Origin: a virus | Strand: one strand, 5' to 3' | DNA: 64,000 nucleotides | IMG/VR virus record: IMGVR_UViG_3300027969_000001 | Coordinates: 32,001 to 96,000 of that record | Shown: piece after piece, positions 1 to 64,000 of the stretch | Layout of the letters: each line of letters begins with the position of its first letter | Position numbering within the stretch: position 1 is the first letter of the stretch | Notes under the pieces: model-generated | What the model saw: the letters and a program-made list of their open reading frames with translations, nothing else | Database searches by the model: none | Told to the model about the DNA's origin: nothing | Position numbers and translations under genes: made by a program

Positions 1-21
1 AACGATAAACACAAACTCAGC

Positions 22-306
22 TTGCGCATAAACAAGTCCGAGTTAGAGATAATGCAAATTATCTGTCCAGAAGAAGGACTTCACGCCTGCACTAACAGAG
101 ATGGCGTGTGCGTGGTTCAGCACTTTATTGGACTGTATGGACTTGATTGTAATGGTGGAGTGTGTCCAGCCCAAGAACACTTAGAAATATGCTGGACACT
201 CATCGGTGACGTTAATGATGTTGAGTCATCTCAGCTTTGGTTTATTCCTCTTGCTGACGAGGTGTTTCAAGCATGGATTGTTTCAAACCAGGAGCCACAA
301 CCCTAG
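22..306 (+). CDS. Hypothetical protein, probably the 3' part of a gene entering from outside the window
   Basis: ORF track; the frame appears open back to the window edge. Confidence 0.5.
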   Translation: MRINKSELEIMQIICPEEGLHACTNRDGVCVVQHFIGLYGLDCNGGVCPAQEHLEICWTLIGDVNDVESSQLWFIPLADEVFQAWIVSNQEPQP

Positions 307-757
307 ACCTACTGGGTCTATTGTTTTTACGCCTACAGGCTTCAATGTACTTCTGATTGGCTTCTTCAAGGATGGCATCCTCTCTGTCTATATTGTCAAG
401 ACTTAAAAGCGCCCCCCTCTCCGCGACATCAGCAAGCCTCTGCCTAAGAGTTGCTACATACATCTTCCCAAGCATTTTGTCTCTTGTTTCTCTGTAGTGA
501 TTTACGGATATGTATATCTCGTTTATGCCGGATGAAGTTATAAACCAGGTGTCTTCTCCAGACTTGTACAAAAGCTCATTTTTCTCCATTTTTCTAAGCA
601 ATGGACGTATATCACTGTAATGACGCTTACTGAACTTGCCAGACAAACACTCCTTTACTTCCATTGGAGTGAACGAACCTCTACGCATTCTTGCGAAACA
701 AAGCGCATAATACGAAAGAGTGCCGTAACTAACTAGTGGGAATCTTTGTTCTGACAT
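242..757 (-). CDS. Putative winged-helix protein
   Basis: 171 aa; LRKMEKNELLYKSGEDTWFITSSG resembles a wHTH wing. Confidence 0.45.
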   Translation of the reverse strand: MSEQRFPLVSYGTLSYYALCFARMRRGSFTPMEVKECLSGKFSKRHYSDIRPLLRKMEKNELLYKSGEDTWFITSSGINEIYISVNHYRETRDKMLGKMYVATLRQRLADVAERGALLSLDNIDREDAILEEANQKYIEACRRKNNRPSRSRVVAPGLKQSMLETPRQQEE

Positions 758-771
758 TGAATAACATTGTA

Positions 772-1206
772 TTAGAACGGTTCCTGTTCGCCAACTTCTT
801 CTTGTTCAGAAAATTTAATAGTTTCAACAGCGCGTAGAACATGTTGTATATCAGGCTGTTCTTTAATTAATTTATTATTTAATCGATAGACATTTTGTCG
901 GTTAACTTTTGTCTTTGTAAGAAGCCCTGAAGATATAAGGCTTTTAACAGTTTTATCTATCATTGTTTCACTGAGGTCAAGATAAACAGAAACAGCACGA
1001 ACTGTCATTGTTGGGTCTTGAATTAAAGAAATTAAAACTCGACCACTTGTGGATAACAAATTAACATCCGTATCACGATGATACCTAAGTATTTTTTTAT
1101 CATCCAGTGCTTCCATTATTTTCTGCACGGCTTCACTAGTTCCACCTTCTGAAGTGATGGCTTTTTCTATCGCTTTTTTAATGTCATCGTTTTTTGCGTT
1201 CTTCAT
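772..1206 (-). CDS. MarR/ArsR-like winged-helix DNA-binding protein
   Basis: PTMTVRAVSVYLDLSETMIDKTVKSLISSGLLTKTKVNRQNVYRL wHTH pattern. Confidence 0.75.
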   Translation of the reverse strand: MKNAKNDDIKKAIEKAITSEGGTSEAVQKIMEALDDKKILRYHRDTDVNLLSTSGRVLISLIQDPTMTVRAVSVYLDLSETMIDKTVKSLISSGLLTKTKVNRQNVYRLNNKLIKEQPDIQHVLRAVETIKFSEQEEVGEQEPF

Positions 1207-1325
1207 AGATACCTGTACATGATGGGGTAGGGTGGGGTAACATCTGGGGTGTCATAGAGACCGACATTGAGAGCAACACTTGATGAGAAACACCACATAA
1301 TTACAGACACTAGCAGGAGGGGCGA

Positions 1326-1604
1326 ATGCTCAAAGATACTCTCAAAGAACTAATAGCAAAGCCGGACAATACGTTCGACAATTGCAAACTAGGTTCCATT
1401 ATTAATAGCCAAGACAAAGAGACCCAAAAGGTACTTATAGACGCACTTAGTGGAGACATATCCACGATGTCACTTATAAGGGCACTTAACGCCGAAGGTA
1501 TCAAACTCAGCAGAGAATACCTAGGTACAAAGAGGGCCGGATGCTTCAAGAACGAAAACGGTAGCAATTCCTGCTGCATTAACAACAAGTCAGAAAGTAA
1601 GTAA
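1326..1604 (+). CDS. Hypothetical phage protein, coupled to the downstream phosphoesterase
   Basis: AGGAGG RBS upstream; abuts the next gene. Confidence 0.65.
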   Translation: MLKDTLKELIAKPDNTFDNCKLGSIINSQDKETQKVLIDALSGDISTMSLIRALNAEGIKLSREYLGTKRAGCFKNENGSNSCCINNKSESK

Positions 1605-1605
1605 A

Positions 1606-2856
1606 ATGGTCCCCCCAAAGAAAAAACCAGCAGCAGCTCCAAATCTTGGTGAAAAATTAAGAAATTTGAAGAATACGGCCGAAACAGCCAAGGCCACTGT
1701 AGACGGTGAAAAAAACTCAAAAAAAACACTCAATGACATCGCGCAGATGCTTGCTCGTAAAGGTATCGACCCATCCGAAGTTGGCTCAATCAAAAAAGTT
1801 TCGCTTTACCAGTCGGTAACAAAGAACCCAGATACTGGCGAAGCAATAGTTCACGACCTTCAAGCCATCCAGTTCAGCCCTTCGTGGGAGACCGGACCAG
1901 CTTGGCCTGTTATAGAACAAGGGCCTCAAATACAAATACAAAAGGTAAAGACAAAAACCGGCAAGCCCAAAGCATGGGAGACCGCAGTTATCGTACCTGA
2001 TATACAAATAGGTTTTTACCGTAAATCGCTCGATTCTTTTGAATTAGAGCCAATTCATGACGAAAAAGCCATAGCAGTTGCTCTTGAAGTAATAAAGAAC
2101 ATGAACCCTGACCAAGTGGTTCTCGTAGGAGACAACCTCGACTTTGCGGAATTCGGCAAGTTTCTTACCGCCGCACCATTTAAACAGATGGTTCAAGCCT
2201 CAATTGACCGAGCAACCATGCTTTGTGCACAATTGCGCGAAGCAGCGCCTACTGCCAAAATCACATGGATTGCCGGAAACCACGAAGCAAGATTGGCGCG
2301 ATACATCCAAACCAACGCAGAAGCAGCTTTTGGCATCACCCGAGGTAAAGCAGATAAATTTAGAGAGACCTGGCCTGTCCTTTCTGTGCCATTTCTTTGC
2401 AGAATGGATGAATTCGGCGTCGAATATCTTCCCGGTTACCCAGAATCAGCTCACTACATCAACTCAAACCTGATGATTGTTCATGGAGACAAGGTTGTTT
2501 CAAACAACTCAACCACCAAGAAGTATCTGGACAATGAGCGTATATCAGTTATTTATGGACATATCCACAGAAATGAGTACGCCTACAGAACTCGCCGTAC
2601 AGACAAGGGTCCACGAACAATCATGGCCGCAAGTCCTGGATGTCTCTGCAGAGTAGACGGCGCTGTTCCATCCACGAAATCAGGTATGGACGAATTTGGT
2701 AGACCACTCCTCCAAGGAGCCGAGAACTGGCAACAAGGACTAGGAATAGTTACTTACCAGCCTTACGGAGTAGGCGAAGAGTGGTTCAACTACGAACCAA
2801 TGTGGATTTACAACGGCCGAGGCATCCTTCGCGGAGTGGAGTACGTTGCCCAATGA
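1606..2856 (+). CDS. Calcineurin-like metallophosphoesterase
   Basis: Motifs PDIQ, GDNLD, GNHE, HG, GHIH. Confidence 0.85.
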   Translation: MVPPKKKPAAAPNLGEKLRNLKNTAETAKATVDGEKNSKKTLNDIAQMLARKGIDPSEVGSIKKVSLYQSVTKNPDTGEAIVHDLQAIQFSPSWETGPAWPVIEQGPQIQIQKVKTKTGKPKAWETAVIVPDIQIGFYRKSLDSFELEPIHDEKAIAVALEVIKNMNPDQVVLVGDNLDFAEFGKFLTAAPFKQMVQASIDRATMLCAQLREAAPTAKITWIAGNHEARLARYIQTNAEAAFGITRGKADKFRETWPVLSVPFLCRMDEFGVEYLPGYPESAHYINSNLMIVHGDKVVSNNSTTKKYLDNERISVIYGHIHRNEYAYRTRRTDKGPRTIMAASPGCLCRVDGAVPSTKSGMDEFGRPLLQGAENWQQGLGIVTYQPYGVGEEWFNYEPMWIYNGRGILRGVEYVAQ

Positions 2857-3086
2857 GCGGATACGACTTTGGCGAGAACATGCCAAACCTCAGAGAAGAC
2901 CTAGAATCCTTAAGAGACAAGGGTCTCATCGATATTGTTGGGATAAATGACGAGGGAGAGTGGCTTTACAACCTTTCCCCCACATCAAAACAACTTGTTG
3001 AAGAACTTCGCCATGAAACCGATGACATATGGGGTACTATCGCATTACTCATGGAAAACATGATGGAGGAAGAGCGTGACCTATGA
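2853..3086 (+). CDS. Small wHTH-like hypothetical protein (start taken at MSGYDF)
   Basis: ATGA overlaps at both ends; resembles 43708..43902. Confidence 0.55.
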   Translation: MSGYDFGENMPNLREDLESLRDKGLIDIVGINDEGEWLYNLSPTSKQLVEELRHETDDIWGTIALLMENMMEEERDL

Positions 3087-3718
3087 CAACAATAATTGGC
3101 ATACAGGGTGATGGCTTTTGTATAGCAACAACTGATTCTCGCATCTCAGAGCTTGAGGGCGGGTCTAATTTGATTTCGCAATTTGTCAGTCTAAAAGAGA
3201 CGAATACGAAAATAGCCTTAAATGGTCGCTACTTGTTGGGCGCGGCAGGGGATTTGCGCGCCATAAACATACTGCATCACGCTTTCCAGCCTCCGCCGGC
3301 ACCGCCAACACTTAAAGGCAAGAAGCTCGACCACTTCGTTACAGTTAAATTTATCCCAGCTTTAAGAGAAGTATTCGAGTCTTCCGGATACGCAATGCCT
3401 GATAAAGATGAAAAGACTCACATGGCGGAGCATGCCTCCACTGTATTCATGGCCATAAACGGCACTATCTATATCATTGATGGAGATTACTCCTGGATAT
3501 CTGACTCCTCTGGCTTGTTTGCCATAGGGAGCGGAGCCCAATACGCACTCGGTTCTCTCTATACACAGATGCCAAAAGGCAAACTAACCCTGCCAATGGC
3601 AAAGAAAATAGCAATGCGCGCAATCAATGTGGCCGCAAAGTTTGACCCATATACGGGAGCGCCGTACCACGCCTTCGTACAGGGAGCCGAAAAACCCCCT
3701 GCACCTAAGTCTCAATAG
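3083..3718 (+). CDS. Ntn-hydrolase, proteasome-beta/HslV-like threonine protease
   Basis: N-terminal MTT, DSR, GAAGD, AIGSGA, D-x-Y-T-G motifs. Confidence 0.8.
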   Translation: MTTIIGIQGDGFCIATTDSRISELEGGSNLISQFVSLKETNTKIALNGRYLLGAAGDLRAINILHHAFQPPPAPPTLKGKKLDHFVTVKFIPALREVFESSGYAMPDKDEKTHMAEHASTVFMAINGTIYIIDGDYSWISDSSGLFAIGSGAQYALGSLYTQMPKGKLTLPMAKKIAMRAINVAAKFDPYTGAPYHAFVQGAEKPPAPKSQ

Positions 3719-4161
3719 ATAAGTCATCACAGGATATATAATTAACTCATGCCAACAAAAAGCCAAAAACTAGCCGCAACAGCATCCTTCATCATCTCCT
3801 TGCCTATCGTTATTGGCTTGATTGTCCTAATTCGCTCCATGCGTGAGCACTTCAGGAAAATACGAGAAGGATACCGCTGGGAATAATCCCACGACCTTTG
3901 ACCCAACTATCTCCATATCTGGGTAGATAGATAAAGAAACGCCTTTTTAACCCATCCACGTGTAAGAAAAGTCCGTGTAATCACCATAGGTGTCTAACTC
4001 TTCTATGTAGGAGTAAACAAACTCTAGGGAGTAGTAGAAACACCTACCCTTTTTCTGCTCTGCGGGCATTGTCACAGAATCCACTTAACACCCCCCTGTG
4101 AGTACGAGTGTACTAATAATTGTGTAGTACTTAAAAATAAGCTTTTACACAAGGACACATA

Positions 4162-4512
4162 GTGGAATCAGACAACAAAAAGACCCAACAAAAATTACCC
4201 AATAAAAATACCTTACCTGTAGAAAGTCTAGCTATACCTAAAAAAGCTTGGTTTGGAATGGCAGCCTGTAAAGGAAAGACCGAACTAATGTTCCCCAAAC
4301 AACATAAGGACATTACTTATATCGCTCAGGCGAGAGCATTGTGCAGAACATGCCCAGTGATAGATAACTGTTTGGAGTACGCACTAGAGTTCCCGCCAGC
4401 TGATATGCACGGAGTATGGGCAGGACTCACATCAAGACAACTAGCCGCAGAACAAAGAAGGCGCAAGATAAAACCAATACGCCCAACACTCGCACAAATG
4501 TGGGGTAACTAA
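4162..4512 (+). CDS. whiB: WhiB-family Fe-S transcription regulator
   Basis: AAC...C-x2-C-P-x4-C...GVWAG. Confidence 0.9.
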   Translation: MESDNKKTQQKLPNKNTLPVESLAIPKKAWFGMAACKGKTELMFPKQHKDITYIAQARALCRTCPVIDNCLEYALEFPPADMHGVWAGLTSRQLAAEQRRRKIKPIRPTLAQMWGN

Positions 4513-4792
4513 CTTATGGTCACTTTTATCATGCTGGGAATTATTTACGCTTTCATCCTATGGTGGAGTTCCTACTAGAAGAGAAAGGGCTGGGCCGGAA
4601 GTCCGTTAGCAATCGCGCCTTTTTGTGTGGTTTGAGCATCCACCGACCCAGCAAGAGAAACTTTATCGCCGGCCATAAACAAAAGCAACACCCGTATAGC
4701 TTTCCACCCGCAAAAGGAATAAACGCAAAAAACCTCCGGAAGCTTGCGAATTTGCTCTTTTTTTCTTTTTTGAGAAAATTTGTCAGTATTAA

Positions 4793-5137
4793 CTACAAAA
4801 TCCTCAAATTACAGGTCGTACAGTATTGCATTTCATTTAATAGTGTTAATTTTTGGACGCATTCTTTTTGTCCGCAGGGTTTTAGTATCTGTTCGCCCCT
4901 GATGTAGGCAAGAACTGTCTCTTCGACTGTTGGTATTGAGAACTGTGGGGTGCCGGCGTCCGGTATTCCCTTCTCGTTCTGAATGAATTGCCACACGGCA
5001 TACAGCACTACTTCGTTTACCGAGTAGCCCTTTGCGCGCGCATAGTCAACTATCTCATTTTTTTGTTTGCCTTTTAGGCGTATTTGTATAGTGACGTACC
5101 TATCGGGGAATTTAGTCTTTTCAGACTTACGCCCCAT
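4793..5137 (-). CDS. Ribbon-helix-helix protein with C-terminal Cys (Zn-ribbon) cluster
   Basis: VTIQIRL...YARAKGYSVNEVV; C..C...C-x2-C. Confidence 0.6.
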   Translation of the reverse strand: MGRKSEKTKFPDRYVTIQIRLKGKQKNEIVDYARAKGYSVNEVVLYAVWQFIQNEKGIPDAGTPQFSIPTVEETVLAYIRGEQILKPCGQKECVQKLTLLNEMQYCTTCNLRIL

Positions 5138-5294
5138 CGCGTTCTACCAATGATTGCAAGTAAGCGGTGAGCGTCAGGTCTACAGCAGATGATTGGTTTA
5201 TGAGCTTTTCTTTAAACTCTTTTGTAACGCGCAGCGTGAGTGTTACTACTGGTTTAGTAGGAATGGTTACTGGACGGCCAGGATTTCTCTTCAT
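5127..5294 (-). CDS. Small RHH DNA-binding protein (start at MKRNPGRP)
   Basis: GRP followed by TLTLRV...LTAYLQSLV. Confidence 0.6.
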   Translation of the reverse strand: MKRNPGRPVTIPTKPVVTLTLRVTKEFKEKLINQSSAVDLTLTAYLQSLVERDGA

Positions 5295-5472
5295 GCAAGA
5301 GAATTTACTGCAATACGAACGTCCTGATTGCAACAACGATAAGCAATACGGTTATTAGCTTTGTTGCGAACTTCTGACTGGAGTACATTGTCGACCAGAT
5401 GAGGGCACTAGAACAAAATAAAATTAGGACTTTTAAAAAGGGTAACATTAATAACCTCACTATTGTTGGGAA

Positions 5473-5964
5473 CTATTGTTCCTCTATTAGAGGGACCGCA
5501 TATCTTGCGATATCCATCTCTGACACTATCCTAGTGTAGGTCCGGCAGAAGGCTTCCCTGTCTGAGTTGGTGTGCATGCCGATTGCAGCATCCCCTAATT
5601 GTTTGACAGTTTCTTTCAGTGCTTCTGATACCCCAATAGAAGGAGCCATACCTGAGTTGACGTCTTTTTGTATGGTAATCCAAGTACCCCAAGCAGAAAG
5701 GGGGTCTTCGAATTGGGTCATTTTTGTGACCCTATTTATTGCGGTGCGGCGTATCTCTCCTGGGCGGGGGAGGAACTGCGCTTCTACAGCCAGAGTAAGG
5801 AATGCTGCCTTCGCATCCTTGTAATCCAAATCGTGCAACAAGTCGAACCAAGATGCATAAAGCAACTTAGTTGGTGCGGGTCCTACAGGGAGAGGGACAT
5901 TAAAGGTCATGTAGGCCTGGTCCACTAGTGAGCACAGCTCTTCTTTGGTCATTCGTTTATCCAT
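5473..5964 (-). CDS. Replicative helicase loader/inhibitor (SPP1 G39P-like)
   Basis: W-x-D-L-L-x-D-L-D-Y...F-L-P-x-P-G-E-I pattern; follows the initiator-like gene. Confidence 0.65.
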   Translation of the reverse strand: MDKRMTKEELCSLVDQAYMTFNVPLPVGPAPTKLLYASWFDLLHDLDYKDAKAAFLTLAVEAQFLPRPGEIRRTAINRVTKMTQFEDPLSAWGTWITIQKDVNSGMAPSIGVSEALKETVKQLGDAAIGMHTNSDREAFCRTYTRIVSEMDIARYAVPLIEEQ

Positions 5965-6332
5965 TCGTCTTTAGCTGAGGTTTCGCTCTGCTTGTCATGC
6001 AGCTCGAGGAACTTCTCTACATTGCCGGCGTTTCTGAATATGACTGACACATCGTTATAGGCCTGGCCCCTATTATTCTGGCCCATCCACCACGGGTCAT
6101 TGGCACAGCCGTCTATGGCATCCCTACAGGCTTCTACTCCATATACAGCAATTGCCCACCCGATATCTCTGTGGCGGTTTACATCGAGAGCAGCGCGGCG
6201 TTTGGTCTTGCCCATAGCTACCTTCCAGTACTCAAAGATTTCTTCTATTAGAACATTGGAGACAGTTTTGGCTAGGTCTCCCTTACTCCTATTGTGAGCG
6301 CTGGGACCTCTTACTTTTTTATCATCTACCAT
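5949..6332 (-). CDS. Phage replication-initiator C-terminal-like protein
   Basis: IFEYW...AIDGCANDPWWMG...IFRN.NVEKFL; paired with the loader. Confidence 0.6.
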   Translation of the reverse strand: MVDDKKVRGPSAHNRSKGDLAKTVSNVLIEEIFEYWKVAMGKTKRRAALDVNRHRDIGWAIAVYGVEACRDAIDGCANDPWWMGQNNRGQAYNDVSVIFRNAGNVEKFLELHDKQSETSAKDEWINE

Positions 6333-6627
6333 TTTATGAATCTATCCCTTAATTTGTGATTACACACAGAGTTCTCCTTAAGCCTGATGGAGAAGGCTAC
6401 GGTTTTGACGTTGGCTTCTTTTCCGTGGACGGAAGATGTTTCGCCTAGTGAAGGACGGTCGCTGCGCTCCCTTTTGGAGGGGGGTGTGGGGGGAACCTTT
6501 AGATTTGCTCCAGCGCCCACGCATGCTAATGCCCACCGAGTTGATTGGGTGGTACAAAGATGCTAAGAAGTGACATATGCCTATGTCATGTGAATCACAT
6601 TCAAGCTCTATTGAACTTGCGGAGGTG

Positions 6628-6656
6628 ATGGTAGCAGCATCATCCACCACCGTCAA
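6628..6656 (-). promoter_or_regulatory. Sigma70-type promoter TTGACG-N17-TACCAT; the spacer is a copy of motif C
   Basis: Read directly on the minus strand, upstream of the replication genes. Confidence 0.55.
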
Positions 6657-6767
6657 CCCCTAACGCGAGGAATCTTTTAAAAGCCGGCGAAATATTTTTT
6701 GTTGACGTGTTCGTGTCACGGTTCGGATAAGTCTTGACGCGCGCTCGAGCCGTTATGCTGCTAAATT

Positions 6768-6885
6768 GGCCGGGGCTTCTACGGGAGGGTTTACCCCTTT
6801 CGACCTCCTATGGAAGTAGGACCCTGGAGTTGAGTTTTCTGGAACGTTGGTAGGTGGCTTACCGGAAAACTCCTCCGGGGTTTCC
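6768..6885 (+). ncRNA. Candidate two-hairpin sRNA with loops antisense to accessory-gene leaders
   Basis: Intergenic; stems 6775-6817 and 6821-6881 use G-U pairs only on the + strand; TATGCT -10 at 6754. Confidence 0.55.
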
Positions 6886-6890
6886 CATCT

Positions 6891-7247
6891 CTACTCGTAG
6901 ACGTCCCAGTCAGGCCAGAACGGTCTGTTCTTTTTGTCTTTTATTTCCTTGGCGCGGCGGAATGCTGCCTTGCCCATGGATTCTTTATCGAAGTACGACC
7001 AATTGGGGTTGCCCATCATTTGTACATTGAGGGTTGACCTGAGGTCTTTGTCCATATGCTTGTGACCGTACTCATGATTCAACATCTCTTGAAGCTCTTC
7101 GTCTACCAGAGACGTCTGGGCCTCAACATATTTATTGAATTCTTTTGAGTACTTCTTCTGGGTCCTACGACGTTCGACAGATTTTGAGTCAAAAAACCAA
7201 ATAATTAGCGCAGCGATGGCCGCAGCTGTAATAGTGAATTGTTTCAT
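6891..7247 (-). CDS. Hypothetical protein with N-terminal membrane anchor
   Basis: Hydrophobic N-terminus; AGGAG RBS. Confidence 0.6.
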   Translation of the reverse strand: MKQFTITAAAIAALIIWFFDSKSVERRRTQKKYSKEFNKYVEAQTSLVDEELQEMLNHEYGHKHMDKDLRSTLNVQMMGNPNWSYFDKESMGKAAFRRAKEIKDKKNRPFWPDWDVYE

Positions 7248-7255
7248 TTTTTCTC

Positions 7256-7495
7256 CTAAAATTGAGAATCTTGAGGGAAGTGTACTTCATCCCCAGTTAG
7301 CGGGTCGGTAAACAGAATTAAAACGTCATTTTTTGCAATATCAATCTGGGCCCAACCCAGCATCTTGTCAATAATCGCATTTTTTGTAATTTCTTCGCCG
7401 GCCGCAGCTAGCTCAGCTCGAGCTTCCGCCGCGGAATAATGCAAATTAAATGAAATTCCAACAATATCTGGGAGACCGTCGCGGTACGTGCTCAT
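7256..7495 (-). CDS. Hypothetical protein
   Basis: ATGA-coupled run of minus-strand ORFs. Confidence 0.55.
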   Translation of the reverse strand: MSTYRDGLPDIVGISFNLHYSAAEARAELAAAGEEITKNAIIDKMLGWAQIDIAKNDVLILFTDPLTGDEVHFPQDSQF

Positions 7496-7731
7496 CGTTT
7501 GAAGAATTCTTCGTTTTTCTTCATGATTTCTGGAGCTGCGCGGCCAGCAATTTCGAAGGTTTCATAATGGACGATGTCCCCGCATAGATAACATAGGTAG
7601 TAGTCGTCCCAGTCCTTGGGTGTTGGCTCTACTAGTTCTCCATCTTTTGTACATGGGTAGAACCCGTCACTGTCTGGGCGGTTGCCGCATGTGCATTCCC
7701 ACCAGTCTTCTGCTAATTGTTTAATAGTCAT
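7492..7731 (-). CDS. Small Zn-finger protein
   Basis: CxC...C...CxxC. Confidence 0.6.
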   Translation of the reverse strand: MTIKQLAEDWWECTCGNRPDSDGFYPCTKDGELVEPTPKDWDDYYLCYLCGDIVHYETFEIAGRAAPEIMKKNEEFFKR

Positions 7732-7996
7732 AGCGGACCCTTTCTAATTGATGCACGTATAACGCGTGCGCGTTTAAATTTATCTAAAGTCTACAAGAAT
7801 TTAGTGAAGTTTCTTTTTCTTTTTTTTCTTAATTTTGTAGCCGGCGCGCTCGAGCTCTTCGATTACGTGCTGCGGGATTCCTTCCCAGATTGGGATTCCC
7901 TTTTGAGTTAAGGCACGAGCAATCGCTGCGCGCTTTGGTCCTAGTTGACTAATGTCTTGCATCATCCACCACCGTCATTCGTTAACGTGAGAAAAC

Positions 7997-8674
7997 TCAC
8001 TTGATATCCAATAAAAACCAGCCGCGCTCCCACATCATACCGATGGCTGAGTAACCAATGATATCGACATACGTGTCAGTAAGTGCTTCGTTCTGGGGGT
8101 TGTTGCTTGAGAGATGTAAATTCCTCAAGCGCGCTAGCTTGTCATGAGTCCTGATAATTAATCCGATTCTTCCAAAGCGTGCGATGTTGTTATGCCCGTA
8201 ATCCATTTGCTTACGAATCAAGGTTTCTGTAATTTGCTCGCGAATCATCCAGGAGTCAAATTCGCCGGCCGCTGCGGGATTGTCAATTTTTTCAAATTCT
8301 GGATGATTATCCAGTGGCCCTGGAGCTCCCAGTAATGGCAATAATTCTCCATTTTTTATCCCCGCCGCTGCCGCGGTGATGCCAAGGATTTTCCACTCTT
8401 CTGTCCAATACATCTGGTCTGAGTCAAAACATTTAGAATTATTCACCATTCCTTCAAACTGAACATCCAGGCGATGAAGGCCTTCCAGAACAGCTTCCAG
8501 GCATGGGTCAATTTCTTGATTTTTTGAACTGTCAACTCGAGCTACGTGCGGTTGGGAGTTCATTTGGTCGAGGGACTTATCTATTAAGTCGAATATTTGA
8601 GAAACACAGATTTTGGCAGCATCTTGCCAACGTTCTGGCTGACCAGGATTCAGTTCATCCACCACCGTCAACAT
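7997..8674 (-). CDS. DUF1599 / nucleotide-modification-associated (MazG-like helical) domain protein
   Basis: KQMDYG...DKLARL...DTYVDIIGYS. Confidence 0.75.
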   Translation of the reverse strand: MLTVVDELNPGQPERWQDAAKICVSQIFDLIDKSLDQMNSQPHVARVDSSKNQEIDPCLEAVLEGLHRLDVQFEGMVNNSKCFDSDQMYWTEEWKILGITAAAAGIKNGELLPLLGAPGPLDNHPEFEKIDNPAAAGEFDSWMIREQITETLIRKQMDYGHNNIARFGRIGLIIRTHDKLARLRNLHLSSNNPQNEALTDTYVDIIGYSAIGMMWERGWFLLDIK

Positions 8675-9157
8675 CTAATTACCCCCACTAAGTAAGTCTT
8701 CCCACTTTTCGGGCGGGTTCGTGTCCATCTCTACCTTAACGGCGAGTGCCATCTTTTCCAACTTCGCCAACCATGCTGCGTCCGCGATACCAGTGAGCCC
8801 CGCTCCCTCTTCTATCGAATCGACATTTGATATCTCTGATTGTATATATTCTTTAGAAAAAGCTGCGATGATGCTTTTGTCTGTTGCCCCTCGCAGCAGA
8901 ACTGGTCCAGTTTCTCCATTTATTGATTTTTGGGGAACGTGTATGGCCGTCACGACGTAGTCCCCCTCCGTGAAAATAAAGATAATATTATGCTTTTCCC
9001 CAGAGGCCTCTCTGAGCTGGGAAATTACTTCATGAGCAACATCCACATCCATAGATGCATCTGTCAAAATTTTCAATAATTCAGCATTATCGTCTCGAGC
9101 TCCAGGGACATTTAGTTTGTCGATGGCATTCCATTTACTATTTTGCTTTTCTTCCAT
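8675..9157 (-). CDS. Hypothetical protein
   Basis: 160-aa ORF with AAAGGT RBS. Confidence 0.6.
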   Translation of the reverse strand: MEEKQNSKWNAIDKLNVPGARDDNAELLKILTDASMDVDVAHEVISQLREASGEKHNIIFIFTEGDYVVTAIHVPQKSINGETGPVLLRGATDKSIIAAFSKEYIQSEISNVDSIEEGAGLTGIADAAWLAKLEKMALAVKVEMDTNPPEKWEDLLSGGN

Positions 9158-9235
9158 GGTTACCTTTCTAAGGGCCCGATAGTTATGTTTAAAAAAACGA
9201 TTTTTTTAGGCACGCAGCGGCTGCTACGTAGCGCG

Positions 9236-9502
9236 TTACTTTTTAAGATTTGAGATTTTTATAGCGTCTACTGCAGCTTCATAAATGACTGACCAGTAAA
9301 TTTCCCAAAGCCTTGGGTCGTTCATGCATAAATTTGTCACTAAATTCAAGGTCTCTTCTTCAGCTTCCAGGAGAAACTCTCGAATATTTGTCGAATTTTC
9401 AATATCAAGCTGCTCAAGAATAAGACTCTCACGAGCTTCTTCTACAAGAGACATTGGGTCAAAAGGAAGTGCGGTGAACACGTACGGGTCGAGGTCGCTC
9501 AT
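9236..9502 (-). CDS. Hypothetical acidic protein (start at MSDLDP)
   Basis: AAGGA RBS before the internal Met. Confidence 0.5.
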   Translation of the reverse strand: MSDLDPYVFTALPFDPMSLVEEARESLILEQLDIENSTNIREFLLEAEEETLNLVTNLCMNDPRLWEIYWSVIYEAAVDAIKISNLKK

Positions 9503-9504
9503 AT

Positions 9505-9729
9505 TTATCCTTTTTCTTGCATGTTCTGGCTGAGCTCGTAAAGAGCCCCCCAATATTTAAACGTTTTTTCTTGCTCGGCAGCGGAGTCGAATTCCAGCCT
9601 GAGGTCTTCGTATTGTTGAGCCCCAGTTTCCACACTGACGGTTACGAAGTAGGAGGGGTCTCGACTAGAGGTACGTTCGGTGGATTTCTTGACACTACTG
9701 ATTCTGCCAGCTTTCATGAGACTCCTCAT
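9505..9729 (-). CDS. Hypothetical protein
   Basis: Preceded by TTGACA-N17-TAGATT on the minus strand. Confidence 0.5.
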   Translation of the reverse strand: MRSLMKAGRISSVKKSTERTSSRDPSYFVTVSVETGAQQYEDLRLEFDSAAEQEKTFKYWGALYELSQNMQEKG

Positions 9730-9823
9730 TCGTTATGTAATAAATCTATCCGCCACCGCAGCTTTTGTCAACCCCACTAATAAATAACTTTGGATAAATG
9801 ATTAAGGTGACATTTCTTTACAG

Positions 9824-9837
9824 CGAACATATGTTCG
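9824..9837. promoter_or_regulatory. LexA/SOS box (Gram-positive/actinobacterial type) CGAAC-ATAT-GTTCG
   Basis: Perfect palindrome between TTTACA (9817) and TAGGAT (9841). Confidence 0.75.
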
Positions 9838-9846
9838 TACTAGGAT

Positions 9847-10227
9847 GTGTTCATGGATAACCTCACAAAATTCAATATTTATACAGGAGCTCTCGAGCAG
9901 TACATTTCCCGAGAAGGGGATTCTCGAATTCCGGCAATTCATATCGAAAAATTTCAAGAAAATGATATTTCCCTAGGGGCATGGTCCGGATATATTCGTC
10001 AGAGATATCGTAAAAATCAACTCCATCCAGAACGTGTTTCAAAAATGCAAGAAATTGCTGGCTGGCAGTGGGGTCCATTTCAGCCGGGTCCTGCGACGGA
10101 CATCAAAAGAAATGAAATTATTAAAGAAATGCGTATCGAGGGAAAGTCCCTTCGGGAAATCGCCGATGAGTTTGATTTGTCTCGGCAGCGGGTTCATCAA
10201 ATAGTTAAGAAACTTAAAATCGATTAA
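9847..10227 (+). CDS. Helicase-associated (HA) domain plus sigma70 region-4-like HTH protein
   Basis: LGAWSGYIRQRYRKNQL..ER...GWQW (HA); SLREIADEFDLSRQRVHQI (HTH). Confidence 0.75.
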   Translation: MFMDNLTKFNIYTGALEQYISREGDSRIPAIHIEKFQENDISLGAWSGYIRQRYRKNQLHPERVSKMQEIAGWQWGPFQPGPATDIKRNEIIKEMRIEGKSLREIADEFDLSRQRVHQIVKKLKID

Positions 10228-10275
10228 TAATAAAAGTCATCCACCACCGTCATTCACTAACGTGAGGGAGAGAAC

Positions 10276-10560
10276 ATGAATCTCAGAAAAAACGAAAAAT
10301 TAAACGGGGGCGCAGCGTACCCGAGAGTAATCCGAGACGATTTTCGCGGGGCTCCTATCAAGCCGAAGGAGTCAGAATCAAGCGGGGCTCTCTTGGGATT
10401 TTTGGTGGCGAGCGCAATCAACACTTTGGTCATTGACGGTGCGCTACACATCTTGCGCTCTGCTGGCGTGACAGAGGTGAGCCTGTCACTGTGGCAGACG
10501 CTCGGCTTGTCATCACTTCTCATGGTGTGGCGTGGCGTAGAGAGAGCCATGCGCCAGTAG
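10276..10560 (+). CDS. Small membrane protein
   Basis: Two hydrophobic segments; GAGGGAG RBS. Confidence 0.45.
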   Translation: MNLRKNEKLNGGAAYPRVIRDDFRGAPIKPKESESSGALLGFLVASAINTLVIDGALHILRSAGVTEVSLSLWQTLGLSSLLMVWRGVERAMRQ

Positions 10561-10705
10561 CGATAGCGAGCGATTGACTTATCTATCACTGTACGGCTCT
10601 GTGTGAGCGTCACGGTAACGAGTTGAGTGAGAATGAGTAGTAGTGACAGAGCGAGCGTGTACGGCTCTGTGAGTAGCGCAAGAATGAATAGCAGAATCTC
10701 CATGA

Positions 10706-10909
10706 CTACTGTCTATCAGCAAGTTCAGCAAGAACGGACATAATGTTATTGCCTTCATTCCACATCAGATTATCGTAGTCCTCGTACGCTTTCTGTGGCG
10801 TGTATGTGCCTGCGATTATCTCGTCTTGTATTGCAGAGTAGTATCTAATTGCGCTCGTAAGACTCGCCTGCAAGTCTGTTAGTAATTCTGATTCAGATGG
10901 CTCGGTCAT
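10706..10909 (-). CDS. Hypothetical protein
   Basis: AAGGA RBS. Confidence 0.55.
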   Translation of the reverse strand: MTEPSESELLTDLQASLTSAIRYYSAIQDEIIAGTYTPQKAYEDYDNLMWNEGNNIMSVLAELADRQ

Positions 10910-10981
10910 AAAAAATCCTTTTTTTGATTAGTAATAGATAAGTGTCAGATGTGGTACATGAATAGATAAGTGAAACGCCAA

Positions 10982-11037
10982 TGTCTCTCGGCAATGTGTA
11001 GTACCCACCAAAGGAGAAACACGATTACCGAGAGACA
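10982..11037 (-). ncRNA. Hairpin with anti-Shine-Dalgarno loop (UUUCUCCUUUGGUGGGUA) in the 3' region of the MoxR/VWA operon
   Basis: 14-bp stem with a G-U pair on the minus strand. Confidence 0.4.
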
Positions 11038-11047
11038 CTAGCACCAG

Positions 11048-11085
11048 TGCCTCTGTTGGGAACAACCAAGAAACCAACAGAGGCA
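11048..11085 (-). terminator. Hairpin just downstream of the VWA gene
   Basis: TGCCTCTGTTGG/CCAACAGAGGCA inverted repeat. Confidence 0.5.
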
Positions 11086-11097
11086 GGGACTTATCTA

Positions 11098-12645
11098 TTA
11101 CTGAATGTTCACGCCCATGTGCTGACGATAAGTGTGAACGAACATTGACGGATACACGCTCTTTGGCTTTATGCCTTTGTTCATGTTGGACAGTTGCTCA
11201 ATCGCTTCCTCAATGTGTGGCACAACAATGTAGTTGTGTTTCATTGCGTAAGTTAGGCACTGCATAGCGAGCAGGTCTGTGTAACCATCACCTTCGCCAC
11301 ACACTCCACCGTCTGTAATCCAAACGAGAGGAGTGTTGCGATACTGGCGATTCTCTACGCCCCACACGATTGCAGGATAATCAACACCGTTTCCGTGTCC
11401 GTAAGGAATGTTCTCCAATGTCTCAATCATTCGTCCCTTATCAGCGATAATCCACATGTTCGCACCGTTCTTTTTGTGACGGTCTGAATAGATTGCCACC
11501 GTTGCGCCTTTTGCCAAATCTGTAATCTGCCAAATCTGCTCTTTGGTGAATGACATAGAACCACTTGCGTCAATGATGACCATGCCACCACTGCCACGAA
11601 CGGTCTTGTCAAATACTCGCTTTGCAGGGTCAGTCATGTAACGGTGCATACGGCGTGGTCTGCGCCCCATGTTCGTAGCAACACGCTTCTTGCCGATTGT
11701 GCCAGCGTGTAAGCGTGGCATAGGAACACGCTCAATGCGTAGTTCTGCCCACTTGCCAGTGCCACTGTGTGATGTTGGGGTAATGCTCTGATGAGGAATA
11801 CCTTTCTTGTCACCTTCCTCTGAATCGCCTTCGTTGGAATGGACTGCCGTAGCAGGGTCTTTCTCGCCTTCTTCGCCTTCGCCTGACTTATCTATTCCCT
11901 TTGCACCTGCACCAGCCTTGCCTTCTTTCTCACGCTCTTTTGGTGGTGGGAATGAAGCGAGCCTGTCCACCCATTCTGCGATTCTTTCTGTGTGAACGAA
12001 TCCGTATGGCGCAATGCCGTGATGTTCTGTTGTGTTGGCGAGAGAGCGTGTCTTGTGCGCTTTCTTCATCTCACGGACTGCTCGCTTGCTGATGTCAAGC
12101 AGAGCGTCACCCCATGCACGATTGTGCCTGCGAATACCGTTCAGGAATTGCTTGTGTCCAGCAGTGCCAGCAGTTGCGATTGCACCTGTTACTGCACCAG
12201 CCCAATCTCCAGTTTTCGCTAGGCGTTCTCCGTCATTGAGTTCTCCACCGTCAGCGAGATTCTTCTTCACATCAAATCCTGCCTCTTGGCAAAGAATGTT
12301 TATGCGTAATTCCTCTACAACGGTCAGTGCAGTAGCAGAAGCCATTTCACGAGCAACCCACATCTCAAATTGTTCAGAGTTTGGTGAAACTTTTGAGTGC
12401 ATGAGTTCATGCCCACGAATACAGCGAGCGAGTTCGTCCGTCTGTGACGGTGTGAACATTGTGCGAGTATTCAGGTCAGTGCTTGGCTCGCCTCTGACTG
12501 CTTGACATTCTTCTACTGTCCATCGTCCATGCGCTAAGTCTTTGCGCCCGATGAAGTTTGGCTCGGCTTTCGCCGTTCCCCCTGACTTATCTATTGACGA
12601 GGGGAACGGCTTACCAACGCTCTTTCGTGCTGGCTTGATACTCAT
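11098..12645 (-). CDS. HExxH metallopeptidase-like plus VWA domain protein (CobT-like partner of the MoxR ATPase)
   Basis: HELMH; acidic linker; MIDAS IIDASGSM; WITDG. Confidence 0.8.
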   Translation of the reverse strand: MSIKPARKSVGKPFPSSIDKSGGTAKAEPNFIGRKDLAHGRWTVEECQAVRGEPSTDLNTRTMFTPSQTDELARCIRGHELMHSKVSPNSEQFEMWVAREMASATALTVVEELRINILCQEAGFDVKKNLADGGELNDGERLAKTGDWAGAVTGAIATAGTAGHKQFLNGIRRHNRAWGDALLDISKRAVREMKKAHKTRSLANTTEHHGIAPYGFVHTERIAEWVDRLASFPPPKEREKEGKAGAGAKGIDKSGEGEEGEKDPATAVHSNEGDSEEGDKKGIPHQSITPTSHSGTGKWAELRIERVPMPRLHAGTIGKKRVATNMGRRPRRMHRYMTDPAKRVFDKTVRGSGGMVIIDASGSMSFTKEQIWQITDLAKGATVAIYSDRHKKNGANMWIIADKGRMIETLENIPYGHGNGVDYPAIVWGVENRQYRNTPLVWITDGGVCGEGDGYTDLLAMQCLTYAMKHNYIVVPHIEEAIEQLSNMNKGIKPKSVYPSMFVHTYRQHMGVNIQ

Positions 12646-12647
12646 GG

Positions 12648-13373
12648 TTAGACCACCGAATCAACTGCGATAGCGTCAAGAATCTGCTTTGCTCGCTTGC
12701 CGAATGTGAGTTGGCATGCTCGTTCCATGCCTACGCTCTTACGCAACTTGTCAAGAGCCATAAATGCTCGCAACGAGATACGGTCATCGCCAGCGTCAGC
12801 CATACGGATTGCGTATCCACGCAAATCCTTTGACAATGCGAGCAGAGCGTGTGGGTGTGGTTCGTTGATACGAATACGGATTGGGAAACGGTCAGCGAGT
12901 GCTGTTGGCAATTCGCCCATGTTCTCAATGTTCGTGGTCATAATTGCAGAGAAGCCTTCTTTGGGTCGGACTACCGAGCCAGTTTCAGGATGCTCAAATG
13001 AAGCAGATTCAGGTGAATCAAGCATGGCGAGAAGTGTTGCGAACACATCGCCACCAGCCTTGTCAATTTCGTCCACGATAAGTCGTGCGCCAACTGTGCC
13101 GTTGCCGTTCCATGCTTTGAGGGCAGAACCGTCAAGCCATTGGAAGCCACCGTTATTACTTGGCATGAAGCCACCAGTTACATCCATGTTTGTCATGTCC
13201 TCTGTGCAAACAAGACGGTATGCGCCTGCTTCCACATTGCCCATTGTCATACCTGCGTAGGTCTTGCCGATTCCAGCAGGTCCAAACAGGATTACTCGGT
13301 CAATGCCTGCATTGAGAGCGTCATTGAGGTCAGTCCAGCACTGAGGCAGGCTTTCCGTTGTTGTTGATTCCAT
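12648..13373 (-). CDS. MoxR/CobS-like AAA+ ATPase
   Basis: GPAGIGKT, LIVDEID, TTN, ALADRF. Confidence 0.9.
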   Translation of the reverse strand: MESTTTESLPQCWTDLNDALNAGIDRVILFGPAGIGKTYAGMTMGNVEAGAYRLVCTEDMTNMDVTGGFMPSNNGGFQWLDGSALKAWNGNGTVGARLIVDEIDKAGGDVFATLLAMLDSPESASFEHPETGSVVRPKEGFSAIMTTNIENMGELPTALADRFPIRIRINEPHPHALLALSKDLRGYAIRMADAGDDRISLRAFMALDKLRKSVGMERACQLTFGKRAKQILDAIAVDSVV

Positions 13374-13662
13374 CTCTATTCTCCTTGTTGTTGGTGAGTG
13401 GTGAACACACCATACCAGCGTAGGTACAGACCTACAAACCTGACTTATCTATTCAGTAGAGACTTATCTATTCAGTATCAGAAGCGCACCACTTATCTAT
13501 TCACTCTCCACTTGTGGGCAAGCGAGCGAGCGAGTGCGCCAGCGCAAACTTTTTTATCTCTACCCCCATGCTCGCCACACGCCCTTCTGCGTTGGAGCCC
13601 CGATGTTGCCGAGCAGTGCCGGGGCTCCTATGGGAAAGGGGACTTATCTATTACAGATAGTT

Positions 13663-14145
13663 TTATTTTTCTCGTTTGGGAACCATAAGAACTTCCCATA
13701 GTCCATTTTTGATTTTGCGAAATAATGGAGATTCTTTGAGGTAGGTCAAAGTTGTCTGGTAAGAGAATCCTGATTGTTCTGTGAGTTGGTCAGATGTAAA
13801 TTGCTCTGCCTGATGTTCGCTTGACCACTGCTCAAATGCTGACCACTTATCTTTGCGCTTCTCTGTGCGTTCTACTTCTACCTGTGCGTCAGATAGTCCG
13901 ATGAATGTTGATAGAAGGTACTTTGATACTTCTGCCTGCACCGAGTATGTACTTAGGTACGATTGTGGTACACGCTGTCCACCTTCTCGTTGCCAAATCT
14001 GCAATACATAAAGTCCTCTGTTTATTTCAGAAACATAAGAAACTTCCGAGAACGGAACTGCTGTTGCGTTTTTGTATTTTTTGAGAAGCACTGCCCAATG
14101 TTCTTTGTGTACTTCTTTGATTAGGTCATCTGTAATAGTTTGCAT
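13663..14145 (-). CDS. Hypothetical protein with C-terminal wHTH-like domain
   Basis: FTSDQLTEQSGFSYQTTLTYLK...FRKIKNGLWEV. Confidence 0.6.
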   Translation of the reverse strand: MQTITDDLIKEVHKEHWAVLLKKYKNATAVPFSEVSYVSEINRGLYVLQIWQREGGQRVPQSYLSTYSVQAEVSKYLLSTFIGLSDAQVEVERTEKRKDKWSAFEQWSSEHQAEQFTSDQLTEQSGFSYQTTLTYLKESPLFRKIKNGLWEVLMVPKREK

Positions 14146-14225
14146 TTTTTCCTTTTTTTTGCAGTTTCTACCGTTTAGTTTTTTTCTAAAAAATCGTTTT
14201 TTTGATAGATAAGTAAGTTGGGCTG

Positions 14226-14435
14226 TTAGTCAATAACAACCCAACTGTCCTCTCCCTTGATTAGTCCGAGACTAGACCCACTATCCCACTGCACAAACAT
14301 TGTTCCTAGTGAATCAAAGTCGGTAATGACCCCTTCATCTCCTTTGGATAGTTTGGTGTGAATGTCAGATGTGTAAATCAGCCTGATTCTCCTGCCAATA
14401 AGTGCTTCTAGTCCTGCTGACAACTTATCTATCAT
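14226..14435 (-). CDS. DUF4314-like SH3-fold protein
   Basis: G.RIRL...GDEG....D..GT..VQWD.GSSLGLI.GED. Confidence 0.8.
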   Translation of the reverse strand: MIDKLSAGLEALIGRRIRLIYTSDIHTKLSKGDEGVITDFDSLGTMFVQWDSGSSLGLIKGEDSWVVID

Positions 14436-14586
14436 GCTGGCTCTTTCTCTTGTAACGCGATGATTCGCATGTCTAATAGAAAATCTGTCATTTCTAATGA
14501 CGAAACAATGTCTCTGCCTGAACAGTGGGAGATTGCTTTGTCAATCAACAAGACGATTGGTGACTTATCTATTACAGATTCTTCAC

Positions 14587-14826
14587 TCATTCTGCGTACC
14601 CGTAAATAACCATGTCAAGTTCGTTGCCTTCTTCATCGGTGTACTTCTTCTTTCCCTCTCCTGCACAGTCGTCAAAGTATTCATCGGCTTCCAACATAAT
14701 CATTTCCATGATGTCATCAAAGTCGGGCTTCTCATCGTTGTCCTCTCTGAATCGCTTTGCCGTTTCTGCCACATCAAATGTGACAGTATTGGTGCGAGTT
14801 ACTGTGATTGTTTTTGGCTCAGACAC
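14587..14826 (-). CDS. Hypothetical acidic protein
   Basis: ORF track; GTG start overlaps Box A. Confidence 0.55.
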   Translation of the reverse strand: MSEPKTITVTRTNTVTFDVAETAKRFREDNDEKPDFDDIMEMIMLEADEYFDDCAGEGKKKYTDEEGNELDMVIYGYAE

Positions 14827-14830
14827 TTAT

Positions 14831-15499
14831 CTATTCCTCATCTTTCTTTTTCTTAGCGTTACCAAGTAGGTCGTGGTAACGGTGAGCAACTACGGCGAGT
14901 TTCATGTAGGCAGTGGTAGCACCCATAGCCTCAACCATGCGTCCGTACTCCTGACCTTCTTTTACTTCGCTTACATCTGCCATGTAATCTTCTTCCGAAT
15001 ACACAGGAACTCCAAAGTCATCGTAGCGATACATTTGAGTAGCACTACCAATCAACGAACCATCCCAGTCCATGCCAGTAACAACGATTGCTTCACGGAC
15101 TTCTGAAAAAGGATTCTCTGAAAAGTCTTTCTGCATTTCGCCACGCTCAAAGTCAATTTCTTCTGATGTGTCTGCACTACGGCAGAAACCCTCTACACAG
15201 AGAAAGAGGAAAGAGAACTCACGGATAGGCATAGCCTTGACTACATCTTCGTACGCCTCTAATACATCTTCACGGTGAATGAGTGGAATCATTGCAATCT
15301 TGTATGGAGAAGATAATTCGTTTTCTTCCTGATACTCAACTGCATCTTCGTCATCGCTCTTGTAAGCAACGAGCATGAGTGGGGGAGTGTCTGTCATCCC
15401 CTCGTCTTTGCACATTTGCTCTTTGGCGTACTTAGTACGGTCAAGAACATCCAGCATTATTTTTGACATTTCTTCTGAAATGGTTTCGTTGATAGCCAT
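14831..15499 (-). CDS. Hypothetical protein (start at MAINE)
   Basis: AAGGAG RBS; promoter at 15531. Confidence 0.7.
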   Translation of the reverse strand: MAINETISEEMSKIMLDVLDRTKYAKEQMCKDEGMTDTPPLMLVAYKSDDEDAVEYQEENELSSPYKIAMIPLIHREDVLEAYEDVVKAMPIREFSFLFLCVEGFCRSADTSEEIDFERGEMQKDFSENPFSEVREAIVVTGMDWDGSLIGSATQMYRYDDFGVPVYSEEDYMADVSEVKEGQEYGRMVEAMGATTAYMKLAVVAHRYHDLLGNAKKKKDEE

Positions 15500-15559
15500 T
15501 GGCTTTCTCCTTGTTGGTAGGTGTGCAGTCATCGTACCAGTACAGGTACAGAACTACAA

Positions 15560-15766
15560 CTATCCAAGCAACCCCTGAATGGGGAGACTTAGTGCGTCAC
15601 TTAGCGAGACAAGAGTGTCCACGCTCGGCGAATAATGTTGGTTCTCAATACGGTTCACCGTTTTTCGTTCCAGCCCTGCTCGCTTTGCTAGTTCCTCTTG
15701 TGACCAGCCTCTTTCTTTTCTTTCAGTTTTTAGCCGTGTGGCAATTACTTCTGTTGCGTTTCCCAT
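15560..15766 (-). CDS. XRE/Cro-C1 HTH regulator
   Basis: RGWSQEELAKRAGLERKTVNRIENQHYSPSVDTL. Confidence 0.9.
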   Translation of the reverse strand: MGNATEVIATRLKTERKERGWSQEELAKRAGLERKTVNRIENQHYSPSVDTLVSLSDALSLPIQGLLG

Positions 15767-15800
15767 GTTGTTTCCTCTCTTGGGGACTTATCTATTTAGT

Positions 15801-16457
15801 TCAGAATGACGGAATGAAACTCTGAAACACCTTTCTCCTTTTATTTCCCCTTCTCCATGCCACATACTCCCTGATAGTGGCATCCAAATCTATGTCATGC
15901 TGGTCAGTGATGAGATTGCGCCATTCACTTTGTGCTTCGTAGAACTCGTCATACAACTCGTCAAGCCCTGATTCTGACGCTTTTTCGTACATCTGTATCA
16001 GTTCAGGTGGTTGCGTCATGTCACACATGTCCTCTGCAATCTTTTCGCCGTCACAGTAAAGTTCCCAACCAGCGTAGAAATCTGCTTCTTCTGTGCAACT
16101 GTACCCAAATACCAATTTAGGGAACTGCTTGCTGATGTTCTCAATCAACTTGTCACATGGACTCCATGCGCTCGTGTAGCGCAGATGTAGTGGGTACGAA
16201 TCTTTATCGTCAATCTCTATGTCACAAGCACCCCACTTGCTTCCCCACACGCCAAGTGCGCCACCAAAGAAAGAATCAAGTTTGTCCACCCATTCACTCT
16301 CGTCAGGGATAGGTACTAGATGGTTCATGTCATAGTGAGCGTTTATCTTGCGCCCTAGTTCATCATAATCTTCGGGCATTGAGATTGCTTTGAGAAACTT
16401 ACGAGTTTCTGTTTTGTTCCCTGCAACAACAAGGTTTGAGAAGCACCAGTTTGGCAT
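15801..16457 (-). CDS. DUF1281/YubB ferredoxin-like protein
   Basis: MPNWC.., WGSKWG, Y/F-T-S/A-A-W-S-P. Confidence 0.75.
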   Translation of the reverse strand: MPNWCFSNLVVAGNKTETRKFLKAISMPEDYDELGRKINAHYDMNHLVPIPDESEWVDKLDSFFGGALGVWGSKWGACDIEIDDKDSYPLHLRYTSAWSPCDKLIENISKQFPKLVFGYSCTEEADFYAGWELYCDGEKIAEDMCDMTQPPELIQMYEKASESGLDELYDEFYEAQSEWRNLITDQHDIDLDATIREYVAWRRGNKRRKVFQSFIPSF

Positions 16458-16715
16458 GGTAGTCCTTTCGGGTTAGTGGTGGTATGCAATGAGCGTACCA
16501 GCACAGGTTCAGAACTACTCGGGGGGACTTATCTATTACTCATCCACCACCGTCATTGACTAACGAGCAAAAGTTTTCTATCTCATCCCCCAAGATTTTT
16601 GACTTTTCTATCTCTACCCCCCATGCGCCGATTTTTTCTCTTTTTCGCCGTGTTCCGAAGGAGCCCCGACCAGTTTGGTTCGCCCCGGGGCTCTTTTGGG
16701 AAAAGGACTTATCTA

Positions 16716-17038
16716 TTACATAGGGAGAGTTACGAGTTGTGCCGAGTGGATGTACCAGCCGTAAGCGTGACGGTGTGTCATGTAGTGCAGTAGTTCCTTG
16801 ACATCGGTAAGGTGCGTGAACACATCTTCCAACGGAACGCCGTGGCTATCAAAGAATCCACGCTCGGGCTTGGGTGAGAACGAGATGTACATGTTCTCGT
16901 ATCCCTCATAAGAGCCATAAGACCTCTGTGGCTTTATCTGGCACTGCGCTCCAATAAACTTTTTTTTTGTCATCATCAGAAAGAGAGTCTTTATCAAAGA
17001 CCAAATGTGGGCGAATGACTTATCTATTACCATTCTCA
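16716..17038 (-). CDS. Hypothetical protein (start at MRMVIDKS)
   Basis: ORF track; start uncertain. Confidence 0.45.
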
Positions 17039-17281
17039 TGCCCTTCGCCAAACGCTGAACTGTTCGGTCAGGTCGGTACCAATCAGGGCAATAGTCAATC
17101 GTGCAATGGATTCCAGCAGTTCTTTTTCGGTAATGCCCCATTCCTCGTTAGCCCACGGGAACATCATTCCGTTCTCGTAGTCACACCAAATGTTCGCCAT
17201 TGCGCCAGCACGACTAACGCCAATGCTGTAATAGTTTTCCCATAGGATTTCATCAACTGCGTATTTGCTAGTTTTCGTCAT
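17036..17281 (-). CDS. Hypothetical protein
   Basis: Overlapping operon arrangement; GAGG RBS. Confidence 0.5.
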   Translation of the reverse strand: MTKTSKYAVDEILWENYYSIGVSRAGAMANIWCDYENGMMFPWANEEWGITEKELLESIARLTIALIGTDLTEQFSVWRRA

Positions 17282-17483
17282 TTTGTACTTCCTCTGCTAC
17301 GTGCGATGAAATCGTGTCTGCAATTTTTGAGAAATCTACACCAAACGATGCTTTCCATCTGTCCAGTACAACTTCCATCGCAAGGTTCGCAACTTCTTCC
17401 GTAGAAAGATTTGCCGAGTCAATGCTCAGCACTTCCCTTACTGTTGCTGGTCCAACTATTGCTGTTACTTCGTAAAGAGCCAC
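17268..17483 (-). CDS. Hypothetical protein
   Basis: GTG start inside Box A. Confidence 0.55.
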   Translation of the reverse strand: MALYEVTAIVGPATVREVLSIDSANLSTEEVANLAMEVVLDRWKASFGVDFSKIADTISSHVAEEVQNDEN

Positions 17484-17487
17484 TTAT

Positions 17488-17715
17488 CTATTCCTCATCT
17501 TCATAGTCGCTGTCCACGGAGAACCAGCGCATCACTGTTAGAAGCAGGTTATCGTAATCGCCCGATGTTGCTTCGGCACGAAACGCCTCTATCTCATCGG
17601 CAGTCAATCCTGCTCGCCGAGCAATTCTCTGCACACGCCCAAGTATGGAGAAGGCGTTGCCGTCCTCTCCTACTAGTGGAATGTTGATGTGTGGGTATTT
17701 TGTATCTGTACTCAT
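17488..17715 (-). CDS. Conserved small phage/plasmid protein (GEDGNAF motif)
   Basis: LVGEDGNAFSILGRV...ATSGDYDNLL. Confidence 0.75.
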   Translation of the reverse strand: MSTDTKYPHINIPLVGEDGNAFSILGRVQRIARRAGLTADEIEAFRAEATSGDYDNLLLTVMRWFSVDSDYEDEE

Positions 17716-17927
17716 TCTGAGTGTTCTCCTGTTTCCATGTCAATAGCGTAAGCATCTTCCAACTTGGCTCCTGCCAAGCCTGCAACATTCCTGCCGAATG
17801 TTCTAGCCATTTTGCCTGCTTCTTTTAGGCTCTTGGCTTCTACGGTGGTATCTTCTGTCCACTCGGCAAGACCAATCTTTTCCTGCTTTGTCAGCAGAGC
17901 GATTATTTCGTATTCTTTTGTTGCCAT
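17712..17927 (-). CDS. Hypothetical protein (start at MATKE)
   Basis: AAAGGGG RBS; promoter at 17959. Confidence 0.6.
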   Translation of the reverse strand: MATKEYEIIALLTKQEKIGLAEWTEDTTVEAKSLKEAGKMARTFGRNVAGLAGAKLEDAYAIDMETGEHSE

Positions 17928-18002
17928 TACTTTCCCCTTTGTGGTTGGCTTCGCCTTCACTGTACCACAAGAGGTACGGAACTACAAGGGGGACTTATCT
18001 AT

Positions 18003-18350
18003 TCATGAACAGAGGTAGTCAAGCCACAGTACGAGAATGTCCAACGGCTCTGACATTGACGGAAATGCGTCCGAGGCTAGGAACTGGAAGTCCGAGAACA
18101 TCAACTCGTTCGTCTCCGTGTAACGGTTGCACCCACCTTCTCCCATGTTGTACACGGTCAGGAACTCCACACCATTGCGTGAGACAACTGCCTTCCAGTA
18201 AATCCCTCGGTCATGTTCGCTCTCCTCTTGTAGAGCAAACCTGTACCCCATCTTGTCAGGGCGCAGTTCGTCAGGAACGCTGTCAAAGATTTCTTCTATG
18301 TTTAGGTCAGTCATGTTTTTTAGTGTAGATAGATTTATCCGAAAAGTCAA
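18003..18350 (-). CDS. Hypothetical protein
   Basis: V.N.GEGGCNRY motif; real start possibly the internal MTDLN. Confidence 0.55.
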   Translation of the reverse strand: MTFRINLSTLKNMTDLNIEEIFDSVPDELRPDKMGYRFALQEESEHDRGIYWKAVVSRNGVEFLTVYNMGEGGCNRYTETNELMFSDFQFLASDAFPSMSEPLDILVLWLDYLCS

Positions 18351-18594
18351 TCAGCAGACTCATCCACCACCGTCAATTGCTAACGGCGACTTTTTTATCG
18401 CGACCCCCAGCTCGACCGACGAATTCGCAAAAAATCAACTTTTTTATCCCGACCCCCCAGATTTTTGCCCTGTTCCGAAAGAGCCCCGGACGGACCAGCG
18501 CAGGCGGGGCTCCAATGGAGAAGATGGGACTTATCTATTACATAGAGCAATCTCCCCTGCCGAGCGCAAGGGAGACTACTGAATAGATAAGTGG

Positions 18595-18912
18595 TCACTC
18601 GGTCAGGAGATAATGCCCACCACGCCTCTCGTATTGAGCAGTAGCCTCAGTAACGGTTTCACGGTAATCACCATTCTCCATGTGCCAACCTTCGGGACGG
18701 TCTACGGCGTTCCACACTGCGAACGGGTGAAGCGTGTTGTGTGGCAAGAGACAGAGAACAACCCACACGGCGTAAGCGTCAATGTCAGACGGGCGAGAGA
18801 GCCAGCAAGCGAGAATGGTGACAGGATTACTGCCACTGCTAGGAGTGAATGTGTCACCCACTTTCAGCAATCGCATTGGGTATGTCTCGGTAGGGGACTT
18901 ATCTATTGACAT
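18595..18912 (-). CDS. Hypothetical protein (start at MSIDKS)
   Basis: TAATG coupling with the upstream gene. Confidence 0.55.
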   Translation of the reverse strand: MSIDKSPTETYPMRLLKVGDTFTPSSGSNPVTILACWLSRPSDIDAYAVWVVLCLLPHNTLHPFAVWNAVDRPEGWHMENGDYRETVTEATAQYERRGGHYLLTE

Positions 18913-19355
18913 TACTCGCCACCCAACCAAGCGTTCATCTGCTCATCTGTCATCTCGGTAATGGTTGGTCTGAAATCCATTTCAGCGATTTCTTTGGTCA
19001 GCATTTCTTTGATGACTTCCATCTCTGCGATTTCTTTCGCAAAGTCAAAAAAGCGTCCTGATGTGTAGGTTGCTGGAATGTCGTGGTTCTCTCCGTCATA
19101 CTCGCCACGCTCGTTGAGAGAGCCGATTACAACGCAGTCACCCACAAGTGGACGCTGGAACAACATAGACGCTACGGCGTTCACTGGTAGCCCGATAAGC
19201 AATCCTTCGTCATGGACATAGCCCACGATTTCTTCGCCTCGTACACAGTCAAACCAGCCACCCACGATTTCGTGAATGAGTGTGTGACCGTTCTCGCTTG
19301 GTATGTCCTGCGTGAATACTTCACCTGTGGACTTGATGATTATTGCTGTTGCCAT
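18912..19355 (-). CDS. DUF3846-like protein
   Basis: IVGGWF..V, V.DEGL..GLP.N..AS, LVGD.V..G. Confidence 0.75.
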   Translation of the reverse strand: MATAIIIKSTGEVFTQDIPSENGHTLIHEIVGGWFDCVRGEEIVGYVHDEGLLIGLPVNAVASMLFQRPLVGDCVVIGSLNERGEYDGENHDIPATYTSGRFFDFAKEIAEMEVIKEMLTKEIAEMDFRPTITEMTDEQMNAWLGGE

Positions 19356-19470
19356 GATGGCTCTCCTTGTTTGGTAGGTGTTGATAGCGTACCACTGTGG
19401 GTACAGAACTACTGGTGGACTTATCTATTGAGTAGTGGGGACTTCTCCCCACTACTCGCAGATGAATTGG

Positions 19471-19875
19471 TTAGACGGCTTCTGCTTTGCTCGCAGGCTT
19501 GACTGAACCTTTGGCAGGCTTCACGAGAACTCGCACACTGTTCGTGATTTCCACGCAGGACTTGATGACCTTCTTGGTGATTTCGCCCTTGCCTACTGCG
19601 CTGTCCCACGCCTTAGTGTCAATCGCTGGCTTGGTGACCTTGCGAAACAATGCTGGCGAAAGTTGCTCACGCAATTTCTCAACAGAGAACGAACGGCGTT
19701 CTGCTGGCGAGACTTTGACATTCAGTTCTGCGAACTCGGCTTCGCTCACGCCTGCGATTGCGAATGTTGCGATAAGCAACTCTCTCGCTTCGTCATGCGC
19801 CTGCTCGGCTTGCTCTTTGGCTGTTAGAGCAGTGAGAAAAGCCTCTACTGCTTGGTTGATTGTTTCTGCTTCCAT
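19471..19875 (-). CDS. Hypothetical coiled-coil phage protein (possibly Gam-like)
   Basis: AAAGGGG RBS; promoter at 19919. Confidence 0.65.
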   Translation of the reverse strand: MEAETINQAVEAFLTALTAKEQAEQAHDEARELLIATFAIAGVSEAEFAELNVKVSPAERRSFSVEKLREQLSPALFRKVTKPAIDTKAWDSAVGKGEITKKVIKSCVEITNSVRVLVKPAKGSVKPASKAEAV

Positions 19876-20408
19876 GATGTACCCCTTTCGTGGGTGTGTA
19901 TCGCTTGTGGTACCCACAAGCGTACACGGTCAGGTACAGAACTACAACCTTTTGACTTATCTATTTACAACTCCCCTCAACCCCTCACGGTTAGCCTCTT
20001 ATTTATCACGACCCCCCATGCCTCGCCTCTCCTTTTCGCCCCTTCTCGGTTGGAGCCCCGTTCTAGTCGGGCATCATCGGGGCTCCCTTCGGCAAACCCC
20101 CCGATAGGCAAGTTCGCATGGGGAGTAGAGATAGAAAAGTGAACGATTTGGATAAGCGCAGACTGGCTCGGATTTATGCTCGGCTCACAGAAGTAGAACG
20201 GCTAGTGAGTGCCGTGCGTCTGCTCAACAGTCAGACACGGGCAAGGTTAGAGCGAAGCAAGTTCGTACTCGTGGAGAACGACTTATCTATTCAGGTAGAA
20301 AACCAAAAAAGGGAGACTCATCTGTAATAGATAAGTCTCCCTCTTTGTTGGTGTGGGCGTTTCCCTTCTGAAAGGAAGGGGGGACAGAGGTACTAAGCCC
20401 TCGCTCAA

Positions 20409-20828
20409 CTACTTTATGTAGCGAGCGACCCCTGCGTAGGTGTTGGTGCTTACTGTTTCCTCGTCTGTCATACGAAGGATACTGATAGCGTTCTCCAACT
20501 CCTCAATCTCTGATTTGATAGCCCAATGAACGAAGTCTTGTTCAGGCTCTTTTGGTGCTTTCACCGAAGCAGGAAACTCAATCGTGAGTTCGTACTTGTT
20601 GCCTTCCTCGTTACGGTAGTTGTTGTACTTGCTGACATTTGTGACCTTGCCCTTGCCTGAACGAAACAACTCCGAAAGACTGTCTTGGAAGTCTTTGACT
20701 TCTTTTTCGTATTCTTTTTTTGCTTTTTCGTAATCGGACATTTGCTTATTGCGAAAGTCAAGAGCCTTCTGTAATGCGTCAATCACTTTCTTAGTGCTGA
20801 CCTTTACATTTATGGATTTCTGTTTCAT
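20409..20828 (-). CDS. Hypothetical coiled-coil protein (start at MKQKS)
   Basis: AGGAG RBS; promoter at 20872. Confidence 0.7.
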   Translation of the reverse strand: MKQKSINVKVSTKKVIDALQKALDFRNKQMSDYEKAKKEYEKEVKDFQDSLSELFRSGKGKVTNVSKYNNYRNEEGNKYELTIEFPASVKAPKEPEQDFVHWAIKSEIEELENAISILRMTDEETVSTNTYAGVARYIK

Positions 20829-21147
20829 TTGGTTTCTCCTGCCAGCCTTGTAGGTGGGTGCTGACTCGCATACCGTACCACTCAAGGTACAGACCTACAC
20901 GCCCACTTATCTATTACATTTTTATCTCGCCCCCCCGTCCCTCGCCATGTGTTCGCAAGAAAGCCCCGACCTAGTTCGTTATCAACGGGGCTCATTCCGA
21001 AACGAGAGAACAAGAGCGCACTTGGGGGTTGAGATAGAAAAGTTGAGTTCGGGGTTGCGTAACTTATCTATTTGGAATAATCAAAAAACCGTAACGCTCG
21101 CACAACCGTAATAGATAAGTCAGGTCACCTTGGTAATAGATAAGTCA

Positions 21148-21183
21148 AAGCCCCTGTCAGCATGGGGTGGCTGACAGGGGCTA
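21148..21183 (-). terminator. GC-rich hairpin downstream of the 21198 gene
   Basis: AGCCCCTGTCAGC/GCTGACAGGGGCT. Confidence 0.55.
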
Positions 21184-21197
21184 AGGCTTGCTAAGTG

Positions 21198-21662
21198 TTA
21201 GCGCATGAAGTTGCGAATAGCGTCATTGAGACTGCCAGTTGCGCCACCTTCATCAGTAATCGTGTCATCAGGCTCGTCTTGGAAACGGAGAACGCTTACA
21301 ACATCTTCACGAGTAGCAACCACAACGAGACGAACACGACGCTTTTCAGGGTGCTGACTTGGTGGAGTGTCAAGACCAACTTCTGCGTCAAAGTCCTTGG
21401 GAAGTGGCGCAGCCCAACCCGTTGTAACTACTGCCGTGAACTCGTATGACTTAGCAACCTTACGGTCTGCCTTGTCCAGTAGGTCATAAACATCATCATG
21501 TGACGAGAGGTGAGTGAGTTTCGCTTCGTTGTTGGTGATAGTGACACCGTAGAGGCGAGATGAGGACAGTTGGAACTGGTCATCAGGATTAGTCGGGTGA
21601 CTGAGTAGGTGGTGGAGTTTGGCTTCTGCCAACTCTGCCGTAGCGAGTAATGAAAGTGTCAT
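21198..21662 (-). CDS. Hypothetical protein (start at MTLSL)
   Basis: GAAGGG RBS; promoter at 21697. Confidence 0.7.
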   Translation of the reverse strand: MTLSLLATAELAEAKLHHLLSHPTNPDDQFQLSSSRLYGVTITNNEAKLTHLSSHDDVYDLLDKADRKVAKSYEFTAVVTTGWAAPLPKDFDAEVGLDTPPSQHPEKRRVRLVVVATREDVVSVLRFQDEPDDTITDEGGATGSLNDAIRNFMR

Positions 21663-22101
21663 AGCGTTTCCCTTCGTGGTTTGTTGTGACAAGGACAGCG
21701 TACACGATTAGGTACAGAACTACAATGGCACTTATCTATTCAGAAAAAAGACTTCCACCACCGTCATTCACTAACAGGACAACCCACAACCCTTCTCGCT
21801 ATTTTTTGACTTTTTTATCACGACCCCCAAGCCCCTCGTTCGCCCTCGCCTTGGCGTGTTCGGAAAGAGCCCCGGGCATTTCGCCAACGGCGGGGCTCCA
21901 ATGGGAAAGGAAGCCGAGCCGAGTGAATTGGTTGGGTTGGGTGACTTATCTATTGCTGATACCGAGACAGCCGAGAGATAGAGCGAGCGTGTCACTCTCT
22001 GCCCTCGTGCCTATCCTCAATAGACAAGTGCCACGCCACAACGCCTGCCATGAGAGCAACACCGAGCAACGGTGAACAGAGGGCGAGTATCACGAGCGTT
22101 C

Positions 22102-22401
22102 TCATCTGTCATGTGGCATGGTCAGCACTTGCCAAGTGTCTAGGCTAGTTCCGTAGAAATCCACGAGCCGTGAGATGACAGCCCCCGTGTCTCCGTGACA
22201 ATTTGTGCGAGCGATACTCCACACCGTGTCACCCTTCTCAACATTCACCGTAGGCGTGTCACAAGTGAAGTGGGTACGGTCAGCCGTAATCCACCCCACA
22301 ACAGCACCAGCGAGAGGGAGAGAGAACAGCAGAACAATAAGCGAGGTAGTGCCGAAAGCGAAACGCCTACGCTTGTACTTATCTATTACCATTTCACGCA
22401 C
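22102..22401 (-). CDS. Membrane-anchored LysM-domain protein
   Basis: TM segment followed by VEKGDTVWSIA. Confidence 0.75.
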   Translation of the reverse strand: MREMVIDKYKRRRFAFGTTSLIVLLFSLPLAGAVVGWITADRTHFTCDTPTVNVEKGDTVWSIARTNCHGDTGAVISRLVDFYGTSLDTWQVLTMPHDR

Positions 22402-22825
22402 TCACTTTCATAGCGTCTGCCCACGAATAATTTGCAATTTCTGCCAATGTTTGATTTTCGTCTAATCCCTCTACGGCATAAACGGTGACACCATCTTTAC
22501 GCATTACATACACATAGTCAGCCCATGAGAACGATTTGTCCTCTGGCGCATACCACGCATACTCGTCATCAGGCGTATCGGTGTGAAAAATACCGTAGCC
22601 CTCGCAGTAGTTATCGCTTGCAGTTTCCTCACGAGGTTCGGTGGTGATTACTGACCAAGAGTTGTGGTCGTGCAAAAGCGTCTGAACCACTTTCGCTAAT
22701 CCGTCACGCTCTCGCAGTTCAGCCAAGAGAGGCACGATACGAGATGGGTAGTTGTCCCAATGAGCGTAACGCCCATGCCACCTGCCCCCTGCTAGTTCGC
22801 TTGCGATTATTGCTCGTGTACTCAT
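22394..22825 (-). CDS. Conserved phage protein (MSTRA.I...Y.HWD.YP motif)
   Basis: Motif pattern; operon context. Confidence 0.7.
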   Translation of the reverse strand: MSTRAIIASELAGGRWHGRYAHWDNYPSRIVPLLAELRERDGLAKVVQTLLHDHNSWSVITTEPREETASDNYCEGYGIFHTDTPDDEYAWYAPEDKSFSWADYVYVMRKDGVTVYAVEGLDENQTLAEIANYSWADAMKVSA

Positions 22826-22826
22826 G

Positions 22827-23132
22827 TTATTTACCCACCGTGATTACAGGGCGAGTGCCGAACATTGAGAAGTGCGCTTCCAATGGGTACGCCTCTAACA
22901 AACTCTTGTAGTGAGATGGATAGTTCGCATACGCCAAGAAATAATCGCTTGCGTCAATGATGGTAGTGATGGTGACATTCTCAATGTCTGAAAGGTCAAT
23001 AATCAGCAATACCGAATTATCTCGGCTTGCTCGCACATACGCTTGTGCGCCGTTGTAGTGGTACACGAGGTGTTTGCTCGCCTGCTGGTCAATAAACCTC
23101 GCAGTTGTCATGTGGTCATTGTTCATAGTCAT
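22827..23132 (-). CDS. Hypothetical protein
   Basis: AAGGA RBS; promoter at 23161. Confidence 0.6.
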   Translation of the reverse strand: MTMNNDHMTTARFIDQQASKHLVYHYNGAQAYVRASRDNSVLLIIDLSDIENVTITTIIDASDYFLAYANYPSHYKSLLEAYPLEAHFSMFGTRPVITVGK

Positions 23133-23541
23133 TTCGTTTCCTTCCGTTTGACTTGCTTGCAGAATACCAGTAGAGGTACAAACCTACAACCCTGCCCACT
23201 TATCTATTACCAACACGCCCGACCCACTCACAATCTGACTTTTTTATCACGACCCCCCATGCTCACAAAAGCGTCAAAAAAGACGCTTTCTGTTGGAGCC
23301 CCGACCTCGCTCGTTTCCATCGGGGCTCCCCTCGTGCGTGACGCTTTGCTCGCATGACGGGGGTAGAGATAGAAATGTGGAGTTCTATCGGGTTGCGAAC
23401 TTTATCGCACGGCTTGTATCGGTGGAGTGAGTTCGCTCACGCACGGGCGCACGGCTCGTATCTGTAATAGATAAGTCCACGCACACAGCAAAGCCCTGAC
23501 CTATCCGTAATAGATAAGTCAGGGCAAAGGCTGTTAGAGGG

Positions 23542-23850
23542 CTACTCGGACTCGCACCTGCCACACAGGTAGTCAGCACCCCAAGCGTCACCCACATAAT
23601 TACCGTGCTTACAGTAGAGGCTCGCCTGATACTCACGCTCACGGTTCTCACGGGCTTCACATTCCTCGTAGTACGCCTCGTAATGCTTCTCACAGCGTGG
23701 GAAGGTAACGAACGCACCCGAACGGTAGTAGCGCACGGGGATAGTCACCTCGTAGTTCACGGAGCCTTCGCACGGGGAGTCAGGATTATCGTAATCAAGA
23801 CAATCCTCATGCGTCAGTTCGGGCGTATCGGACTTATCTATGTCAGTCAT
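23542..23850 (-). CDS. Small Cys/His-rich protein (start at MTDIDKS)
   Basis: AAAGG RBS; CxxH and CxxC motifs. Confidence 0.55.
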   Translation of the reverse strand: MTDIDKSDTPELTHEDCLDYDNPDSPCEGSVNYEVTIPVRYYRSGAFVTFPRCEKHYEAYYEECEARENREREYQASLYCKHGNYVGDAWGADYLCGRCESE

Positions 23851-23851
23851 G

Positions 23852-24340
23852 TCAGACCTTTCCAGCACAGGTGCTACCCATGCCCCTAGCAACGCTCTTA
23901 GGGTCAGTTAGGTCTGCCCCACAGATAACGCACATTGAGTACAGCAAGCCAAGTTCAGCGCACTCGGCAATAGTCATACGCATACTCGCAGTAAGGCGAT
24001 AGAACGCCCCACGCTCAAAGACAATGCGCTCGGACTTCGTTGTGCCTTCGGGAACGAAACGCATGGCGTACATTCCTGATTTATCCTTGTTGTACTTCAC
24101 ACGATAAACAACGCCGTCAGCATTGCGATACATACCGATTTCGGTAACAGGGTCAAGGTTCGCAGGCGCACTCGCCTTAGCCTTCGCCATGCTCGCCTCT
24201 ACGGCTTCTATCTGCTTGATAGTGAGAGAGCCGAAACGGTCTAGCGAACTAAGTACGCTCGCATAGAACGAATTACTCTTAGCGTTCTCACGCAAGAAAT
24301 TAGCGATTATTTCTAATCGGTCTAGTGGTGGTGTGGTCAT
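23852..24340 (-). CDS. DUF6011-like Zn-finger protein
   Basis: CVICGADLTDPKSVARGMGSTC; promoter at 24374. Confidence 0.7.
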   Translation of the reverse strand: MTTPPLDRLEIIANFLRENAKSNSFYASVLSSLDRFGSLTIKQIEAVEASMAKAKASAPANLDPVTEIGMYRNADGVVYRVKYNKDKSGMYAMRFVPEGTTKSERIVFERGAFYRLTASMRMTIAECAELGLLYSMCVICGADLTDPKSVARGMGSTCAGKV

Positions 24341-24681
24341 GTCTTACCCCTTCTAAGTAGTTTGACTACTCGTACAATACCAGCAAAGGTACGGAACTAC
24401 TAGGGGACTTATCTATTCAGTATCGGCTCGCAGTATCCACTCGGATACGCTCGCAGTTGGCTCGCATACTTCGCTCGGACTTATCTATTCAGTAATCACC
24501 CACGCCTCGCACCTACCAGCACCAGCACTCTTTTTTATCTCTACCCCCGTTGCGCCCCCACCCGTCACTTCTCGGTGGGGGCCCCGTTCGCGCTGAGTCA
24601 TGCCGGGGCTCCCATCGGGCGCAAGGTCAAGCCTTGACCTACCCGTGAGAGTAAGTCAAGGCGAGACTATCTAGCACTTAT

Positions 24682-25116
24682 CTATTCAGGAAAGGCGCTA
24701 GCCCTTGCGAGTAATCCCGTAAGTATGCCGTCAGCGTAGTAGTCAGGCGCTGTGCCGTCTAGGTACTTGCCCAATGAGGCTAGGACTGTGCGCTCAAACT
24801 CGGCGAAGGACTTATCGCCGTAGCGCCCCACCGCTTGCGTGGCAAACTTGGTAGCAGGGTAGGTAGCGAAGTCAAAGACGGTAAATGATGTCACGCTCAT
24901 GGTGGCGTGTGGTTGCCAGTGAACTAGACGGATAGTTGCCTCATACTGCTTGCGCTTAGCGTCATGGCTGAACTCAAGTTCTATTTGCTCACCCCACAAG
25001 TCATTGCTGTGGACATGCGGAATGTCTACCTTTGAGGACTGCCAACGGTAGGTGACCTCACGGTCACGCTCACGGCGCTTGGCTTGCGCTAGTAGGTTGG
25101 TGGTTGCTGTGGTCAT
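24682..25116 (-). CDS. Hypothetical protein
   Basis: GAAGGGG RBS; promoter at 25149. Confidence 0.7.
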   Translation of the reverse strand: MTTATTNLLAQAKRRERDREVTYRWQSSKVDIPHVHSNDLWGEQIELEFSHDAKRKQYEATIRLVHWQPHATMSVTSFTVFDFATYPATKFATQAVGRYGDKSFAEFERTVLASLGKYLDGTAPDYYADGILTGLLARASAFPE

Positions 25117-25487
25117 GGTTACCCCTTCATGGTTGTTTGACTACTCGCATAGTACCATCGTAGGTACGGAACTACTGTGGGACTTATCTATTACCGATAC
25201 GCTCACGCCTCGCCACTCGGCAACCCCCGATAGTTGGGCTTATCTATCTCAACCCCCGTCACAGCCTCGGAGTCTCTCGGACTCTTACGGTTGGAGCCCC
25301 GTTCGCGCTCGGTTCCCTCGGGGCTCCCATCGGGAAGGGCGCTTCCCTACTCTTGGGGGTCGTGATAAAAAAGTTTCATCTAATCGGTCAGGGTCTTTCT
25401 TTCATAGATAAGTCTCGGTGGAGGTTTGTACCTCACCATGTACTCTGTGTCCAGTTGGGGGATGGTCTCCCAGCAGGAAGGGATGCC

Positions 25488-26009
25488 ATGTTCGGTGTTG
25501 TTCAGCAGTTGGAGGACGAAGAGGTGCAGGCTCGCACTGTGCTTTTCGTTTACGAAGTCAAAGAGGAAGGCGATGCACTCGCTGTGGTTGGAACATTCCA
25601 CCCCAACTTCTTTGACCAAGACATTGTCAATCTCATCAAGGAAGAGCGCCAGTGCTCTTACAACCAAGCAGAGGACGACGAGCAGGGTTCAGCGATGGAA
25701 GCCTGTGGTTGCATTTGGTGCCTCACCGAAGGCACGGGCTATCTCAATTGGGGAAGCAACGGATGGGATGACATTCCGAGAGGGTTCGCATTTGTGCAGT
25801 TTCCAAAAAGCGCTGCAATCGCCGAAGGCTCGCTCATTCTTGTTGAAGGCAAGTGGCTCTCCGAGGACATCCACGGCGTTTCGGAAACCAAGTCCGTTAT
25901 CAACTACGAGACCACAATGGTGGAGACCTCGCATGGCACCTACCCCGAAGCCGAGTGCCTTGCAGTTGAGCATTGGGAGTTGCTACCAGCACTCCCAGCC
26001 AATCGGTAA
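25488..26009 (+). CDS. Hypothetical protein (start at MFGVV)
   Basis: Promoter at 25420-25446; AGGAAGG RBS. Confidence 0.65.
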   Translation: MFGVVQQLEDEEVQARTVLFVYEVKEEGDALAVVGTFHPNFFDQDIVNLIKEERQCSYNQAEDDEQGSAMEACGCIWCLTEGTGYLNWGSNGWDDIPRGFAFVQFPKSAAIAEGSLILVEGKWLSEDIHGVSETKSVINYETTMVETSHGTYPEAECLAVEHWELLPALPANR

Positions 26010-26267
26010 TAGATAAGTCATCAACCACTCTGAGTGAAAGAAGAACTCGCTCAGAGTGATGACCAAGGAAGCCCCGGCTCGCTCGTTCCCAACGGGGCTC
26101 CCTTGCGCTTCGCTTGCTTCGGTGGTGGGGGTCGTGATAAAAAAGTCTGCTCCTCGTTGCGAGGGAGAAGCTCGGGTTATCTGTAATAGATAAGTACCCC
26201 TAGCAGTTCTGTACCTATTGGGTTACTATTGAGTGACCACATAACACTTTCCTGAAGGGGGAACTAA

Positions 26268-26681
26268 ATGTCAAAAATAGATTATGACGGAATACAACTT
26301 TCGTACGAGGCTCAAGTTATTGAGTCAGATAAAAAGTTGCTTGATGCTTTACTTGATGCCGTGAAAGATGAAGAACTTGCACCTTTCACATTCCACATGG
26401 AGTGGGTCATCTGTGATTACTGCCGTGGCAACGGTGGACACTCTCGCCGTTTCGGTGCAATGAGTTCAGAAGAGTTTGCAGAGTGGAGCGATGAGTCTCG
26501 TGAAGCGTACTTGCGTGGTGCTTACGATGACCGTTGTGAAGCGTGTGATGGAAGTGGAAAGGTCTATGAGATGAACGAAGGCGCATTGCCTGAAGAAGTT
26601 ATTGAGTTCATTGACAACTACCGTCAGTACGCATTTGATAGCGCATCTGAAAGTCGTGCTGAACGAATGGCAGGTTGCTGA
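26268..26681 (+). CDS. Protein with two CxxCxGxG Zn-finger repeats
   Basis: CDYCRGNG...CEACDGSG; promoter at 26203. Confidence 0.7.
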   Translation: MSKIDYDGIQLSYEAQVIESDKKLLDALLDAVKDEELAPFTFHMEWVICDYCRGNGGHSRRFGAMSSEEFAEWSDESREAYLRGAYDDRCEACDGSGKVYEMNEGALPEEVIEFIDNYRQYAFDSASESRAERMAGC

Positions 26682-26920
26682 TGTTTACTTACCGTGTAAC
26701 TGTTCAGGTCACGCTTGATGTTGAGGCAGAAGATGACGATGGAGCAATGGCAGTAGCAATGCAGAATGTCAGTGCTCGCATAGGCGATGACCGTACAACA
26801 CCTCTCCACGAAAGAACTGATGCAATGTGGGTGACAGGCATTGCTGAAAGAGATTACGAATACTTTTGTTACAAGCAACCATTCCCACTATGGGTAATAG
26901 ATAAGTCAGAGGACTACTAA
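26681..26920 (+). CDS. Hypothetical protein
   Basis: TGATG coupling. Confidence 0.55.
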   Translation: MFTYRVTVQVTLDVEAEDDDGAMAVAMQNVSARIGDDRTTPLHERTDAMWVTGIAERDYEYFCYKQPFPLWVIDKSEDY

Positions 26921-26922
26921 TC

Positions 26923-27213
26923 ATGAATAACAAAAGCGATAGTTATTACACACTTAGGTCTGTCATTCGTTTTATCTTTTGGGGAACGATACTCGCAGTA
27001 ATCATGTGGATTGTTACAACATCTATTGCAGTTTTTGCATCTGATGAAACACCCGATTGTGATGTGACATTAGAGCGTGACTTCACATGGAACGCTCGTG
27101 AGTTCGCAGTGCTCAATCCAACCAAGACGCTTGCAGATTGCCGTCATTACCAAAGCGTTGTTCTCAATGAGAACGGCACATGGGAATGGTACGACCCATA
27201 CATGGACTCATAG
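26923..27213 (+). CDS. Membrane-anchored hypothetical protein
   Basis: One TM segment; GAGG RBS. Confidence 0.6.
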   Translation: MNNKSDSYYTLRSVIRFIFWGTILAVIMWIVTTSIAVFASDETPDCDVTLERDFTWNAREFAVLNPTKTLADCRHYQSVVLNENGTWEWYDPYMDS

Positions 27214-27314
27214 AAAGGATTGATTATGGTTTTTTTATTTGTTATTGCAGTAACGCTTGCAGTTCTAATAGCAATAGTTCGTGACGATAGATGGTGGTGA
27301 ACACTTATCTATTA

Positions 27315-27626
27315 CTAATCAAACGAACGAGACACTGGTAAGTCGCATTGCAAACAATCGTAATGTGCAAGTGTCTTTTTTGTTTTTCTCTTGACGATGT
27401 ACGCAGATGAAAGATGACCACCACCTTCGTACTCACTCAACAATGCTTGATGCGTTTTTATCTCTTCGCTGTTGAGACCTAAGTCCTCGGCGCAGTACGC
27501 ACAGATGTAGCCATCGGCAATCTCGTCATAGATGACAGATGTAGTCATGTCATCTTGCTCGTACTCATCAGAGAACTGGTTGGTGCTAGTTGCAAAGTAC
27601 GGTTGGAGTGCTTTTGTTTTTTTCAT
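27315..27626 (-). CDS. Hypothetical Zn-binding protein
   Basis: Two CxxC motifs; GAGG RBS. Confidence 0.55.
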   Translation of the reverse strand: MKKTKALQPYFATSTNQFSDEYEQDDMTTSVIYDEIADGYICAYCAEDLGLNSEEIKTHQALLSEYEGGGHLSSAYIVKRKTKKTLAHYDCLQCDLPVSRSFD

Positions 27627-28219
27627 TTTTTCCTCTCACCTCTTATGAGGTTGCTTGTGTTTTACAATCGGACATTTTTTCTTACATCTTTTACAAGAGT
27701 CCTTGCATCTCTTTATGTCAAAAGTTTTTGTCCGTTACCTATTAGACGTGTCATCGTCTCCGTTTCTGAAAACGATGCTCGCAGTTGATAGAAGCGTCAT
27801 CTTGATACGAAAACGAAACGACTTATCTATTCAGTAATAGAAAGCAGGCTTCGCTCGGAGAAAGTAAGCGAGTCAGCAACTTTTCTATCTCTACCCCCGT
27901 TGCAAGGCAGTTATGCCAGCGCATGGGAGCCCCGATGCTGTTCGCTCCTAACGGGGCTTCTACCTCGCGCGCGTGACGCCGAGAGCAGCAAGCTTGGGGG
28001 GTCGCGATAAATAAGCAAGATTTCAGCTGGGAGCTGGGAGCTGGGAGCTGGCGAAATAAGGGATAGATAAGTGGTTTAAATCTTTTACAAAACTGACCGA
28101 TTGCAAAACGCAACTCCTTGCAAATAAAGGGTTTGCGGTCGTAAAAATGTAGGTTTGTACCTACTTTTGTATAATCCGCGCACGCCCACAACCACCACAA
28201 CAACCCACAAGGAGCCCAC

Positions 28220-28321
28220 ATGAAGCCACACGATAAGAACAGCCGCCCACCTACCTCATTCGTAGGCGGCGCAGGTCATTGGAATAAGCGCGGCAAATCA
28301 AAGCCAAAAGATAAAAAGTAA
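28220..28321 (+). CDS. 33-aa basic microprotein (not in the ORF track)
   Basis: AAGGAG RBS directly after the promoter with a TATAAT -10; MKPHDKNSRPPTSFVGGAGHWNKRGKSKPKDKK. Confidence 0.5.
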   Translation: MKPHDKNSRPPTSFVGGAGHWNKRGKSKPKDKK

Positions 28322-28348
28322 TTCGGACAAAGGAAGGAACCACACCCG

Positions 28349-28957
28349 ATGAACACACACCCACACCACGCAGCAGTAGTAGACGCAATCAAGGCGCTAC
28401 CTGCTTACACAGACCCGCAGACATTCTTTGAGTCAGAACTAGCCGAGTGCTACTCAGACGAGGAGCTTGTAGAAACATTCGGCTGGGACGGAGACAAGGC
28501 GCTCACAATCAAGCAGGCGCTCAAAGCAGTCAAGGAGCTTTGCGAGCTTCGTCAAGATGTTTACGGCTGGATTATTGAGGAAGGCGACCGAGAGCGCGAA
28601 GCAGAGCAAGAGGCGTACAAGCGCTGGCGCGAAGAACAAGAGGCAGCTAGCCGTTGTGGTTGGCTCGTAGAGCGCTCATGGGAAGCAGCTTTCCCATTCG
28701 TGCCGAACCCCGAATACACAGATGAGGAGAACGCCGAACACAGGCAGTGGCACGGTGAAAGCCTCGGTGAACGAGCAGCAGAGTCAGGCAACCGCTACGC
28801 AATCGTTGATTGTGGTGCGAAGCTCGCAGATGTCATTCGCAACGGCGTGCGAGTTGGTTGGGAGTGCGAAGCAGGTCACCGTTCCATCAGCATGGAACAC
28901 ATGACGCAAGAGGAGCAGGACGAGCAATACCGCTTGGATTACGAGGACAGCTACTAG
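28349..28957 (+). CDS. Hypothetical acidic protein
   Basis: AAGGAAGG RBS. Confidence 0.7.
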   Translation: MNTHPHHAAVVDAIKALPAYTDPQTFFESELAECYSDEELVETFGWDGDKALTIKQALKAVKELCELRQDVYGWIIEEGDREREAEQEAYKRWREEQEAASRCGWLVERSWEAAFPFVPNPEYTDEENAEHRQWHGESLGERAAESGNRYAIVDCGAKLADVIRNGVRVGWECEAGHRSISMEHMTQEEQDEQYRLDYEDSY

Positions 28958-29123
28958 CCACCTCTTGGAATAGATAAGTTCTCCCCACGCCCCCACCCCC
29001 CCTTCCATCAGGGGCGTGGGGTTTATCGCAGGGACAAGCCCCGTTCGGGTTCGTTTCCGTCGGGGCTCTCATCGTTAGCGCGAAATGTCCGTAGGTCTGT
29101 ACCTCCCCGGGTACTCTGTGGCC

Positions 29124-29453
29124 ATGACAAAAAAACACTTCACCGATTACACCAAAGCCGAAGCATGGGCCGAGAAAAACAACCTCGCCCTAGAACCCAT
29201 CGGAACCTGCTGGGAGGAGCACACAGTGGCCTCATGGAAGAGCGATACCACCCGTATCGAAATATGGATTCAGGAGATGGAATACGCAGCAGAGCACGAG
29301 CGTGGCGGATACATCCCTTGCCTTGTGGATTGCCCTGTAGTCCTCGTGTGGGACGGCCTAGAGGCCAATGCGCCCTACACGCTCCACCCTGACTTCTGCA
29401 CGCTCACAGAGGCTCGCAAGGGCTTCGATGAGTTGGTCAGGCAAGCGAGTTAG
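29124..29453 (+). CDS. Hypothetical protein, probably leaderless (start at MTKKH)
   Basis: ATG lies 6 nt after the -10 box TACTCT. Confidence 0.6.
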   Translation: MTKKHFTDYTKAEAWAEKNNLALEPIGTCWEEHTVASWKSDTTRIEIWIQEMEYAAEHERGGYIPCLVDCPVVLVWDGLEANAPYTLHPDFCTLTEARKGFDELVRQAS

Positions 29454-29737
29454 ACACCCGGTGAACTTTTTCTCCCCGGCACGAAATTCCCTGCCGGGGA
29501 GAAATTCCGGCGGGTTTTTTCTTCACCGGAATTTCTTGCCGGAATCGGAAAGATTTTGCGCTAATGGTAGAAGCCCCGTTCTCGTTCGTTCTCTATTGTT
29601 TCGAACGGGGCTCTCATCGGCTCGGGTGTTCGGCGCGAACAACACGCGATGGGGGTTGTGATAGATAAGTGTAGGTCTGTACCTGACCAGGTACGATGCT
29701 TGTACGGCGGGAAGTACCCGCCCATGAAGGGAAAGTC

Positions 29738-30019
29738 ATGAAGCAAGTAACAATCACATGGAAAGCGTTCGGCGAACCAACATCGGCTGCACTCGCGCTT
29801 GACACGAGCGCAAGCGCGTTGGAGATATGCGATGCAATATTCCACCAAACGAATGTTTACGCTGGTCCGATATGGGACGAACTGGAACCGCTCCTGCCAG
29901 CCACACGCACACACACTGCGCTTTCAGTTGGAGACGAAGTCACAGTTGATGGCGAAGTGATTCGGTGCGAGCCAATGGGTTGGGCTACCAGGTTCATCGC
30001 TGACGCTCTTACTGAATAG
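29738..30019 (+). CDS. YodL-like small protein
   Basis: HTALSVGDEV.V......C...GW. Confidence 0.6.
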   Translation: MKQVTITWKAFGEPTSAALALDTSASALEICDAIFHQTNVYAGPIWDELEPLLPATRTHTALSVGDEVTVDGEVIRCEPMGWATRFIADALTE

Positions 30020-30231
30020 ATAAGTCCCCCCAGCGGAGAACCCCACCTCACTCGGGTGGGGTTCTTCCCGTTCTCAAGACAGCCCCGTGGCTGTTCGGCA
30101 CGAACGGGGCTCTCATCGGCGAGCGAGCGAGAATGATTGGGGGTCGCGATAGAAAAGTTTCCAAAAGAAAAGGTTGCAATCCTGTACCTGCTGTGGTACG
30201 ATTTCATCAGACCAGTAGAAGGGGTTGACCA

Positions 30232-30531
30232 ATGAGGAAAGAGACACGCTCTCTCAAAAAGAAAGCCGAAGGCCTAGGCATTTCGGTAGATGAATTAGTT
30301 GAGGAAATGGAAGTCGGGAATCCCGACAAATCGTTCGTCATAACTGTGGCCTTTGACCGATACAAAGATTTGCGTTCGTTCGCAGACGAAATCGCTCAGA
30401 GAATGGGTCTCGCAATTTATCAGGCCGATTCACTTGACCACGAATACAACGGCAGTGTGCGAGACGGAATGTTCGTCCTGCGAGACCCGAACGGTTTCCA
30501 CGGCAAACCAGACCATTGGAGGGTTGACTAG
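30232..30531 (+). CDS. Hypothetical protein
   Basis: GAAGGGG RBS; promoter at 30176. Confidence 0.6.
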   Translation: MRKETRSLKKKAEGLGISVDELVEEMEVGNPDKSFVITVAFDRYKDLRSFADEIAQRMGLAIYQADSLDHEYNGSVRDGMFVLRDPNGFHGKPDHWRVD

Positions 30532-30605
30532 TGGTGATAGATAAGTCCCCTTGTAGTTCTGTACCTTATGTAGTACGCTCTGTTCAGACCACGGAAGGGG
30601 TTTCC

Positions 30606-30908
30606 ATGATAACAACGGAAAAATTCGAGATGCTCAAAGAGCAACTGGAAGCATCAACAGACCAGATGAAGAAAATGGTAGAGGCGCTAAGAACGCCAAC
30701 ACCATGCGATTGCTGCTTCTCAGACGAGGAGAACGCTGAGAATTATCGCGATTTTGAGAACGCAGTTCGCGACCTCTCTAACGAATGTCAAGAGATTGCG
30801 ATGAAGGCCTACGATTGCTACATGGCCATCACCCGCGCTCCACTGGAAATTGCGCTCGCACAACTGGATGCGATGCAAGAGGGCTACCGCCTCCTCGCCG
30901 AACAATAG
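30606..30908 (+). CDS. Hypothetical helical protein (start at MITTE)
   Basis: GAAGGGG RBS; promoter at 30553. Confidence 0.6.
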   Translation: MITTEKFEMLKEQLEASTDQMKKMVEALRTPTPCDCCFSDEENAENYRDFENAVRDLSNECQEIAMKAYDCYMAITRAPLEIALAQLDAMQEGYRLLAEQ

Positions 30909-31149
30909 GTAATAGATAAGTCCCCCGAGCACCCCCCGCTCGGGGGATTTTCTTTGCCCGTGACCCAGCCCGTACTTGTAATAGATAAGTCCCCTGTTGT
31001 GATGAAGCCCCGTCTTCGGCGGAGTCCGTTCGTCTCCGACGGGGCTCTCATCGGCGAGCGAGCGAGAGTGCATTGGGGGTCGTGATAAAAAAGTGTAGGT
31101 CTGTACCTAGTGCAGTACAGTGTGGTCATACCAACGGAAGGGGTACGAG

Positions 31150-31656
31150 ATGCCAAAGACGGCTCTACAAGTAAAGACCACAGGTGAAGTAGTAATGCTT
31201 GACCTAGAGGGTGACGAACTAGCAACACTGCAGAGTGCAGTGGGCGGATACATTGAAGCAATAAACTTCACCAACTCGCTGACTATGTGGTGCAACGAAG
31301 AAGGCAAACTAGACGGTCTCTCGCAGAACATCATTGCTCAACACTTCTATGACAATGCATACGGTGCAGGGCGTGACATTATCGTGGGTGATGTTGTATT
31401 CACTGGCGGTGCTGATGATGAAGGTGACACAATGGGTCTCCGTGAAGAATTGGTCAAAGACATTCACGAAGTAGCCGAGCGTCTTGCTCGCTCCGCAGTG
31501 TTCATCACCAAGGCAGAGACGAAGAAGGTCATGAGCTGGCAAGACCATCTCGGTGACGCTCCTATGACAGAGGAGAATGTGTGGCAGGCAATTGCTGATG
31601 CGAATGACCTTGACTACGACGAAATTGCTGACGGCGATTTATTTGAGTGGCTCTAG
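31150..31656 (+). CDS. DUF3846-like protein (paralog of 18912..19355)
   Basis: LQSAVGGYIE, CNEEGKL, IVGDVVFTG. Confidence 0.8.
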   Translation: MPKTALQVKTTGEVVMLDLEGDELATLQSAVGGYIEAINFTNSLTMWCNEEGKLDGLSQNIIAQHFYDNAYGAGRDIIVGDVVFTGGADDEGDTMGLREELVKDIHEVAERLARSAVFITKAETKKVMSWQDHLGDAPMTEENVWQAIADANDLDYDEIADGDLFEWL

Positions 31657-31743
31657 CGCTCAATTATTGGTAATAGATAAGTGCCAATTGTAGGTCTGAA
31701 CCTACGGTGGTACTGTGTGGTCACCTAAGGAAAGGGGTACGCA

Positions 31744-32085
31744 ATGTCATCAGACATTACATTCATCAACAGAGTGCAGGAAGCACTCACGGCAGGCAAG
31801 GTTATCGGGGACGGGCACACTCTGTTCGCTCCCGAGTTCTACGAGCCGTACTTCACGGCAGAGGAACTCTCTAGCCTTATTCGTAAGCACGAATCTCACG
31901 GCTCGTGGAAATCCACCATCTTTGACGAGGACGGCAATGTCATTCCTGAATTAGAGGCTATCTACAATCTAGATTTTCTCTACTGGCTCGCAGGGCAACT
32001 CGGAGTGACGGAGCGCACCACAGCGAACGGCAGAGGCTCGCAGGCTCAGCAACTCGTAGGGTACATCAGAGAAATACTGGTCTAA
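31744..32085 (+). CDS. Hypothetical protein
   Basis: AAAGGGG RBS; promoter at 31690. Confidence 0.65.
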   Translation: MSSDITFINRVQEALTAGKVIGDGHTLFAPEFYEPYFTAEELSSLIRKHESHGSWKSTIFDEDGNVIPELEAIYNLDFLYWLAGQLGVTERTTANGRGSQAQQLVGYIREILV

Positions 32086-32299
32086 CCAACAGAGCCACAA
32101 CGGCTCCCTACTGAATAGATAAGTCCCCCGAGTGTCATTGCTCGGGGGACTTGTCGTGTCCATGCACATTCGAGTCTTGTATCTGTAATAGATAAGTACC
32201 CCGCGCCAAGGAAGCCCCGGGTGACTCCGTTTCACACGGGGCTCTCTTGTGAGATTGTTTAAAGATGTGTAGGATTGCTTAACTATTCAGGAGGACATC

Positions 32300-32503
32300 A
32301 TGGGAGAACCAAAGAAGAAAGCCACATCGCGTAAATCGCCGGCTAAGAAAAAAGCCGAGCCAGTAGTGCGTACGGTGACAGTGGGTAACGTGACCAGCAC
32401 GCAGCCTCTTACGTACGTCACGAGCTTCCCGAAGGTAATTACAAAGTCGACAGATACCCGTATTAAGTCAGTCAACGTAACAATCGTATTTGGAGAAGGC
32501 TGA
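32300..32503 (+). CDS. Small basic protein
   Basis: AGGAGG RBS. Confidence 0.55.
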   Translation: MGEPKKKATSRKSPAKKKAEPVVRTVTVGNVTSTQPLTYVTSFPKVITKSTDTRIKSVNVTIVFGEG

Positions 32504-32576
32504 ACCGGTGGTGGGGAAAGATGCATGGGGATTCGACCCTTCCGATATGATGGCCCGTATGAAAGAGGAGAAAAAG

Positions 32577-32801
32577 ATGACGTTCGATGAATGGATTAAA
32601 GTAGGACTTGAGTCCGGATGGTGTGGTCCACCGGTCTGTTATACCCATGATGGGCTGCCAATGTCCGAAGAAGAAGAGTCAGAATTCGAAGAGGGAGACC
32701 CATGCATTCACGTGATTCGTATGTACGAGAGCGAAGAGCACAAGCAATCAATAGAGGACGCACACTCGCCGAGCCAGTGGCGCAATCACTACTCGAAGTA
32801 G
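32577..32801 (+). CDS. Small Cys/His protein (start at MTFDEW)
   Basis: GAGGAG RBS; C..HDG...C.H. Confidence 0.55.
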   Translation: MTFDEWIKVGLESGWCGPPVCYTHDGLPMSEEEESEFEEGDPCIHVIRMYESEEHKQSIEDAHSPSQWRNHYSK

Positions 32802-32994
32802 TTGATGAATTCGTAGCTTTCTTAAGGAACAGCGCAATATTCCACTTGCTAATGAGTCTGCTTGCTGGGTTCATGGGGCTGATGAACACATCAGACTTCA
32901 TAGCAACGCTACTGATTATATCTGCTGCAGCAAATTCACTTTACGCACTCCATTTGGGTGACGTGAATGGGGTTCTAGATAGATAAGTCGCTGA

Positions 32995-33312
32995 TTAGCA
33001 GCAGCGAGTGCGCCCGATGCGCGTTGGACGATGTGCTTTCACAATGTCGCCGGCAAGCTTTACTGCGCTTGATACAGGGGTTGACTTCTTTGCTATTTCC
33101 TCAACAACCGGAGCAGTCTCTACTACTGGCTCAACGATTGCCTCGACTACCGGCTCTGGCTCAACTGGAGCAGGCTCAATGATTGGCTCTGGCTCGACTA
33201 CTGTCTCTTCTTGGACAGGCTCAACTACTTGCTCTTCTGTGGCTTCCGTAACTATTTCGTCTACTTCGACGGTCTCGTTGCCAAATTCATCTGTTTTCTT
33301 GCGTGTTGCCAT
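32995..33312 (-). CDS. Glu/Pro/Val-rich low-complexity protein
   Basis: EPV repeats; start uncertain. Confidence 0.5.
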   Translation of the reverse strand: MATRKKTDEFGNETVEVDEIVTEATEEQVVEPVQEETVVEPEPIIEPAPVEPEPVVEAIVEPVVETAPVVEEIAKKSTPVSSAVKLAGDIVKAHRPTRIGRTRCC

Positions 33313-33353
33313 ACGTATATTGTAGATGATGGTCACCTGCACTGGTACAACTC

Positions 33354-33560
33354 CTAGAAAAGGGCATCCTGAATAGACACATTGAGGTTTTTATGGTCAC
33401 ATACATCATGTTTGTATCGATGAAGGTCCTCAACTACGCCGGCAACAGTATTGGTCTTGCCTCTAAGCCAGACGATAGCCAATCTGCTGCACCCATTGTC
33501 TTGAGGCCGAAGAGCAAACCCGCACACCTCGCATGTGTAAAGAGGCGGAATTCCACTCAC
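33354..33560 (-). CDS. Small Zn-finger protein
   Basis: CxxC...HxxC. Confidence 0.5.
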   Translation of the reverse strand: MSGIPPLYTCEVCGFALRPQDNGCSRLAIVWLRGKTNTVAGVVEDLHRYKHDVCDHKNLNVSIQDALF

Positions 33561-33766
33561 TTGTTAGCCATCCAATCAACCACGTAACCAAAGGAATAAT
33601 CCTCAAGGGCTTCGTCAGTTCCGCATCCGGAGCAGATTTCTGTTTTGTTGTCCAAACGGGAGAGAGCCCCCGGATATGCGCCCGGATATATATTGTTCGG
33701 AATCTGTCCACCACAACGGGGACACTCGTACTTGTTTTCAGTTGCTGTTTCAGTATTTGTATTCAT
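33557..33766 (-). CDS. Small Zn-finger protein
   Basis: CPRCG...ALSR.DN.T.IC..CG..EA. Confidence 0.7.
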   Translation of the reverse strand: MNTNTETATENKYECPRCGGQIPNNIYPGAYPGALSRLDNKTEICSGCGTDEALEDYSFGYVVDWMANK

Positions 33767-33775
33767 TAGTTTCTC

Positions 33776-34321
33776 CTAACGTAGGGATGAGTCAAGGTTG
33801 TAGTAATCATCAGATAGCCATGAGCGGAAAGATTTAATGTCTTTCTTTTTTACTAACACGGCTATTCCTGTTGAGAATACGTTTGATGTTGGGTCGGCCA
33901 CTATAGCGACCGGGCATGGTGAATAGATTTCCCCTGCAAGCATAGCGTCTGCCCATTCATTAAAGTTCGCTTTGCGTTCACCGATTGGGTCGCCTCCCCA
34001 ATTCGCTGTAGTCCACCCAGTGAGTACATTGTCCCACCCTTCGATTGTGGTGTCGTAGTGACCACGCCATCCATCGCTCGATACCCATTCGCGTTTGATG
34101 TTGAGTTTGTGGGGGTCCACAGGGTTTCCGAATTCGTTAAAGATGTCAAGGTCGCCGACGTAGATTTTCACTACCTTATCCTCGATTAGGTTGATAGTTG
34201 ACGCTGACTGGCTGTCACTTTCCCAGCAACTCCAGCAGACATAGTCCTCCTTGACAGAGGCATAGCGACTGTCATCACCACCTTCAGGGTCTATTGGTTC
34301 CCTGCACTCTGCGCATACCAT
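33776..34321 (-). CDS. Hypothetical protein with N-terminal Zn finger
   Basis: Two CxxC motifs; GGAGGAG RBS. Confidence 0.65.
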   Translation of the reverse strand: MVCAECREPIDPEGGDDSRYASVKEDYVCWSCWESDSQSASTINLIEDKVVKIYVGDLDIFNEFGNPVDPHKLNIKREWVSSDGWRGHYDTTIEGWDNVLTGWTTANWGGDPIGERKANFNEWADAMLAGEIYSPCPVAIVADPTSNVFSTGIAVLVKKKDIKSFRSWLSDDYYNLDSSLR

Positions 34322-34400
34322 TGGTTTCTCCTCCTTGGCTTAATGACTGAATGATACCCATAGGTGCACATTTACGCAAACGCAGTGTAGGATAAATTAT

Positions 34401-34470
34401 GGCTAGTGGGACATGTGCTTCCGTTTCTCCTTTCGGTACCCCCTTCACGTGCATGTCTCGCTAGCCTTTT
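34401..34470 (+). ncRNA. Candidate sRNA: 18-bp stem, 30-nt pyrimidine-rich loop of anti-RBS motifs, U-tail
   Basis: Four G-U pairs on the + strand; TAGGAT -10 at 34388. Confidence 0.55.
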
Positions 34471-34482
34471 ATCTTGTAAGGG

Positions 34483-36417
34483 GTGAGGGCTCACAGTATG
34501 CGACTTTATTTAGACAACGACGAGATAGTTCTTGACTTTCCGTTCGATAAAGAGCAAGTGAATGAACTCAAAGCAATCTCCGGTGCTCGCTGGGACAAGC
34601 TTACGAAATTGTGGCGACTACCTATCACCTCTGTAACCGAAGGAAGAGACTTCGCACTCAAGCACGGGTTTGATGTAACCGTTGATGTAATGAAGTTCAC
34701 TGTTCCTCAAGACAAGAAGCCATCTGCTGCTCGTGTATGGATAAACGCCGGCAGTATCAGTATTCGTTACCCGTACGAGCGCGTGGCCATTAAAGCAATC
34801 AAGCAAATACCCGCAGTGTCTTGGGATGGGGAACAACGAGCGTGGACTGCACCCATGTCATCAGTCAAGAACGTAATTGCGTGGGCTGGAATGTTTAACG
34901 TTACGGTTGATAACGAAATCATGGTCGAAGCAACCCATGTAGAAGAAAAGACTAATCAACTCATCGAAGCATCTCGCTCTACTGATGCAGTCATAGCAAT
35001 AGATAAGTTGCAGGGTGATTTGCTTCCGTATCAAAGAGCCGGTGTGCAGTATGCAGCCAACGCTCGTAGAACATTCATCGCAGACGAGATGGGTCTTGGA
35101 AAGACAATTCAGGCAATATGCACTGTTGAGTACGTAATGGATTCGTATCCGGTAGTAGTTGTATGCCCACCGAGCCTTGTACTTAACTGGGCTAAGGAGT
35201 GGAATAAGTGGTTACCCGAGAGACGAGTAACTACCGTAACGAATAGGAAAGTGTTTCCAGATGAAGAAACATATGACGTTGTCATCGTTGGTTACAGCAA
35301 CATCCCTCACTGGGAGAAGAGGCTCACCGGACATCGCTCGTACATTTTCGACGAGAGTCACTATTGTAAGACGCCTACTGCACAACGAACCAAGGCAGCA
35401 GTCAAGATAGCCCGTAGTGCTCCGAAGGAAGGTCTTGTTCTCTGTCTTACCGGAACACCCGTGACCAACCGGCCAAACGAATACGCTTCACAACTCGAGA
35501 TACTCGGAAGACTCAAAGAGTTCGGTGGGTTGTGGGGTTTCTACCGGCGTTATTGTGCTGCGTATCAAGACTCGTTTGGTCAATGGAACATCAGTGGGAA
35601 CTCTCACTTAGATGAACTCAACGACAGACTACGTGGAGCGTGTTACATACGCCGAACAAAAGACCAAGTTCTTTCCGAGTTGCCACCCGTAGTCCATAGC
35701 CGGCTTGTCGTCGAAGGAAGCTCGGCCGGAATGAAGGAGTATGTCAAGGCAGAAAAGGACATCTTGTTCTACATCGCTGAACGCGCACGGCAACTTGCTA
35801 TAGAACGAGGCGAGCCGTCTCACAAAGCAGCGATGGCTGCAATGATTAGAGCCGAAGCCAATGAACACCTCGTTCGGTTGTCCATACTTAGAAGACTTGC
35901 TGCCAAAGCGAAGATGGATTCCGTACACGAATGGGTTGATGCGCACCTAGAGGACGGCAAGAAGGTAGTGATTGCTGCTCACCACAGAGAGATAGTCGAC
36001 GAGTTGTCTAATAAGTACGGCAATCTACGTATCCAAGGAGGGATGTCCGTAGAGGAAGTCGAACTAAACAAGAAGAAGTTCCAAGAGTTAGGCGTCGACA
36101 AGGCACCCGTAATCGTTTTGTCGATGCAGGCAGCAAAGACCGGACACACGTTGACTGCTTCGGAGAACTGTCTGTTCGTGGAACTCCCGTGGACACCCGC
36201 GGACGTAGACCAAACTTACAGCAGATTGCACAGACTGGGACAAAAGGGCAGCGTGACGGCGACTTATCTATTAGCAGCCGGAACAATCGATGAAGATATT
36301 TACGATTTAATAGATAAAAAGCGTTCCGTAGTCGATGCAGCCGTAGAAGGTGGCGAAGTATCTAGCGTAAATGGCACCGTACAGATGATTATGGGCCTAT
36401 TTGATAGGGCTCGCTAG
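34483..36417 (+). CDS. SNF2-family helicase (SMARCAL1/HARP-like annealing helicase architecture)
   Basis: DEMGLGKT, DESH, LTGTP, QxxxRxxRxGQ; two N-terminal HARP-like repeats; start may be 34498. Confidence 0.9.
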   Translation: MRAHSMRLYLDNDEIVLDFPFDKEQVNELKAISGARWDKLTKLWRLPITSVTEGRDFALKHGFDVTVDVMKFTVPQDKKPSAARVWINAGSISIRYPYERVAIKAIKQIPAVSWDGEQRAWTAPMSSVKNVIAWAGMFNVTVDNEIMVEATHVEEKTNQLIEASRSTDAVIAIDKLQGDLLPYQRAGVQYAANARRTFIADEMGLGKTIQAICTVEYVMDSYPVVVVCPPSLVLNWAKEWNKWLPERRVTTVTNRKVFPDEETYDVVIVGYSNIPHWEKRLTGHRSYIFDESHYCKTPTAQRTKAAVKIARSAPKEGLVLCLTGTPVTNRPNEYASQLEILGRLKEFGGLWGFYRRYCAAYQDSFGQWNISGNSHLDELNDRLRGACYIRRTKDQVLSELPPVVHSRLVVEGSSAGMKEYVKAEKDILFYIAERARQLAIERGEPSHKAAMAAMIRAEANEHLVRLSILRRLAAKAKMDSVHEWVDAHLEDGKKVVIAAHHREIVDELSNKYGNLRIQGGMSVEEVELNKKKFQELGVDKAPVIVLSMQAAKTGHTLTASENCLFVELPWTPADVDQTYSRLHRLGQKGSVTATYLLAAGTIDEDIYDLIDKKRSVVDAAVEGGEVSSVNGTVQMIMGLFDRAR

Positions 36418-36869
36418 GGCTTTGGAGCGTCTTCTGACTCGTTAGTATCGACGCCATTGACGATTTCTGCGGCTATTAGCTTGGAGTATTTTCTCCGTAA
36501 GCGCCAAATCTTCTTGTTCATCTCCATTAGGCGGTTACTCATACGTGCCTTTATGACAGCATCGTCGTCGAACACCCCGTGGTTATCAAAGAGGGCATCA
36601 TGAAGGTCAGCATCCTCAAGGATTATGTCTGAAATCCACCCAGCACGCTTATCGATAGCGAGCATCAATTCACACATGCCTTCAACGCCGAACTCTTTCC
36701 AGAGACGATTGACAACGATAGAGCAGAAGTGTGACCGGTACATCTTTTCTGCCTTACTTGATTGAGACATGAAGTCCGATAGCCATACCGCTAACTCTTC
36801 AGTGGTTGGGGCATCGTCGTCTTCTGAGTCGAAGTCATAGAAACGTTCATTATCACTATTGTTGTCCAT
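36414..36869 (-). CDS. Hypothetical protein
   Basis: 151-aa ORF with GAGG RBS. Confidence 0.6.
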   Translation of the reverse strand: MDNNSDNERFYDFDSEDDDAPTTEELAVWLSDFMSQSSKAEKMYRSHFCSIVVNRLWKEFGVEGMCELMLAIDKRAGWISDIILEDADLHDALFDNHGVFDDDAVIKARMSNRLMEMNKKIWRLRRKYSKLIAAEIVNGVDTNESEDAPKP

Positions 36870-36916
36870 GATGCCTCACTTAATCTCGTGATACACAATG
36901 ATACAGCGTAATGATG

Positions 36917-37942
36917 TTAGATAGACGACAAGAGGAAATGTTGCGACTTCAGCTTAGCTCTTGTCACCCATGAGTTCGAATCCATTGATGCGAGCGCGCG
37001 TTCACGTATGGACGCGTCACGGTAATGGTCAAGGTATTCACCGATTGCGTTAACAGCAGACCACCCGTTGTACCCGTAGCCTTTTGCGTTGTTCTGGTTT
37101 TCGTAGACTCCACGAACAAGTGACATTACGTTGTCATGGTTCTTCTTCTGTCTCTCCGTGGCCCCTGAATCAATAGGAAATGTAGCGATAAGTAAGTCAT
37201 TGAGAAGCTTAGAGCGTGGTGCTACCGGAATGGCCAACAAACGTTCTGCCGTCTGCGTGAATTGGCGTGCCCATTCGTTAGAGATGTTGAGTACTTCGTT
37301 AGCCTCTTCCATTACTCTGTCAGCGTTGCGTGTGTGGCGAGCAGTAAACACCCGTTTGGCACCCGTGATGCCTGCGGTCACTGTGTTCTTGCAAACGGCT
37401 CTAATTGATGTATTCGCAAAGGTGATAGCGGTCTTGCCATCGTGACCATTGTGTACAAGTAGGTAACGAGCAATCTCATCATTAATACCCTTTGGGTCAA
37501 TAACGAGAGCGCCTAGGTCTATGGATGAGAAGAACTCTCTGCCACCATTAAGCACTCCACAAGTATCAACAACGGCATCACCAGATGAAGCGCCGGCTAT
37601 GGCAAGGGCGTAATCAAGACATTCACGGTTCTGCTGCACCACATACCGTGTGCCTACCGTAGCCAATCCATCAAAGGTTCCATTCGGGTTGACTCTTACC
37701 GTGGCTCTACTGTCAGGAACTAGGACAGGCGTACCATCGGAGTTGCGAATAGGTTCACCATTGTCATCGCACACAGCAACACGCGTGGTCACTACATCAA
37801 AATCTGCCTGAGCAGCGGTAAGCATTGCTTCGGCGGTTTGGAGTCCCTTCATAGGGGTTCCGAGTCTGTGCCAAGGGATTTCTCTATCAGCAAAAGCCAT
37901 TCGTGCTGTGCCGTCTGATTCGATTTCTAGTTGATGAGCCAT
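36917..37942 (-). CDS. DUF932 (phage/plasmid-related, TIGR03299-like) protein
   Basis: PWHRLG, Y..VQN, HDG, R.VC.NT, RHT, W.A.NA..EY.DH. Confidence 0.85.
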   Translation of the reverse strand: MAHQLEIESDGTARMAFADREIPWHRLGTPMKGLQTAEAMLTAAQADFDVVTTRVAVCDDNGEPIRNSDGTPVLVPDSRATVRVNPNGTFDGLATVGTRYVVQQNRECLDYALAIAGASSGDAVVDTCGVLNGGREFFSSIDLGALVIDPKGINDEIARYLLVHNGHDGKTAITFANTSIRAVCKNTVTAGITGAKRVFTARHTRNADRVMEEANEVLNISNEWARQFTQTAERLLAIPVAPRSKLLNDLLIATFPIDSGATERQKKNHDNVMSLVRGVYENQNNAKGYGYNGWSAVNAIGEYLDHYRDASIRERALASMDSNSWVTRAKLKSQHFLLSSI

Positions 37943-38013
37943 AACGTGTCCGTCTCTCTATATGTTTAGATAAATCTATCTGAATGAAGTTTACACAACA
38001 GGGACGTCTGTGG

Positions 38014-38082
38014 TGTTTAATCCTCGAGTTTAGAAATGTTTAGTCCTCGAGTTTAGAAATGTTTAGTCCTCGGATTTAGAAG
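38014..38082. repeat. Three tandem 23-bp repeats TGTTTAGTCCTCGAGTTTAGAAA
   Basis: 38014-36, 38037-59, 38060-82. Confidence 0.85.
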
Positions 38083-38488
38083 AGGAACGCCTGTATGGGT
38101 AGGCGGGGTGATTGCGCTTGGCTGATTGCTTAGCATCCTCAACTTCGTTATAGATAACAAGGCCTCCTAGCGTTGCGCCTATGGTGCCTACTAGCAACAA
38201 CACTATACCCGTGGCTACTTTCATGAAGTCAGCCATTGCGTAACCAAGCACTATCGAGAAGATACCAAGTGCAGGCAATGCGATAAGCATTATCCCTACT
38301 ATGTGAAACACGGTGTATGGGTCGATGCCGTTCTTTACTGACGAGTTCATATCGTCAATCCAATCGATAAACCTATCGAACGAATGGCGTGTGTCAATGT
38401 CTTTCATGATTCTCCTTATTTTCATCATCACTGTACAGCATCCTAATAGATAAGCTATGCTTTCACTATGCCAGTACTTTACGGTCAC
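38063..38488 (-). CDS. Two-TM membrane protein (true start probably internal)
   Basis: AGGAG before MKDID; hydrophobic helices. Confidence 0.6.
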   Translation of the reverse strand: MTVKYWHSESIAYLLGCCTVMMKIRRIMKDIDTRHSFDRFIDWIDDMNSSVKNGIDPYTVFHIVGIMLIALPALGIFSIVLGYAMADFMKVATGIVLLLVGTIGATLGGLVIYNEVEDAKQSAKRNHPAYPYRRSSSKSED

Positions 38489-38755
38489 CCAGAAAAAAGC
38501 GAGAGAACTATGAGTTCATATGTAGAGCAATACGCTAAATGGTTTGACATGCATGATATGGACTTCGAAGCAACCAATCGCTCAGGGGTATGGGTAGTGA
38601 GTGCATGGAGTAGAGGCATGGCATCATCACTAGACGATGTGCCATGGGGGCAGAGCGGTCAATGTGACTCCCTTAATGAAGCACTACTGTATTGCTACAT
38701 GGACACCAAAGAGTGGATGCGTAAGTACAGAGGTACTACGTCACCCGTGGCATAA
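38468..38755 (+). CDS. Hypothetical protein
   Basis: ORF track. Confidence 0.4.
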   Translation: MPVLYGHPEKSERTMSSYVEQYAKWFDMHDMDFEATNRSGVWVVSAWSRGMASSLDDVPWGQSGQCDSLNEALLYCYMDTKEWMRKYRGTTSPVA

Positions 38756-38764
38756 GAAATCGGA

Positions 38765-39166
38765 CTAACCGTTCGCCTCAGGCTGGTCGTCATGCCACAC
38801 GCCATCAGGCCACGATGACTGGGTATGGACGCCATACTCAAATCGACCGAACAGTTCAGTGCCTCGCCAAGCGTGCCTACAGCACGGCTCTTCACCATCT
38901 TCTCTTGACACCACATGACACGATGGTCCTACCGTCTCTCCCAATAGAGGGAATACGGCAAGGAACTTCGCAACACAGTCATGACACATAATCCACTGAC
39001 GAGGACGTCTATCGCCTAGTAGTACAGGCATGTTGTCATCGAAGCCACCATAGTAACCAAAGGTGTCGAAGGGTAAGACCCAACCATTATCAGGGTACAA
39101 CTCCTGTTGAGTGCATGGTACTGATGTATGGCATGCTGAACAGAGCACTGTGTTTGTTGTGGTCAT
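38765..39166 (-). CDS. Cys-rich hypothetical protein
   Basis: Two CxxC motifs; GYYGGFDD. Confidence 0.6.
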   Translation of the reverse strand: MTTTNTVLCSACHTSVPCTQQELYPDNGWVLPFDTFGYYGGFDDNMPVLLGDRRPRQWIMCHDCVAKFLAVFPLLGETVGPSCHVVSREDGEEPCCRHAWRGTELFGRFEYGVHTQSSWPDGVWHDDQPEANG

Positions 39167-39185
39167 GATGTGGGTACTTATCTAT

Positions 39186-39437
39186 CTAGTGTCTATGCAC
39201 GGGGGTTGATGAATCTTTGCGCCACTTCATCATGTTGTAGGCATGTGTTATCCACCACATGAGGGACATGGCTATGAAGCCGGGCTTATCATGACTGATG
39301 CTGTACACAAACCATGGCACGCTATGTAGTAGGACAATCAACCATCCCCACCAATGCAGGCGTCCAACGGCGAACATGCCACATACACCTACTATCTCCA
39401 TTGCGAAGAGGAACCAAGTCCATCCTGTATCACCCAT
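39186..39437 (-). CDS. Small Trp-rich membrane protein (PnuC-like hairpin)
   Basis: WWGW...W..Y pattern; 3 TM segments. Confidence 0.6.
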   Translation of the reverse strand: MGDTGWTWFLFAMEIVGVCGMFAVGRLHWWGWLIVLLHSVPWFVYSISHDKPGFIAMSLMWWITHAYNMMKWRKDSSTPVHRH

Positions 39438-39630
39438 GGCTACCCGTGGCTGTTGCGTCGATGTTTGAGCGAGAGGGTCTAAGGGCTTCGACCACCTGAA
39501 TGAGCAACGTCATTAGGTGTTGGTCGGCATAAGGGTGAGGGGGATTAGTACCTAACGTCCTCTTGTGTTCATTGATGAAGGTGTCAAGAGCGTCGTGTTG
39601 ACTACCTGATGAGGCATGTGTGGTATTCAT
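39430..39630 (-). CDS. Hypothetical protein
   Basis: Directly after the promoter at 39639. Confidence 0.5.
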   Translation of the reverse strand: MNTTHASSGSQHDALDTFINEHKRTLGTNPPHPYADQHLMTLLIQVVEALRPSRSNIDATATGSHG

Positions 39631-39688
39631 TGACTGTGATACTACACCAATAGGTACAGACCTACACGGGGGTCGTCAAGAAAGGCGA

Positions 39689-40069
39689 TTACTTGATGAA
39701 GCCATTAGACGTCATCCTTATCAGTGATGAGTAAGCGAACTGCCTTCGCTCGGTCACTTCTCTCAACGCCCTCTCTCTGTATGCCTTATCCATTAGGGCG
39801 AAGGACGTTTCAGAGATGTGTATGTCGAGCTCTCTCTCTGCGTCAAGCATGAGCGAGTTGAGGCTGAACTGTCCATCGGCTGTCATAGGGGTGACGTTGT
39901 GTTCAGCACAGGCATCAAAGACCTTAGTCATAAAGAGAGAGGCGAGATGCCAACGAGTCAACTCCTCGTGCTTAGAGGGGTGCTTCTTCTGTTTACCACG
40001 TCCTACTAAGTAGGAAGCGATGGTCTTAGAGAGAGACGATGTGTCAACGTAGAAGGCGATAGGTGTCAT
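39689..40069 (-). CDS. Hypothetical protein
   Basis: ORF track. Confidence 0.5.
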   Translation of the reverse strand: MTPIAFYVDTSSLSKTIASYLVGRGKQKKHPSKHEELTRWHLASLFMTKVFDACAEHNVTPMTADGQFSLNSLMLDAERELDIHISETSFALMDKAYRERALREVTERRQFAYSSLIRMTSNGFIK

Positions 40070-40567
40070 GAGATAGGCACTCTATCACTACTAGGGGTAT
40101 CGGTCCCTGTTATCGCATCGGGTCATCGTGTATGTGGATGAGGTGATGTGTGTGCAAAAGCGTACCTATTAGGCACGCTTCTACACGATGTGAGGGTATG
40201 GAGGTGAAGGATGAGGGAGGGGAGGGTGAGATGGGGTTGAGGTACGGGGGTACATAGAGGGGGACTTATCTATCTCAACACCCGTAGCCACCCGTAGCCT
40301 TGCGAAACGTGTTGGGTCAAGGTGACGAGGGCGAGGGGGTAAGCGATGAAGGGGTGTGATGGTTACCTCATTAGACAAGGGGTACGTACCCCTATCTCCA
40401 TACGGTGTCATCCTTCGTTGCCCCTGCCTCGGGCGTTACTGATAGCACATCAACGAACGAACCATGTGACAACAAGTCGTGCACCAACATGATTGCTTCA
40501 GCTTCTGACGTTGGTCTCTCAAGGTCATTGCGTTTACGTATTGCGATAGTCAATCGGTATGTATCAC

Positions 40568-40795
40568 TCATGCGTTACACCATACACTCTTAAGCATTGC
40601 GGATACGGCATGCGCTTGGGCGTGTGTAACACAAGGTATGTGACGAATGATGTGTGTGCCTGAGGGGTGCGATAACCACACCTCTACTGATGTGTCTATT
40701 ACATTGATGAGCATTACGTTGTGTGTCATCACGAGTGTTGTGAGGTCATCATCACTATCAATCATGCTGTCAATCGTTGGAGTATTTATTGTCAT
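40568..40795 (-). CDS. Hypothetical protein
   Basis: ORF track. Confidence 0.4.
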   Translation of the reverse strand: MTINTPTIDSMIDSDDDLTTLVMTHNVMLINVIDTSVEVWLSHPSGTHIIRHIPCVTHAQAHAVSAMLKSVWCNA

Positions 40796-41147
40796 AAGAG
40801 TAAAGTACTCTAAGGGTGTATCACGGGTGATACAACACGAAGTGACGAATGATTGTCATGAGGTGATGTGGTTGGTATCGTCTCTCACCATGCTTGACAC
40901 AACCATCGTCTCATTCGTCCTCGTCACGGCGTGCGCTGTAGCCATGGTGGTGGGGCTGAGGTCACTCAAATAAAAAATGTGTATAGGGTGCACTCCCTGT
41001 GGTGGGAGGCCCTAGTGAGCCCCGCAAACTTTATCGGTATCCCGTACCCGGGTGGGTAGCTACAAATCAAAAAATAGAGCTGGCTGTTGTTTGTTTAAAT
41101 TTATCCAAAGTTATGTGTCGTGCTTGTCTTTATGATGGTGGTACGAT

Positions 41148-41372
41148 GTGCTGATGTTTGATGGTCCTGTGAAGCCTGCGTATTTGGCGTTTGTGGCCGG
41201 CGTCGATGAGGCGTTTGTAAGTTCGGGTCTACGATATGGGCAGGTGTACTTCAATCGGTTGTGTGAGGTGGTTCCAGAGGCTGCTGAGAGGCTCAGGGGG
41301 ACCAGTAGTGACCCCTTCTATTCTGATGAGGTGTCTGATATCACTCATGAGCTTGTTGAACTATTTTTTTAA
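41148..41372 (+). CDS. Small phage protein (RYGQ..FN.L...DPFY motif)
   Basis: Motif pattern. Confidence 0.55.
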   Translation: MLMFDGPVKPAYLAFVAGVDEAFVSSGLRYGQVYFNRLCEVVPEAAERLRGTSSDPFYSDEVSDITHELVELFF

Positions 41373-41815
41373 TTTGTTTGTTTTTTATTAGTTGTTTAGA
41401 TATTGTTTCTGGCATGTTCTGGTTATGGTTCTCCTTGTTTGTTCTCTGGGTGTGGTTCGTCACCGCAGACCAGTAATTGTTACTCCTTACACTGTTTTGT
41501 AACCCTTATTGATATTTCCGCAGGTATTGCGTGGATGGCTCATTTGAAAGTGCCGGCGATGAACTTCCCTGAGCTTTTTGGACCCCCTCTAAATATCAAC
41601 AAACGGGGCATTACTGGGATAAATTTACCCAAATTCTAAAAATTTTTTTGAAGGTTTCTAACCCTTTACTAGTAAGGCTTTCAGAGCCATATTTGGGGTC
41701 TCGCGGGGGTGGGGGTGCCCGCTCCGCAGGTGGTGACTGTATAATAGTTGGTACCCCGAACGAGGGCGCTCGCATACTACAAGAGCTTATTATCCGCCTA
41801 TGACAGGAGAAATCA

Positions 41816-42817
41816 TTGTCTAAGTACCGTCGTTTCCTAACATCCCTTTTAATTACATCTTGCGTTTCCGTAAGTGTTGTTGACGCTGCGGGCGTCAAGA
41901 CTGGGGGTGATAGTTCAACAACGAGTACCTCAGCGGTTTCCGTAATCAACCCTGCTGTGCAGAACAAGGTGAACGTGATGGCTGTCAGCACAATGCATCC
42001 CGAACTAGTGGTTCAGCTACGTTCTAAAAAGGGTGGTTCCATCAAGTTCTGGGAGGCTGTCTCCTGGTGTGAGACTAACCACAACTGGGAAAACGGTGGA
42101 TATTTCTCTGGCGGTTTGGGAATGGCTCAGTCTGTCTGGGAGGGATATGGCGGACGTCAGTTTGCTTCCCGTCCACCTAAGGCAACCAAGGAAGAGCAGA
42201 TTATTGTTGCGAACCGTATGGCGTTTTTTGGATATCAAACAAGAAATGTATTTCGTACGCTTGATGACAAGCTGAACAACAGGCCTTTCTTTCGCCCAGC
42301 CGTTGGTTGGCGTAACTCTAGTAACTGGGGTAGGACATGTGTTAACTGGAAGACCCGCAAACCTACGCGAGATAGATACACCGAAGCCGGAATGACTGAG
42401 TGGTTAAAGACGCGCCCTAGTAGTGAAACAAAGAGTTCTGTTCCCTCGGGAAGCGTTAGTAAATCAAGCGTGTCATCCACGGTTAGTCACTCAAGTGACA
42501 AAACTAAAAGGTGCCCCAAATGGGAAGCTCAGTTACGCGCAAATGGCCTTGTTCCAGTAGATAGGTTTTCTTATATTATGTGGCGTGAAAGTAGATGCAC
42601 CGAAAAGGTTGTGTCTAAATTAAACAGTAACGGCACAAGAGATTACGGCTTACTGCAGATTAATAGCTCATGGAAAACAGTGACTGCACAAGTGTGCGGT
42701 TCTAAGTTTGGCGACCTAAAAGTGTTGTTGAATAGCAAGTGCAATTTAAAGGTTGCTCGTTACTTGTTTAATAACGGTGGGGCTCATCACTGGGCTAGTA
42801 ATTCAGGCAGTAACTAA
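41816..42817 (+). CDS. Secreted two-domain muralytic enzyme: Rpf-type transglycosylase plus SLT/lysozyme-like domain
   Basis: Signal peptide; WEAVSWCET..W...GGLG...W..YGG...EEQI.VA; RES...DYGLLQIN...W. Confidence 0.85.
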   Translation: MSKYRRFLTSLLITSCVSVSVVDAAGVKTGGDSSTTSTSAVSVINPAVQNKVNVMAVSTMHPELVVQLRSKKGGSIKFWEAVSWCETNHNWENGGYFSGGLGMAQSVWEGYGGRQFASRPPKATKEEQIIVANRMAFFGYQTRNVFRTLDDKLNNRPFFRPAVGWRNSSNWGRTCVNWKTRKPTRDRYTEAGMTEWLKTRPSSETKSSVPSGSVSKSSVSSTVSHSSDKTKRCPKWEAQLRANGLVPVDRFSYIMWRESRCTEKVVSKLNSNGTRDYGLLQINSSWKTVTAQVCGSKFGDLKVLLNSKCNLKVARYLFNNGGAHHWASNSGSN

Positions 42818-42860
42818 ATACATAAAGACATGTTGATTCAGGATAAATTTATCTGAATAC

Positions 42861-43064
42861 TTATTGTTTGTTTCTAGTTAGTTCTAGGCCCATGGAGTGA
42901 GCGAAAGCTCTAGCTTCATCGGGGGAAATAAAAGAACCAGCTCTATATGAGGTTCCATTACGCAACCTCAGCAGAATCCATTCATCTACATCAGCAAGCT
43001 TCATTACGTGAAACGAATCTTCGCCTTTTATTTTTATTCCATCTGAAGAGAAGTCGTAAGACAT
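42861..43064 (-). CDS. Hypothetical protein
   Basis: Operon context. Confidence 0.5.
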   Translation of the reverse strand: MSYDFSSDGIKIKGEDSFHVMKLADVDEWILLRLRNGTSYRAGSFISPDEARAFAHSMGLELTRNKQ

Positions 43065-43067
43065 TTG

Positions 43068-43545
43068 TTATTTTTCCTTGGAGAGGATAAATTCAGCTAA
43101 AAAAGCGGCAGCGTCTGCTATCTCTGCTGGTTCTGGGTCGTGTAATAAAACATTAGACAGGTGAGACGCTAGTGTATCCGCATCACGGAGAGCGTCGTTT
43201 AGCGCAGTGCGCGCCTCAATAAGCTCTAGCTTTAAGCTGAACGCACGAGACTCTGCATCTCTTAGTGCTTTTTGTTCAGGACTGCTTGGTACTGAGTGTA
43301 AATTTTCCAAATTTGTCTCGGCTGATTGTTTCATCTTTTTTTGCCATTTCTTCATATCTATCAAGCGTCCAAAAGACCCTATGCCAATTCTTCATGCTTG
43401 AAGAATCATCTTCCAATACCTTTATAGCATGAGCAAGTTGGTGCGCAATAGCTTTCCAGTCTTGGCCCTGTATGTTTTGGTTATTAACTATGGTTGTCAT
43501 TAGATTCGCCTGTTTTTTCTGCTTCAATCCAGACCCTGGCCCCAC
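43068..43545 (-). CDS. Hypothetical protein(s): two overlapping ORFs (43068..43364 and 43276..43545)
   Basis: ORF track; boundaries ambiguous. Confidence 0.4.
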
Positions 43546-43711
43546 ATTTATCTGGAGTTTCTGACTGGACTACCGTTGCTGCAACATTATTACAATGTGG
43601 ACATACTATGTCAAGCGTTCTCTGATGCTTTGAACCCTTGTATGTTCTATCAATGATTGCAGCAAGACCTTTTTTAATGTTTTGCTGATGAACGTGAATG
43701 ATGTGTTTCAT
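43484..43711 (-). CDS. Conserved small phage protein (IHV.Q...CGARVWIE)
   Basis: Motif pattern; ATGA coupling. Confidence 0.6.
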   Translation of the reverse strand: MKHIIHVHQQNIKKGLAAIIDRTYKGSKHQRTLDIVCPHCNNVAATVVQSETPDKCGARVWIEAEKTGESNDNHS

Positions 43712-43902
43712 TCTTCGTCAGCGTAATCTTCTAGATTACAAATGATTCTTTCTTTCTCTTCCTCTGTCATGAGTAAAGACTTATCACTCACTTTGTAAAC
43801 CCACTCACCATCTTCTCGCATGTAGATGTCAAGAAGTCCAGCTTTGACCATTAAGCCAAGGTCCCTTGCAAGCTCTTCTTTTCTATAAGTCTCATCACTC
43901 AT
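43708..43902 (-). CDS. Small wHTH-like protein
   Basis: GLLDI....GEWVY; similar to 2853..3086. Confidence 0.55.
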   Translation of the reverse strand: MSDETYRKEELARDLGLMVKAGLLDIYMREDGEWVYKVSDKSLLMTEEEKERIICNLEDYADEE

Positions 43903-43929
43903 TTGTTTATTCCTTTTTATTACTATTAG

Positions 43930-44003
43930 TGGGCCCTCTGGGACTTGAACCCAGGACTGACGGATTATGAGTCCGGCGCTCTAACCAACTGAGCTAAGGG
44001 CCC
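43930..44003 (-). tRNA. tRNA-Ile2 (anticodon CAT, lysidine type)
   Basis: Cloverleaf GGGCCCT...GACTCATAATC...GTTCAAGTC; resembles bacterial Ile2 rather than Met. Confidence 0.8.
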
Positions 44004-44017
44004 GTATTTTTTCTTAG

Positions 44018-44090
44018 TGGGCTAGACGGGGATTGAACCCGCGACCGCCATTTTATAAGAATGGTGCTCTTACCGCTGAGCTACTAACCC
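44018..44090 (-). tRNA. tRNA-Ile (anticodon TAT)
   Basis: Cloverleaf; anticodon arm CCATT-CTTATAA-AATGG; T-loop GTTCAATC. Confidence 0.85.
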
Positions 44091-44096
44091 TAAAGG

Positions 44097-44435
44097 TTAG
44101 CTGTATATTCGCCAAGTGGTATTCGTTTCGGGGTCACTATTTCCATCCCAGTAGGTTGGTATTTCTCCGAGAATAGTAGCTGCGTTATGTATGTCTAAGT
44201 CCATTTTGGGCAGCTCTGTGTCTAGCTCAGCAAGCCATCCAGCGGCAAAATAATCTTCTGACCGTGCAGACATTACTTCCGGCATCCATGTTTTTATGAT
44301 TTTTGTTAATTGCAAATTTTCTGCATTAGCTTGCGAAAGTTTCTCCTCAAGAAAATGACAATGGTCAACCCAAAACTTGAGAGCTCTACGTTCTTCTATC
44401 CGTTTTTGTGCTGGCGGAAGGTCGGGCATTTCCAT
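44097..44435 (-). CDS. Hypothetical protein
   Basis: Operon context. Confidence 0.55.
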   Translation of the reverse strand: MEMPDLPPAQKRIEERRALKFWVDHCHFLEEKLSQANAENLQLTKIIKTWMPEVMSARSEDYFAAGWLAELDTELPKMDLDIHNAATILGEIPTYWDGNSDPETNTTWRIYS

Positions 44436-44436
44436 T

Positions 44437-44778
44437 TTATTTTTGCTCCATATTTGAAATGGCTTTATTCATTCCGTCAACTATCTTGGCCTTCGATAGG
44501 CCGGAAGAAGTTTGTACTTTGTCAACGAAATTACCGTCTTTAAAAACTAGTAGCGCAGGTATCGACCTGATTTCAAATCTTGCTGCTAATTCAGGAAACG
44601 CGTCTACGTCAACCTTCGCAATAGAGAAAGAGTCATTCATTTCTCCTGAGAGCTCGTCAATAATCGGCGCAATCATTTTGCACGGTCCGCACCATTCGGC
44701 CCAGAAGTCAATAAGTACTGGATTTGTTGATGATTTAACAAATTCATCAAAAGTTTCGGAAGTTAGCTGAATAGTCAT
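44437..44778 (-). CDS. trxA: Thioredoxin
   Basis: DFWAEWCGPCKMIAP; SIP. Confidence 0.95.
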   Translation of the reverse strand: MTIQLTSETFDEFVKSSTNPVLIDFWAEWCGPCKMIAPIIDELSGEMNDSFSIAKVDVDAFPELAARFEIRSIPALLVFKDGNFVDKVQTSSGLSKAKIVDGMNKAISNMEQK

Positions 44779-44808
44779 ATTGCTCCAATTTTTCTAATAG
44801 TGTAGGTG

Positions 44809-45261
44809 CTAATCATACTGAGGGTTAGTTAACAAATCAACTACGTCGGTTTCCATTATCAGAAAACCTTTTGCTGGGTTATCTGAACCACCGAAGTTTC
44901 GTTTCGTTGCATCGCTGTATTTGTTTTTGTTAGACCGTAGATAATTTTTAAGGCGAGAAACGGAAATTACAACGAACGCATTGTCTGGCGAGTATACGTA
45001 AACCCACCACTTTGCAGTAGTCACGTTTATTCCACTTTTGACCCACACTGGGGTGCCCTCGGAATCCTTAATTCCACGTGGATTTTGTTCTGTCTCAACA
45101 ACCATCCGGCCGTTTCTGTATCTATCAGATTTAACCTCAAAAGCTCCACCGGATAGAGCGTCTAAAAAACCTTTTATGGTTTCTTCGCCGGCTTCGCCGA
45201 ACTTTAAGTCTTTTACAAAGTCAAAAGTTCTTCCTGGTATGTCGAACTCTTTAGATGTCAT
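44809..45261 (-). CDS. PD-(D/E)xK-like nuclease-fold protein
   Basis: G..GE, FEVKSD, VE, SGI..T.A.WW. Confidence 0.6.
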   Translation of the reverse strand: MTSKEFDIPGRTFDFVKDLKFGEAGEETIKGFLDALSGGAFEVKSDRYRNGRMVVETEQNPRGIKDSEGTPVWVKSGINVTTAKWWVYVYSPDNAFVVISVSRLKNYLRSNKNKYSDATKRNFGGSDNPAKGFLIMETDVVDLLTNPQYD

Positions 45262-45265
45262 TTTT

Positions 45266-45514
45266 CTACTCTACAAAGTCAGAAGGATTTTGCAAAGATA
45301 TTCTAACGAATATTTCTTTTGAGACTTCATTAAAGTCAATAACTTCCAGCCCCATGGACTCGACCAACCTTTCGGCTAGGTCTTCAATAGAGAACTTGAG
45401 TTCGGCACCAGCTATGGTATCTATCTTGTTGAAGTCCGTGAATATGAGAATAGTGTCCACTATCTGGTCGATTATTGCCAGTCTGGCTTCATGGGAAAAT
45501 TTATTCTCTGTCAT
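45266..45514 (-). CDS. Hypothetical protein
   Basis: ORF track. Confidence 0.5.
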   Translation of the reverse strand: MTENKFSHEARLAIIDQIVDTILIFTDFNKIDTIAGAELKFSIEDLAERLVESMGLEVIDFNEVSKEIFVRISLQNPSDFVE

Positions 45515-45576
45515 GTTGACATCCTACACCCATGCCGATAATGTGTACATCAGTCCCTAGTATGGAGGAAAGAAAT

Positions 45577-46071
45577 ATGAATATGGCACCAGTCACTATT
45601 GTTGGAAATCTCACAGATGAACCACAATTGACCTTTACAACGAACGGTCAGGCACGATTGTCCTTTTCCGTAGCAACAAATCATGTCTGGTATGACCAGA
45701 GCAATGAAAAGCAGGAAAAGGCAAGTTACATCAACGTAACTGCATGGCGTTACCTCGCAGAGAACTCTGCTCGTACCCTTGAAAAAGGAATCGGCGTTGT
45801 TATCTACGGTCGCCTTGAGCAGCGCTCATACGACGACAAAGAGGGAAACAAGCGTTCCATCGTTGAAATCGTTGCAGACGAAATCGCCATCGCAACCAAG
45901 TCTCTTGAAACAATTGAGCGCCGCCGTGGAAACGGTGGAGAAGGTTCTGCCGCAGGAGCTCCTGCACAGCGCTCAAATCAGCAGGGTGGGGCACCTCGCC
46001 GCAGCCGTCCAGTTACCGCCAGTGCTGGCGTCTCAGGCTCCTCTAACGAGGGAATGGATGAACCCTTCTAG
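45577..46071 (+). CDS. ssb: Single-stranded DNA-binding protein
   Basis: VGNLT..P.L, GRLEQRSY, acidic DEPF tail; GGAGG RBS. Confidence 0.95.
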   Translation: MNMAPVTIVGNLTDEPQLTFTTNGQARLSFSVATNHVWYDQSNEKQEKASYINVTAWRYLAENSARTLEKGIGVVIYGRLEQRSYDDKEGNKRSIVEIVADEIAIATKSLETIERRRGNGGEGSAAGAPAQRSNQQGGAPRRSRPVTASAGVSGSSNEGMDEPF

Positions 46072-46092
46072 GTCCTCCTAAGGAAAACTTAA

Positions 46093-46135
46093 GAAGCGCT
46101 CGGGAACCAGAGATGGGGAACGAGCGCTTTTTTTG
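46093..46135 (+). terminator. Intrinsic terminator after ssb
   Basis: AAGCGCTCG/CGAGCGCTT plus T run. Confidence 0.7.
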
Positions 46136-46227
46136 TGCGCTAAATTATTTTATAAGAATGTTGTCATCTTTAAAAAATGCTACTAATATCTAAACAACTA
46201 CAAATAAACCCATTGAAAGGGGAATAT

Positions 46228-46476
46228 ATGTCAGAGTATGAAAAACTCAAGCAAAAGGGAATCATGAGCCGAGGACGCCCTCGCCATACTCCAGAACAAC
46301 AAGAACAGTCTCGTGTTCTTAACTCGTTCAGACAAGAAGCACGCCGTAGGGCTCACCTGGTCCTCAAGGAGCGCCACACTGAAGAGTTCGAAGAGATTTA
46401 TCTTGCGGAATTAAAAGACCTGCAAAAAGCAACTCGTCAAATTCGGGACAGAGTTAAGACTTCTCGGAAGAAGTAG
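46228..46476 (+). CDS. Basic protein with RGRP (AT-hook-like) motif
   Basis: AAAGGGG RBS before MSEYE. Confidence 0.6.
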   Translation: MSEYEKLKQKGIMSRGRPRHTPEQQEQSRVLNSFRQEARRRAHLVLKERHTEEFEEIYLAELKDLQKATRQIRDRVKTSRKK

Positions 46477-46633
46477 ACTCTTCCTCGTCTTCTAACTTTT
46501 TACGCTTCTTTGAATGTTCATAGATAGCAATTAAGTCCATTTTATTCTGAAAACTGTTATCGCGCATTAGTCCATCTAGTGCAGCAGCTTCACCAAGCAC
46601 TTTTATATCTGCGTCGGTATTGAAGGTTGTCAT
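46454..46633 (-). CDS. 59-aa hypothetical protein (below the track cut-off)
   Basis: TAATG coupling with the upstream ORF. Confidence 0.4.
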   Translation of the reverse strand: MTTFNTDADIKVLGEAAALDGLMRDNSFQNKMDLIAIYEHSKKRKKLEDEEESTSSEKS

Positions 46634-46809
46634 TATTCTTTGCTTCCTCGATTGGGGCGTTTATAGACACGTTTTTTGGAAGCACCAAATTCAACATCCA
46701 CCCAGTCGTCAAAGTCTTCATAGTCTCCAGGACTGCTTTTTACATAACGCTCATAAAGAGACAGTAATTCGATGTATTCGTCGTCGTCTTCGTCAAAGCT
46801 GCGTCCCAT
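46633..46809 (-). CDS. 58-aa acidic protein (below the track cut-off)
   Basis: MGRSFDEDDDEYIELL...; directly after the 46812 gene. Confidence 0.45.
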   Translation of the reverse strand: MGRSFDEDDDEYIELLSLYERYVKSSPGDYEDFDDWVDVEFGASKKRVYKRPNRGSKE

Positions 46810-46811
46810 GA

Positions 46812-47060
46812 TTATTTCTCTTTAGGCTGTTCGTCGGGCTGCATGAAGGCTTGTTCAAATTGAAACATCTCTGCGGGTTCTAAAGAGTAGACCCATGGAT
46901 GCTCGTTAGCTATTTTCCTGATAGCAATATTTCTTTCTGGCTGTTCTTGTGGAACATTGAAATATTTAACTATGTCGACAAACGTTTCCAGTCCTGGTAT
47001 GTCTAGTCTTACGGACTTTAACCAGTCTGCGTTTTCTGTATTGTTATCTATGTTTGTCAT
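46812..47060 (-). CDS. Hypothetical protein
   Basis: ORF track. Confidence 0.55.
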   Translation of the reverse strand: MTNIDNNTENADWLKSVRLDIPGLETFVDIVKYFNVPQEQPERNIAIRKIANEHPWVYSLEPAEMFQFEQAFMQPDEQPKEK

Positions 47061-47098
47061 AAGGGTATTGTCAAAGTCTATATCTATACGGTGTCAAG

Positions 47099-47290
47099 TT
47101 ATTGGAAAGATTTATTGGGCTCTTCAACCATGTCCCAGGAACTCCTGGACAATAAGTCGTCCACGTTTACATCAATTCTCTTCCCGTTGCCCATGATTAC
47201 ATAACCAAGGCGTATCTTTCCGGAGATGGTTTCTTCTTCTGAATCAACAAACAGCTTGTCGTTGTCCCTTTTTGCTATTAGTTTGTTCAT
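47099..47290 (-). CDS. Hypothetical protein
   Basis: GGAGG RBS; ATGA coupling. Confidence 0.55.
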   Translation of the reverse strand: MNKLIAKRDNDKLFVDSEEETISGKIRLGYVIMGNGKRIDVNVDDLLSRSSWDMVEEPNKSFQ

Positions 47291-47457
47291 TTTTTGCCTC
47301 CATCACGAAGTACTTGTATCAATTCAGATAAGGCCCTTTTTGTTCTGGATGCTTTTTCTCCACTTGCTTCATTCATGGCCATGTTTATGCCGAACGAAGA
47401 GATAGCTCTAGTCTCTTCTTCGTATCCTTTTTCGCCAATTTTCTTACTAGGAAGCAT
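47287..47457 (-). CDS. 56-aa protein immediately downstream of the giant gene
   Basis: ATG 1 nt after the giant ORF stop; MLPSKKIGEKGYEEE... Confidence 0.45.
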   Translation of the reverse strand: MLPSKKIGEKGYEEETRAISSFGINMAMNEASGEKASRTKRALSELIQVLRDGGKK

Positions 47458-47458
47458 C

Positions 47459-50400
47459 CTATAATCCCATCGTCTTTAGTTCTTCTACGGTTAATCCAAG
47501 GAACTCTGAAAGCATATCGTAGTGCTCTGCTTTGAGCCTTCTTAGTCCTTCGTTTGCTGGAGCCGTAGCGTAAGCTATTGCTTCCGCTATGTATTCCGCC
47601 CTGTTGGTTGCAGCGTAATCGCTTATTTGCTTAGCTAGTGATGAATCGTATTCTGAAAGCATGTTTACCATTGAGGAAAGTTCGTCTTCAATTTCGGAAC
47701 TACTTCTTCCGGCTTTTAGTTCGTCTTTTGCCCACGAGGTGGCGGCTTTTAGTTCTTTATAGATTCCATCTAAATCTTCTGATTCACGTTTGAATGCAGC
47801 TTTATTTGTCTTTTTAGCCATAGCGTGGATTGCGTGTCCAAGTTCGTGACGTATTACGTACTCTCCGGTAAGGTTTGTCCCCGGAATATAGTCCTTAAGG
47901 ACTTTGTCTGGGAATGCTATGAAGCCATAAGACGGTGTGTATACCCCGCCTCCGGCGTACCAGTTAGTTGGCTCTAGGTCGGATTCAAAAATAAACCCTT
48001 GCTTGAGCCCAAAGTCAGTTAGAAGCATTGGTGGTATGTCAAATCTTCCGAGCATGTTTCTCAATGATGGTGAATTGCTTAGTGTCAATTCAACTTTTTT
48101 CTGAAGTTCTTTTTGTTTATCCCAATTAATTTCTAGTTCTTCAATGAGTTTATTAATTTTTCTAATACTCTTGTTTGAATTCTTTGTGTGCGGAGAACTT
48201 CTCAATATTGATGCAAGCTCTTCAGGGGAAGACGGAACGGCTCTGATTGATAATTCATTTGCAGAATAAGCAACATATTCAGCGTCGCTGCGAGGTTTTG
48301 CTCCTGGACGGCCTTTGCGAAGCCTCCTATTTGACCTGCCGCTACTTAATCGCGTGGATTCAGGAGAGGAATCTCCTGCCTGTTCTCCTCCAGCATTGAG
48401 TATGTAATCTTCATCGAATGCGCCAGGGGTACCGCCGTAGTCTATGTCGTATTCAGAAACCGCAGGTATGCCTAGACGTCTTGATAGCGCTTGAAGTTTT
48501 TCTCCTTCGTCTGGGTTTTCTCCGGTGTAATCATCCCTTACTATGATGTAGGCAATATCGTCTAGCGAAATTCCGCCCTCGCCGGGATGTACCTGTGCTT
48601 CGACTGGATAGTCGAAAGTGTCTTTTTCTCCAGCGTTTCTCAACATCATCATGTTTATATCAGGAGAGTTCATTGCTGACGTTGTTCCCATTAAGCTGAG
48701 GGAGTCTGATTCTGTTACGGTTGTTCTGTCTTCATTTCCTGGCTTGAGGACTAATAGGTAGTTGCCGTACTGCTGACCAGAACCAGCCACTTCTTCAGTT
48801 ACTCCACCATATGCAGCCATTCCATAGATTGGTCTGAATTCTGGAGCCATATCTGGTGGATATCCAAACAGTGTTACTTCCGCTTGCTGTCTAGCTTGAG
48901 GATTGTAATGTCCATTGCTTCTGCCTGTTTCAAACTGACTAAGAAGTTTTTTGTTTTTTATAAGACCGCTTATTGCTTCTTTGTCTACAGCAACGACTAC
49001 GCGATTATAATCCATTGGCCCTGGCTGGAAATAATCTCCACCCATGCCAACGAGTTCTTTTGCGTATTTATCGTATTCGCTTACCAAGTCTTCAACGGTA
49101 CCTCTAACACGCATGTCCGCGGACATTATTATTTTTTTACGTTCATTTTCTAGATACTTAGCGCGTGTTATGTGTATCCCGGCACGAAGAACCAAGCCTT
49201 TGGCAATGGTTTCAGCATCCCATTCCATCATTTGAGGGTCTCTAGATAAAACTATTCCTGTTATTTTGTCAATTGCTGGACCGATGCGTTCACTGAATGG
49301 AGACCTCTCTCTAATACGTGCCCATGGCCCCTTTGAAGTTTCTAGTAGGAATGGGTTAATTTCTTCTCCGTCGAATGCTTTTTTAAAACGAGGGTCATCG
49401 AGTACACCATCAATTAGTTCACCAATAACAGCACCTATTTTAGGGTCTATAGTTTCGTCCAGAAGCCAAGATACTGGTCTTCCTTCTTTTCTTGCGATAG
49501 CAATATCTTCGGTTGGTTCCTTCAGTGACCTTGGATAGGCAGCAACAAGGGCTTTGGCGTGTTCGTTACTTACGTGCTCGGTTAGTCCGGACGAAAGCTT
49601 TTTTCCAGCGTTTTTCCCAACCGATTCTCTTTGTCCGTCAAGAACTTCCGGAGTGGCGGAAGCGGCAAAAGCTCTGCCATCCGGGGATAATGCATCAGAG
49701 TGTTGAAGGTTCTGTTCAGGCCATGTATCCCTGTGAAGGCGCATCATTTCTGATGCTATTCCCGTACGTCTGCGGGTTCTGGCTACGCCAGTCCTTAGGA
49801 TTTCGCTGTGGTCATCCTCGTTCCACTTTATGGTCGTCATCAGTCCTATCGAATTCTTGGAGTCTTCCATTCGCTTTAGGGCATCTAAGACGTTTACTTC
49901 TTCAATAGGAACTGGCCCTTTTTTATCAGTCATCGGATTGAAACCAAGTTTTGTCCAGCTTTCGGAAAGTTTTTGTCTAGCGTCATTTACGCTTCCAGTA
50001 TCATAAGCAGTTATGGTTCCACCAGCATCAAGAACTACCCAGTAGCTAGTTTCGTTTCCATCTTTAGATGTGTGTTCAATATGTCTTGCTGAAACTATGC
50101 CGTAGTAGTTTGCATTCATAACGCTCTCTACTACTTTTTTCTTACCGGACGACATGCGCAGTTCTTGATTTAATTCATCAGGCTGCAGTACTTCTGTTCC
50201 GGAAATGGAGCGAGGTTTTACCAGTGTTGATAAGTCCACTTTCTTGTTGCCCTGTTTATAGTTTTTAATAGCTCTAACAATAAGTGCGGGTGTTATCGCA
50301 TACAGTCTATTCCTGCCTTCATCAAGAGTAACGGAAGAGAATCCAACAAAAGGTCTCTGCATGCCGATTATTTGTTTTTCATAACCAGGTCCAAGCTTGT

Positions 50401-53400
50401 TGGTCCAGTGTTTGTGTTGTTCTCCACCAATAATCCACTGCGTTCCACGCATGGCGTACTGCCATCTTTGCATCATTACACTGTCATGTACTTTTAAGTC
50501 TTTGCCTCTGTTCTCGAAATCCCAATCTCTCGAAAGATTTTCTGCTATGTGTTTAGGGATTATTCGATGCGCGTATCTACCAAAATACCCCCCGGCCAAT
50601 TCTTCTCCAGTCATGAGTGCGCTCAAGAACTGATTGTCCGCTTCCTCGAGGGCCTTGATGACAGACTTTACATCGACTTGTTCATTCTCAAGTCCTGCAA
50701 TTCTTTTATGTGCTTCCGATATGAAGTGAGCAACATCCCACCCTCTAGCAGCGAGGTCTATTACTTGGTCTGGACTATTCTGACGAAATTCTTGAGATAG
50801 GTTACTAGACAACAATCCAAGTGAATTTCTGTTGTAGTTCCCAGCGTGTATTGTCCCATCAGTAGAAGCTGATTCAATAAACTTTTTTAATTCTTCAATT
50901 TGTTTTTCTATTTGATTATTTCTAGCTTTTACATCAGCGACGTTGATATTGTTAAGAGCTTTTGTGTCAGCAGAAGCAACATTAAAACCGTCAGAACCAA
51001 CAGTTTTTTTAGGGTTAAGGACTCCGCCATCAAGTTCTGATGAGCCTTGATGTATTAAGAATTTTTCTCCATCTGAAGCGCCATTACCGAATAGTTCCCA
51101 GTATTTATCTCTATCATTTTGTTTGAGTTCTAATATCTCTCGTGTTTCTTTAAGTAGGTCATCGTACTCTTCTGGAGTTATATCTTCTAGGTCAAGTACG
51201 TTTTGTTCAATTCTTATCTTCTTGCTATCATGTTTATATTGCAGCAAGGCTACTTCTTCTTTTAAAAGTCTTGACTTTTCATTAATATCGTCTTCAAATT
51301 TCTTAATCCAGTTTTTAACAAAAGAATCACGTTCGGGTTCCTTGTCGCTTCCCGGATATCTAGTCCACGACTCATGTCTTGCAGTAAACGCATCTTCAGC
51401 TCGAGTCACTATGTCTGCTTTTAGTAAGTTTTTTGCTTGAGCTTCCGATGAATGTATGGTCGGAGCATTCATGTTTTTATCTGAAGCAACCACAACGTCA
51501 AAGTCTCCGCCAAGCCAGTCGCCAGTTTTATTATAATGCTCCAAGGCCTGAGTAAATCTTCTCATATAGGAAGATTGTTCGTCTAGTTTTTCTTTCTCGT
51601 AAGAAGTATTAAATCGGGTATCAGCTTTGTACGGAGTTGGTTTTTCCAATACGTCTGTTTCTCCAGATGAAAGCTTCTTGGCCTCGATTTGTTTAGCCAT
51701 TGAGTCTCTATCAACGTCAACTAATTTTGTAGCAAGTGACTCTCCGTCTGCGCTGTATCGTGTTGCTTCATCAACTCTGAAAACCATCGCCTGCATCGGT
51801 CGGCCTAGTATTACTGTTTCATCTTCTTCTAGACACCCAAAGCCAGTAAATGGAGTAGAAAAAATATCTTTAATTGGCACAAAAGCCTTTATGACGTATC
51901 CACTTTGGTCATTACCTGGTCTTCTACTGAACGACCTGGCTGTAGCTTCATTGATTGACCAAGACGAAAGTGGCCTCATACGTACTTCACGTATATCCAT
52001 ATCGCCTATGGCTATTGGTTCTCCAAACGCATTTTCACCAGCAGTAATTCCTCTGTATACAGCAAGATGTGTTATCCCTCTGTCTTCGAAATACTGCTGC
52101 GTTGCTTCATGAGATGTTTGCAGGAATTCTCCAACAAATTTTCTTTGCATTTCGCTCAGGACTGGAGCACCATCGAAGTCTTCCATAATCTGTCCTGGGC
52201 CAGGGGATGCAACAACTCTGTCCATCCTATATTGATTTCCTCGGTCCCAACCAACAGCACCGTCTACGGAGAACAGTTCTCTGGCTACGTTCTGCATTGA
52301 TAACGCAACGTCGTTGGAGTCGTTTGCTGATATAGCCCATGTATGAACCAATCCTGATATTAACGCCTGCTTCAGAACCCCTTGCCCTTCTGGGGTATTG
52401 GCGTCAAACTCTACAAGACCACGGCTTTTCAACAATTCTTCAGGACTAGGTATTACTTTTTTAATATTTTGTATAGTTAGTTCTTTTAATACTTCTAGGT
52501 CTTTTGCGTCGTCCGGCGTATTTTTGTCAATTTTGGCGACCATCAATTCAGACAAGTCTTTGTAATCAGTACCTTTCTTTATTCCGTAGCCTTTTTGCAG
52601 TATCTGTTCCCAGTCATCCGGACTATTCATAAGAGAATATGAATCTATTGATATTAAGGTTCCGTCTTTTAGCCTGTATATGCCCAGGTAGTCATTTTCG
52701 GGATTGCCTTCTCTTCTTTGACGTGTTTCCCTATTCCCCCACATGTCAAAGTAATACAACTGAGTTTTTATTGCAGTTATATGGTCTCCGGACCAGCGGC
52801 GCATTTCAGTTGGACCTATGGAGCCTATTGAATAATCATCCATGGTTTTTTCATACATGTCCCACATGCTTGATTTATCAAAAAGCTCACCAGCAGTCAG
52901 TGATTCAAGTTTAGGAATAAAAGATTCGTTCCATATTTTGAGAACGCGCTGTTCTACACTGAAATCTATTCCCGAAGCTACCGAGCCTTTTTTGGGATTG
53001 TAAAAAAACTTACTTCCATCGCGCACTCCTTCGAGTGTTCTGTTAAGGATGAGTGATACGTCTCTAAAATTCTCGTCATCAGCAAAACCAACTCCGCTTC
53101 CAGGCATTGAAGTCTGAAACATTTTTACAAAATCTTGAGGAGTAAAATCCATAGATTCTGCTATTTTTTTAGAAATCTCTCTTTTAATTTTTGGAGCAGC
53201 AAGACTAGAATCAATATCGTATGTTCCAGGAATAGAAACCGCATCGTCAATAAACATCTGCAAGACGTCTTTTTCGTCAGCAGGTTTTGTTGGCGAGTAA
53301 GGCTTACGAGTTGTCGGTATTGGAACAAACTTGGCAATCTGTGCTTTTTTCCACTGCGTATCTCTTGATTGAGGAATAGAAGTTTCCGTTATTCTAGAAC

Positions 53401-56400
53401 GGCGCAAACCTTCTATTTCCGAAAGAGCACTTTCTAGTCTTCCGCGACGTTCGTCTCTTACTCCAGGGGAACGCCCAGATGAAAGAATCCGACCAGCCCT
53501 GTCGCCATCACGCCATGGCTGATAGGTGTCGTTTCCGCCAAGCAAGGTTGTTACAGCTTTCTTCAAGGAAGGACTAATCATTTCATTTTGTATTTTTTCG
53601 TCTGGATGCAGTACGGCGACAATGCCCTCAGCCATGGTTTCTGCCATGTTGACGTTTCCGTATGAAGTGAGCAAACGAGGAACGTCTGGAGTTTCAGAAA
53701 ACGGAACATCGTTTTCAAACATTGTTATTCTGTCTTGGTCATATGTAAATTTATTAAATTCAGAAGCAACAGCAAGTGCACGAGCATAGTTTGTGTTGCC
53801 CTTGTCTTTGCTGCCGTATCTTTGACGTGTATGAATTGTTGTCTTTGGTCCGCCCTCAGAGTCAGCTATGGCCTTGAAGTGCAGCCAGTGACCCCATTCG
53901 TGAAGCAGCGTTCCTGCAAGGGAGTTTTCTATTGACTTCTGTCCTTTTACTGGGGACTGACCATTCCATCGAAGAGTGCTTTTGGTTACTGACGGTATTG
54001 AGTCATCCAATGCTTCAAGAAACACCTCTTTGTTGAGATAGACGGTGTCCATGTTTGGACTCATTCTTCCTCTTGCCCTAACCGGCTTACCGTCGTTGCG
54101 TTGCTTTGCAATCGCTGCAAATTTCTCGCGCACTTCTGGTATTGCTTCATAGGCTGCTATGCCTTCTGGGTCCATGAAGGAGAAAGAAGGAGCTCCGTGG
54201 TTTTCAAAAGCCCACTTCATTTGTGGGTTATCTTCAATGGATTGTGCCAGGAGTTCTTGCATGGCTTTTACGTTGTCTGGTGAGAAGTCCGGGGTATCCC
54301 AAGGGTTTTTTTGATGAAAATCATCATAGTATTTCTGAAATTTTAATCTAGTAGCAGGGTCTACAACATCAGCGCCAGCGTAGTCGTCGAGCCACATTTG
54401 AAAATGTTCTTCACGATTTGAAGGAACCAAAACCTTAGCCATTTGTTCAGAGCTGAGACCTCTTAGCCATGTATTTGTAGTCTTTCTTATCTCGCCGCCA
54501 AGCACGCTCTTGTCGCCGTACTTGTAATCCTTGGCTCTGTGTTCTCTTAGAAGTTCGCGCTCGTTGCGACCAATTTCTATTATTGGTCTTTGGGGGGAAT
54601 CTGGTCTAATTTGTATAGACGGACGTTCCTGCCCTGAAGCAAGTGAGGGTCTGCTGCTCTTTCCCAAAATATCGTGCGCAAGAGCTAATTCAATATCTTC
54701 TTCGTTGGCTTCATAAATTGGCTTGCTTCCAGAAGACAGTCGTCCACTAGTAGATGCTGTATCAAGCTTCTTAATAACTGAATTAAAATCACCAGCATAT
54801 ATACGCGTTTCGGAGTCAGATACGCCTTCAATATCGAATACGGTTCTTGGTCGATTACGGTAGCCCATTGTTTCGTTCATATTTAGGTCGGACTCGTCAA
54901 GTCTGCCAACCCTGAGCATTCGTTCGGCGGAGTACATCATGTAATGAAGATGCTTAACGACCATTTTTTCTTGAGGCGTTAGAGGTGAGTCTGGGTGGTC
55001 CGCAAGGGACATCATGGCAAGGTCGTTTGCCCATTCTCCATGGCGGTCAAAAGCTCTACCGGTTCCGAGATGTCCGAATAGGTCATGGGTGTCTTGAAGT
55101 GCCTTGCCATAGAGTCCCATATTGAATTTATGCGGGTCAGTTATTCCACCTATGTAGCCACGAAGATATGTATCCGTGCTGTGGCTGATTCTTGAACCTG
55201 GAAGAAAAAGCTCCTCGTCACCCATTAGTTCGCCCGCACGGCGCGTAAGTTCCCTAACAAACTTGCTATGTTTTTTCCACGCTTCAAGATACGGTTCCGG
55301 CAATGTATCTTGAGTTAATGCTGGCAAACCAATACTGTCGCTCCTGATGACAAATCCTTTTGGAGCCAACATTTCCAACAGGGGGAATCTTTCCCTCGCC
55401 TCGTCGTTTTCAAATTCTAAAGTAGAAGCGTCGTTTTTGTATATTTTTCTTGCAATAATGTTTCCGTCGGAATCTTTCCATACGGAACCATTGAAAACAA
55501 CCGTATCTTTCATTGCTTCATCAAGTATTGAAATAACGTCATCACGCTTAGGCAACTCGACGGTACGCCAGTCTCGTTTGTCCGGTATCTGTTCTGCCAA
55601 TTGAGGTATCGGGTCAGCGGAAACAAACGGAATTCCGTCTGAAGAAATATCAATCGATATTGATTCAAGTAGCTGTTTTCCGGTTTCGGAAAACGCATTG
55701 TCCACTTCAACGTCAAGTAGTGTTTTCCCAGCAATTTCTTTGGTCAAGCCGGGAATAGCATCTTCAATAGAATATTTCTGTTGTTTTGTTAGTTCTTTTC
55801 CTGTCGTTTCTTCTATTTTTTTAATTATTCTCTCGGCAACTTTTTTACCCGTTAAAGACTCTCTAGTTAGTCCTATGTCGGCAGCTTCTTGCTGGGTTAC
55901 TTCTGTGGGTTCATTAAATGCTTCAACTACATTTGCGCCAGAAGAGAGTCTTGTGCTTTCCCCTTCGTTGCGATTTGAGTATATTTTTTCATCAGAAAAT
56001 CTTTCGTCTTTCTTTATCTCGTCTATAGCCCTATACATAGCATCAAGAAGAGACATTCCTTCTGCTTTGTATATTTCTCGCAAGCGGGCCATCTCTTCCG
56101 ATTTTTGACGACTCAATTCTGCGTCAAAATCCATAAGAACATAAGACAGTCCGCTACCGTCTGGATTATGTTCAAGTTTGAATGCTCTGTTTTTAAGCTT
56201 GTTTGATTCTTCGAGGCCTTCTAAGACTTTTTTTACTTTATTAACAGCCTTTGTCTGGCCTTCAGTACCCTTTCCTATTTTTCCAATCAATGCGTCTAGG
56301 GAGTTATATGCAAGTTCGTCGTCGTATACTTCTATTACAGCTTTTTTGGTTTTCTCGCCGTTTTTGTAAACTGGGCTATACAGGTACCCATATCGTTTTA

Positions 56401-59400
56401 TGTGCTCTAGCTTTAGTTCTTCTTTATAGGCTTCATCTTCTTTGAAACGTTTTCTTCTGACATTTAGTATTTCAAGTGCTTTTGCCCAAGTATCAACATC
56501 TGGTCCGAATGCTTCATTTAGTGCTCTAATTTGTGCTTCTTTGTCTATTTGTCCAAAACCATCTTCGGCAGGCTCAAGTCTGTTGTATCGCTTGTATTTT
56601 TCGTAAAGTTCCCAATACTTGAATTTCTCCTGCTCAGGGTTGGCAAATTCGAGTGTTTGGTCGAAACTGTCATCATGATTTCCACCTCTGGCTACGGTAA
56701 AACGAGTTGATTCTCTGCCAGAAGAAAGTCTTGTGCTTCCCTCTTCTTTCTGGGCTGCAACAAAAGACTCTTTGTCTGATTCAAATTTTTTTACATCGGC
56801 GTCAAACTTTTCGCGCTCAAGTCTTAGTTTTTCATCGCGGCGCTTTCTGCTAAGTACAGAAGTGTCCCAGTTGTTTTCTATAGCACCATCAATTATCTTT
56901 TGCATTACCTGACTGGTTGCGAAGGCATCAGCGTCTGCGTTGTGATGTCCGTCGCCAAGTTCCACGCCGAGGTATTCGGTAATGGCGGCAAGGCTGCTGG
57001 ATGGTTTGGTTGTCCCGTCTCTACTACTTACGATATGTGGGCCATCTGGGCTATCTTCGCTCCATACCGGAAGGGTAAGAGAACTTATTTCGCGAGTATC
57101 TAAATAACCGCGTGGTGTCCAATCGATACCGCTTTCACGTAAAGCATCATCAAGAACGTTCTTGTCGAAAGTTGCGTTCTGAACGCCGATGATTGCGTCT
57201 GGGCCAATAAACTCAGCAACCTGTCTATGCGCTTCAGCCATGGGCATTTGCGTGGCAAGCCATTCATTGGTAATCGGATTACCGTCTGCGTCTTTAAGAT
57301 TTGCTAAAGACCATTCTCCTAGTGGTTCTTCTGGGTTCATAAACAGATTTAATCTGCCTATTTCTTCCCCATTTTTCATGCGAACTAGGCCAATTTGTGT
57401 TGGTTTTCCGTTGGTTGTGGCTTTACCAAACTCGTCAAAATTCAGGCCGGTTGTCTCATAGTCGAGAAATACAATTTCGGCATCGTTGTATTTCTTCTTG
57501 AACTCTTCCCATGAATTAGAGTCGCCAAAGTATGAATCTGCTTCACCAAGGAAAGCTCCAAGCGTTGGTTCGCGTGGATATCGTGGAGCCTTGCCGCTAG
57601 ATAGGCGGTCTCCCATCTGTTCCTCAAGCTGGTTAAATGCTTGAGAATCGTCAACTTCAGGAGCCCGTGAGGTTTTAACTGACAGAACCCTGGCAAGTTC
57701 TTCCTTGAGCACATCTCTCTTCCAAACATCTTTATCTTCTTCGCTCTTGCCACTAGGACCACGGTATTCAAATATAACAGGGAGTTTTTCGGACTTGACC
57801 AGAACTCTTAGCCATGCTTCATATGGCGTAGTTGATTTATCTGGGATTATTTCTTCTTTAGACAACCCCTTATCCCCGAAGTTTTTGTCAAACCACACAT
57901 CTGTCATTGCTGGGTTAAACATCTCAACATCGTCAGTTTTAAATACTCCGCCCCTAATGTTAGGAACTACCTCTATGCCATACTCTCGCATTAGTTCATC
58001 ACGTGATTGCGCCATATCAATCAGGAGACTCACATTGCTTTCGTTATTCTCGTTGTAGTCCTTGCTAAGTTCTCCCAACTCTTTTCTAAACTCTTTTGGT
58101 GTAGCAATTATTGCTTGAACTTCTTCAGGCTTGAATCTTCCAAGAACTAATGCTTCTTTGTAACTTGCTGATATGCCATTGTCGGAACTAGCCTCAAATG
58201 CTCCGGATGGTGTTGGGTAAGTGTCGCCAGTCTTGTAGTCATAAAGTATGCCAAGTGGACTAAAACTACTAAGAAACACTCCATCTTCACCCAGTGAACT
58301 GAGTTGAAGAGGCGCATTGTCTTTCATTGACATATCAACTGTGTCTGCATCAAAAACCCTAGTGCGCTCTGCAACTTCTGGTCGTAGCACAAAATGTGAA
58401 TCGCCGTACTTTTGTGTTCTGTTCTGCGAAGCCTCTAGTGCTGCTCCTGCAGGACCTTCGTACATAAGTTTAATGTCGTCTCCGTATATTTTTTTAAACT
58501 TTTCTTCTCGTGCTAATGCTGTTTTTGAAGTAGTAACATAGCCCGATGATGGTCTAAGTTCTCTTACTTCTGGAGGGTCTTCCACCCCTTCTTCAAACGG
58601 TAAACCTAATAGATTGCCTTCAACCTTTCGTCTGGCACTGGTAGTAATAGCATCGCCTATTAGGTTCATAGACTCAATATCAGCTGCTTCTCTTTCTTCT
58701 TTGTCATGTTGAGTGAGTATGGTGCGATTGCCCTTAATAAACGAGGCAATGCTTCTTGTCCTTACGAGCACCCGTGTGTCGATAGATTTACCATACGCTT
58801 CAGACGCCTTCCTCATGTCTGCATTCAACTGTTCTGGGGTGGCTGTTTTTAGATAAGTTTTAAACTCGTCAATTTTTGCAACCATTTCAGTATCGCCCCT
58901 AGCGATATGTATCTGTCTTGATATTTCTAATGCTACGCTCGGAGGAATAGGGTCTCCTTTTGCCCATACTCCAGACTCACGAAGTCTTGCTTGTATGGGG
59001 AAAAACGCTGCCTCGGCATCCCTGCCGGTCATCTCCGAAGTAAAAAACTTTCCTTCTGCTACTACTTCGTTTATGTAATCAATAGCCTCTTGCGGAAGAA
59101 TTGTATCTTTTTTAAAGTAATAGTCAATTTGACGCTTGGCGGACTCTGCTGTTTCTTTTATTCTTGTATCGAGTTTTTCTTTGCTTACTTTTTCTTCAAA
59201 GTTCGTGCCGTAACCGAGTCGTTCTTTCAAGGCTCTTAGTTTCCCAAATATTTCCTGCGTATAAGCTGCGGATATATCGGCATTATTTATTTCGGTACCA
59301 CTAGAAAGTTTTTTGGTTACTTCTGGGTCGTAGCCCCATTCAAGCCAAGAGTCGCCGGCTGTATAAATATCCTTAGCCTTGACTCGCTTCTTTATGATTT

Positions 59401-60211
59401 GATATTCGCCACGCAGTGCTCCATCGCCGTGCATAACTGCGTACTCTCGAATTGGGGTAACCCAGTCACCGGGGGTTATCTTCATGTCGTCTGGTGGAAG
59501 ATTCTTTAGTCTCTCTATTTCGTCTCGAACACCCTGAGACCAATCGCTAGGTTCGATACTTCTGCTGGTTCCTTCTGGAAGTTTGCCACGCGCCATATAT
59601 CTGGCGAGTTGTTTTTCTAGTTTTTCTATCTTTTTACTGTTTGAAAGAGGCACCGCACGATAAATAGTCACCTCGGCATTTGGCTTGCCTTTGTATTGCT
59701 TAATCAGGCTGGCGGCTATTGGGTCAAGCTGGTCATCCCCGACACCATAAAAACGTATTGCATCGGCAGAATAGACGTCCTCTGGATAAACTCCACCATC
59801 TGCCAACATGTCATGTAGGGGAGCGCCTGCGCCTCTTTCTGGAGCTCCATGCTGGCCTCTGTAGTCCTCGTTAGCGCCCGAAGACATTCTTCTGGCTGTC
59901 TCAGTGCCTCTTGTGGGCGAATCTATGCCAATAAAACGTGGATTAGTTGAGCCTTCGTCTACCCAGCCGTCATTGTCGGGGTCAAAGTTGCTGAGGGTGG
60001 GTTTTCTGTAGCCACGAACTCCGCCCGTCGGTGCATCAATGTCCATCCCGCCACGGCGGCGTCTTCCTTCGCCAATGCTTGGCCTATCCACTAGTCGGCT
60101 ACCGACTAATCGGGCGAGTCTATTTCCAAGCGCTTTCTGCTCTACTGAGGCAGGGCGCGCTCTACGGGATTCCTCTATGGGAATAAGGAACTCATTATCA
60201 TCGACAGACAT
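47459..60211 (-). CDS. 4250-aa polyvalent protein: ART-like domains, two DUF3626-like domains, DEDDh exonuclease, two HExxH zincins, HDxxGH domain, GNAT
   Basis: DYETTG..QNATFD..HNADAD; HEWGH and HELGH; VYRG..LSSWS..EDE; RRRTGIA; SQFETG..RPIYG..EAQVH. Confidence 0.85.
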   Translation of the reverse strand: MSVDDNEFLIPIEESRRARPASVEQKALGNRLARLVGSRLVDRPSIGEGRRRRGGMDIDAPTGGVRGYRKPTLSNFDPDNDGWVDEGSTNPRFIGIDSPTRGTETARRMSSGANEDYRGQHGAPERGAGAPLHDMLADGGVYPEDVYSADAIRFYGVGDDQLDPIAASLIKQYKGKPNAEVTIYRAVPLSNSKKIEKLEKQLARYMARGKLPEGTSRSIEPSDWSQGVRDEIERLKNLPPDDMKITPGDWVTPIREYAVMHGDGALRGEYQIIKKRVKAKDIYTAGDSWLEWGYDPEVTKKLSSGTEINNADISAAYTQEIFGKLRALKERLGYGTNFEEKVSKEKLDTRIKETAESAKRQIDYYFKKDTILPQEAIDYINEVVAEGKFFTSEMTGRDAEAAFFPIQARLRESGVWAKGDPIPPSVALEISRQIHIARGDTEMVAKIDEFKTYLKTATPEQLNADMRKASEAYGKSIDTRVLVRTRSIASFIKGNRTILTQHDKEEREAADIESMNLIGDAITTSARRKVEGNLLGLPFEEGVEDPPEVRELRPSSGYVTTSKTALAREEKFKKIYGDDIKLMYEGPAGAALEASQNRTQKYGDSHFVLRPEVAERTRVFDADTVDMSMKDNAPLQLSSLGEDGVFLSSFSPLGILYDYKTGDTYPTPSGAFEASSDNGISASYKEALVLGRFKPEEVQAIIATPKEFRKELGELSKDYNENNESNVSLLIDMAQSRDELMREYGIEVVPNIRGGVFKTDDVEMFNPAMTDVWFDKNFGDKGLSKEEIIPDKSTTPYEAWLRVLVKSEKLPVIFEYRGPSGKSEEDKDVWKRDVLKEELARVLSVKTSRAPEVDDSQAFNQLEEQMGDRLSSGKAPRYPREPTLGAFLGEADSYFGDSNSWEEFKKKYNDAEIVFLDYETTGLNFDEFGKATTNGKPTQIGLVRMKNGEEIGRLNLFMNPEEPLGEWSLANLKDADGNPITNEWLATQMPMAEAHRQVAEFIGPDAIIGVQNATFDKNVLDDALRESGIDWTPRGYLDTREISSLTLPVWSEDSPDGPHIVSSRDGTTKPSSSLAAITEYLGVELGDGHHNADADAFATSQVMQKIIDGAIENNWDTSVLSRKRRDEKLRLEREKFDADVKKFESDKESFVAAQKEEGSTRLSSGRESTRFTVARGGNHDDSFDQTLEFANPEQEKFKYWELYEKYKRYNRLEPAEDGFGQIDKEAQIRALNEAFGPDVDTWAKALEILNVRRKRFKEDEAYKEELKLEHIKRYGYLYSPVYKNGEKTKKAVIEVYDDELAYNSLDALIGKIGKGTEGQTKAVNKVKKVLEGLEESNKLKNRAFKLEHNPDGSGLSYVLMDFDAELSRQKSEEMARLREIYKAEGMSLLDAMYRAIDEIKKDERFSDEKIYSNRNEGESTRLSSGANVVEAFNEPTEVTQQEAADIGLTRESLTGKKVAERIIKKIEETTGKELTKQQKYSIEDAIPGLTKEIAGKTLLDVEVDNAFSETGKQLLESISIDISSDGIPFVSADPIPQLAEQIPDKRDWRTVELPKRDDVISILDEAMKDTVVFNGSVWKDSDGNIIARKIYKNDASTLEFENDEARERFPLLEMLAPKGFVIRSDSIGLPALTQDTLPEPYLEAWKKHSKFVRELTRRAGELMGDEELFLPGSRISHSTDTYLRGYIGGITDPHKFNMGLYGKALQDTHDLFGHLGTGRAFDRHGEWANDLAMMSLADHPDSPLTPQEKMVVKHLHYMMYSAERMLRVGRLDESDLNMNETMGYRNRPRTVFDIEGVSDSETRIYAGDFNSVIKKLDTASTSGRLSSGSKPIYEANEEDIELALAHDILGKSSRPSLASGQERPSIQIRPDSPQRPIIEIGRNERELLREHRAKDYKYGDKSVLGGEIRKTTNTWLRGLSSEQMAKVLVPSNREEHFQMWLDDYAGADVVDPATRLKFQKYYDDFHQKNPWDTPDFSPDNVKAMQELLAQSIEDNPQMKWAFENHGAPSFSFMDPEGIAAYEAIPEVREKFAAIAKQRNDGKPVRARGRMSPNMDTVYLNKEVFLEALDDSIPSVTKSTLRWNGQSPVKGQKSIENSLAGTLLHEWGHWLHFKAIADSEGGPKTTIHTRQRYGSKDKGNTNYARALAVASEFNKFTYDQDRITMFENDVPFSETPDVPRLLTSYGNVNMAETMAEGIVAVLHPDEKIQNEMISPSLKKAVTTLLGGNDTYQPWRDGDRAGRILSSGRSPGVRDERRGRLESALSEIEGLRRSRITETSIPQSRDTQWKKAQIAKFVPIPTTRKPYSPTKPADEKDVLQMFIDDAVSIPGTYDIDSSLAAPKIKREISKKIAESMDFTPQDFVKMFQTSMPGSGVGFADDENFRDVSLILNRTLEGVRDGSKFFYNPKKGSVASGIDFSVEQRVLKIWNESFIPKLESLTAGELFDKSSMWDMYEKTMDDYSIGSIGPTEMRRWSGDHITAIKTQLYYFDMWGNRETRQRREGNPENDYLGIYRLKDGTLISIDSYSLMNSPDDWEQILQKGYGIKKGTDYKDLSELMVAKIDKNTPDDAKDLEVLKELTIQNIKKVIPSPEELLKSRGLVEFDANTPEGQGVLKQALISGLVHTWAISANDSNDVALSMQNVARELFSVDGAVGWDRGNQYRMDRVVASPGPGQIMEDFDGAPVLSEMQRKFVGEFLQTSHEATQQYFEDRGITHLAVYRGITAGENAFGEPIAIGDMDIREVRMRPLSSWSINEATARSFSRRPGNDQSGYVIKAFVPIKDIFSTPFTGFGCLEEDETVILGRPMQAMVFRVDEATRYSADGESLATKLVDVDRDSMAKQIEAKKLSSGETDVLEKPTPYKADTRFNTSYEKEKLDEQSSYMRRFTQALEHYNKTGDWLGGDFDVVVASDKNMNAPTIHSSEAQAKNLLKADIVTRAEDAFTARHESWTRYPGSDKEPERDSFVKNWIKKFEDDINEKSRLLKEEVALLQYKHDSKKIRIEQNVLDLEDITPEEYDDLLKETREILELKQNDRDKYWELFGNGASDGEKFLIHQGSSELDGGVLNPKKTVGSDGFNVASADTKALNNINVADVKARNNQIEKQIEELKKFIESASTDGTIHAGNYNRNSLGLLSSNLSQEFRQNSPDQVIDLAARGWDVAHFISEAHKRIAGLENEQVDVKSVIKALEEADNQFLSALMTGEELAGGYFGRYAHRIIPKHIAENLSRDWDFENRGKDLKVHDSVMMQRWQYAMRGTQWIIGGEQHKHWTNKLGPGYEKQIIGMQRPFVGFSSVTLDEGRNRLYAITPALIVRAIKNYKQGNKKVDLSTLVKPRSISGTEVLQPDELNQELRMSSGKKKVVESVMNANYYGIVSARHIEHTSKDGNETSYWVVLDAGGTITAYDTGSVNDARQKLSESWTKLGFNPMTDKKGPVPIEEVNVLDALKRMEDSKNSIGLMTTIKWNEDDHSEILRTGVARTRRRTGIASEMMRLHRDTWPEQNLQHSDALSPDGRAFAASATPEVLDGQRESVGKNAGKKLSSGLTEHVSNEHAKALVAAYPRSLKEPTEDIAIARKEGRPVSWLLDETIDPKIGAVIGELIDGVLDDPRFKKAFDGEEINPFLLETSKGPWARIRERSPFSERIGPAIDKITGIVLSRDPQMMEWDAETIAKGLVLRAGIHITRAKYLENERKKIIMSADMRVRGTVEDLVSEYDKYAKELVGMGGDYFQPGPMDYNRVVVAVDKEAISGLIKNKKLLSQFETGRSNGHYNPQARQQAEVTLFGYPPDMAPEFRPIYGMAAYGGVTEEVAGSGQQYGNYLLVLKPGNEDRTTVTESDSLSLMGTTSAMNSPDINMMMLRNAGEKDTFDYPVEAQVHPGEGGISLDDIAYIIVRDDYTGENPDEGEKLQALSRRLGIPAVSEYDIDYGGTPGAFDEDYILNAGGEQAGDSSPESTRLSSGRSNRRLRKGRPGAKPRSDAEYVAYSANELSIRAVPSSPEELASILRSSPHTKNSNKSIRKINKLIEELEINWDKQKELQKKVELTLSNSPSLRNMLGRFDIPPMLLTDFGLKQGFIFESDLEPTNWYAGGGVYTPSYGFIAFPDKVLKDYIPGTNLTGEYVIRHELGHAIHAMAKKTNKAAFKRESEDLDGIYKELKAATSWAKDELKAGRSSSEIEDELSSMVNMLSEYDSSLAKQISDYAATNRAEYIAEAIAYATAPANEGLRRLKAEHYDMLSEFLGLTVEELKTMGL

Positions 60212-60260
60212 TCAAAGCAATAATAGCACTGCTTTCAGCGCTAAAACACAGATAAATAAG

Positions 60261-60584
60261 CTATGGGAGGCGTTGTCCACACTTCATGCAAGTCCTAGCC
60301 CACGGATAGTATTTAACGAACTCTACGGGGTGACTACATTCAAGAATATTCTTGGCTTCAGTGTTGAGGGTTTTTCTAATCCACGCAGAAACTGTCAACT
60401 GTTCTTTTAAGGATGCATCTTTCCACCGGTCACGTTCGTAGTCTGTCGTGCGTATAAGTATTTGCTTATCTGCCGGACCATCGTCGTTTTTTACAATCGG
60501 AGCCACAGACATGTCGATATTTTCAGCAACTTTATCCATTGCGGCCCTAATGTTTGAATTAGTTGGCTCTTCTATGTCACTCAT
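60261..60584 (-). CDS. RHH-like protein with C-terminal Zn ribbon
   Basis: QILIRT...W...TVSAWIRKTLN; C.H...CxxC. Confidence 0.6.
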   Translation of the reverse strand: MSDIEEPTNSNIRAAMDKVAENIDMSVAPIVKNDDGPADKQILIRTTDYERDRWKDASLKEQLTVSAWIRKTLNTEAKNILECSHPVEFVKYYPWARTCMKCGQRLP

Positions 60585-61197
60585 TTTTTTCCTCTTCTAT
60601 CACTTCAGCATCGATGATGTCAGAATCCTTGTCACCCATAAGCAAGCGAACGGTACTTTCTGGCAAAACACCAGAAATAGCCATAAGCTCCAAAAGCTTC
60701 TTGGATTCAGATTCCGAGTCTACTCCAGTTAGTGGCTTCGTAACGCCAGGTTGACCGGCAATGGTAGCCCTAACGGTCTGTGAACCATTTACATCCATCT
60801 GGACGTTAATGTTCGTATGTTCCATTCCCAGCAGTTTTGTTCTGCGGTCCATGATTGACAAGACTTGCTGAATTGCCTTAAGGTCTGGCTCTACCTGTAT
60901 TTCCGTGCCATCGTCTGTGACTACGCGCCTATGCTGGGTTAGTGGCCAAATAGCCTGCTGTAGGTTGTCTAGGCGCTCCAGCTCCATTCTCAAGACCTCG
61001 GGGTAGGCAAGTATTGCCTCTCTGTTCATCTTCTCAAGTTGACGCTGAATAGAGCGAGAGACAGATGACGTTGAAACGCCAAATCTTCTAGCTATCTCGT
61101 TTACGGATGTACCAGCTTGACGCATCTTAAATATGCGCATGTCTCGTTCGCTTAAAAACTCTTTGGTTGTTATCGGCTTTGCTTTGTCGTCACTCAT
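60577..61197 (-). CDS. HTH protein, probable terminase small subunit
   Basis: G.S..EIARRFGVS; ELERLD.L...W...AI..VL.IMDRR.KLLG. Confidence 0.6.
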   Translation of the reverse strand: MSDDKAKPITTKEFLSERDMRIFKMRQAGTSVNEIARRFGVSTSSVSRSIQRQLEKMNREAILAYPEVLRMELERLDNLQQAIWPLTQHRRVVTDDGTEIQVEPDLKAIQQVLSIMDRRTKLLGMEHTNINVQMDVNGSQTVRATIAGQPGVTKPLTGVDSESESKKLLELMAISGVLPESTVRLLMGDKDSDIIDAEVIEEEKNE

Positions 61198-63017
61198 TTA
61201 GATACGTGGTTCCACTCAATTACCTCAAACGGGAATCTTTTCCCACGTCTCATTTTAGTAGGCCAATGCCTCTCATCGCGTGCACCTCTGAAGTGTTTCA
61301 CATCGTACACATACTCACCTAGAGCCGTTGGGTCGGGAGTGAGGGAGATACCGAACTCTGGCCACCTCGACCATACCGCTGAACCAAATGGTCGCAATTC
61401 TCTTGACGTCATGCTTGAGCCCAGTGGGGCGTGATGCTCAATCCATAGAGCACAGCCATACACGACACGAATAGTGTCAAGATACTTGGCTACTTCTAGA
61501 GCTACTGATTCTGAAGTTCTGCCACCTGGGTCAAGGAACGCTTTATAAAGAGGTCCTATCAACAGTATTTGTGGCTTCACGTCTTCAATAGCCTGCTCCA
61601 GTACTGCTCTGTCTGAGGCTTTCATTAGGTCCATGCCGGACGGTTTTGTTAATACGTAGGCGTCAAACCTGTCGGTCCTTGAATACGCCATTGCGTCTTT
61701 GGCAATAGCACGAGAGGTTCGTCTAATAATCTTTTCTGGGTTTTCAAGGTCGACAGTTAATGTCCTAACCCTCGGCATTGGCTGCAACGAAAGGGGATGA
61801 ATCCCGCACGAAGAAAGAATAGCAACCTGTCTAGCAAGCATTGTCTTGCCAACACCTTCGGCTGCTACGACGATTACACGCTCTGACTTTTCTAGCAAAC
61901 CAGGGATAACCCATTCGTAGGATTCGTCATCCGATTCACCCAGGAAGTCGTTCCACTGAACGAGTCTTCCAGTATCTACCGCCCTAGTCATACTGGCAGT
62001 AGCAATAATTAAATTGCTTTTTGCAATCTTTTGAAGAGGGCTTATGTCTTTTCTGTCAAGCAAGTCTTGTAGTTTGGCTAGAGCCATTTCTTCAAGCGAC
62101 TCTTGTTCTTCATCTTCTTCAACTAGTTGATTATTTGTGGATTCTTGAATCCCAACATTCTCTTGCTCTGTAAATCTGTATTCCTCAATAGCAATGAGTT
62201 CATCAAGTTCTCCACCAGCACCAATGTGGTCGGATATGTCTTTTGCTTCTGGACACATCCAAATCTGTGCATCACACCCAGCGTCAATTAATGTTTCAAA
62301 TACTTTCTTAGCGTGAGCAATACCTACTTCATCATGGTCTGCAATTATTTCAATTACAGCACCAGACAAAGCCTCGGTATGAATGTCGAGCCACTTGCCC
62401 GCACCGCCAGGCATTGTTGTTGCTATCTCTCCAAGTGAGGCAAGCGTATTCGCGTCCTTTTCACCTTCTACCAACCAAATGGGAATTCCCTCTTGTTTGG
62501 CTGCCAGAACTAAGGGAAGATTGTAGAGAACTTTCGGTATCTCACCGAGACTGTATTCCCACCCACCGTTTCCATCCGGTTTGCGTTGGCGAAATGTTTT
62601 TTTTCCTTCTTCGTCTATGTAGCGAAGTTTCTGAAATAAAACGTTTCCGTCAGCATCAACATAGTTGTACGTATCTACCAGCGTTGTTTTCAATGCTTGC
62701 TTTGGTGCCTGTGCTGGCTTGTTAATCTTTAAAGGTTTCTCAGTAAGAAAACTTTTAGCAGAAGAAAGAGTATCGTCTCCTGGCATTAAGTCAGACACAT
62801 GTAGTCCAACAGACGCACATATTGCTTCTACGTCACAAGATTGACCACGATGGCAAGTGACCAGTACTCGTCCATCATCCCCTTGCCCAACGGAGAGTGA
62901 AGGGTTTGAGTCGTCGTTTCTGCACGGGCATCTAGCCTGCCAGCCTGAACCAGTCTTGCGAACACCCTCAAGCCGCTGTAAAAAATTTTCTGTTATCTGA
63001 GATGCGATTACTGACAT
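61194..63017 (-). CDS. Primase-helicase (Zn finger, TOPRIM, RecA-like AAA)
   Basis: CPC..CH..C; VEGEKD, DHD; AAEGVGKT; EHH. Confidence 0.9.
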   Translation of the reverse strand: MSVIASQITENFLQRLEGVRKTGSGWQARCPCRNDDSNPSLSVGQGDDGRVLVTCHRGQSCDVEAICASVGLHVSDLMPGDDTLSSAKSFLTEKPLKINKPAQAPKQALKTTLVDTYNYVDADGNVLFQKLRYIDEEGKKTFRQRKPDGNGGWEYSLGEIPKVLYNLPLVLAAKQEGIPIWLVEGEKDANTLASLGEIATTMPGGAGKWLDIHTEALSGAVIEIIADHDEVGIAHAKKVFETLIDAGCDAQIWMCPEAKDISDHIGAGGELDELIAIEEYRFTEQENVGIQESTNNQLVEEDEEQESLEEMALAKLQDLLDRKDISPLQKIAKSNLIIATASMTRAVDTGRLVQWNDFLGESDDESYEWVIPGLLEKSERVIVVAAEGVGKTMLARQVAILSSCGIHPLSLQPMPRVRTLTVDLENPEKIIRRTSRAIAKDAMAYSRTDRFDAYVLTKPSGMDLMKASDRAVLEQAIEDVKPQILLIGPLYKAFLDPGGRTSESVALEVAKYLDTIRVVYGCALWIEHHAPLGSSMTSRELRPFGSAVWSRWPEFGISLTPDPTALGEYVYDVKHFRGARDERHWPTKMRRGKRFPFEVIEWNHVSK

Positions 63018-63035
63018 TTAGCAGGCCTGTCGTGG

Positions 63036-63365
63036 TTAGTTTGGCAAAAGAATGTTGATTGGTTCTCGCGGTACTACGAAAATATTTAAGCGCCGACGCA
63101 TTGTTTGTCTTTCACGTTCAGTCATCCCGCCCCATATCCCGAAGTGCTCATGATACAGGCCGTATGAAAGACATTCTTCCTTAACGTGACAGTCGGAACA
63201 TATTTGTAAAGCAATACCGGTATTCATTCTGGCTTTTCTGTAGTTATCAGAAAAATTTCCTGGCTGAGTTTTATCAGCGTGTGGATACCAGATGTTTGGG
63301 TTAAGACCTTTGCAATCACCATCTCTTGGTGGTGTGTCAACTCTTTGCATCTTTTCCCCGTTCAA
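63036..63365 (-). CDS. whiB: WhiB-family regulator
   Basis: C...CSDC....C...GIWGG...ER. Confidence 0.9.
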   Translation of the reverse strand: MNGEKMQRVDTPPRDGDCKGLNPNIWYPHADKTQPGNFSDNYRKARMNTGIALQICSDCHVKEECLSYGLYHEHFGIWGGMTERERQTMRRRLNIFVVPREPINILLPN

Positions 63366-63382
63366 GTAGTTAACGAAGAATA

Positions 63383-63793
63383 CTATCTTGCGTCAGACAG
63401 TCTTGCTACGTCGATTGAAGAAAGATATATCGTTGCGCTGCGTATAACAAGTTGACCATCAATGTCTTGAGCTTTTATGTCTACGGCGTCTTGTGATATG
63501 TTGAACTTTGCTGCTATAGAAGCACGTGTTTGTTCTATGTGTAATTCTTCGTCAATCAATGTTGATTCGTAATATCTAGGAATCTTTGTATTTGCTAAAG
63601 CTTTTAACTCTGTGTCTTTTTCGCTTGCGCGTAGGCACCATGCACAAGCTAAAACTTTTGTTGTTGCTGCTCTTTTACGAGACTCAACATGACCGCAAGA
63701 AAGTCTATGAAGATAAACAAAATGACCCCATCTGCCGGTCTTCGATATTTCAATTATCTCCCTACGGGGAGCACGTCTGTGGTCGGTGGTCAT
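63383..63793 (-). CDS. Hypothetical Zn-binding protein
   Basis: LSCGH...CAWC. Confidence 0.6.
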   Translation of the reverse strand: MTTDHRRAPRREIIEISKTGRWGHFVYLHRLSCGHVESRKRAATTKVLACAWCLRASEKDTELKALANTKIPRYYESTLIDEELHIEQTRASIAAKFNISQDAVDIKAQDIDGQLVIRSATIYLSSIDVARLSDAR

Positions 63794-64000
63794 TTAACCA
63801 CAATACATCAATAAGTCAATGCTTATTTGAGGCGAAGAATCTTACGAATCCAGCTTTTCTTCTTTTTTACTTCAGAAGCAAATGTGACGTTAATTTTCTC
63901 AACTACATCGTCAACCTCGTCAAAAAAGATTCGAACTACTTCTTCTTTAACAGGGTCTGCCAAAGTAATTAATTCGTCGTCAAACTCAACAGCAATCGCT

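Follow-up and report, generated by a model that had tools for sequence, protein, structure and literature searches.

The c4 antisense RNA of phages P1 and P7 recognizes two sites with two loop sequences, arises by processing of the leader of the operon under its control, and has essentially one target operon. In c4 (immI), complements exposed in loops pair with the leader of the target in the region of the ribosome-binding site (RBS), and translation is blocked (PMC12197685). The RNA described here is likewise phage-encoded and structured and follows the same two-loop, two-site logic around the RBS; unlike c4, it has its own promoter motif, its proposed targets are ~10–20 separately promoted cassettes, it shows no homology to c4 in sequence or structure, in view of the lack of an Rfam match (E up to 10), and its host is probably actinobacterial, whereas the host of c4 is enterobacterial. 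As with c4, the loops are complementary, in silico, to leader sites that include the RBS, with the sites in the same order as pairing requires in three genomes and with a fit better than that of shuffles in five. C-rich anti-Shine-Dalgarno (anti-SD) motifs in hairpin loops also serve sRNAs of the RsaE/RoxS type, in Firmicutes, to repress a multi-target regulon at translation initiation. The present RNA shares the C-rich anti-SD hairpin loop with that type, which, in contrast, is bacterial, has no second loop, rich in G/U, for reading a leader box 5′ of the SD, and shows no homology. To our knowledge, Actinobacteria lack Hfq, and few phage-encoded trans-acting sRNAs are known. The 6C (B11) sRNA of Actinobacteria is short and consists of stable hairpins; its C-rich loops bind G-rich stretches of mRNA with no need of Hfq or ProQ (PMC6486639). 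Loop 1 of the present RNA is similarly C-rich (CCCC/CCCCC; 4–5 consecutive C), and the host phylum is likely the same; however, each binding loop of 6C is C-rich, whereas loop 2 of the present RNA is G/U-rich, contains no C run, and would target an ACC-rich box, and 6C is chromosomal, whereas the present element did not turn up when prokaryote genomes were scanned by loop pattern, and it matches no Rfam model. Lambda OOP and P22 sar are short phage transcripts that have their own promoter and run opposite to, and converge on, a neighbor gene (PMC12197685). The present RNA resembles them in its own putative promoter and in converging on a neighboring gene; but OOP and sar act on the overlapping transcript by full complementarity, so that their sequences are free to drift with the target, whereas the loops of the present RNA are frozen and its convergent overlap is not conserved, which points to trans targets. 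The phage sRNAs covered in the same review are enterobacterial or from other Gram-negative systems; actinobacteria and mycobacteriophages are absent from it (PMC12197685). We conclude that the RNA family is undescribed and that it puts a known principle to use in a new way: it couples a promoter of its own to two unlike loops and may control many separately promoted cassettes.

The window, that is, the whole stretch of 64,000 nucleotides that we analyzed, comprises bases 32001–96000 of a 158,714-bp virus record that has direct terminal repeats. The RNA element sits in a ~560-nt non-coding gap (558 nt between called genes) with a minus-strand gene on each side: at 6891–7247 (−), a gene for a 118-aa protein to which no function is assigned, and at 5949–6332 (−), a gene for a 127-aa protein with weak similarity to phage replication-initiation proteins. 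Gene callers place zero genes within the 558-nt gap on near-identical contigs. The blastn search of GenBank phages with the region returned no resembling record, and the search of IMG/VR for related loci, using the 118-aa protein and using the primase, returned no match. The primase is closest (~30–34% identity) to proteins of Arthrobacter, Microbacterium, and Gordonia phages, and a WhiB-family gene lies near the RNA locus in relatives, which together point to an actinobacterium as the probable host. The source samples, judged by their names, look like freshwater lake metagenomes.

Several features of the surroundings lie outside the RNA. Divergent from the RNA gene, a sigma-70-like promoter, TTGACG-17-TACCAT (6628–6663, −), lies within a repeated motif, TCATCCACCACCGTCA, and faces the replication-initiator-like operon; the TCATCCACCACCGTCA motif beside the RNA gene is kept in all relatives. 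Seven co-oriented copies of TCATCCACCACCGTCA-N5-TAA are present (6640–6663, 7962, 8655, 10237, 16540, 18360, and 21751), and the copy at 6640 is the one that overlaps the promoter facing the replication genes. The remainder of the non-coding gap, 6333–6770, is also strongly conserved: a block TTGGAGGGGGGT-N2-3-GGGGGGAACCTTT (~6474–6500) is kept, except for its 2–3-nt spacer, in the relatives examined, including the group at 52–58% identity described below, and is followed by a CCACC-loop-GGTGG hairpin. Rfam finds no match in this part of the gap, which could serve as an origin or as an extended, structured leader for the replication operon. An ion-channel-like gene (Pfam Ion_trans / Ion_trans_2) lies upstream of that for the 118-aa protein; its called product is 125 aa in contigs L003 and L005 and 73 aa in contig L002, and since the phages of L002 and L003 are near-identical, the discrepancy may come from a different start or a frameshift.

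The RNA gene, as modelled from covariance models and compensatory changes, occupies 6771–6891 (+) and is ~115 nt long, with predicted ends that place the likely transcript from ~6773–6775 to ~6885–6897. It comprises hairpin 1 (6775–6817, +), with a loop at 6789–6803 and an invariant, anti-SD-like core, CCCCUUUCG, at 6794–6802, and hairpin 2 (6819–6883, +), with a loop at 6843–6861 and an invariant core, GUUGGUAGGUGGC, at 6846–6858. The motifs that had drawn attention to the locus in a preliminary description fall in the loops of both + strand hairpins. The + strand folds with −52.5 kcal/mol (z −2.4), and the minus strand with −37.6 kcal/mol (z −1.2). Immediately upstream is an extended −10 element, TGCTAAATT (TGn + TAnnTT; 6759–6767, +), that is kept in all variants: the motif TGnTA(A/T)(A/T/G)TT ends 2–3 nt before a conserved 5′ CGGGGC in every one, and the surrounding spacer varies. 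A −35-like hexamer, TTGACG (6735–6740, +), lies 22 nt upstream of the −10 element, where the usual spacing is 17 nt; all variants carry such a box (TTGACG, TTTACA, TTGCAA, TTGCGA, or TTTACG), at a non-canonical spacing of 21–23 nt. We rejected the cassette 'Box A' promoter as an element of this upstream region: GATAAGTC occurs at 6726, but as an isolated copy with the remainder of the box absent, and isolated copies of GATAAGTC number ~9 versus ~5 expected by chance.

Downstream of the G+C-rich hairpin 2 is a pyrimidine-rich 3′ tail (6884–6897, +) that abuts the stop codon, 6891–6893, of the convergent 118-aa gene, and hairpin 2 and the tail together probably form an imperfect intrinsic terminator. 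The corresponding 3′ tails in relatives include GCUUUCUC and CGCUUUUCAC, and that of L019, AUUUAUUUUG, is the most U-rich. A consensus terminator scan finds none at 6775–6890 on either strand, and a better-looking terminator at 6911–6927 (+) was rejected as the RNA's own since it is not kept in L005. With two hairpins that carry 9- and 13-nt invariant loop cores, the element does not belong to the class of intrinsic terminators only. Searches for known RNA classes gave no assignment: Rfam 15 (4227 models, with tRNA, tmRNA, 6S, SRP, Y RNA, and ribozymes among them), run over the whole window at gathering thresholds, reports only two tRNAs, at 43.9–44.1 kb; permissive Rfam scans of 6250–7000 (E up to 10) return only noise of <18 bits; and ARAGORN finds neither a tRNA nor a tmRNA at the RNA locus. 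A coding reading of the + strand, as a 39-aa open reading frame at 6734–6853, was likewise rejected, because its start lies upstream of the −10 element and the stems of the family carry 1–2-nt indels.

Comparison across relatives supports the modelled structure. We obtained 10 distinct versions of the element (L052 among them) from ~15 metagenomic and IMG/VR contigs of related 145–158 kb phages, which were reached via homologs of two flanking proteins and then by loop-pattern scans. One group of relatives carries the 118-aa protein at 96%, 86%, and 59% identity, and a second group carries the replication-initiator-like protein at 52–58% identity; all of these flanking-protein relatives keep a non-coding gap, of 560–1000 nt, with the RNA element within it. 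The loop-pattern scans yielded 8 further IMG/VR contigs, 4 of them near-complete genomes of 145–158 kb, and one more variant; scans with loop patterns that included window-specific flanks yielded no match or an identical copy only. The pairwise 14-mer Jaccard index among five complete genomes is ≤0.03, and conservation of the RNA is therefore not due to recent common descent. Six versions, folded individually, each give the same two hairpins. In an alignment of 9 distinct sequences, which was fitted to the covariance model and with which the independent folds concur, pairing holds in 93.8% of cells, and compensatory double changes are seen in 21 of 35 pairs (8 of 13 in the stem of hairpin 1 and 13 of 22 in the stem of hairpin 2), so that the covariation in relatives that the preliminary description had proposed as a check is indeed present. 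None of 500 shuffles reaches these pairing and double-change values, and a control in which the pairing partners were slid by 1–3 columns gives 5–8 double-change pairs. The loops behave differently from the stems: that is, the cores CCCCUUUC (loop 1) and GUUGGUAGGUGGC (loop 2) are invariant in 10 of 10 variants, as are a UU bulge and GAG/CUC pairs of hairpin 2.

The same comparison defines the strand of the RNA. Across the family, G·U cells outnumber A·C cells 26 to 3, and the window's own structure contains 7 G·U and 0 A·C, in agreement with the preliminary description, which had noted stem G-U pairs only on the + strand; in 6 of 6 versions the + strand fold is the stabler one, by 5–16 kcal/mol. 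From the 26:3 asymmetry it follows that the RNA is the + strand, and the orientation of the RNA gene is thus opposite to that of the flanking genes. With two covariance models (R1 and R2), a single copy per genome is found in the window, G001, and G003. Among 185,579 prokaryote species genomes scanned by loop pattern, there was a single hit, in a Paludibacteraceae genome (L028), which does not match the covariance models and was rejected as a chance hit; in the searches made, the RNA element was found solely on phage-sized viral and metagenomic contigs. We conclude, with high confidence, that a structured RNA gene exists on the + strand.

We then asked what the invariant loops match. The preliminary description had reported that loop 1 is complementary to the RBS of gene 19471..19875, and this complementarity is confirmed: TACCCCTTTCG (6792–6802) recurs at 19880–19890, which reads CGAAAGGGGTA on the minus strand, 4 nt ahead of the ATG at 19875, and the predicted loop-1 site there, CGAAAGGGGUA (19880–19890, −), is the SD of that gene (−19.3 kcal/mol). 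The partial loop-1 matches reported before four further genes are also as described: AAGGGGTA precedes the starts at 24340, 25116, 31150, and 31744. The corresponding predicted sites are AAGGGGUAA at 24344–24352 (−), the SD of the DUF6011 gene starting at 24340; AAGGGGUAA at 25119–25127 (−), the SD of the gene starting at 25116; and GAAAGGGGUA at 31730–31739 (+), the SD of the gene starting at 31744 (−19.5 kcal/mol). Before the DUF3846 gene starting at 31150, the predicted site is bipartite: that is, UACCAACG + G + AAGGGGUA (31129–31145, +), a loop-2 complement and then a loop-1 complement. For loop 2, complements had been reported in the leaders of genes 14831..15499 (11 nt) and 18912..19355 (10 nt), and both are present. 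GTTGGTAGGTG (6846–6856) recurs at 15513–15523, in the leader of the gene starting at 15499, where the predicted site, CACCUACCAAC (15513–15523, −), forms the 5′ end of the leader with the SD, AAGGAG, directly after (duplex −23.2 kcal/mol); a 10-nt version of GTTGGTAGGTG lies at 19371–19380 (−), a predicted loop-2 site in the leader of the DUF3846 gene starting at 19355. Since the leaders of the 15499 and 19355 genes are paralogous, these two loop-2 matches count as one event, not two.

When up to 1 mismatch is allowed, the window contains 4 matches, versus 0.75 and 0.86 expected, and 0 of 100 shuffles reach 4. Over the whole 158.7-kb genome, exact matches of at least 10 nt, self excluded, number 4 for loop 1 and 2 for loop 2, where chance gives 2.4 and 3.6; the genome-wide count of loop complements of at least 10 nt is thus at about chance level, and the excess is therefore positional, at leaders. 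The preliminary reading of the element as a shut-off RNA for the cassettes stands in part: the element is a structured + strand RNA gene and its loops fit cassette leaders, but the exact 10–11-nt matches with which the reading began occur genome-wide at chance. The positional excess becomes convincing only with its repetition in four other genomes.

The window between 10.5 and 32 kb is an array of small-gene cassettes with a common grammar. We defined the cassette leader, independently of the RNA, as the stretch from the promoter box (TCTGWMCC-N7-GGTAnnnT) to the next start codon with an open frame; the box is recognizable in 5 of 5 genomes, and the consensus of the leaders is ...CCACC(U)ACCAACC|GAAAGGGG...AUG. 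The mean duplex energy of the loop cores with cassette leaders beats that of composition-matched shuffled loop cores in each of the five genomes. Pooled over the four genomes that lay outside the forming of the hypothesis, loop 2 gives z −3.0, with 1 of 300 shuffles as good, and loop 1 gives z −3.6, with 6 of 300 shuffles as good, about the number of identical permutations expected. In G000, G001, and G003, the best loop-2 duplex site of the cassette leaders lies immediately 5′ of the best loop-1 site, which is the SD. Loop 1 precedes loop 2 in the RNA, and antiparallel pairing thus needs a loop-2 site 5′ of the loop-1 site, as found. Compared with other SD-bearing leaders, cassette leaders are predicted to bind loop 2 better (p = 5e-4, 9e-3, and 2e-5), and the same comparison for loop 1 gives p = 0.09, 0.03, and 3e-7. 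Because leaders are paralogous within and between genomes, these tests hold fewer independent data points than leaders. The predicted target genes encode small proteins without assigned function, including DUF3846 and DUF6011 proteins. A conserved seed is thus set, in silico, against sites in several mRNAs, as for a trans-acting sRNA, in 10 variants and five genomes.

More stringent descriptions of the target fit less well. When the target is modelled as a rigid, contiguous stretch of 22 nt, G000 shows no enrichment, and G001 and G003 show only a weak one. The variable 5′ flank of loop 1 co-varies with the nucleotides after GGGG in the SD in G000 (UA), and such co-variation is not clear in G001 and G003. 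In relatives, exact copies of the 12-nt loop-2 complement are confined to the RNA gene itself, with two one-mismatch matches besides, so that pairing would rest on imperfect duplexes of 7–11 bp. The ACC-rich, G-poor leaders and the GAAAGG(G/A)G SDs could have been selected for translation alone.

Two further observations concern the cassettes. In G001–G004, the leader of one orthologous cassette gene (e.g. at ~37.9 kb in G003) is GUCCCUACCAACCGCUUACAAAGGAGCAAAC and carries a 10-nt loop-2 complement; it is near-identical in G002 and G003 and recognizably kept in G001 and G004, and among candidate conserved targets it is a good one to consider first. The 10-mer ATAGATAAGT occurs in ~70 exact copies on both strands, almost confined to 3.7–40.3 kb of the window (35.7–72.3 kb of the genome), and in G001 and G003 the variant boxes AGGTGTAGGTAAGT and TAGGTAGATAAGT stand at the equivalent positions.

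The reading that we favor, and hold with moderate confidence, is that the RNA acts in trans as an anti-leader sRNA and occludes the SD site of cassette mRNAs: the invariant loops match the RBS leaders of the cassettes, and the RNA would thus probably switch those genes off. According to this hypothesis, a phage sRNA of ~115 nt would be transcribed from an extended −10 promoter of its own, against the direction of the flanking genes, and its two long hairpins would display two invariant single-stranded loops. Loop 1, CCCCUUUC, which resembles the 16S rRNA 3′ end, would pair with the GAAAGGGG-type SD and occlude SDs of the GGGG type; loop 2, GUUGGUAGGUGGC, would read the ACC-rich box CCACC(U)ACCAACC directly 5′ of the SD and would confer specificity. 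With the two-part site clamped, 30S binding would be blocked, and translation of many independently promoted accessory cassettes would be shut down together; the many targets would account for loops that are frozen despite drifting stems. Precedents for such a mechanism are the chaperone-free pairing of 6C through its C-rich loops and the recognition of a leader by the loops of c4. What we infer is that the RNA is transcribed, that it pairs in vivo, and that repression results.

According to a second explanation, the sRNA is the same but its loops are held fixed by host targets, such as strong-SD mRNAs, rRNA, or tRNA, and the match to phage leaders is secondary. In its favor, the loops are invariant among phages whose own leaders differ in detail, and both loops have host-like features: loop 1 mimics the 16S anti-SD tail, of which we take it to be a near copy, with CCCC replacing CUCC, one position off the canonical CCUCCUUUC; loop 2 contains an SD-like AGGUGG and a D-loop-like GUUGGUAG, which is the D-loop of tRNA genes in G001 and G003 (sites CTACCAAC adjoining GAGCTA). 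Consistent with host targets, too, no leader seen in relatives lies within 1 mismatch of the 12-nt loop-2 complement, the two one-mismatch matches left aside. However, the match is specific to leaders with the cassette promoter, rather than general to SD-bearing leaders, both loops match those leaders colinearly, and the loop-pattern scan found no copy of the element in the 185,579 prokaryote species genomes. We consider host targets an unlikely explanation of the loops.

Invariant loops on freely varying stems are also the signature of hairpins recognized by protein, and a third explanation accordingly makes the element a structured RNA that binds a protein or the ribosome, as decoy, sponge, or scaffold, with the loops as protein-recognition or rRNA-mimic elements. 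The invariant UU bulge and GAG/CUC box of hairpin 2, which mRNA pairing does not explain, would find a role here. The ordered complementarity of both loops to a single leader class would nevertheless be left unexplained, and there is no linked partner gene, since the neighbors of the element vary among relatives except for the replication operon. This explanation appears distinctly unlikely.

Very unlikely is an action in cis, as bidirectional terminator or insulator, as antisense to read-through, or as hairpins of a single-stranded-DNA origin: the element does always have the end of a minus-strand operon on one side and, on the other, the divergent promoter of the replication-initiator-like gene, that gene and a conserved non-coding region of 560–1000 nt lie next to it and bring an origin to mind, the entire gap is unusually conserved, and in the window hairpin 2 directly adjoins the convergent gene's stop codon, but terminators and insulators need no invariant 9–13-nt loops, cis-antisense pairs co-vary automatically and would not freeze loops, the distance to the stop of the convergent gene ranges from 0 to >400 nt in relatives, the G·U:A·C asymmetry and the conserved −10 element at fixed distance favor a + strand transcript, and the loops fit the leader of the replication operon next door no better than shuffles do.

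The genome contains a second conserved anti-SD hairpin, at 10978–11043 (−), after a VWA/MoxR-like gene of 515 aa. Its stem is very stable (−40.5 kcal/mol, z −7.7), and its loop contains CUCCUUUGGUGGGUA. In 4 of 4 relatives, an ortholog of the 515-aa protein (62–65% identity) is followed by a hairpin, at syntenic sites (G001, ~14.7 kb; G002, ~99.9 kb; G003, ~35.5 kb; G004, ~9.1 kb), with a stem that differs and a loop core, CUCCUUU(G/U), that is the same. This hairpin may be an anti-leader RNA derived from a 3′ untranslated region. The hairpin near 34400, in a 91-nt fold, is no better than shuffles (z ~0).

As a tentative extension of the anti-leader reading, possible rather than probable, the one two-loop phage sRNA might be the master post-transcriptional switch of the cassette array, reading the ACC-rich box together with the variant GGGG SD. 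It would pair perfectly with this SD, with which 16S rRNA pairs only via wobble, and would thus out-compete the ribosome on cassette mRNAs, and it might form, with the second anti-SD hairpin, an RNA-based temporal program in large uncultured freshwater actinophages. The covariation is unusually clean, and the shared leader 'address' defines a target set that can be tested. If the anti-leader reading is true, a large phage would co-regulate dozens of horizontally shuffled cassettes after transcription, and the two-loop layout of the RNA would provide a compact means of programming the repression of translation in Actinobacteria.

Follow-up and report, generated by a model that had tools for sequence, protein, structure and literature searches.

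Repeated regulatory elements, cassette gain and loss, and a lineage-specific 12-base motif in a cassette array of an uncultured freshwater phage

Introduction

What holds together a dense array of small, unrelated phage genes, each group set among the same few regulatory elements, and how do such groups come and go? The question is raised by a window of 64,000 nucleotides, the whole stretch of DNA analysed here (positions 32,001 to 96,000 of IMG/VR record IMGVR_UViG_3300027969_000001). The record is a 158,714-bp genome of an uncultured freshwater phage, rated complete and bearing terminal repeats. Its portal, large terminase, HK97-type capsid and tail fibre genes establish that it is a tailed phage, a large and probably lytic one, and its TerL is 43-45% identical to those of Gordonia and Methanothermobacter phages. 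A sequence-only reading had described a 22-kb array of gene cassettes in the window and had proposed a gene-capture and shuffling platform with coordinated early expression.

Organization of the cassette array

The array comprises some 20 promoter-gene-terminator cassettes, for which four repeated DNA motifs serve as building blocks. Along the direction of transcription, the order is gene stop with Box A, hairpin, G-box, Box A, promoter, RBS and gene(s).

10576-32243, both strands: cassette array (20 promoter cores, 16 hairpins, about 20 G-boxes, 58 Box A, about 44-45 small genes)
25146-25433, both strands: divergence point, leftward and rightward promoters around one hairpin
25162-25176, minus: promoter of its leftward side
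25182-25191, minus: Box A of its leftward side
25238-25257, minus: G-box of its leftward side
25295-25332, no strand: its GC hairpin
25355-25374, plus: G-box of its rightward side
25404-25413, plus: Box A of its rightward side
25419-25433, plus: promoter of its rightward side

All four elements occur where the sequence-only reading had placed them, far above chance, and the switch of transcription that it had set at 25.2-25.4 kb is found there as the divergence point. Its limits for the array enclose the elements as described, except that a sparser grammar continues beyond both ends, with Box A from 8575 to 40273 and an exact promoter core at 39652-39666.

The promoter core TGTAGGTCTGTACCT has 20 copies between 13.4 and 31.7 kb of the window (3-4 mismatches at most allowed), each followed by N5-6, TGGTAC(A/G)nT, a purine-rich RBS and ATG. 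The predicted promoter is of the extended -10 type (TTGTAG, 17 nt, TGg-TAcnnT). The palindrome CTGTACC-N6-GGTACAG, with 19 matches against 2.06 expected, is built into its spacer and -10 region. The promoter fails to score as an E. coli-type sigma-70 promoter. The GC hairpin GGAGCCCCG-N13-17-CGGGGCTCC has 16 copies, all within 13.6-32.25 kb of the window; its stem measures 9-11 bp and its loop 13-17 nt, and it is likely to be a bidirectional terminator. In a relative (G003), a T run follows the equivalent hairpin. The G-box GGGGGTCGTGATAAAAAAGT, with 19-23 copies between hairpin and promoter, consists of a G run and then a degenerate Box A, and its 3' half co-varies with Box A across relatives.

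13422-13436, minus: promoter core, exact match
15544-15558, 16505-16519, 17972-17986, 19399-19413, 19932-19946, minus: further promoter cores
20885-20899, 21710-21724, 23174-23188, 24387-24401, 25162-25176, minus: further promoter cores
31094-31108, plus: promoter core, exact match
25419-25433, 26202-26216, 28148-28162, 29090-29104, plus: further promoter cores
29670-29684, 30175-30189, 30552-30566, 31689-31703, plus: further promoter cores
13597, 16663, 18483, 20054, 20962, 21869, 23297, 24580 (approximate starts): further GC hairpins
26069, 27928, 29037, 29582, 30081, 31007, 32213 (approximate starts): further GC hairpins
26127-26146, plus: G-box

The hairpin loops are large and a T run is absent in this genome, both of which count against the terminator reading.

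The genes carried and their neighbours are as follows.

6760-6895, plus: candidate small RNA with two hairpins, one of whose loops could pair with the GAAAGGGGTA leaders of the cassettes by complementarity
11098-12645, minus: 515-aa conserved gene, left anchor of the array
12648-13373, minus: AAA_5 ATPase, first gene of the leftmost conserved cassette
14226-14435, minus: DUF4314 gene (Pfam)
15560-15766, minus: XRE-family HTH_3 protein, 68 aa, inside the array (Pfam)
15801-16457, minus: DUF1281_C gene, Api92-like ferredoxin-like domain (Pfam)
18912-19355, minus: DUF3846 gene, copy 1 (Pfam)
23852-24340, minus: DUF6011 gene (Pfam)
27303-27898, minus: leftward unit within the rightward half, with its Box A copies, its G-box and its gene (27315-27626) all on the minus strand
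31150-31656, plus: DUF3846 gene, copy 2 (Pfam)
34498-36417, plus: SNF2-family helicase, right anchor of the variable region

Pfam thus returned the two DUF3846 genes, DUF4314, DUF1281_C, DUF6011 and the XRE protein named earlier; among the ORFs scanned, the YodL-like and LysM proteins of the same list had no match at E <= 0.01. The AAA_5 ATPase is possibly CobS/MoxR-like, and the 515-aa gene adjoining it is suspected to form a CobS/CobT-like pair with it, a name taken only from the AAA_5 neighbour; the 515-aa protein had no Pfam match, and a VWA domain was not detected in it. The homologue of the leftward unit at 27303-27898 is called on the opposite strand in three relatives.

Gain and loss of cassettes at the repeats

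Pairs of close IMG/VR contigs were compared, and lake metagenome contigs were mapped onto the window. Whole cassettes are present in one relative and absent from another, a positive outcome of the check suggested in the sequence-only reading: of the 13 indels with two ends, 7 start and finish in one kind of repeat (hairpin-hairpin, box-box or hairpin/G-box spacer). An indel of about 790 bp has both ends within hairpins (L133 against L130), one of 484 bp lies between two copies of Box A plus promoter (L112 against L114), and one of 1565 bp runs from hairpin to hairpin (L203 against L200). The variants below were found in the mapped contigs.

20900-21146, no strand: small unit on the opposite strand, in whose place the contig of run X5 has 28 nt (joint 20899>21147); promoter and Box A (minus) on one side, Box A (plus) on the other
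29061-29605, plus: cassette absent from a contig of run X4 (joint 29060>29606); both ends in the right arm of two hairpin copies, which have 14 identical bases in common
30127-31073, plus: two cassettes absent from a contig of run X4 (joint 30126>31074); ends in a repeat, about 30 nt long, that separates hairpin from G-box
30158-30550, plus: cassette (promoter, 99-aa gene, Box A) absent from a run X5 contig of 44 kb at 41x (joint 30157>30551); the joint links the Box-A-like end of a G-box with the position immediately past a Box A

These structural variants derive from metagenome contigs, in which misjoining at repeats is possible; however, the stretches in common are mostly shorter than the assembly words, and one event occurs in three separate contigs. 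In total, 28 breakpoints were placed, 14 of them no more than 8 nt from a repeat, compared with 13% of the region (binomial P = 3e-6, whole-region null). Against an intergenic-only null, this enrichment of single breakpoints would be weak, and the argument for recombination therefore rests on the paired ends in the same kind of element. In relatives, some cassettes stand at other positions or are flipped.

The comparisons show that the repeated regulatory DNA is a substrate for homologous or single-strand-annealing recombination. The window contains no recombinase gene, as had been noted, and the complete genome encodes no tyrosine or serine recombinase. A Rad52-type recombination module, which the sequence-only reading had overlooked, is located elsewhere in the genome, where Rad52_Rad22 (E = 1.3e-14) adjoins PDDEXK_1 (E = 1.5e-33). 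Rad52-like phage recombinases are described as acting on short, diverged homology (PMC3945230).

On a less probable reading, the repeats serve expression alone, and the region would be a plain co-regulated early regulon, in which recombination is an incidental by-product of 14-45-nt repeats and an annealing recombinase and not a selected platform. The leftward half is largely collinear, with one gene order in six genomes and a backbone common to all relatives; about half of the indel breakpoints fall at start or stop codons or the RBS and not at the four motifs, through microhomology as in any mosaic phage; and relatives that lack Box A still keep 27-30 copies of a conserved promoter. However, whether selected or a by-product, the outcome is the same, namely that whole expressible units are gained or lost at repeats. 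The sequence-only reading is supported in part, for this gain and loss, but not for free shuffling of the leftward half, nor for the half of the indels that lie off the motifs.

Placement of Box A

Box A ATAGATAAGT occurs in 65 exact copies in the window, compared with 0.09 expected from shuffles. The whole genome has 66 copies, 64 of which lie at 35.7-72.3 kb of the genome, with almost none elsewhere. Within the array (10.5-32.3 kb), there are 58 copies of the oriented box AATAGATAAGTC, and 47 of these follow the dominant direction of transcription. Several of the copies pointing the other way adjoin small opposite-strand genes.

11089-11098: Box A at the stop of the 515-aa gene
11886-11895 and 12585-12594: Box A inside the 515-aa gene, in frame
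26009-26018, plus: Box A immediately next to the stop codon of a gene, TAA-TAGATAAGT
34999 (plus) and 36262 (minus): Box A inside the SNF2-family helicase gene

A co-oriented Box A lies within 25 nt past the stop in 25 of 44 genes, and it abuts or overlaps the stop codon in 13 genes. TAG and TAA are always present in its core, in different frames, and a third stop lies four bases upstream in many copies. About 17 copies are placed after the hairpin and before the promoter, where their distance to the -35 is a constant 5-9 nt in this phage; in relative G001, the box itself occupies the -35 position.

The orientation of the box, its place at gene ends and its stop codons would suit an element acting in RNA, as a cleavage or binding site at which polycistronic early transcripts are divided into single genes or as a universal translation stop and insulator, read by a lineage-specific RNA-binding protein or nuclease. 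Such a role is nevertheless unlikely. The promoter-proximal copies lie behind the hairpin and are therefore probably not transcribed, so that little RNA is expected where their distance from the -35 is fixed, and the occupation of the -35 position itself in G001 also counts against a role in RNA. Moreover, the in-frame copies in two essential-looking genes would also be cut, and Box A occurs in hairpin loops no more often than by chance.

Lineage-specific variants of Box A

Box A with lineage-specific variants is new here and had been overlooked by the sequence-only reading. Six complete genomes each carry 43-97 exact copies of their own variant within a syntenic 30-40 kb, and at least eight variant groups are found among 41 loci. 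The variants have the core TAG[AG]TAA[GC]T in common, and their 5' flank is variable. In two genomes that are 80.4% identical over 10.5 kb (G002 and G005), 26 of 31 Box A sites of G005 match G002 in place and strand, and all of them are switched to the other variant, with zero unswitched; between G002 and G009, 19 of 24 sites are switched in the same place. The promoter, RBS and hairpin arms next to the switched boxes remain conserved. In the 515-aa gene, seven variant groups have both in-frame boxes at orthologous places, and the clade that lacks Box A has neither; in one lineage a copy has been re-made a few codons away through recoding, by point changes in a neighbouring codon run. The aligned genomes indicate that, lineage by lineage, a single 12-base motif has been rewritten at dozens of positions that themselves stay fixed.

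This variation between lineages points to a trans-acting factor. Concerted evolution by gene conversion among the copies, without a co-evolving factor, would agree with the documented recombination among repeats and with the hairpin arms and G-boxes, which are likewise uniform inside one genome and different between genomes. As the sole cause it is quite improbable: conversion needs flanking homology, yet the copies in the 515-aa and SNF2 genes lie in unique sequence and still carry the lineage variant; the re-made copy arose by point changes; and the elements beside the switched boxes did not change with them.

Candidate regulators

Three proteins were considered as readers of these sites.

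242-757, minus: basic 171-aa protein with the winged-helix order of helices and strands
9853-10227, plus: HA-domain protein with a sigma-70 region-4-like HTH, conserved in all relatives, HTH invariant
15560-15766, minus: the XRE protein, in the same place in all relatives, recognition helix invariant

The conserved XRE protein is a candidate that probably binds the promoter palindrome, and the HA-domain protein may read the promoter or the constant core of Box A; neither of these two conserved HTH proteins varies together with the Box A variant. The 171-aa protein is restricted to the Box A clade and is fast-evolving, but two phages of one box variant have it at no more than 60% identity; it is a weak candidate for the Box A specificity factor. 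When the HTH proteins and the winged-helix-like candidate were compared among relatives, no phage protein could be linked to Box A.

Proposed explanation

We consider it fairly probable that the region consists of about 20 self-contained units which recombine at their repeats in the PeSL manner and in which Box A is the binding site of a factor. On this view, it is an accessory gene region of the 'host-takeover' type, and each unit has a predicted extended -10 promoter, a strong RBS, one to four small genes and a GC hairpin that is a probable terminator for either side. Because one promoter and one operator are common to all, the units are probably switched together, most likely by the XRE protein encoded within the array; coordinated early expression is suggested by the same common promoter and operator, although the phage was found in no RNA run. 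Recombination deletes, inserts and sometimes inverts whole units, presumably through the Rad52-family annealing protein and the PD-(D/E)XK exonuclease that the phage itself encodes. Box A, at gene ends, upstream of the -35 and within genes, may be the operator of a lineage-specific, phage-encoded factor, most likely a DNA-binding regulator that would occlude promoters and block elongation, in the way that repressors act on the stoperators of mycobacteriophages. With stop codons in two or three frames, the box could also provide a ready-made gene end for whatever sequence is recombined in front.

Comparison with known systems

An integron-like site-specific gene-capture system, the other analogy of the sequence-only reading, is hardly credible and is refuted as far as the sequence goes: both are arrays of tandem short cassettes with imperfect palindromes at their boundaries, but the present phage lacks an integrase (its complete genome encodes neither a tyrosine nor a serine recombinase), and it has nothing attI- or attC-like and no single common promoter; each cassette has its own promoter, cassettes point both ways, and crossovers vary both in the kind of repeat where they fall and in their position within it.

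The host-takeover module of Bacillus phage SPO1 (Stewart et al. 1998) reportedly has about two dozen clustered small early genes and many near-identical strong promoters and terminators; it is said to differ in lying in the terminal redundancy and in having no Box-A-like element. Repeat-mediated shuffling is not known from that module.

Box A resembles the stoperators and operators known from Cluster A mycobacteriophages L5 and Bxb1, which are many asymmetric 12-14-bp sites oriented with transcription, some at promoters and most between genes or at gene ends, with a consensus that varies by lineage (PMC6550527, PMC9283540). The present phage differs in having 43-97 sites in 30-40 kb, compared with 20-30 per whole genome in Cluster A, and in being a large, probably lytic phage in which a repressor, integrase and partition system were not identified. 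Box A also overlaps stop codons and combines a constant core with a variable 5' flank; it is a candidate site of binding and elongation block.

The array is also like the promoter-early stem-loop (PeSL) cassettes of T4-like phages (Arbiol et al. 2010, PMC2839356; Comeau et al. 2014, PMC4122927), whose composite repeat likewise combines a promoter, a stem-loop terminator and a Shine-Dalgarno sequence and is preceded by a stop codon within AT-rich sequence. There, too, dozens of copies lie in a variable region among small genes without assigned function, and the motif flanks the indels that distinguish close relatives, for which homologous recombination from copy to copy is the explanation given. 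The present phage belongs to an unrelated family, and its promoter is not of the E. coli consensus type; its hairpin stands outside the promoter; and it has in addition a G-box and a strictly conserved, oriented 12-mer, which varies between lineages and also lies inside genes. In the present array, promoter and terminator are predicted elements, and mini-circles belong to the PeSL side of the comparison. The PeSL analogy, proposed in the sequence-only reading, is upheld because the presence and absence of cassettes break at repeats and cassettes move or flip in relatives. The comparisons thus suggest that the PeSL mechanism of T4-like phages, and not site-specific capture, operates in an unrelated phage family.

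Units of the array

All of the repeated elements that the sequence-only reading had listed for the array (10576-32243) are present, and the divergence of transcription that it placed at 25.2-25.4 kb is also seen. Box A, a short oriented repeat with the core ATAGATAAGT, occurs in 65 exact copies in the window, against 0.09 expected; the whole genome holds 66 copies, 64 of which lie within genome 35.7-72.3 kb, and the repeated motifs of the array are confined to about 40-72 kb of the genome. The predicted promoter is approximately 30 nt long (TGTAG(G/T)TCTGTACCT, N5-6, (T)GGTAC(A/G)nT; n = 20, between 13.4 and 31.7 kb), and 20-35 nt past every copy stand a ribosome site of AAGGAG or GAAGGGG type and an ATG. 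If TTGTAG is taken as the -35 and TGg-TAcnnT as an extended -10, with 17 nt between them, the element is plausibly a housekeeping-sigma promoter. A sigma-70 scan with the E. coli consensus did not call the repeated promoter and gave fewer sites than in shuffles, and a generic terminator scan was near background. The promoter spacer and the -10 together form an inverted repeat, CTGTACC-N6-GGTACAG; when up to 3 mismatches are allowed it is matched 19 times, where 2.06 matches would be expected. What had been described as a palindromic element is a hairpin with a GC stem of 9-11 bp (GGAGCCCCG / CGGGGCTCC) and a loop of 13-17 nt, present in 16 copies with folding energies of -20 to -27 kcal/mol; a T run after the hairpin is absent in this genome and present in the relative G003. 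The fourth element, the G-box (GGGGGTCGTGATAAAAAAGT), is found in 19-23 copies between the hairpin and the promoter, and its 3' half is a degenerate Box A.

Read with transcription, the order of a unit is gene stop with Box A, hairpin, G-box, Box A, promoter, ribosome site and gene or genes. The composite of promoter and stem-loop, with a stop upstream and a Shine-Dalgarno sequence and start downstream, is seen at about 20 places. The orientation of Box A is that of its array half in 47 of 58 copies, and several of the contrary-oriented copies adjoin small opposite-strand genes. A co-oriented Box A lies at most 25 nt past the stop codon in 25 of 44 genes; for 13, the stop codon adjoins the box or falls within it. 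The Box A core itself contains stops in two frames, and in many copies a further stop, four bases upstream, leaves none of the three frames open (TGA-A-TAG-A-TAA here, TAG-G-TAG-A-TAA in the relative G001 and TAA-C-TAG-A-TAA in the relative G004). Consequently, any reading frame recombined in front of the box is terminated. Among the cargo proteins named earlier, DUF4314, DUF1281_C, two DUF3846 proteins, DUF6011 and an XRE protein (HTH_3) were confirmed with Pfam, and the YodL-like and LysM proteins were not found; the remaining array ORFs that were scanned showed no significant Pfam family, two weak matches being below the curated cut-off.

Several other features were observed in and around the array. 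In the unit at 29090-29130, an ATG (29124) stands only about 9 nt past the -10 TACTCT, so that the mRNA of this unit may have little or no leader. At the divergence point (24000-26000) the cumulative GC skew dips to a local minimum, the lowest in the first 58 kb of the window, which may reflect only the gene strand switch or may mark a replication origin. A further repeat and a small RNA candidate are located as follows.

10226-10262, 16529-16565, 18349-18385 and 21740-21776, read on the coding strand: further repeat TGACGGTGGTGGA(A/T)GA
About 6760-6895, + strand: two-hairpin small RNA candidate (fold -56.9 kcal/mol, z = -2.9)

The further repeat lies just upstream of some start codons and is also found in IMG/VR loci of relatives (L120/L122 at ~14386, L130/L133 at ~12914/15091). 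It is the most frequent repeat in the clade without Box A, and in two independent relative pairs small genes are inserted exactly between it and the ATG. Loop 1 of the small RNA candidate (UACCCCUUUC) is the complement of GAAAGGGGTA cassette leaders and loop 2 (UUGGUAGGUGG) that of CCACCTACCAA leaders; GAAAGGGGTA-type leaders number 8 against 2.9 by chance, a modest excess only.

The phage and its relatives

The record of 158,714 bp, of which the window covers bases 32001-96000, is rated complete in IMG/VR, with direct terminal repeats reported. Its genes for a portal, a large terminase, an HK97-type capsid protein and collagen-like tail fibres show it to be a tailed phage, a large one that is probably lytic; an integrase was looked for in the complete genome, and none was found. 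The terminase shares 43-45% identity with its counterparts in Gordonia phages and Methanothermobacter phage psiM100, and a related terminase is carried by 572 IMG/VR contigs, the best 80 of which are 82-87% identical. The sequencing runs that hold the phage carry freshwater or lake water labels. An actinobacterial host is only a guess, prompted by the extended -10 promoters, by terminators that lack a T run and by an Rpf-type transglycosylase. The array gave zero megablast matches against INPHARED, and the sole match of the neighbouring stretch to deposited phages is 36 nt in common with Acidovorax phage ACP17, which sits within the first tRNA of a pair. At the gathering threshold, Rfam gave two tRNAs and no other known RNA family.

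43929-44090, - strand: tRNA-Met (CAT) and tRNA-Ile (TAT), in tandem

In five complete relatives (G001-G005), the region lies between the same two anchors, a 515-aa gene on the left (11098-12645, - strand) and a SNF2 helicase on the right (34498-36417, + strand), and the interval is 16-22 kb in the four relatives where it is measurable directly. The protein of the 515-aa gene has no Pfam match; with its AAA_5 neighbour it is suspected to form a CobS/CobT-like pair. The leftward half of the array is a largely collinear backbone of about 18 common gene families with scattered indels, and the rightward half consists mostly of genes peculiar to each genome, in this phage of genes without homologues in the five relatives. 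A few gene families are found at different places or on the opposite strand between genomes. All relatives retain the promoter spacer (A)GTCTG(T/A)ACC, as well as the extended -10 and the hairpin.

Cassette breakpoints at the repeats

Loci around both anchor genes were gathered from IMG/VR, and pairs 85-99% identical were compared. The proposal that gene gain and loss would break at the repeats was borne out: counting these pairs together with the lake contigs described below, 7 of 13 two-ended events begin and end in elements of one kind. Half of the breakpoints (14 of 28) are at most 8 nt from one of the four elements, against 13% of the region (binomial P = 3e-6). This value rests on a whole-region null; with a null of intergenic DNA only, the excess of single breakpoints would be weak, and the argument is carried by the paired, in-register ends. 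Approximately 790 bp present in the locus L133 and not in L130, whether by gain or loss, has both ends within hairpin copies, and the mobile unit is exactly G-box, Box A, promoter, gene and Box A; the same state recurs in L132 and L136. Similarly, L112 has 484 bp more than L114, between two copies of Box A plus promoter, and L203 has 1565 bp more than L200, between two hairpins. The remaining indels are at start or stop codons with 4-5 nt of microhomology, at ribosome sites, or at Box A at a single end.

Contigs from four lake runs were also aligned to 12600-32500, and their junctions were read. One contig from run X4 joins 29060 to 29606 within the right arm of two hairpins, with 14 identical bases in common, and a second joins 30126 to 31074 within a ~30-nt repeat situated between hairpin and G-box. 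A 44-kb contig from run X5 (41x; roughly 94-98% identity by piece) is without 30158-30550, from the Box-A-like end of the G-box to just behind Box A; in addition, 20900-21146 is replaced, with a promoter with Box A and an inverted Box A as bounds, and two insertions of 200-250 nt lie at ribosome sites (~17934 and ~29728). Contigs may misjoin at repeats; most of the shared stretches, however, are shorter than the assembly words. The X4 joints 16720>21187 and 20337>23463, with only 20-21 letters on one side, were set aside.

The integron analogy that had been drawn for the array does not hold. Integron cassettes are promoterless, are served by one common promoter and have attC ends, and the array units each have their own promoter and point both ways. 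Moreover, the complete genome, searched for tyrosine and serine recombinases, has no match to PF00589 or PF00239, control genomes being positive. The RecT and RecA families, searched in the complete genome, are also absent. Two genes just downstream of the large terminase, outside the window, are the following, the first overlapping the start of the second.

Genome 134513-135187 (locus L005 from 16513): Rad52/Rad22-family annealing protein, 224 aa, E = 1.3e-14
Genome 135180-135956 (locus L005 to 17956): PD-(D/E)XK, Cas4-like exonuclease, 258 aa, E = 1.5e-33

Such a pair is the two-gene recombination module usual in phages. It is plausible that an enzyme pair for repeat recombination is present in the phage, and the array repeats would then be acted on by its Rad52-family protein and exonuclease. 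Recombination of short, diverged homology by Rad52-like phage recombinases has been reported (PMC3945230). A weak HNH match lies near the pair (L005:18499-18843).

Box A variants across lineages

Each relative has 43-97 exact copies of its own Box A variant, confined to a syntenic 30-40 kb. At least eight variants were found in all, including further ones among 41 loci, and the core TAG[AG]TAA[GC]T is constant in every variant but one.

Box A variants of this phage and of related or comparison genomes
This phage (G000): AATAGATAAGTC
G001: GGTAGATAAGTC
G002: (G)AGTAGATAAGTC
G003: CTAATAGATAACT
G004: ACTAGATAAGT
G005 and G009: AGGTGTAGGTAAGTC

Because the variants are lineage-specific, a scan of IMG/VR with the exact Box A plus promoter pattern gave zero matches. 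Box A is absent from a distant clade of three genomes (anchor gene 48-53% identical), two of which have 27-30 copies of a conserved promoter-like repeat. This repeat reads TTTTGTAAATCTGATATCG or TTTTGGAAATTTGGTATC (G006, G007; loci L143-L157).

By comparing G002 with G005 and G009, the change of variant can be followed site by site. In one orthologous intergenic region the promoter, the ribosome site and the hairpin arms are common to them, and the G-box and each of the four Box A copies have changed variant without changing position. Over 10.5 kb at 80.4% identity, 26 of 31 G005 sites have the same place and strand in G002, and all are switched; for G009 compared with G002, the count is 19 of 24. 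Over the whole genome G009 is closer to G002, yet its box is that of G005.

The 515-aa gene has two in-frame Box A copies at orthologous places in seven variant groups, in each lineage's own version, and the clade that lacks Box A has neither of them. Recoding of a conserved GKAFP run to GKSFP has shifted the 5' copy by a few codons in the GGTGTAGGTAAGT lineage. Gene conversion cannot explain these in-gene sites, since they lie in unique sequence; selection to match a putative trans-acting reader can explain them. A coding-sequence hairpin (GTTCCCC ... GGGGAAC) was also observed at the 5' end of this gene (12546-12640, - strand); it is maintained across lineages, with some compensatory changes and a covariation score of 0.194 against 0.130 in shuffles; Box A is in its loop in most lineages and just 5' of it in the GGTGTAGGTAAGT lineage.

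Candidate factors for Box A

At most promoters of this phage, Box A precedes the -35 by 5-9 nt; in G001 the box occupies the -35 position itself. The promoter-proximal copies stand behind the hairpin and are probably not transcribed, and Box A is not enriched in hairpin loops compared with random positions. The proximity to the -35, the position behind the hairpin and the lack of loop display favour a DNA-binding factor over a reader at the RNA level, and Box A probably acts in DNA.

Two putative DNA-binding proteins, an HA plus sigma-70-region-4 protein (9853-10227) beside the array and the array's own XRE protein (15560-15766), are conserved throughout the relatives, each with an invariant recognition helix; they fit better with constant targets, the Box A core or the promoter palindrome. 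A basic protein (242-757) with a winged-helix-like order of helices and strands is found in the Box A clade only and is fast-evolving; its predicted fold is of low confidence (pLDDT 58), its conserved columns are too few for a family-wide locus search, and it is only 60% identical between two phages with the same Box A variant, its identity thus not tracking the variant. Two other candidates were rejected: a 148-aa ORF (10257-10703, - strand) is a spurious frame that overlies a genuine 94-aa gene on the + strand, and a 222-aa protein of the Box A clade only (14831-15499) is acidic. A phyletic screen of five Box A genomes against three without it gave 18 candidates, and the ten newly scanned had no Pfam family. 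A site-pattern test on three genomes (G002, G005 and G009) indicated no DNA-binding protein and pointed to mosaic blocks with a giant helicase protein, an Ig-like protein and a PD-(D/E)XK nuclease. When the literature was searched for the Box A sequence, nothing on phage biology turned up.

In a giant virion protein with SF1 helicase modules (G002 23190-32126, - strand), G005 and G009 group strongly together against G002, contrary to the genome-wide signal, which indicates mosaic exchange of a 9-kb block. G005 and G009 also agree against G002 in the counterpart (482 aa in G002, with Ig-like and LPXTG-like signals) of the following protein.

1606-2856, + strand: calcineurin-like metallophosphoesterase, 416 aa

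A bolder reading, which we consider possible but rather unlikely, is that Box A is a genome-wide address code, in which a fast-evolving phage factor has repeatedly flipped its specificity and some 60-100 sites, including ones recoded inside essential genes, have been rewritten in place per flip. If this were true, a family of large lytic phages would be split into regulatory incompatibility groups, and regulation would go wrong for any cassette or co-infecting relative that carries the wrong code. The element that enables cassette movement within a lineage would then limit exchange between lineages.

Comparison with known systems

The grammar of the array provides exact gene ends, promoters and unit boundaries for annotating related phages, and its ~45 small genes are likely candidates for host takeover or anti-defence. 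Repeat-mediated modular shuffling has been described for T4-like phages, whose PeSLs are repeats of ~100 bp, about 50 per genome, in hyperplastic regions (PMC2839356, PMC4122927). Each PeSL combines an early promoter, a stem-loop terminator and a Shine-Dalgarno sequence with a stop that lies upstream in AT-rich sequence; PeSLs flank indels between close T4-like relatives, and excised mini-circles have been detected (PMC2839356, PMC4122927). The analogy with PeSLs that had been suggested for the array is upheld, as the unit layout, the variable small-gene region and the repeat-flanked indels were all found, and the array agrees with PeSLs in each sequence-level feature that could be tested. On the other hand, the two differ in phage family, promoter type and element layout, and the lineage-coded box is found only in the array. 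PeSL logic occurs independently in an abundant uncultured freshwater phage family, where natural lake-metagenome variants show it. This suggests that regulatory repeats are a general route for accessory-gene turnover in large phages.

For Box A, the closest known parallel is the operator/stoperator system of Cluster A mycobacteriophages, whose asymmetric 13-bp sites, 20-30 per genome, are oriented with transcription and have a lineage-specific consensus with cognate repressors (PMC6550527). Box A is alike in its asymmetry, its occurrence in many copies, its orientation and its lineage-switched syntenic sites, and looks like a stoperator-type operator system in a large, probably lytic phage. 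It offers an unusually clean natural experiment, with a DNA-recognition code and dozens of sites changing together. Judged by these likenesses, the array would be filed as PeSL-like cassettes combined with a stoperator-like code, and not as an integron.

Follow-up and report, generated by a model that had tools for sequence, protein, structure and literature searches.

The window analysed here is a 64,000-nucleotide stretch (positions 32,001 to 96,000 of IMG/VR record IMGVR_UViG_3300027969_000001) of a 158,714-bp phage genome, and its early region carries an array of inverted repeats among genes that include DUF932, DUF3846 and DUF1281_C members; an ArdC-like gene lies elsewhere. The window contained 15 exact dyads of the form AGCCCCG-N-CGGGGCT, and 100 dinucleotide shuffles yielded 0. 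A preliminary description had listed 16 such palindromes; 15 of them are exact, and the sixteenth is a one-base variant, GGCCCCG-N17-CGGGGCT, at 24580-24610. The spacer lengths given there were reproduced on recounting: 17 nt in 11 copies (10 exact copies and the variant), 16 nt in three (18482, 21868 and 26070) and 27 nt in two (29572 and 31006). Its statement that the spacer sequences are unrelated was not upheld, as the 17-nt spacers share a weak consensus,.TC..GTTCG.T.CC.., with 6.8 mean pairwise matches versus 4.55 in shuffles. A look-alike at 21149-21182 is not a dyad and was set aside as a terminator-type hairpin with a 13-bp stem. Every dyad copy is intergenic and always lies between transcription units, and no dyads were found outside the array in the rest of the genome. 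All 36 single 7-mers of the genome are located at 38.7-73 kb; the remaining ~124 kb, outside the early region, contained 0 where composition predicted ~9.

The leftmost core (13596-13626, 17-nt spacer) belongs to a unit that reads on the minus strand and has a single arm to its left, a G-run plus an A-like box at 13548-13567 on the minus strand, 28 bp from the core. The cores at 16662-16692 (17-nt spacer), 18482-18511 (16-nt spacer) and 21868-21897 (16-nt spacer) have minus-strand arms at 16602-16621, 18438-18457 and 21809-21828, at 39-40, 23-24 and 39 bp, respectively, and a second arm copy accompanies the 18482 core at 18389-18408. The variant core carries its own minus-strand arm 31 bp away, at approximately 24527-24548. 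Gene and motif polarity flips at the core at 25295-25325. Further right, plus-strand arms were found at 26127-26146 for the core at 26070-26099 (16-nt spacer, hairpin 10 nt upstream; 27 bp), at 29651-29670 for 29572-29612 (27-nt spacer; 38 bp, adjoining a promoter box at 29671), at 30139-30158 for 30081-30111 (17-nt spacer, terminator hairpin 15 nt upstream; 27 bp, with a -35/-10 pair 15 nt further on) and at 31075-31094 for 31006-31046 (27-nt spacer containing a 5-bp palindrome; 28 bp, adjoining a promoter box at 31095). The G-run of this last arm would fall at about -53 to -49. Promoters and terminators named here and below are predictions from sequence. Two cores with 17-nt spacers are armless: 29037-29067 has a terminator hairpin 15 nt upstream and a promoter box 23 nt downstream, and 32213-32243 has an A box 15 nt upstream.

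Five copies, all with 17-nt spacers, are double-armed, with the left arm on the minus strand and the right arm on the plus strand. The core at 20054-20084 is flanked by arms at 19998-20018 (TCGTGATAA type, facing an A box at 19955 and a promoter at 19933) and 20120-20140 (TAGAGATAG type, without a clear gene further downstream). The core at 20962-20992 has arms at 20916-20935 (adjoining an A box at 20905 and a promoter at 20886) and 21024-21043 (TTGAGATAG type), and that at 23297-23327 has arms at 23238-23257 (TCGTGATAA type, facing a promoter at 23175) and 23359-23378 (TAGAGATAG type). At 25295, the arms at 25238-25257 and 25355-25374 face a promoter at 25163 with leftward genes and a promoter at 25420 with rightward genes, respectively. 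The core at 27928-27958 has arms at 27879-27898 (TAGAGATAG type) and 27997-28016 (TCGCGATAA type). The arm sequences confirmed the five double-armed copies described earlier and their two arm types, one TCG(Y)GATAA-type and one T(A/T)GAGATAG-type arm in each copy. Arm ends read GATARAWAAGT, also as described, and this motif is a relative of the A box AATAGATAAGT (~65 copies). Outer arms and A box vary from lineage to lineage.

The dyad is found clade-wide: ~1.84 Mb of DNA from related IMG/VR phages contained 207 exact copies after removal of redundancy. These uncultured phages of freshwater actinobacteria form a large family. Both 7-mers were unchanged while the adjoining DNA had diverged by ~20%. 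Between orthologous copies of two relatives, the spacers were 82% identical and the 40-nt flanks 78% and 85% identical, and the half-sites had no differences. Spacer length is constrained and spacer sequence is neutral. The length is lineage-specific (16-18, 19-20 or 25-26 nt), and clade-wide it falls into classes of 15-20 and 24-29 nt, with one entire lineage at 25-26 nt. Half-site spacing varies, from 12 to 29 nt in the armless relative G007, a range that a rigid dimer would not easily span and that weighs against the protein-binding reading. Judging by the candidate host family, in which 81 genomes contained 22 dyad matches versus 84 for a reversed control, the dyad is not enriched there and is not a host motif. 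Together with the lineage-specific spacer length, this suggests a co-evolving protein encoded by the phage.

Covariation analysis, proposed in the preliminary description, was run on the clade copies and detected no helix-type covariation of the half-sites. Among imperfect copies, 30 were changed in one half-site only (16/30 at the outermost base), six had different changes in both half-sites and seven had matching changes in both, the last number being within the range expected from chance GC-rich hairpins. The half-site flanks fit a lineage-specific consensus, each side independently. Within-copy complementarity was 311 versus 307 ± 11 for permuted partners (p = 0.39, 88 copies), inward extension pairs occurred at chance level (83/352), and G-U versus A-C counts had no strand bias. 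These results bear on the earlier alternative of a folded single strand, in which an RNA or ssDNA hairpin would stabilise 3' ends, mark a processing site, or serve as an attC-like recombination substrate or a Frpo-like single-strand promoter. The double-armed copies do fold in silico as 128-143-nt imperfect hairpins, in line with the ~140-nt hairpin noted before, and beat shuffles with z of -2.5 to -5.4; this is expected because the arms are inverted repeats, and it is no evidence of function. Internal palindromes occur in several long spacers, and several copies of the G001 and G004 lineages are followed by a small hairpin with UUCG- or GAAA-type, stable-tetraloop-like loops. Both features would suit a folded strand too, and the array and ArdC-like genes recall plasmid leading regions. 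A stem, however, should covary, and here changes in one half-site outnumber compensated ones, no complementarity extends past the 7 bp, strand bias is missing, and the loop is long, constrained in length and neutral in sequence. No Rfam family matched the dyad element, the dyad lies downstream of terminators, and a folded strand offers no explanation for the 10.5-bp periodicity described below. Covariation and phasing thus disfavour folding, which we regard as distinctly unlikely.

Predicted sigmaA-type promoters (TTKGTA, 17-18 nt, TANNNT) lie downstream of the dyad, and a predicted terminator-type hairpin ends 6-15 nt before it in the majority of G007 copies and in several of those in this genome. 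In G007, the distances from dyad to promoter box were 1, 10, 10, 11 (five times), 21, 22, 31, 32 and 65 bp, with a best period of 10.5 (R = 0.92; p = 5e-5 by Monte Carlo). Counted to the -35, distances in armless relatives fall at 2, 11-12, 22-23, 32-33 and 66 bp. Five lineages that differ in their promoter boxes gave a combined p < 2e-4 with an optimum of 10.5-11, and phasing was weak in G008 (R = 0.32). In some relatives, LexA boxes lie between dyad and promoter and the phase is kept. Within this genome, dyad-to-promoter distances (23-190 bp) had no periodicity, and the dyad-to-arm gaps alone were periodic, clustering at 27-31 and 35-39 bp. Across G000 and four relatives, these gaps clustered at 28-31 and 37-41 bp, with 0/49 values at 32-34. 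The preliminary description had placed the helical step within the spacer; the two 27-nt copies here fit that proposal, but the clade spacers of 15-20 and 24-29 nt, with one lineage at 25-26 nt, do not. The clean phasing is therefore that of dyad to promoter or dyad to arm, not of half-site to half-site.

The same setting could be read as a boundary, in which a dyad-bound protein would form a roadblock backing the upstream terminator and blocking read-through instead of regulating a promoter. The hairpin 6-15 nt before the dyad and the constant placement between transcription units agree with such an insulator. A roadblock needs no rotational setting, yet the distances to the -35 are quantised at ~10.5 bp, and a symmetric site confers no polarity; we consider this reading unlikely. 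Still less can be said for the dyads as ordinary bidirectional intrinsic terminators. Their stem is GC-rich, preceded by A and followed by T, and the same stem base occurs in classical T-tract terminators of many unrelated phage contigs. However, the "loop" of 15-29 nt is not self-complementary, no T-tract follows the dyad, separate canonical terminators stand directly upstream, and real terminators vary in sequence whereas the 7-mer is invariant in 207 copies, which makes this very unlikely. In most copies the spacing of 17 ± 1 recalls the geometry of a promoter, and operators (arms, LexA boxes) lie downstream of the dyad, as if it were itself a bidirectional palindromic promoter whose -35/-10-like elements, ~17 bp apart, were read by an alternative sigma factor or by a polymerase of the phage. 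Some lineages nevertheless have standard spacers of 19-20 and 24-29 nt, a "-10" of GC only is implausible, and helical phasing to the next promoter would be needless. The genome yielded no sigma region 2, PHROG scans of its three giant proteins matched no polymerase family, and we hold this option to be extremely improbable.

A recombination site had also been put forward, in which case the dyad would be the crossover point of a site-specific recombinase that moves cassettes. The array is cassette-like in layout, and two close relatives carry one cassette at different places in the array, with a breakpoint in the dyad/arm module; this was the single case that could be mapped. Its other breakpoint, however, is an A box ~40-55 bp before the next dyad, so the breakpoints do not run dyad to dyad, and homologous exchange in ~65 bp of shared dyad-to-arm sequence explains the move. 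The complete genome was found to encode neither a serine nor a tyrosine recombinase, and promoter phasing would be left without explanation. Recombination at the dyad is accordingly hard to credit.

Because dyad-promoter distance follows the helix pitch, the most likely role of the dyad is to dock a regulatory protein of the phage, rather than to fold as RNA or to serve in recombination. We put a probability of about 0.6 on a phage-encoded factor that binds the dyad and regulates the early cassette promoters in a helix-face-dependent manner. The multi-site protein-DNA assembly proposed earlier gains support from the invariant half-sites without covariation, the independent flank consensus and the helical distances to promoter or arm. 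A sequence-specific protein, most likely phage-encoded and clade-conserved, would bind double-stranded DNA at both 7-bp half-sites, in the short interval that separates the terminator of the upstream gene from the next sigmaA-type promoter. Once bound, it would act on that promoter, by activation or by shut-off, from one helix face only, through RNA polymerase or a promoter-proximal partner. In this genome and the closest lineages, the promoter-proximal contact may be provided by the arm, an additional half-site of the CGGGG type joined to an A-like box that differs by lineage and at which a second, lineage-specific protein, of the kind known from stoperators, probably binds. Double-armed copies would serve two divergent units, and the outcome would be one regulon of ~15 early accessory-gene cassettes. 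The data show the anatomy, invariance, missing covariation, phasing and genomic placement of the dyad, from which binding by a protein, its phage origin and a transcriptional output are inferred.

The search for the binder identified no dyad-binding protein in this analysis. The most widespread small proteins of the array had no DNA-binding signature, and a 154-aa array protein gave a confident structure model with no PDB match. Only two clear HTH proteins were found nearby as candidates, one Cro-like and 68 aa long, the other of 124 aa with HA plus sigma-4-like parts, and neither was found in every lineage. The sole free-standing ParB_N gene of the genome lies in the late region.

Several known systems resemble parts of this arrangement. 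In the ESAS of Cluster K mycobacteriophages, imperfect arms of 17 bp enclose a spacer of 4-13 bp and are tied to a 13-bp motif where translation starts (Pope et al. 2011, PMC3203893; PMC12699233). Like the dyad, SAS/ESAS are actinophage-specific repeats confined to the non-structural genome half, have paired inverted repeats of variable spacing that directly precede a short asymmetric motif at a subset of genes, differ in consensus details between sub-lineages and have no assigned function. The dyad arms, in contrast, are perfect 7-mers 15-29 bp apart, invariant between lineages and upstream of a promoter, not a start codon, and there is no sequence similarity to ESAS. Stoperators of Cluster A mycobacteriophages, bound by an L5/Bxb1-type repressor, are asymmetric, monomer-bound 13-mers that block elongation (PMC9283540, PMC6550527). 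The A box and the A-like part of the arm are likewise short, asymmetric, co-oriented with transcription and set in short intergenic gaps, where they often overlap stop and start codons. The dyad, unlike stoperators, is symmetric and lies upstream of promoters in phase with them, and no L5-type repressor was identified here. PeSLs of T4-like phages combine an early promoter with a stem-loop (PMC2839356, PMC4122927). They share with the dyad modules the repeated terminator-plus-promoter units on either side of small, variable genes, the setting in a hyperplastic early region, and the role as points of homologous exchange, seen here in the cassette shift between two relatives with breakpoints in shared motifs. 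PeSLs belong to unrelated hosts and phage families, lack a separate invariant dyad whose spacer is constrained and unpaired, and helical phasing has not been reported for them.

CRP class I sites, centred near -61.5, -72.5 and -82.5, and the phi29 p4 sites are upstream dyads from which a regulator works on one helix face. The phi29 p4 sites are short inverted repeats with ~15 bp of free sequence between them and control an early/late switch. Comparably, the dyad would be centred ~53, 63, 74 and 84 bp before the transcription start and be effective at one-turn steps only; it differs from both in its GC-rich half-sites, in having no known protein and in sequence. KorB OB of IncP plasmids is a 13-bp palindrome bound by a ParB-family clamp, and it is contiguous where the dyad consists of two spaced 7-mers. 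The KorB OB and KorA operators may nevertheless be the counterpart of dyad and arm, as an invariant palindrome at variable distances upstream of many mobile-element promoters that cooperates with a second, promoter-proximal operator.

The window covers bases 32001-96000 of a complete virus record of 158,714 bp with terminal repeats. The array of AGCCCCG and CGGGGCT half-sites in the preliminary description was confirmed: 15 exact dyads lie at 13596-32243, compared with none in 100 shuffled sequences, and the sixteenth reported copy, at 24580, is a variant that differs in its first base and carries its own arm. Spacer lengths of 17, 16 and 27 nt, the five double-armed copies and the two arm types were reproduced as well, and the double-armed copies form hairpins of 128-143 nt in silico. 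The spacers had been called unrelated. Instead, the 17-nt spacers carry a weak common consensus. In all eleven of them (13596-30111) this consensus reads on the + strand in leftward and rightward units alike and is thus decoupled from arm and gene polarity. Gene conversion among dyads or a polarity at the genome level could explain the fixed strand. Two relatives, G003 and G004, have a related spacer consensus that is inverted relative to the arms. No additional dyad was found anywhere in the 158,714-bp genome. The single 7-mers AGCCCCG and CGGGGCT occur 36 times, all between 38.7 and 73 kb of the genome, with 0 in the remaining ~124 kb against ~9 expected; five solitary copies (window 6771, 8796, 10347, 10383 and 41018) all fall within the early region. 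The gene ending at 21198 is followed by a similar-looking hairpin (21149-21182), AGCCCCT...AGGGGCT, whose stem is 13 bp and whose loop is 8 nt; it was rejected as a family member and is a terminator-type hairpin.

Unit layout was derived from a crude gene call and a motif map. Along the direction of the genes, a unit consists of a stop codon, an A box, often a terminator-type hairpin, the dyad, a 23-40 bp spacer and the arm, made up of a G-run and then an A-like box. After the arm there is sometimes a second A box, then the promoter and the next gene. The A box, AATAGATAAGT, is present in ~65 copies and always in the orientation of the genes; its sites, of the form (T)GNAATAGATAAGT, span window 3714-40274 (e.g., 14825-14835 and 17482-17492), occupy short intergenic gaps or overlap stop or start codons, and lie 5-8 nt upstream of ~20 promoters. 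The predicted sigmaA-type promoters (~20 sites, window 13423-31705, e.g., 17973-17985 and 29091-29103) combine a TTGTAG-like -35, 17 nt including a conserved TCTGTACC stretch, and a TGG-TACNNT extended -10, so that the promoter box reads GTAGKTCTGTACCT and then TGG-TACNNT. A similar TCTGTNCC stretch is kept in the promoter spacer of relatives. The -35 and spacer region also holds a conserved palindrome, GTAGGT..ACCTAC, together with TGTACC-N5-GGTACA, and this palindrome is probably an operator. Double-armed dyads lie between divergent units, and the dyad at 25295 is the point where the whole array reverses direction. The array carries small accessory genes (DUF3846, DUF6011, DUF4314, DUF1281_C and an AAA_5 ATPase), with DUF932 and an SNF2 helicase on its flanks. 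A clade-wide motif, (A/T)TGACGGTGG(T/C)GGA, placed past several arms and ahead of genes, opens a short reading frame (MTVV...); it was seen at window 16540-16570, 18345-18385 and 21745-21775 and at loci of the relatives G007, G008, L203 and L212.

Relatives were gathered from IMG/VR by one scan for the pattern and two anchored on proteins. A large clade was recovered, with core proteins 50-85% identical, of phages of ~150-170 kb that are abundant in lakes. The same dyad is present in all its lineages, and ~1.84 Mb contain 207 copies that are exact and non-redundant. Against INPHARED phages, megablast of the array gave 0 matches. Each lineage has its own version of the A box, with which the A-like half of the arm changes in step; only the 5' CGGGG(G) of the arm is kept. 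Spacer length is typical of the lineage: most have 16-18 nt, G006 has 19-20 nt, the L203 group has 25-26 nt, and lengths in G007 are mixed. The spacing of the half-sites is loose in some lineages, and small palindromes occur inside some of the long spacers and of the downstream flanks. Some lineages (G007, G008, L203, L212 and L218) lack arms, and there the dyad is directly upstream of the promoter.

The preliminary description had weighed a protein-DNA assembly against a folded single-stranded substrate resembling attC or Frpo. Long folds are formed by the double-armed copies, and single-armed copies fold into the 7-bp stem only. As a hairpin, the dyad has this stem and an unpaired loop of 15-29 nt, in which inward pairing (83/352) is at the level of chance. 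An intrinsic terminator should have a stable short-loop hairpin followed by a U-rich tract; the flanks past CGGGGCT are mostly of the CYC/CCA type and not T-runs, and separate canonical terminators are found upstream of the dyads. In most G007 copies, and in several copies of the present genome, the dyad starts 6-15 nt past a predicted terminator-type hairpin and is therefore located in a gap that should go untranscribed. Among clade copies, 30 have a change in only one arm of the stem, including 16 at its outermost base, and 7 have matching changes in both, which is within the range expected of chance GC-rich hairpins. Half-sites are identical between orthologues. From a few pairs, the spacers at first appeared to evolve faster than the flanks; measured identities were 82% for the spacer and 78% and 85% for the flanks. 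The bases adjoining each half-site match the lineage consensus on both sides, and left/right complementarity within a copy is no greater than for permuted partners (p = 0.39). This combination points to the symmetry of two equal protein contacts rather than a longer stem. G-U and A-C counts in the flanks revealed no strand bias.

A conserved structure on a folded strand, as in attC, does not agree with invariant sequence that shows no covariation. The cognate recombinase of attC is the tyrosine recombinase IntI, and the complete genome has no PF00589 match; it encodes neither a serine nor a tyrosine recombinase, so the proposed recombination site was not borne out. Frpo imitates a -35/-10 duplex by means of a long hairpin, and the paired parts of the present hairpins contain no -35/-10-like hexamers. 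The genome is that of a tailed phage with terminal repeats, and tailed phage DNA is expected to enter the cell as duplex. A tRNA-like minihelix, with the 7-bp stem and a 17-nt 'T-arm', was rejected since the spacers form no T-arm. At the gathering threshold, Rfam returned two tRNAs only, and at E<=5 over 13.3-32.4 kb there were only sub-threshold chance matches. Recognition as double-stranded DNA is favored by the invariant sequence, the lack of covariation, the post-terminator position and helical phasing.

Phasing was clearest in G007, where the distance from dyad to promoter box is 1, 10-11, 21-22, 31-32 or 65 bp. A period of 10.5 fits best (R = 0.92, p = 5e-5), and only 1 of 20,000 random sets was as good over periods 5-20. 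The same step is seen in L203 (10 and 20), L218 (15, 25 and 25) and L212 (23-25, 31 and 36); G008 phasing is weak, and the five lineages combined gave p<2e-4. Two of the longer distance classes contain inserted LexA boxes, with the phase unbroken. Allowed positions differ by integral helical turns in G007 and in the five lineages combined, as at class I activator sites and phi29 p4 sites. For the genome studied here, a hand calculation found no evident periodicity in dyad-to-promoter distance (23-190 bp), and the dyad-to-arm gaps alone are bimodal: together with four relatives, they cluster at 28-31 and 37-41 bp, and no gap of 32-34 bp occurs. At 29572 and 31006 the arm abuts the promoter, and its G-run would lie at about -53 to -49. 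Arm-less lineages, in their main class, would have a G-run at this same position, contributed by the half-site nearer the promoter.

LexA and DnaA boxes adjoin the dyad in several relatives. LexA-type SOS boxes (CGAAC-N4-GTTCG) lie directly beside it, in the dyad-promoter gap, at G007 8724, 9451 and 13366, L203 5514, and L233 501 and 6404, which suggests that some early cassettes answer to host DNA damage. Groups of three or four DnaA boxes (TTATCCACA or close variants of it) are immediately beside the dyad in several lineages (G008 contig L159 ~12300-12380, G008 contig L160 ~20011, L212 4524 and L218 275) and might represent an origin of replication or a promoter under DnaA control. The host is actinobacterial, based on the TANNNT promoters, a WhiB gene, the LexA boxes of relatives, and homologues of an array protein in Ilumatobacteraceae (acIV) MAGs; the host group is probably acIV/Ilumatobacteraceae, which are uncultured actinobacteria. 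A host motif was rejected as the source of the dyad: 81 genomes of the candidate host family held 22 matches versus 84 for the reversed control, most of the 22 having palindromic spacers and being ordinary hairpins, and no enrichment was found in 5 + 81 genomes of this family. The dyad as a sigma-70-type promoter was rejected as well. Such a promoter places a -35 and an AT-rich -10 16-18 bp apart; the half-sites are GC-only, spacers of 19-20 and 24-29 bp are standard in some lineages, and sigma region 2 is absent from the complete genome.

We propose, with a probability of roughly 0.6, that a phage-encoded protein on the dyad regulates the promoter from one face of the helix. This protein would bind both half-sites and contact either RNA polymerase or a partner near the promoter. 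Where a lineage bears arms, the arm would supply the promoter-proximal contact: it would add a third CGGGG site, fused with a box that is probably bound by the lineage's own A-box protein, which would behave like a stoperator-binding repressor. The promoters look reasonably strong alone, so the regulation may be either activation or shut-off. To find the binder, ~40 array and flanking proteins were scanned with Pfam and PHROG. Matches were DUF3846, DUF6011, DUF4314, DUF1281_C, AAA_5, a Cro-like HTH, HA plus a sigma-4-like HTH, and WhiB, and none of these could be linked to the dyad. Candidate DNA-binding proteins are a 68-aa Cro/C1-type HTH protein inside the array (15560-15766, - strand), a 124-aa protein with an HA domain and a sigma-region-4-like HTH at the array edge (9853-10227, + strand), and a WhiB-like protein near primase (63036-63350, - strand). 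The most widespread array protein, of 154 aa (21198-21662, - strand), is present in nearly every lineage's array. Its AlphaFold model is confident (pLDDT 89) and beta-rich with no PDB fold match, and Ilumatobacteraceae (acIV) MAGs carry homologues of it as ordinary genes of the chromosome; for both reasons, it is not an obvious regulator.

One cassette relocation was mapped, between G002 (13677-14385) and G004 (18278-18974), where the cassette occupies different array positions and the surrounding array DNA is mostly 89-98% identical. One breakpoint lies in ~65 bp of common dyad-to-arm sequence and the other at an A box. In this single case, the borders did not fall in the conserved 7-bp cores, as they do for attC cassettes, and the relocation fits homologous exchange at common regulatory motifs, not site-specific recombination from dyad to dyad. 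It appears doubtful that dyad and arm form the common docking module of a clade-wide regulator within an integron-like cassette system that has no integrase. If true, the terminator-dyad-promoter-gene unit would be a self-contained, co-regulated cassette, and its module, being identical everywhere, would double as homology for swapping accessory, anti-defence-type genes within and between phages. On this reading, the 7-mer would be excluded elsewhere in the genome because stray docking sites would be costly.

Herein, the dyad 7-mer is invariant in >200 copies across lineages in which all other control motifs have changed, and is rotationally locked to early accessory-gene promoters. With it, the early regulon can be defined from sequence alone and a conserved DNA-binding protein can be predicted; it also marks borders where cassettes appear to be exchanged. 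The natural spacing variants (+10, +21 and +31 bp) offer a test set for face-of-helix regulation in an actinobacterial system.

No description of the dyad itself was found in the literature searched. The nearest published actinophage parallel is the SAS/ESAS system of Cluster K, which differs in size, spacing and position. ESAS are imperfect 17-bp inverted repeats with a 4-13-bp spacer, directly upstream of the SAS at the start codon (PMC3203893; PMC12699233), whereas the dyad has perfect 7-bp repeats, a 15-29-bp spacer and a location upstream of the promoter. Stoperators are asymmetric sites in one orientation to transcription (PMC9283540; PMC6550527); the dyad is symmetric, but this asymmetry is found in the A box and in the A-like portion of the arms, and the A box resembles the stoperators of Cluster A mycobacteriophages. 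The whole unit resembles the PeSLs of T4-like phages, in which homologous exchange at the regulatory motifs has been described (PMC2839356; PMC4122927). As in PeSLs, a predicted terminator stem-loop and early promoter are repeated between variable genes, here in the order terminator hairpin, dyad, (arm) and -35/-10 between cassettes. The G002/G004 relocation, the one case mapped, has a breakpoint within this module and may fit such exchange.

Follow-up and report, generated by a model that had tools for sequence, protein, structure and literature searches.

The locus described here raises the question of whether a long RNA hairpin placed just ahead of a helicase gene in a viral genome is a part of the message of that gene, or a small regulatory RNA in its own right that acts on other messages of the same virus. 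The window, that is, the whole stretch of 64,000 nucleotides that was analysed, comprises bases 32001-96000 of a 158,714-bp IMG/VR virus record (G000 in what follows) with direct terminal repeats. The hairpin (hairpin A, 34401-34466, + strand) sits in a divergent intergenic region, with a minus-strand gene starting at 34321 on its left and a SNF2-family helicase gene on its right (34483-36417, + strand; Pfam SNF2-rel_dom, 8.5e-26, and Helicase_C). The initial annotation of this locus had proposed a multi-target RNA directed against Shine-Dalgarno (SD) sequences and had named attenuation of the SNF2 gene as an alternative.

The host is most likely a freshwater actinobacterium, since the window encodes two WhiB-like proteins (4249-4440, + strand, and 63099-63323, - strand; Pfam PF02467, 55 and 50 bits), the closest cultured homologues of the SNF2 helicase occur in Arthrobacter phages (31-33% identity), and freshwater metagenomes are the source of the related contigs. 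WhiB proteins are a marker of actinobacteria and their phages. The hairpin locus gave no nucleotide match in cultured phage genomes (blastn), and the relatives were therefore taken from IMG/VR and from metagenomes, where a search with the SNF2 protein collected 10 viral and 80 metagenomic loci. As a separate observation on the genome, some 66 copies of the 11-mer AATAGATAAGT, counted with up to one mismatch, are spread between window positions 3714 and 40274 (35.7-72 kb of the genome); their strand tracks the direction of the genes, and a TTGTAG...TACGCT-type promoter or GGAGCCCCG/CGGGGCTCC palindromes often come after them. The equivalent places of a second complete genome, G001, hold a different, TAGGTAAGT-like word.

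According to the sequence and the RNA fold, hairpin A is composed of a 5′ arm (34401-34418), at whose base the transcript is predicted to start, a loop of 30 nt (34419-34448) and a 3′ arm (34449-34466), all on the + strand. The stem comprises 18 uninterrupted pairs, four of which are G-U pairs that form on the + strand only and become A-C mismatches on the other; this stem, the TTTT tail that follows it and a TAGGAT hexamer upstream had all been pointed out in the initial annotation and were found in place. In the minimum free energy fold, the loop contains a 3-bp inner helix (CCG/CGG) topped by an apical loop of 10 nt, and a 12-nt internal loop remains on the 3′ side. The loop presents two pyrimidine-rich words: the candidate apical anti-RBS motif GTTTCTCCTTT (34423-34433, + strand), complementary to the commonest leader word of the genome, AGGAGAA(A), and a second, C-rich motif, CCCCCTTCA (34439-34447, + strand), whose core CCCCTTC is complementary to a GAAGGGG class of leaders. 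The + strand RNA folds with -31 kcal/mol (z = -6.0; none of 200 shuffles was equally stable) and the - strand RNA with -21.4 kcal/mol (z = -2.8). When the whole genome of 158.7 kb was scanned for uninterrupted stems enclosing loops of 10-50 nt, the two longest were those of hairpin A (18 bp) and of a second hairpin on the minus strand, hairpin B (10974-11045, 22 bp).

No Rfam family accounts for this structure. A scan of the window at the Rfam gathering thresholds (6C, C4, RsaE and 4227 other families) returned two tRNAs only, and a permissive scan of positions 34300-34520 gave a single hairpin-like match below threshold, a spurious one, to the model of a microRNA precursor. Several coding explanations were also considered and rejected. 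The open reading frames that overlap the hairpin on the + strand (34413-34535) and on the - strand (34284-34454) are not kept in relatives; and if the loop is read on the opposite strand as a ribosome-binding site (RBS), the frame after it has three codons in the window, and only short, non-conserved frames follow it in L002, L004 and L006.

The relatives provide evidence that the hairpin is a conserved RNA. A long hairpin 17-32 nt before the SNF2 start was found in four lineages (that of the window; L002, L003, L027, L028 and L029; L004-L009 and L036; L022-L026), whose stem sequences are unrelated to one another while pairing is kept. In an alignment of nine sequences (A4), 12 of 17 pairs had changed on both sides and 96% of the cells were paired; shuffles gave 82%, and the figure fell to 27-45% on sliding the partners. 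These covariation values were reached by none of 500 shuffles. The sense strand folds better in 11 of the 12 related hairpins examined, the exception being the B copy of the genome G002, which has no G-U pair and whose strands are about equal (-28.4 vs -29.1). Pooling the predicted folds of the 12 hairpins, 39 of 265 pairs are G-U, and the outer stems are uninterrupted. Between the close relatives L003 and L027 the hairpin is identical at 65 of 65 positions, the first 300 nt of SNF2 at 234 of 300 and the upstream flank at 59 of 80; the hairpin is thus better conserved than the adjacent coding sequence, which points to purifying selection. On this well-supported evidence, the A element represents a real, conserved and strand-specific family of RNA hairpins not yet in Rfam.

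A CTCCTTT core is common to hairpins A and B and to those of L002, L003, L029, L022 and L023, and in all of these except B it extends to CTCCTTTCGGTA. This pyrimidine word characterizes three of the lineages, and the fourth, that of L004 and L006, carries TCCCTTCG in its place. Loops are 27-30 nt long in the window, L002/L003 and L029, and about 21-25 nt in L022/L023; in L004/L006 a 40-nt region folds into an inner stem with an apical loop of 11-12 nt. The second motif, CCCCCTTCA, is specific to G000 and is not conserved in relatives. It is important to note that many SNF2 relatives lack any hairpin, most of them having a divergent intergenic spacer of about 55 nt. In L020 and L021 the TAGGAT promoter is retained and the hairpin, about 60-110 nt upstream of SNF2, has only 7 bp in its stem and a U-rich loop of 9 nt, as if the A element had decayed or diverged there.

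A promoter signal accompanies the hairpin. The -10 hexamer TAGGAT (34388-34393, + strand) is separated from the first paired base by exactly 7 nt, and a weak -35-like sequence, TGCACA (34365-34370, + strand), lies 17 nt before the hexamer. Relatives do not keep the -35, apart from the clade of L002, L003, L027 and L029, where TTG-type hexamers stand 18-19 nt upstream. On the other hand, a TANNNT hexamer precedes the stem in 10 of 10 distinct carriers, at 7 nt in the window, L002, L003, L027, L004, L006 and L036 (three clades), at 9 nt in L029 and at 10-11 nt in L022/L023, a fixed placement from which transcription is predicted to start where the stem begins. A scanner for the sigma-70 consensus called neither a promoter nor a terminator at the hairpin site, so that the promoter argument rests on this conservation across lineages. 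The hairpin RNA probably has, therefore, a promoter of its own, with the 5′ end at the structured RNA. The 3′ end is less uniform: the U4 tract directly after the stem (34467-34470, + strand) is a possible terminator tail, and U-rich tails are also seen in the L022/L023 and L002 clades; they are absent in the L004/L006 clade, and read-through into SNF2 is consequently possible. A loop of 30 nt is atypical for an intrinsic terminator, and the combination of compact GC-rich stem, 3-8-nt loop and conserved U tract that would define such a terminator or an attenuator was not found at this hairpin.

The relation of the hairpin to the helicase gene depends on how SNF2 is translated. Two starts are available in the window, a leaderless GTG at 34483 and an SD-led ATG at 34498, the former being in frame and five codons upstream of the latter. 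TATCTT (34470-34475, + strand), 7 nt before the GTG, is a candidate -10 of a separate SNF2 promoter, and of 33 distinct SNF2 relatives whose start is clear, 24, hairpin carriers included, have a TANNNT of their own placed 6-7 nt before the initiating ATG or GTG; the counts at other distances are 0-5. Such spacing is the hallmark of leaderless mRNAs, a frequent type of message in actinobacteria (PMC4633059, PMC6448022, PMC3160421). It implies a leaderless SNF2 message, and SNF2 is probably translated in this way across the phage family, with GTG 34483 as the possible true start in the window. In G000 as a whole, 6 nt is the most frequent distance from TANNNT to candidate start codons, with 17 cases where the background is about 6, which suggests that there are some 10-15 leaderless genes, for example those starting at 9853 (+ strand) and 33312 (- strand) of the window. 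The leaderless reading of SNF2 also helps the annotation of start sites in these phage genomes.

Since SNF2 seems self-sufficient and has relatives without a hairpin, the promoter and hairpin may be regarded as a module that was added to the gene, and hairpin A looks like an inserted small transcription unit and not like a leader of SNF2. In this sense, SNF2 would not depend on read-through from the upstream promoter: it has its own TANNNT, and its hairpin-less relatives keep only the ~55-nt spacer. The attenuation of SNF2 is weakened by the same observations. There are also features that fit a leadered message. In the window the SD-like GGGGTGAGGG precedes ATG 34498, and in L020 and L021 SNF2 has a canonical SD, so that its SD-led message may come from the upstream promoter there; a TATTCT hexamer located after the small hairpin could drive it instead. 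An SD before SNF2 is absent in L002, L003, L004 and L006. Pairing of the loop in cis with the SNF2 SD was rejected, because the match is only 6 bp in the window and these relatives have no SD to pair with.

The apical loop is complementary to AGGAGAAA, the commonest leader word in G000, and the 7-mer seen most often in leaders is AGGAGAA, which complements the apical loop word (14 of the 208 genes of a crude, SD-biased gene call, from which the gene starts used here were taken). The 9-mer complements that the initial annotation had listed before the genes at 20828, 33766, 34321, 16457 and 26268 are all present. One of them, AGGAGAAAC, has seven copies in the window against 0.7 expected and is found 2-3 nt ahead of the ATGs at 34321, 33766 and 20828. 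These three predicted target sites are on the minus strand: 34324-34332, before the divergent 181-aa gene (9 Watson-Crick and 2 G-U pairs), 33769-33777, before the 69-aa gene starting at 33766, and 20832-20840, before the gene starting at 20828. CCGAAAGGA precedes gene 16457, and TGAAGGGGG (26253-26261, + strand), a predicted target of the second motif, precedes the gene starting at 26268. Among the best matches of loop A are the two genes of the divergent neighbour operon and the gene at 20828. Complements of at least 8 nt to loop A were found in 14 of 208 leaders, where composition-matched shuffled loops gave a mean of 3.9 and 23 of 2000 reached 14; loop B had 13 such leaders, with a shuffle mean of 1.8 and 3 of 2000 reaching 13. 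Coding-sequence controls gave 0-1 matches (0 for loop A).

Most of this signal comes from a single loop word, TTTCTCCT; the two other 9-mers are single matches, neither of which is individually beyond chance. The core of CCCCCTTCA complements the GAAGGGG class that stands before six cassette genes. The idea of a design with concatenated motifs is consequently not supported, the apical CU motif being the only one conserved. The broader proposal of an anti-SD RNA has fared better, as it gains from the conserved strand-specific structure, from the conserved -10, from the complementarity of the loop to the commonest leaders and from the lineage-specific co-variation of loop and leader described below. 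The divergent 181-aa gene was considered as a conserved partner of the hairpin and rejected, since none of the other hairpin carriers has its homologue upstream of SNF2. As regards this Cys-rich gene (33776-34321, - strand), homologues with 44-47% identity lie downstream of SNF2 in L030, L031 and L033, so that gene order around SNF2 has been shuffled between lineages. A small hairpin elsewhere (21657-21691, + strand) with the loop TTTCCCTTCG was also discarded, being merely the complement of the leader of a minus-strand gene.

Any CU-rich loop will match SD-like leaders. Between three complete genomes, G000, G001 and G002, the leader words differ, and the A-type loops change with them. The loop UCUCUCCUUUCGGU of G001 matches two leader words that are specific to that genome, AGGAGAGA (four leaders in G001, none in G000 or G002) and ACCGAAAGG (five in G001, none in G000 or G002), and the 8-nt matches of this loop number nine in its own genome against two and none in the others. 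The loop UCCCUUCG of G002 matches CGAAGGGA, found in three leaders of G002, one of G000 and none of G001, while CCCCUUC, present in the G000 loop alone, matches GAAGGGG in six leaders of G000, one of G001 and none of G002. A pairwise case is given by the window, with loop UUUCUCCU and neighbour leader AGGAGAAA, as against L003, with loop UCUCUCCU and neighbour leader AGGAGAGA; the two differ by a double change from U:A to C:G. Genome specificity is clear only for the A loop of G001, being absent for that of G000 (14, 13 and 6 matches) and for the B-type loops. With these small numbers and crude gene starts, the co-variation of loops and leaders is suggestive support for pairing in trans.

Two other loci of the genome carry related loops. 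The 11-mer GTTTCTCCTTT has two exact copies in the genome, one in loop A and the other in loop B (11010-11020, - strand). Hairpin B (10974-11045, - strand) has a 22-bp stem different from that of A, whose G-U pairs form on the minus strand only, and a 28-nt loop; it lies between a 67-aa ORF and the stop codon of a gene for a VWA-like protein of 515 aa, itself preceded by an AAA_5 ATPase gene. Unlike A, it is intercistronic and no -10 precedes it, so it would be made by processing or would act within a longer RNA, and its loop matches the downstream RBS over only 6 A/U-rich bp. A second hairpin (11047-11083, - strand; 11-bp stem, 14-nt loop) stands directly upstream of B. In G001, G002 and G003 the homologous gene is likewise followed by two hairpins, again with a CUCCUUU loop but on different stems, and 11047-11083 has structural counterparts of different sequence there; the B locus is thus a two-hairpin module. 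These B-type copies of the relatives were missed by model R1 and were found by synteny. Each genome has only two long hairpins of the A/B kind. The recurrence of the identical loop word in B, a copy that sits in another operon and is itself kept in G001-G003, indicates that the A element is independent of the SNF2 context.

The third locus is an RNA at 6768-6885 (+ strand), whose first loop, GUUUACCCCUUUCGA, is a near variant of the A/B loop word. It shares with A the design of a stable stem presenting a GUUU-N-YCCUUU(C)G-type loop, and differs from it in having two hairpins, different stems and a TTGACG/TAAATT promoter of its own. Hairpins A and B and the 6768 RNA look like one family of loop designs, forming a set of three loci.

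Taken together, these observations are best explained by a hairpin A that acts in trans as a small anti-RBS RNA, comparable to, and not homologous with, 6C or c4; we give this reading about an even chance. Transcription from a sigma-A-like, host-type promoter (TAGGAT, 34388-34393) would start at the base of the 18-bp hairpin and terminate at or near the U tract, giving an RNA of presumably 70-80 nt. The stem would keep the pyrimidine-rich loop open, and its length may confer stability in a host phylum without Hfq. The loop words UUUCUCCUUU and, in G000, a second word CCCCCUUCA would then pair with the AGGAGAAA and GAAGGGG classes of leaders, so that the targets would include the two divergent neighbour genes and the accessory-gene cassettes. 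As the 10-nt apical loop would cover the region from SD to start codon in AGGAGAAA-type leaders, initiation would be blocked and translation lowered; leaderless messages would escape, and the adjacent SNF2 would probably be spared. In this scheme the transcript start, the termination point and all action in trans are inferred. A wider form of the scheme, rather doubtful, would join the hairpin RNAs at 34401, 10974 and 6768 into a phage-wide and chaperone-free code, in which loop "addresses" co-evolve with the lineage-specific leader words of swappable cassettes, SD-led genes are turned off together and leaderless genes, among them the replication helicase, are spared.

Four other explanations were weighed against action in trans, and in decreasing order of likelihood they are a leader in cis, a structural signal, a decoy of the 16S rRNA tail and a hairpin of single-stranded DNA. 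The leader in cis is unlikely, and still the strongest of the four. According to this view, the TAGGAT transcript runs into SNF2, the stem at its 5′ terminus attenuates the message or protects it from RNases that depend on the 5′ end, and the loop modulates its RBS. The constant position of the hairpin before the SNF2 start in carriers speaks for it, as do the -10 from which the RNA would begin with the stem, the same promoter before an SD-led SNF2 in L020/L021, the SD-like run before ATG 34498 and a U tract that is not conserved in the L004/L006 clade. However, the second TANNNT kept in carriers and in the 24 of 33 relatives makes SNF2 probably leaderless and self-sufficient, four of the carriers have no SD to sequester, and the match of loop to SD in the window is short. 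A simple 5′ stabilizer would leave the conservation of the loop unexplained, and copy B shows the same loop in an unrelated operon. This last copy, placed between cistrons and beside another conserved hairpin, would rather suit a processing or stability signal without base-pairing targets, either a site of the RNase III type or a terminator/insulator. The perfect stems of 18-22 bp are within the size range of RNase III substrates, as known from the processing sites of T7 and lambda, and several clades have U-rich tails. Nonetheless, a purely structural role does not require that the loop track lineage-specific leader words, nor that the loop word be conserved where the stems have turned over completely, and copy A has no upstream gene on the same strand to terminate or process; we consider this possibility distinctly unlikely.

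The remaining two explanations have still less probability. The CUCCUUU loop might mimic the 3′ tail of 16S rRNA and soak up a toxin of the MazF/RelE type or an RNA-binding protein, and it does contain CUCCUUUC, which we take to be part of the actinobacterial 16S tail. The complement of the loop presumably also resembles the apex of 16S helix 45, a likeness to which no weight is given here. Mycobacterial MazF and RelE toxins cleave the anti-SD region (PMC12274833, PMC12620021), and several copies of the loop per genome would be in keeping with a decoy. Against it, the L004/L006 clade carries UCCCUUC instead, the co-variation of loop and leader words favours pairing with mRNA, and a candidate protein partner is lacking, all of which make the decoy improbable. 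Finally, a hairpin of single-stranded DNA acting in replication or priming would fit the proximity of the SNF2 and DUF932 genes, the tolerance of G-T wobbles in single-stranded DNA and a DNA fold with z = -4.4. That fold is weak (-12.5 kcal/mol), the GC skew makes no turn at the site of hairpin A, copy B lies in a non-replication context, and neither the fixed distance of the conserved -10 nor the relation between loop and leaders would be explained; this reading is thus very improbable.

The regulatory RNAs of actinobacteriophages, and especially those of uncultured freshwater phages, are to our knowledge almost unknown. The A element adds a structured RNA family absent from Rfam that has a clear seed, namely loop and leader words that change together. 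If repression in trans is true, it would show a large lytic-type phage timing or silencing its accessory genes without protein repressors, and if the reading of the three hairpins is also true, the outcome would be a phage-wide regulatory code and not an antisense RNA with one target.

Among the known systems, a phage example is the c4 antisense RNA of P1 and P7, which pairs with a ribosome-binding region and blocks translation. Like c4, hairpin A would be a phage-encoded small RNA whose loop is predicted to pair with phage RBSs. Yet c4 is cut from a precursor and has as its target one operon, upstream of its own gene, whereas copy A seems to have a promoter of its own and an anti-RBS word of a generic kind, with matches in many leaders; the two are not homologous, and A has no Rfam match. 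In Firmicutes, sRNAs with UCCC or C-rich loops (RsaE/RoxS, RNAIII, RsaA) use C/U-rich hairpin loops to pair with several SDs (PMC5499838). These are chromosomal, of other architecture and without homology to A, so that the likeness is one of working principle only. A further parallel is 6C, an sRNA of Mycobacterium, Streptomyces and Corynebacterium whose unpaired C-rich loops bind mRNAs without a chaperone (PMC6486639). The targets of 6C are numerous, and its action needs neither Hfq nor ProQ. Like it, A is a hairpin RNA, probably of the same host phylum, with an unpaired loop as the predicted site of mRNA binding. Unlike 6C, whose loops bear runs of six C, A and B are built as one long stem of 18-22 bp with a large, CU-rich CUCCUUU loop, and A is encoded by a phage, lacks an Rfam match and has the leaders of that same phage as predicted targets. 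If this reading is true, the chaperone-free, C-rich-loop mechanism of actinobacterial 6C would be extended to phages.
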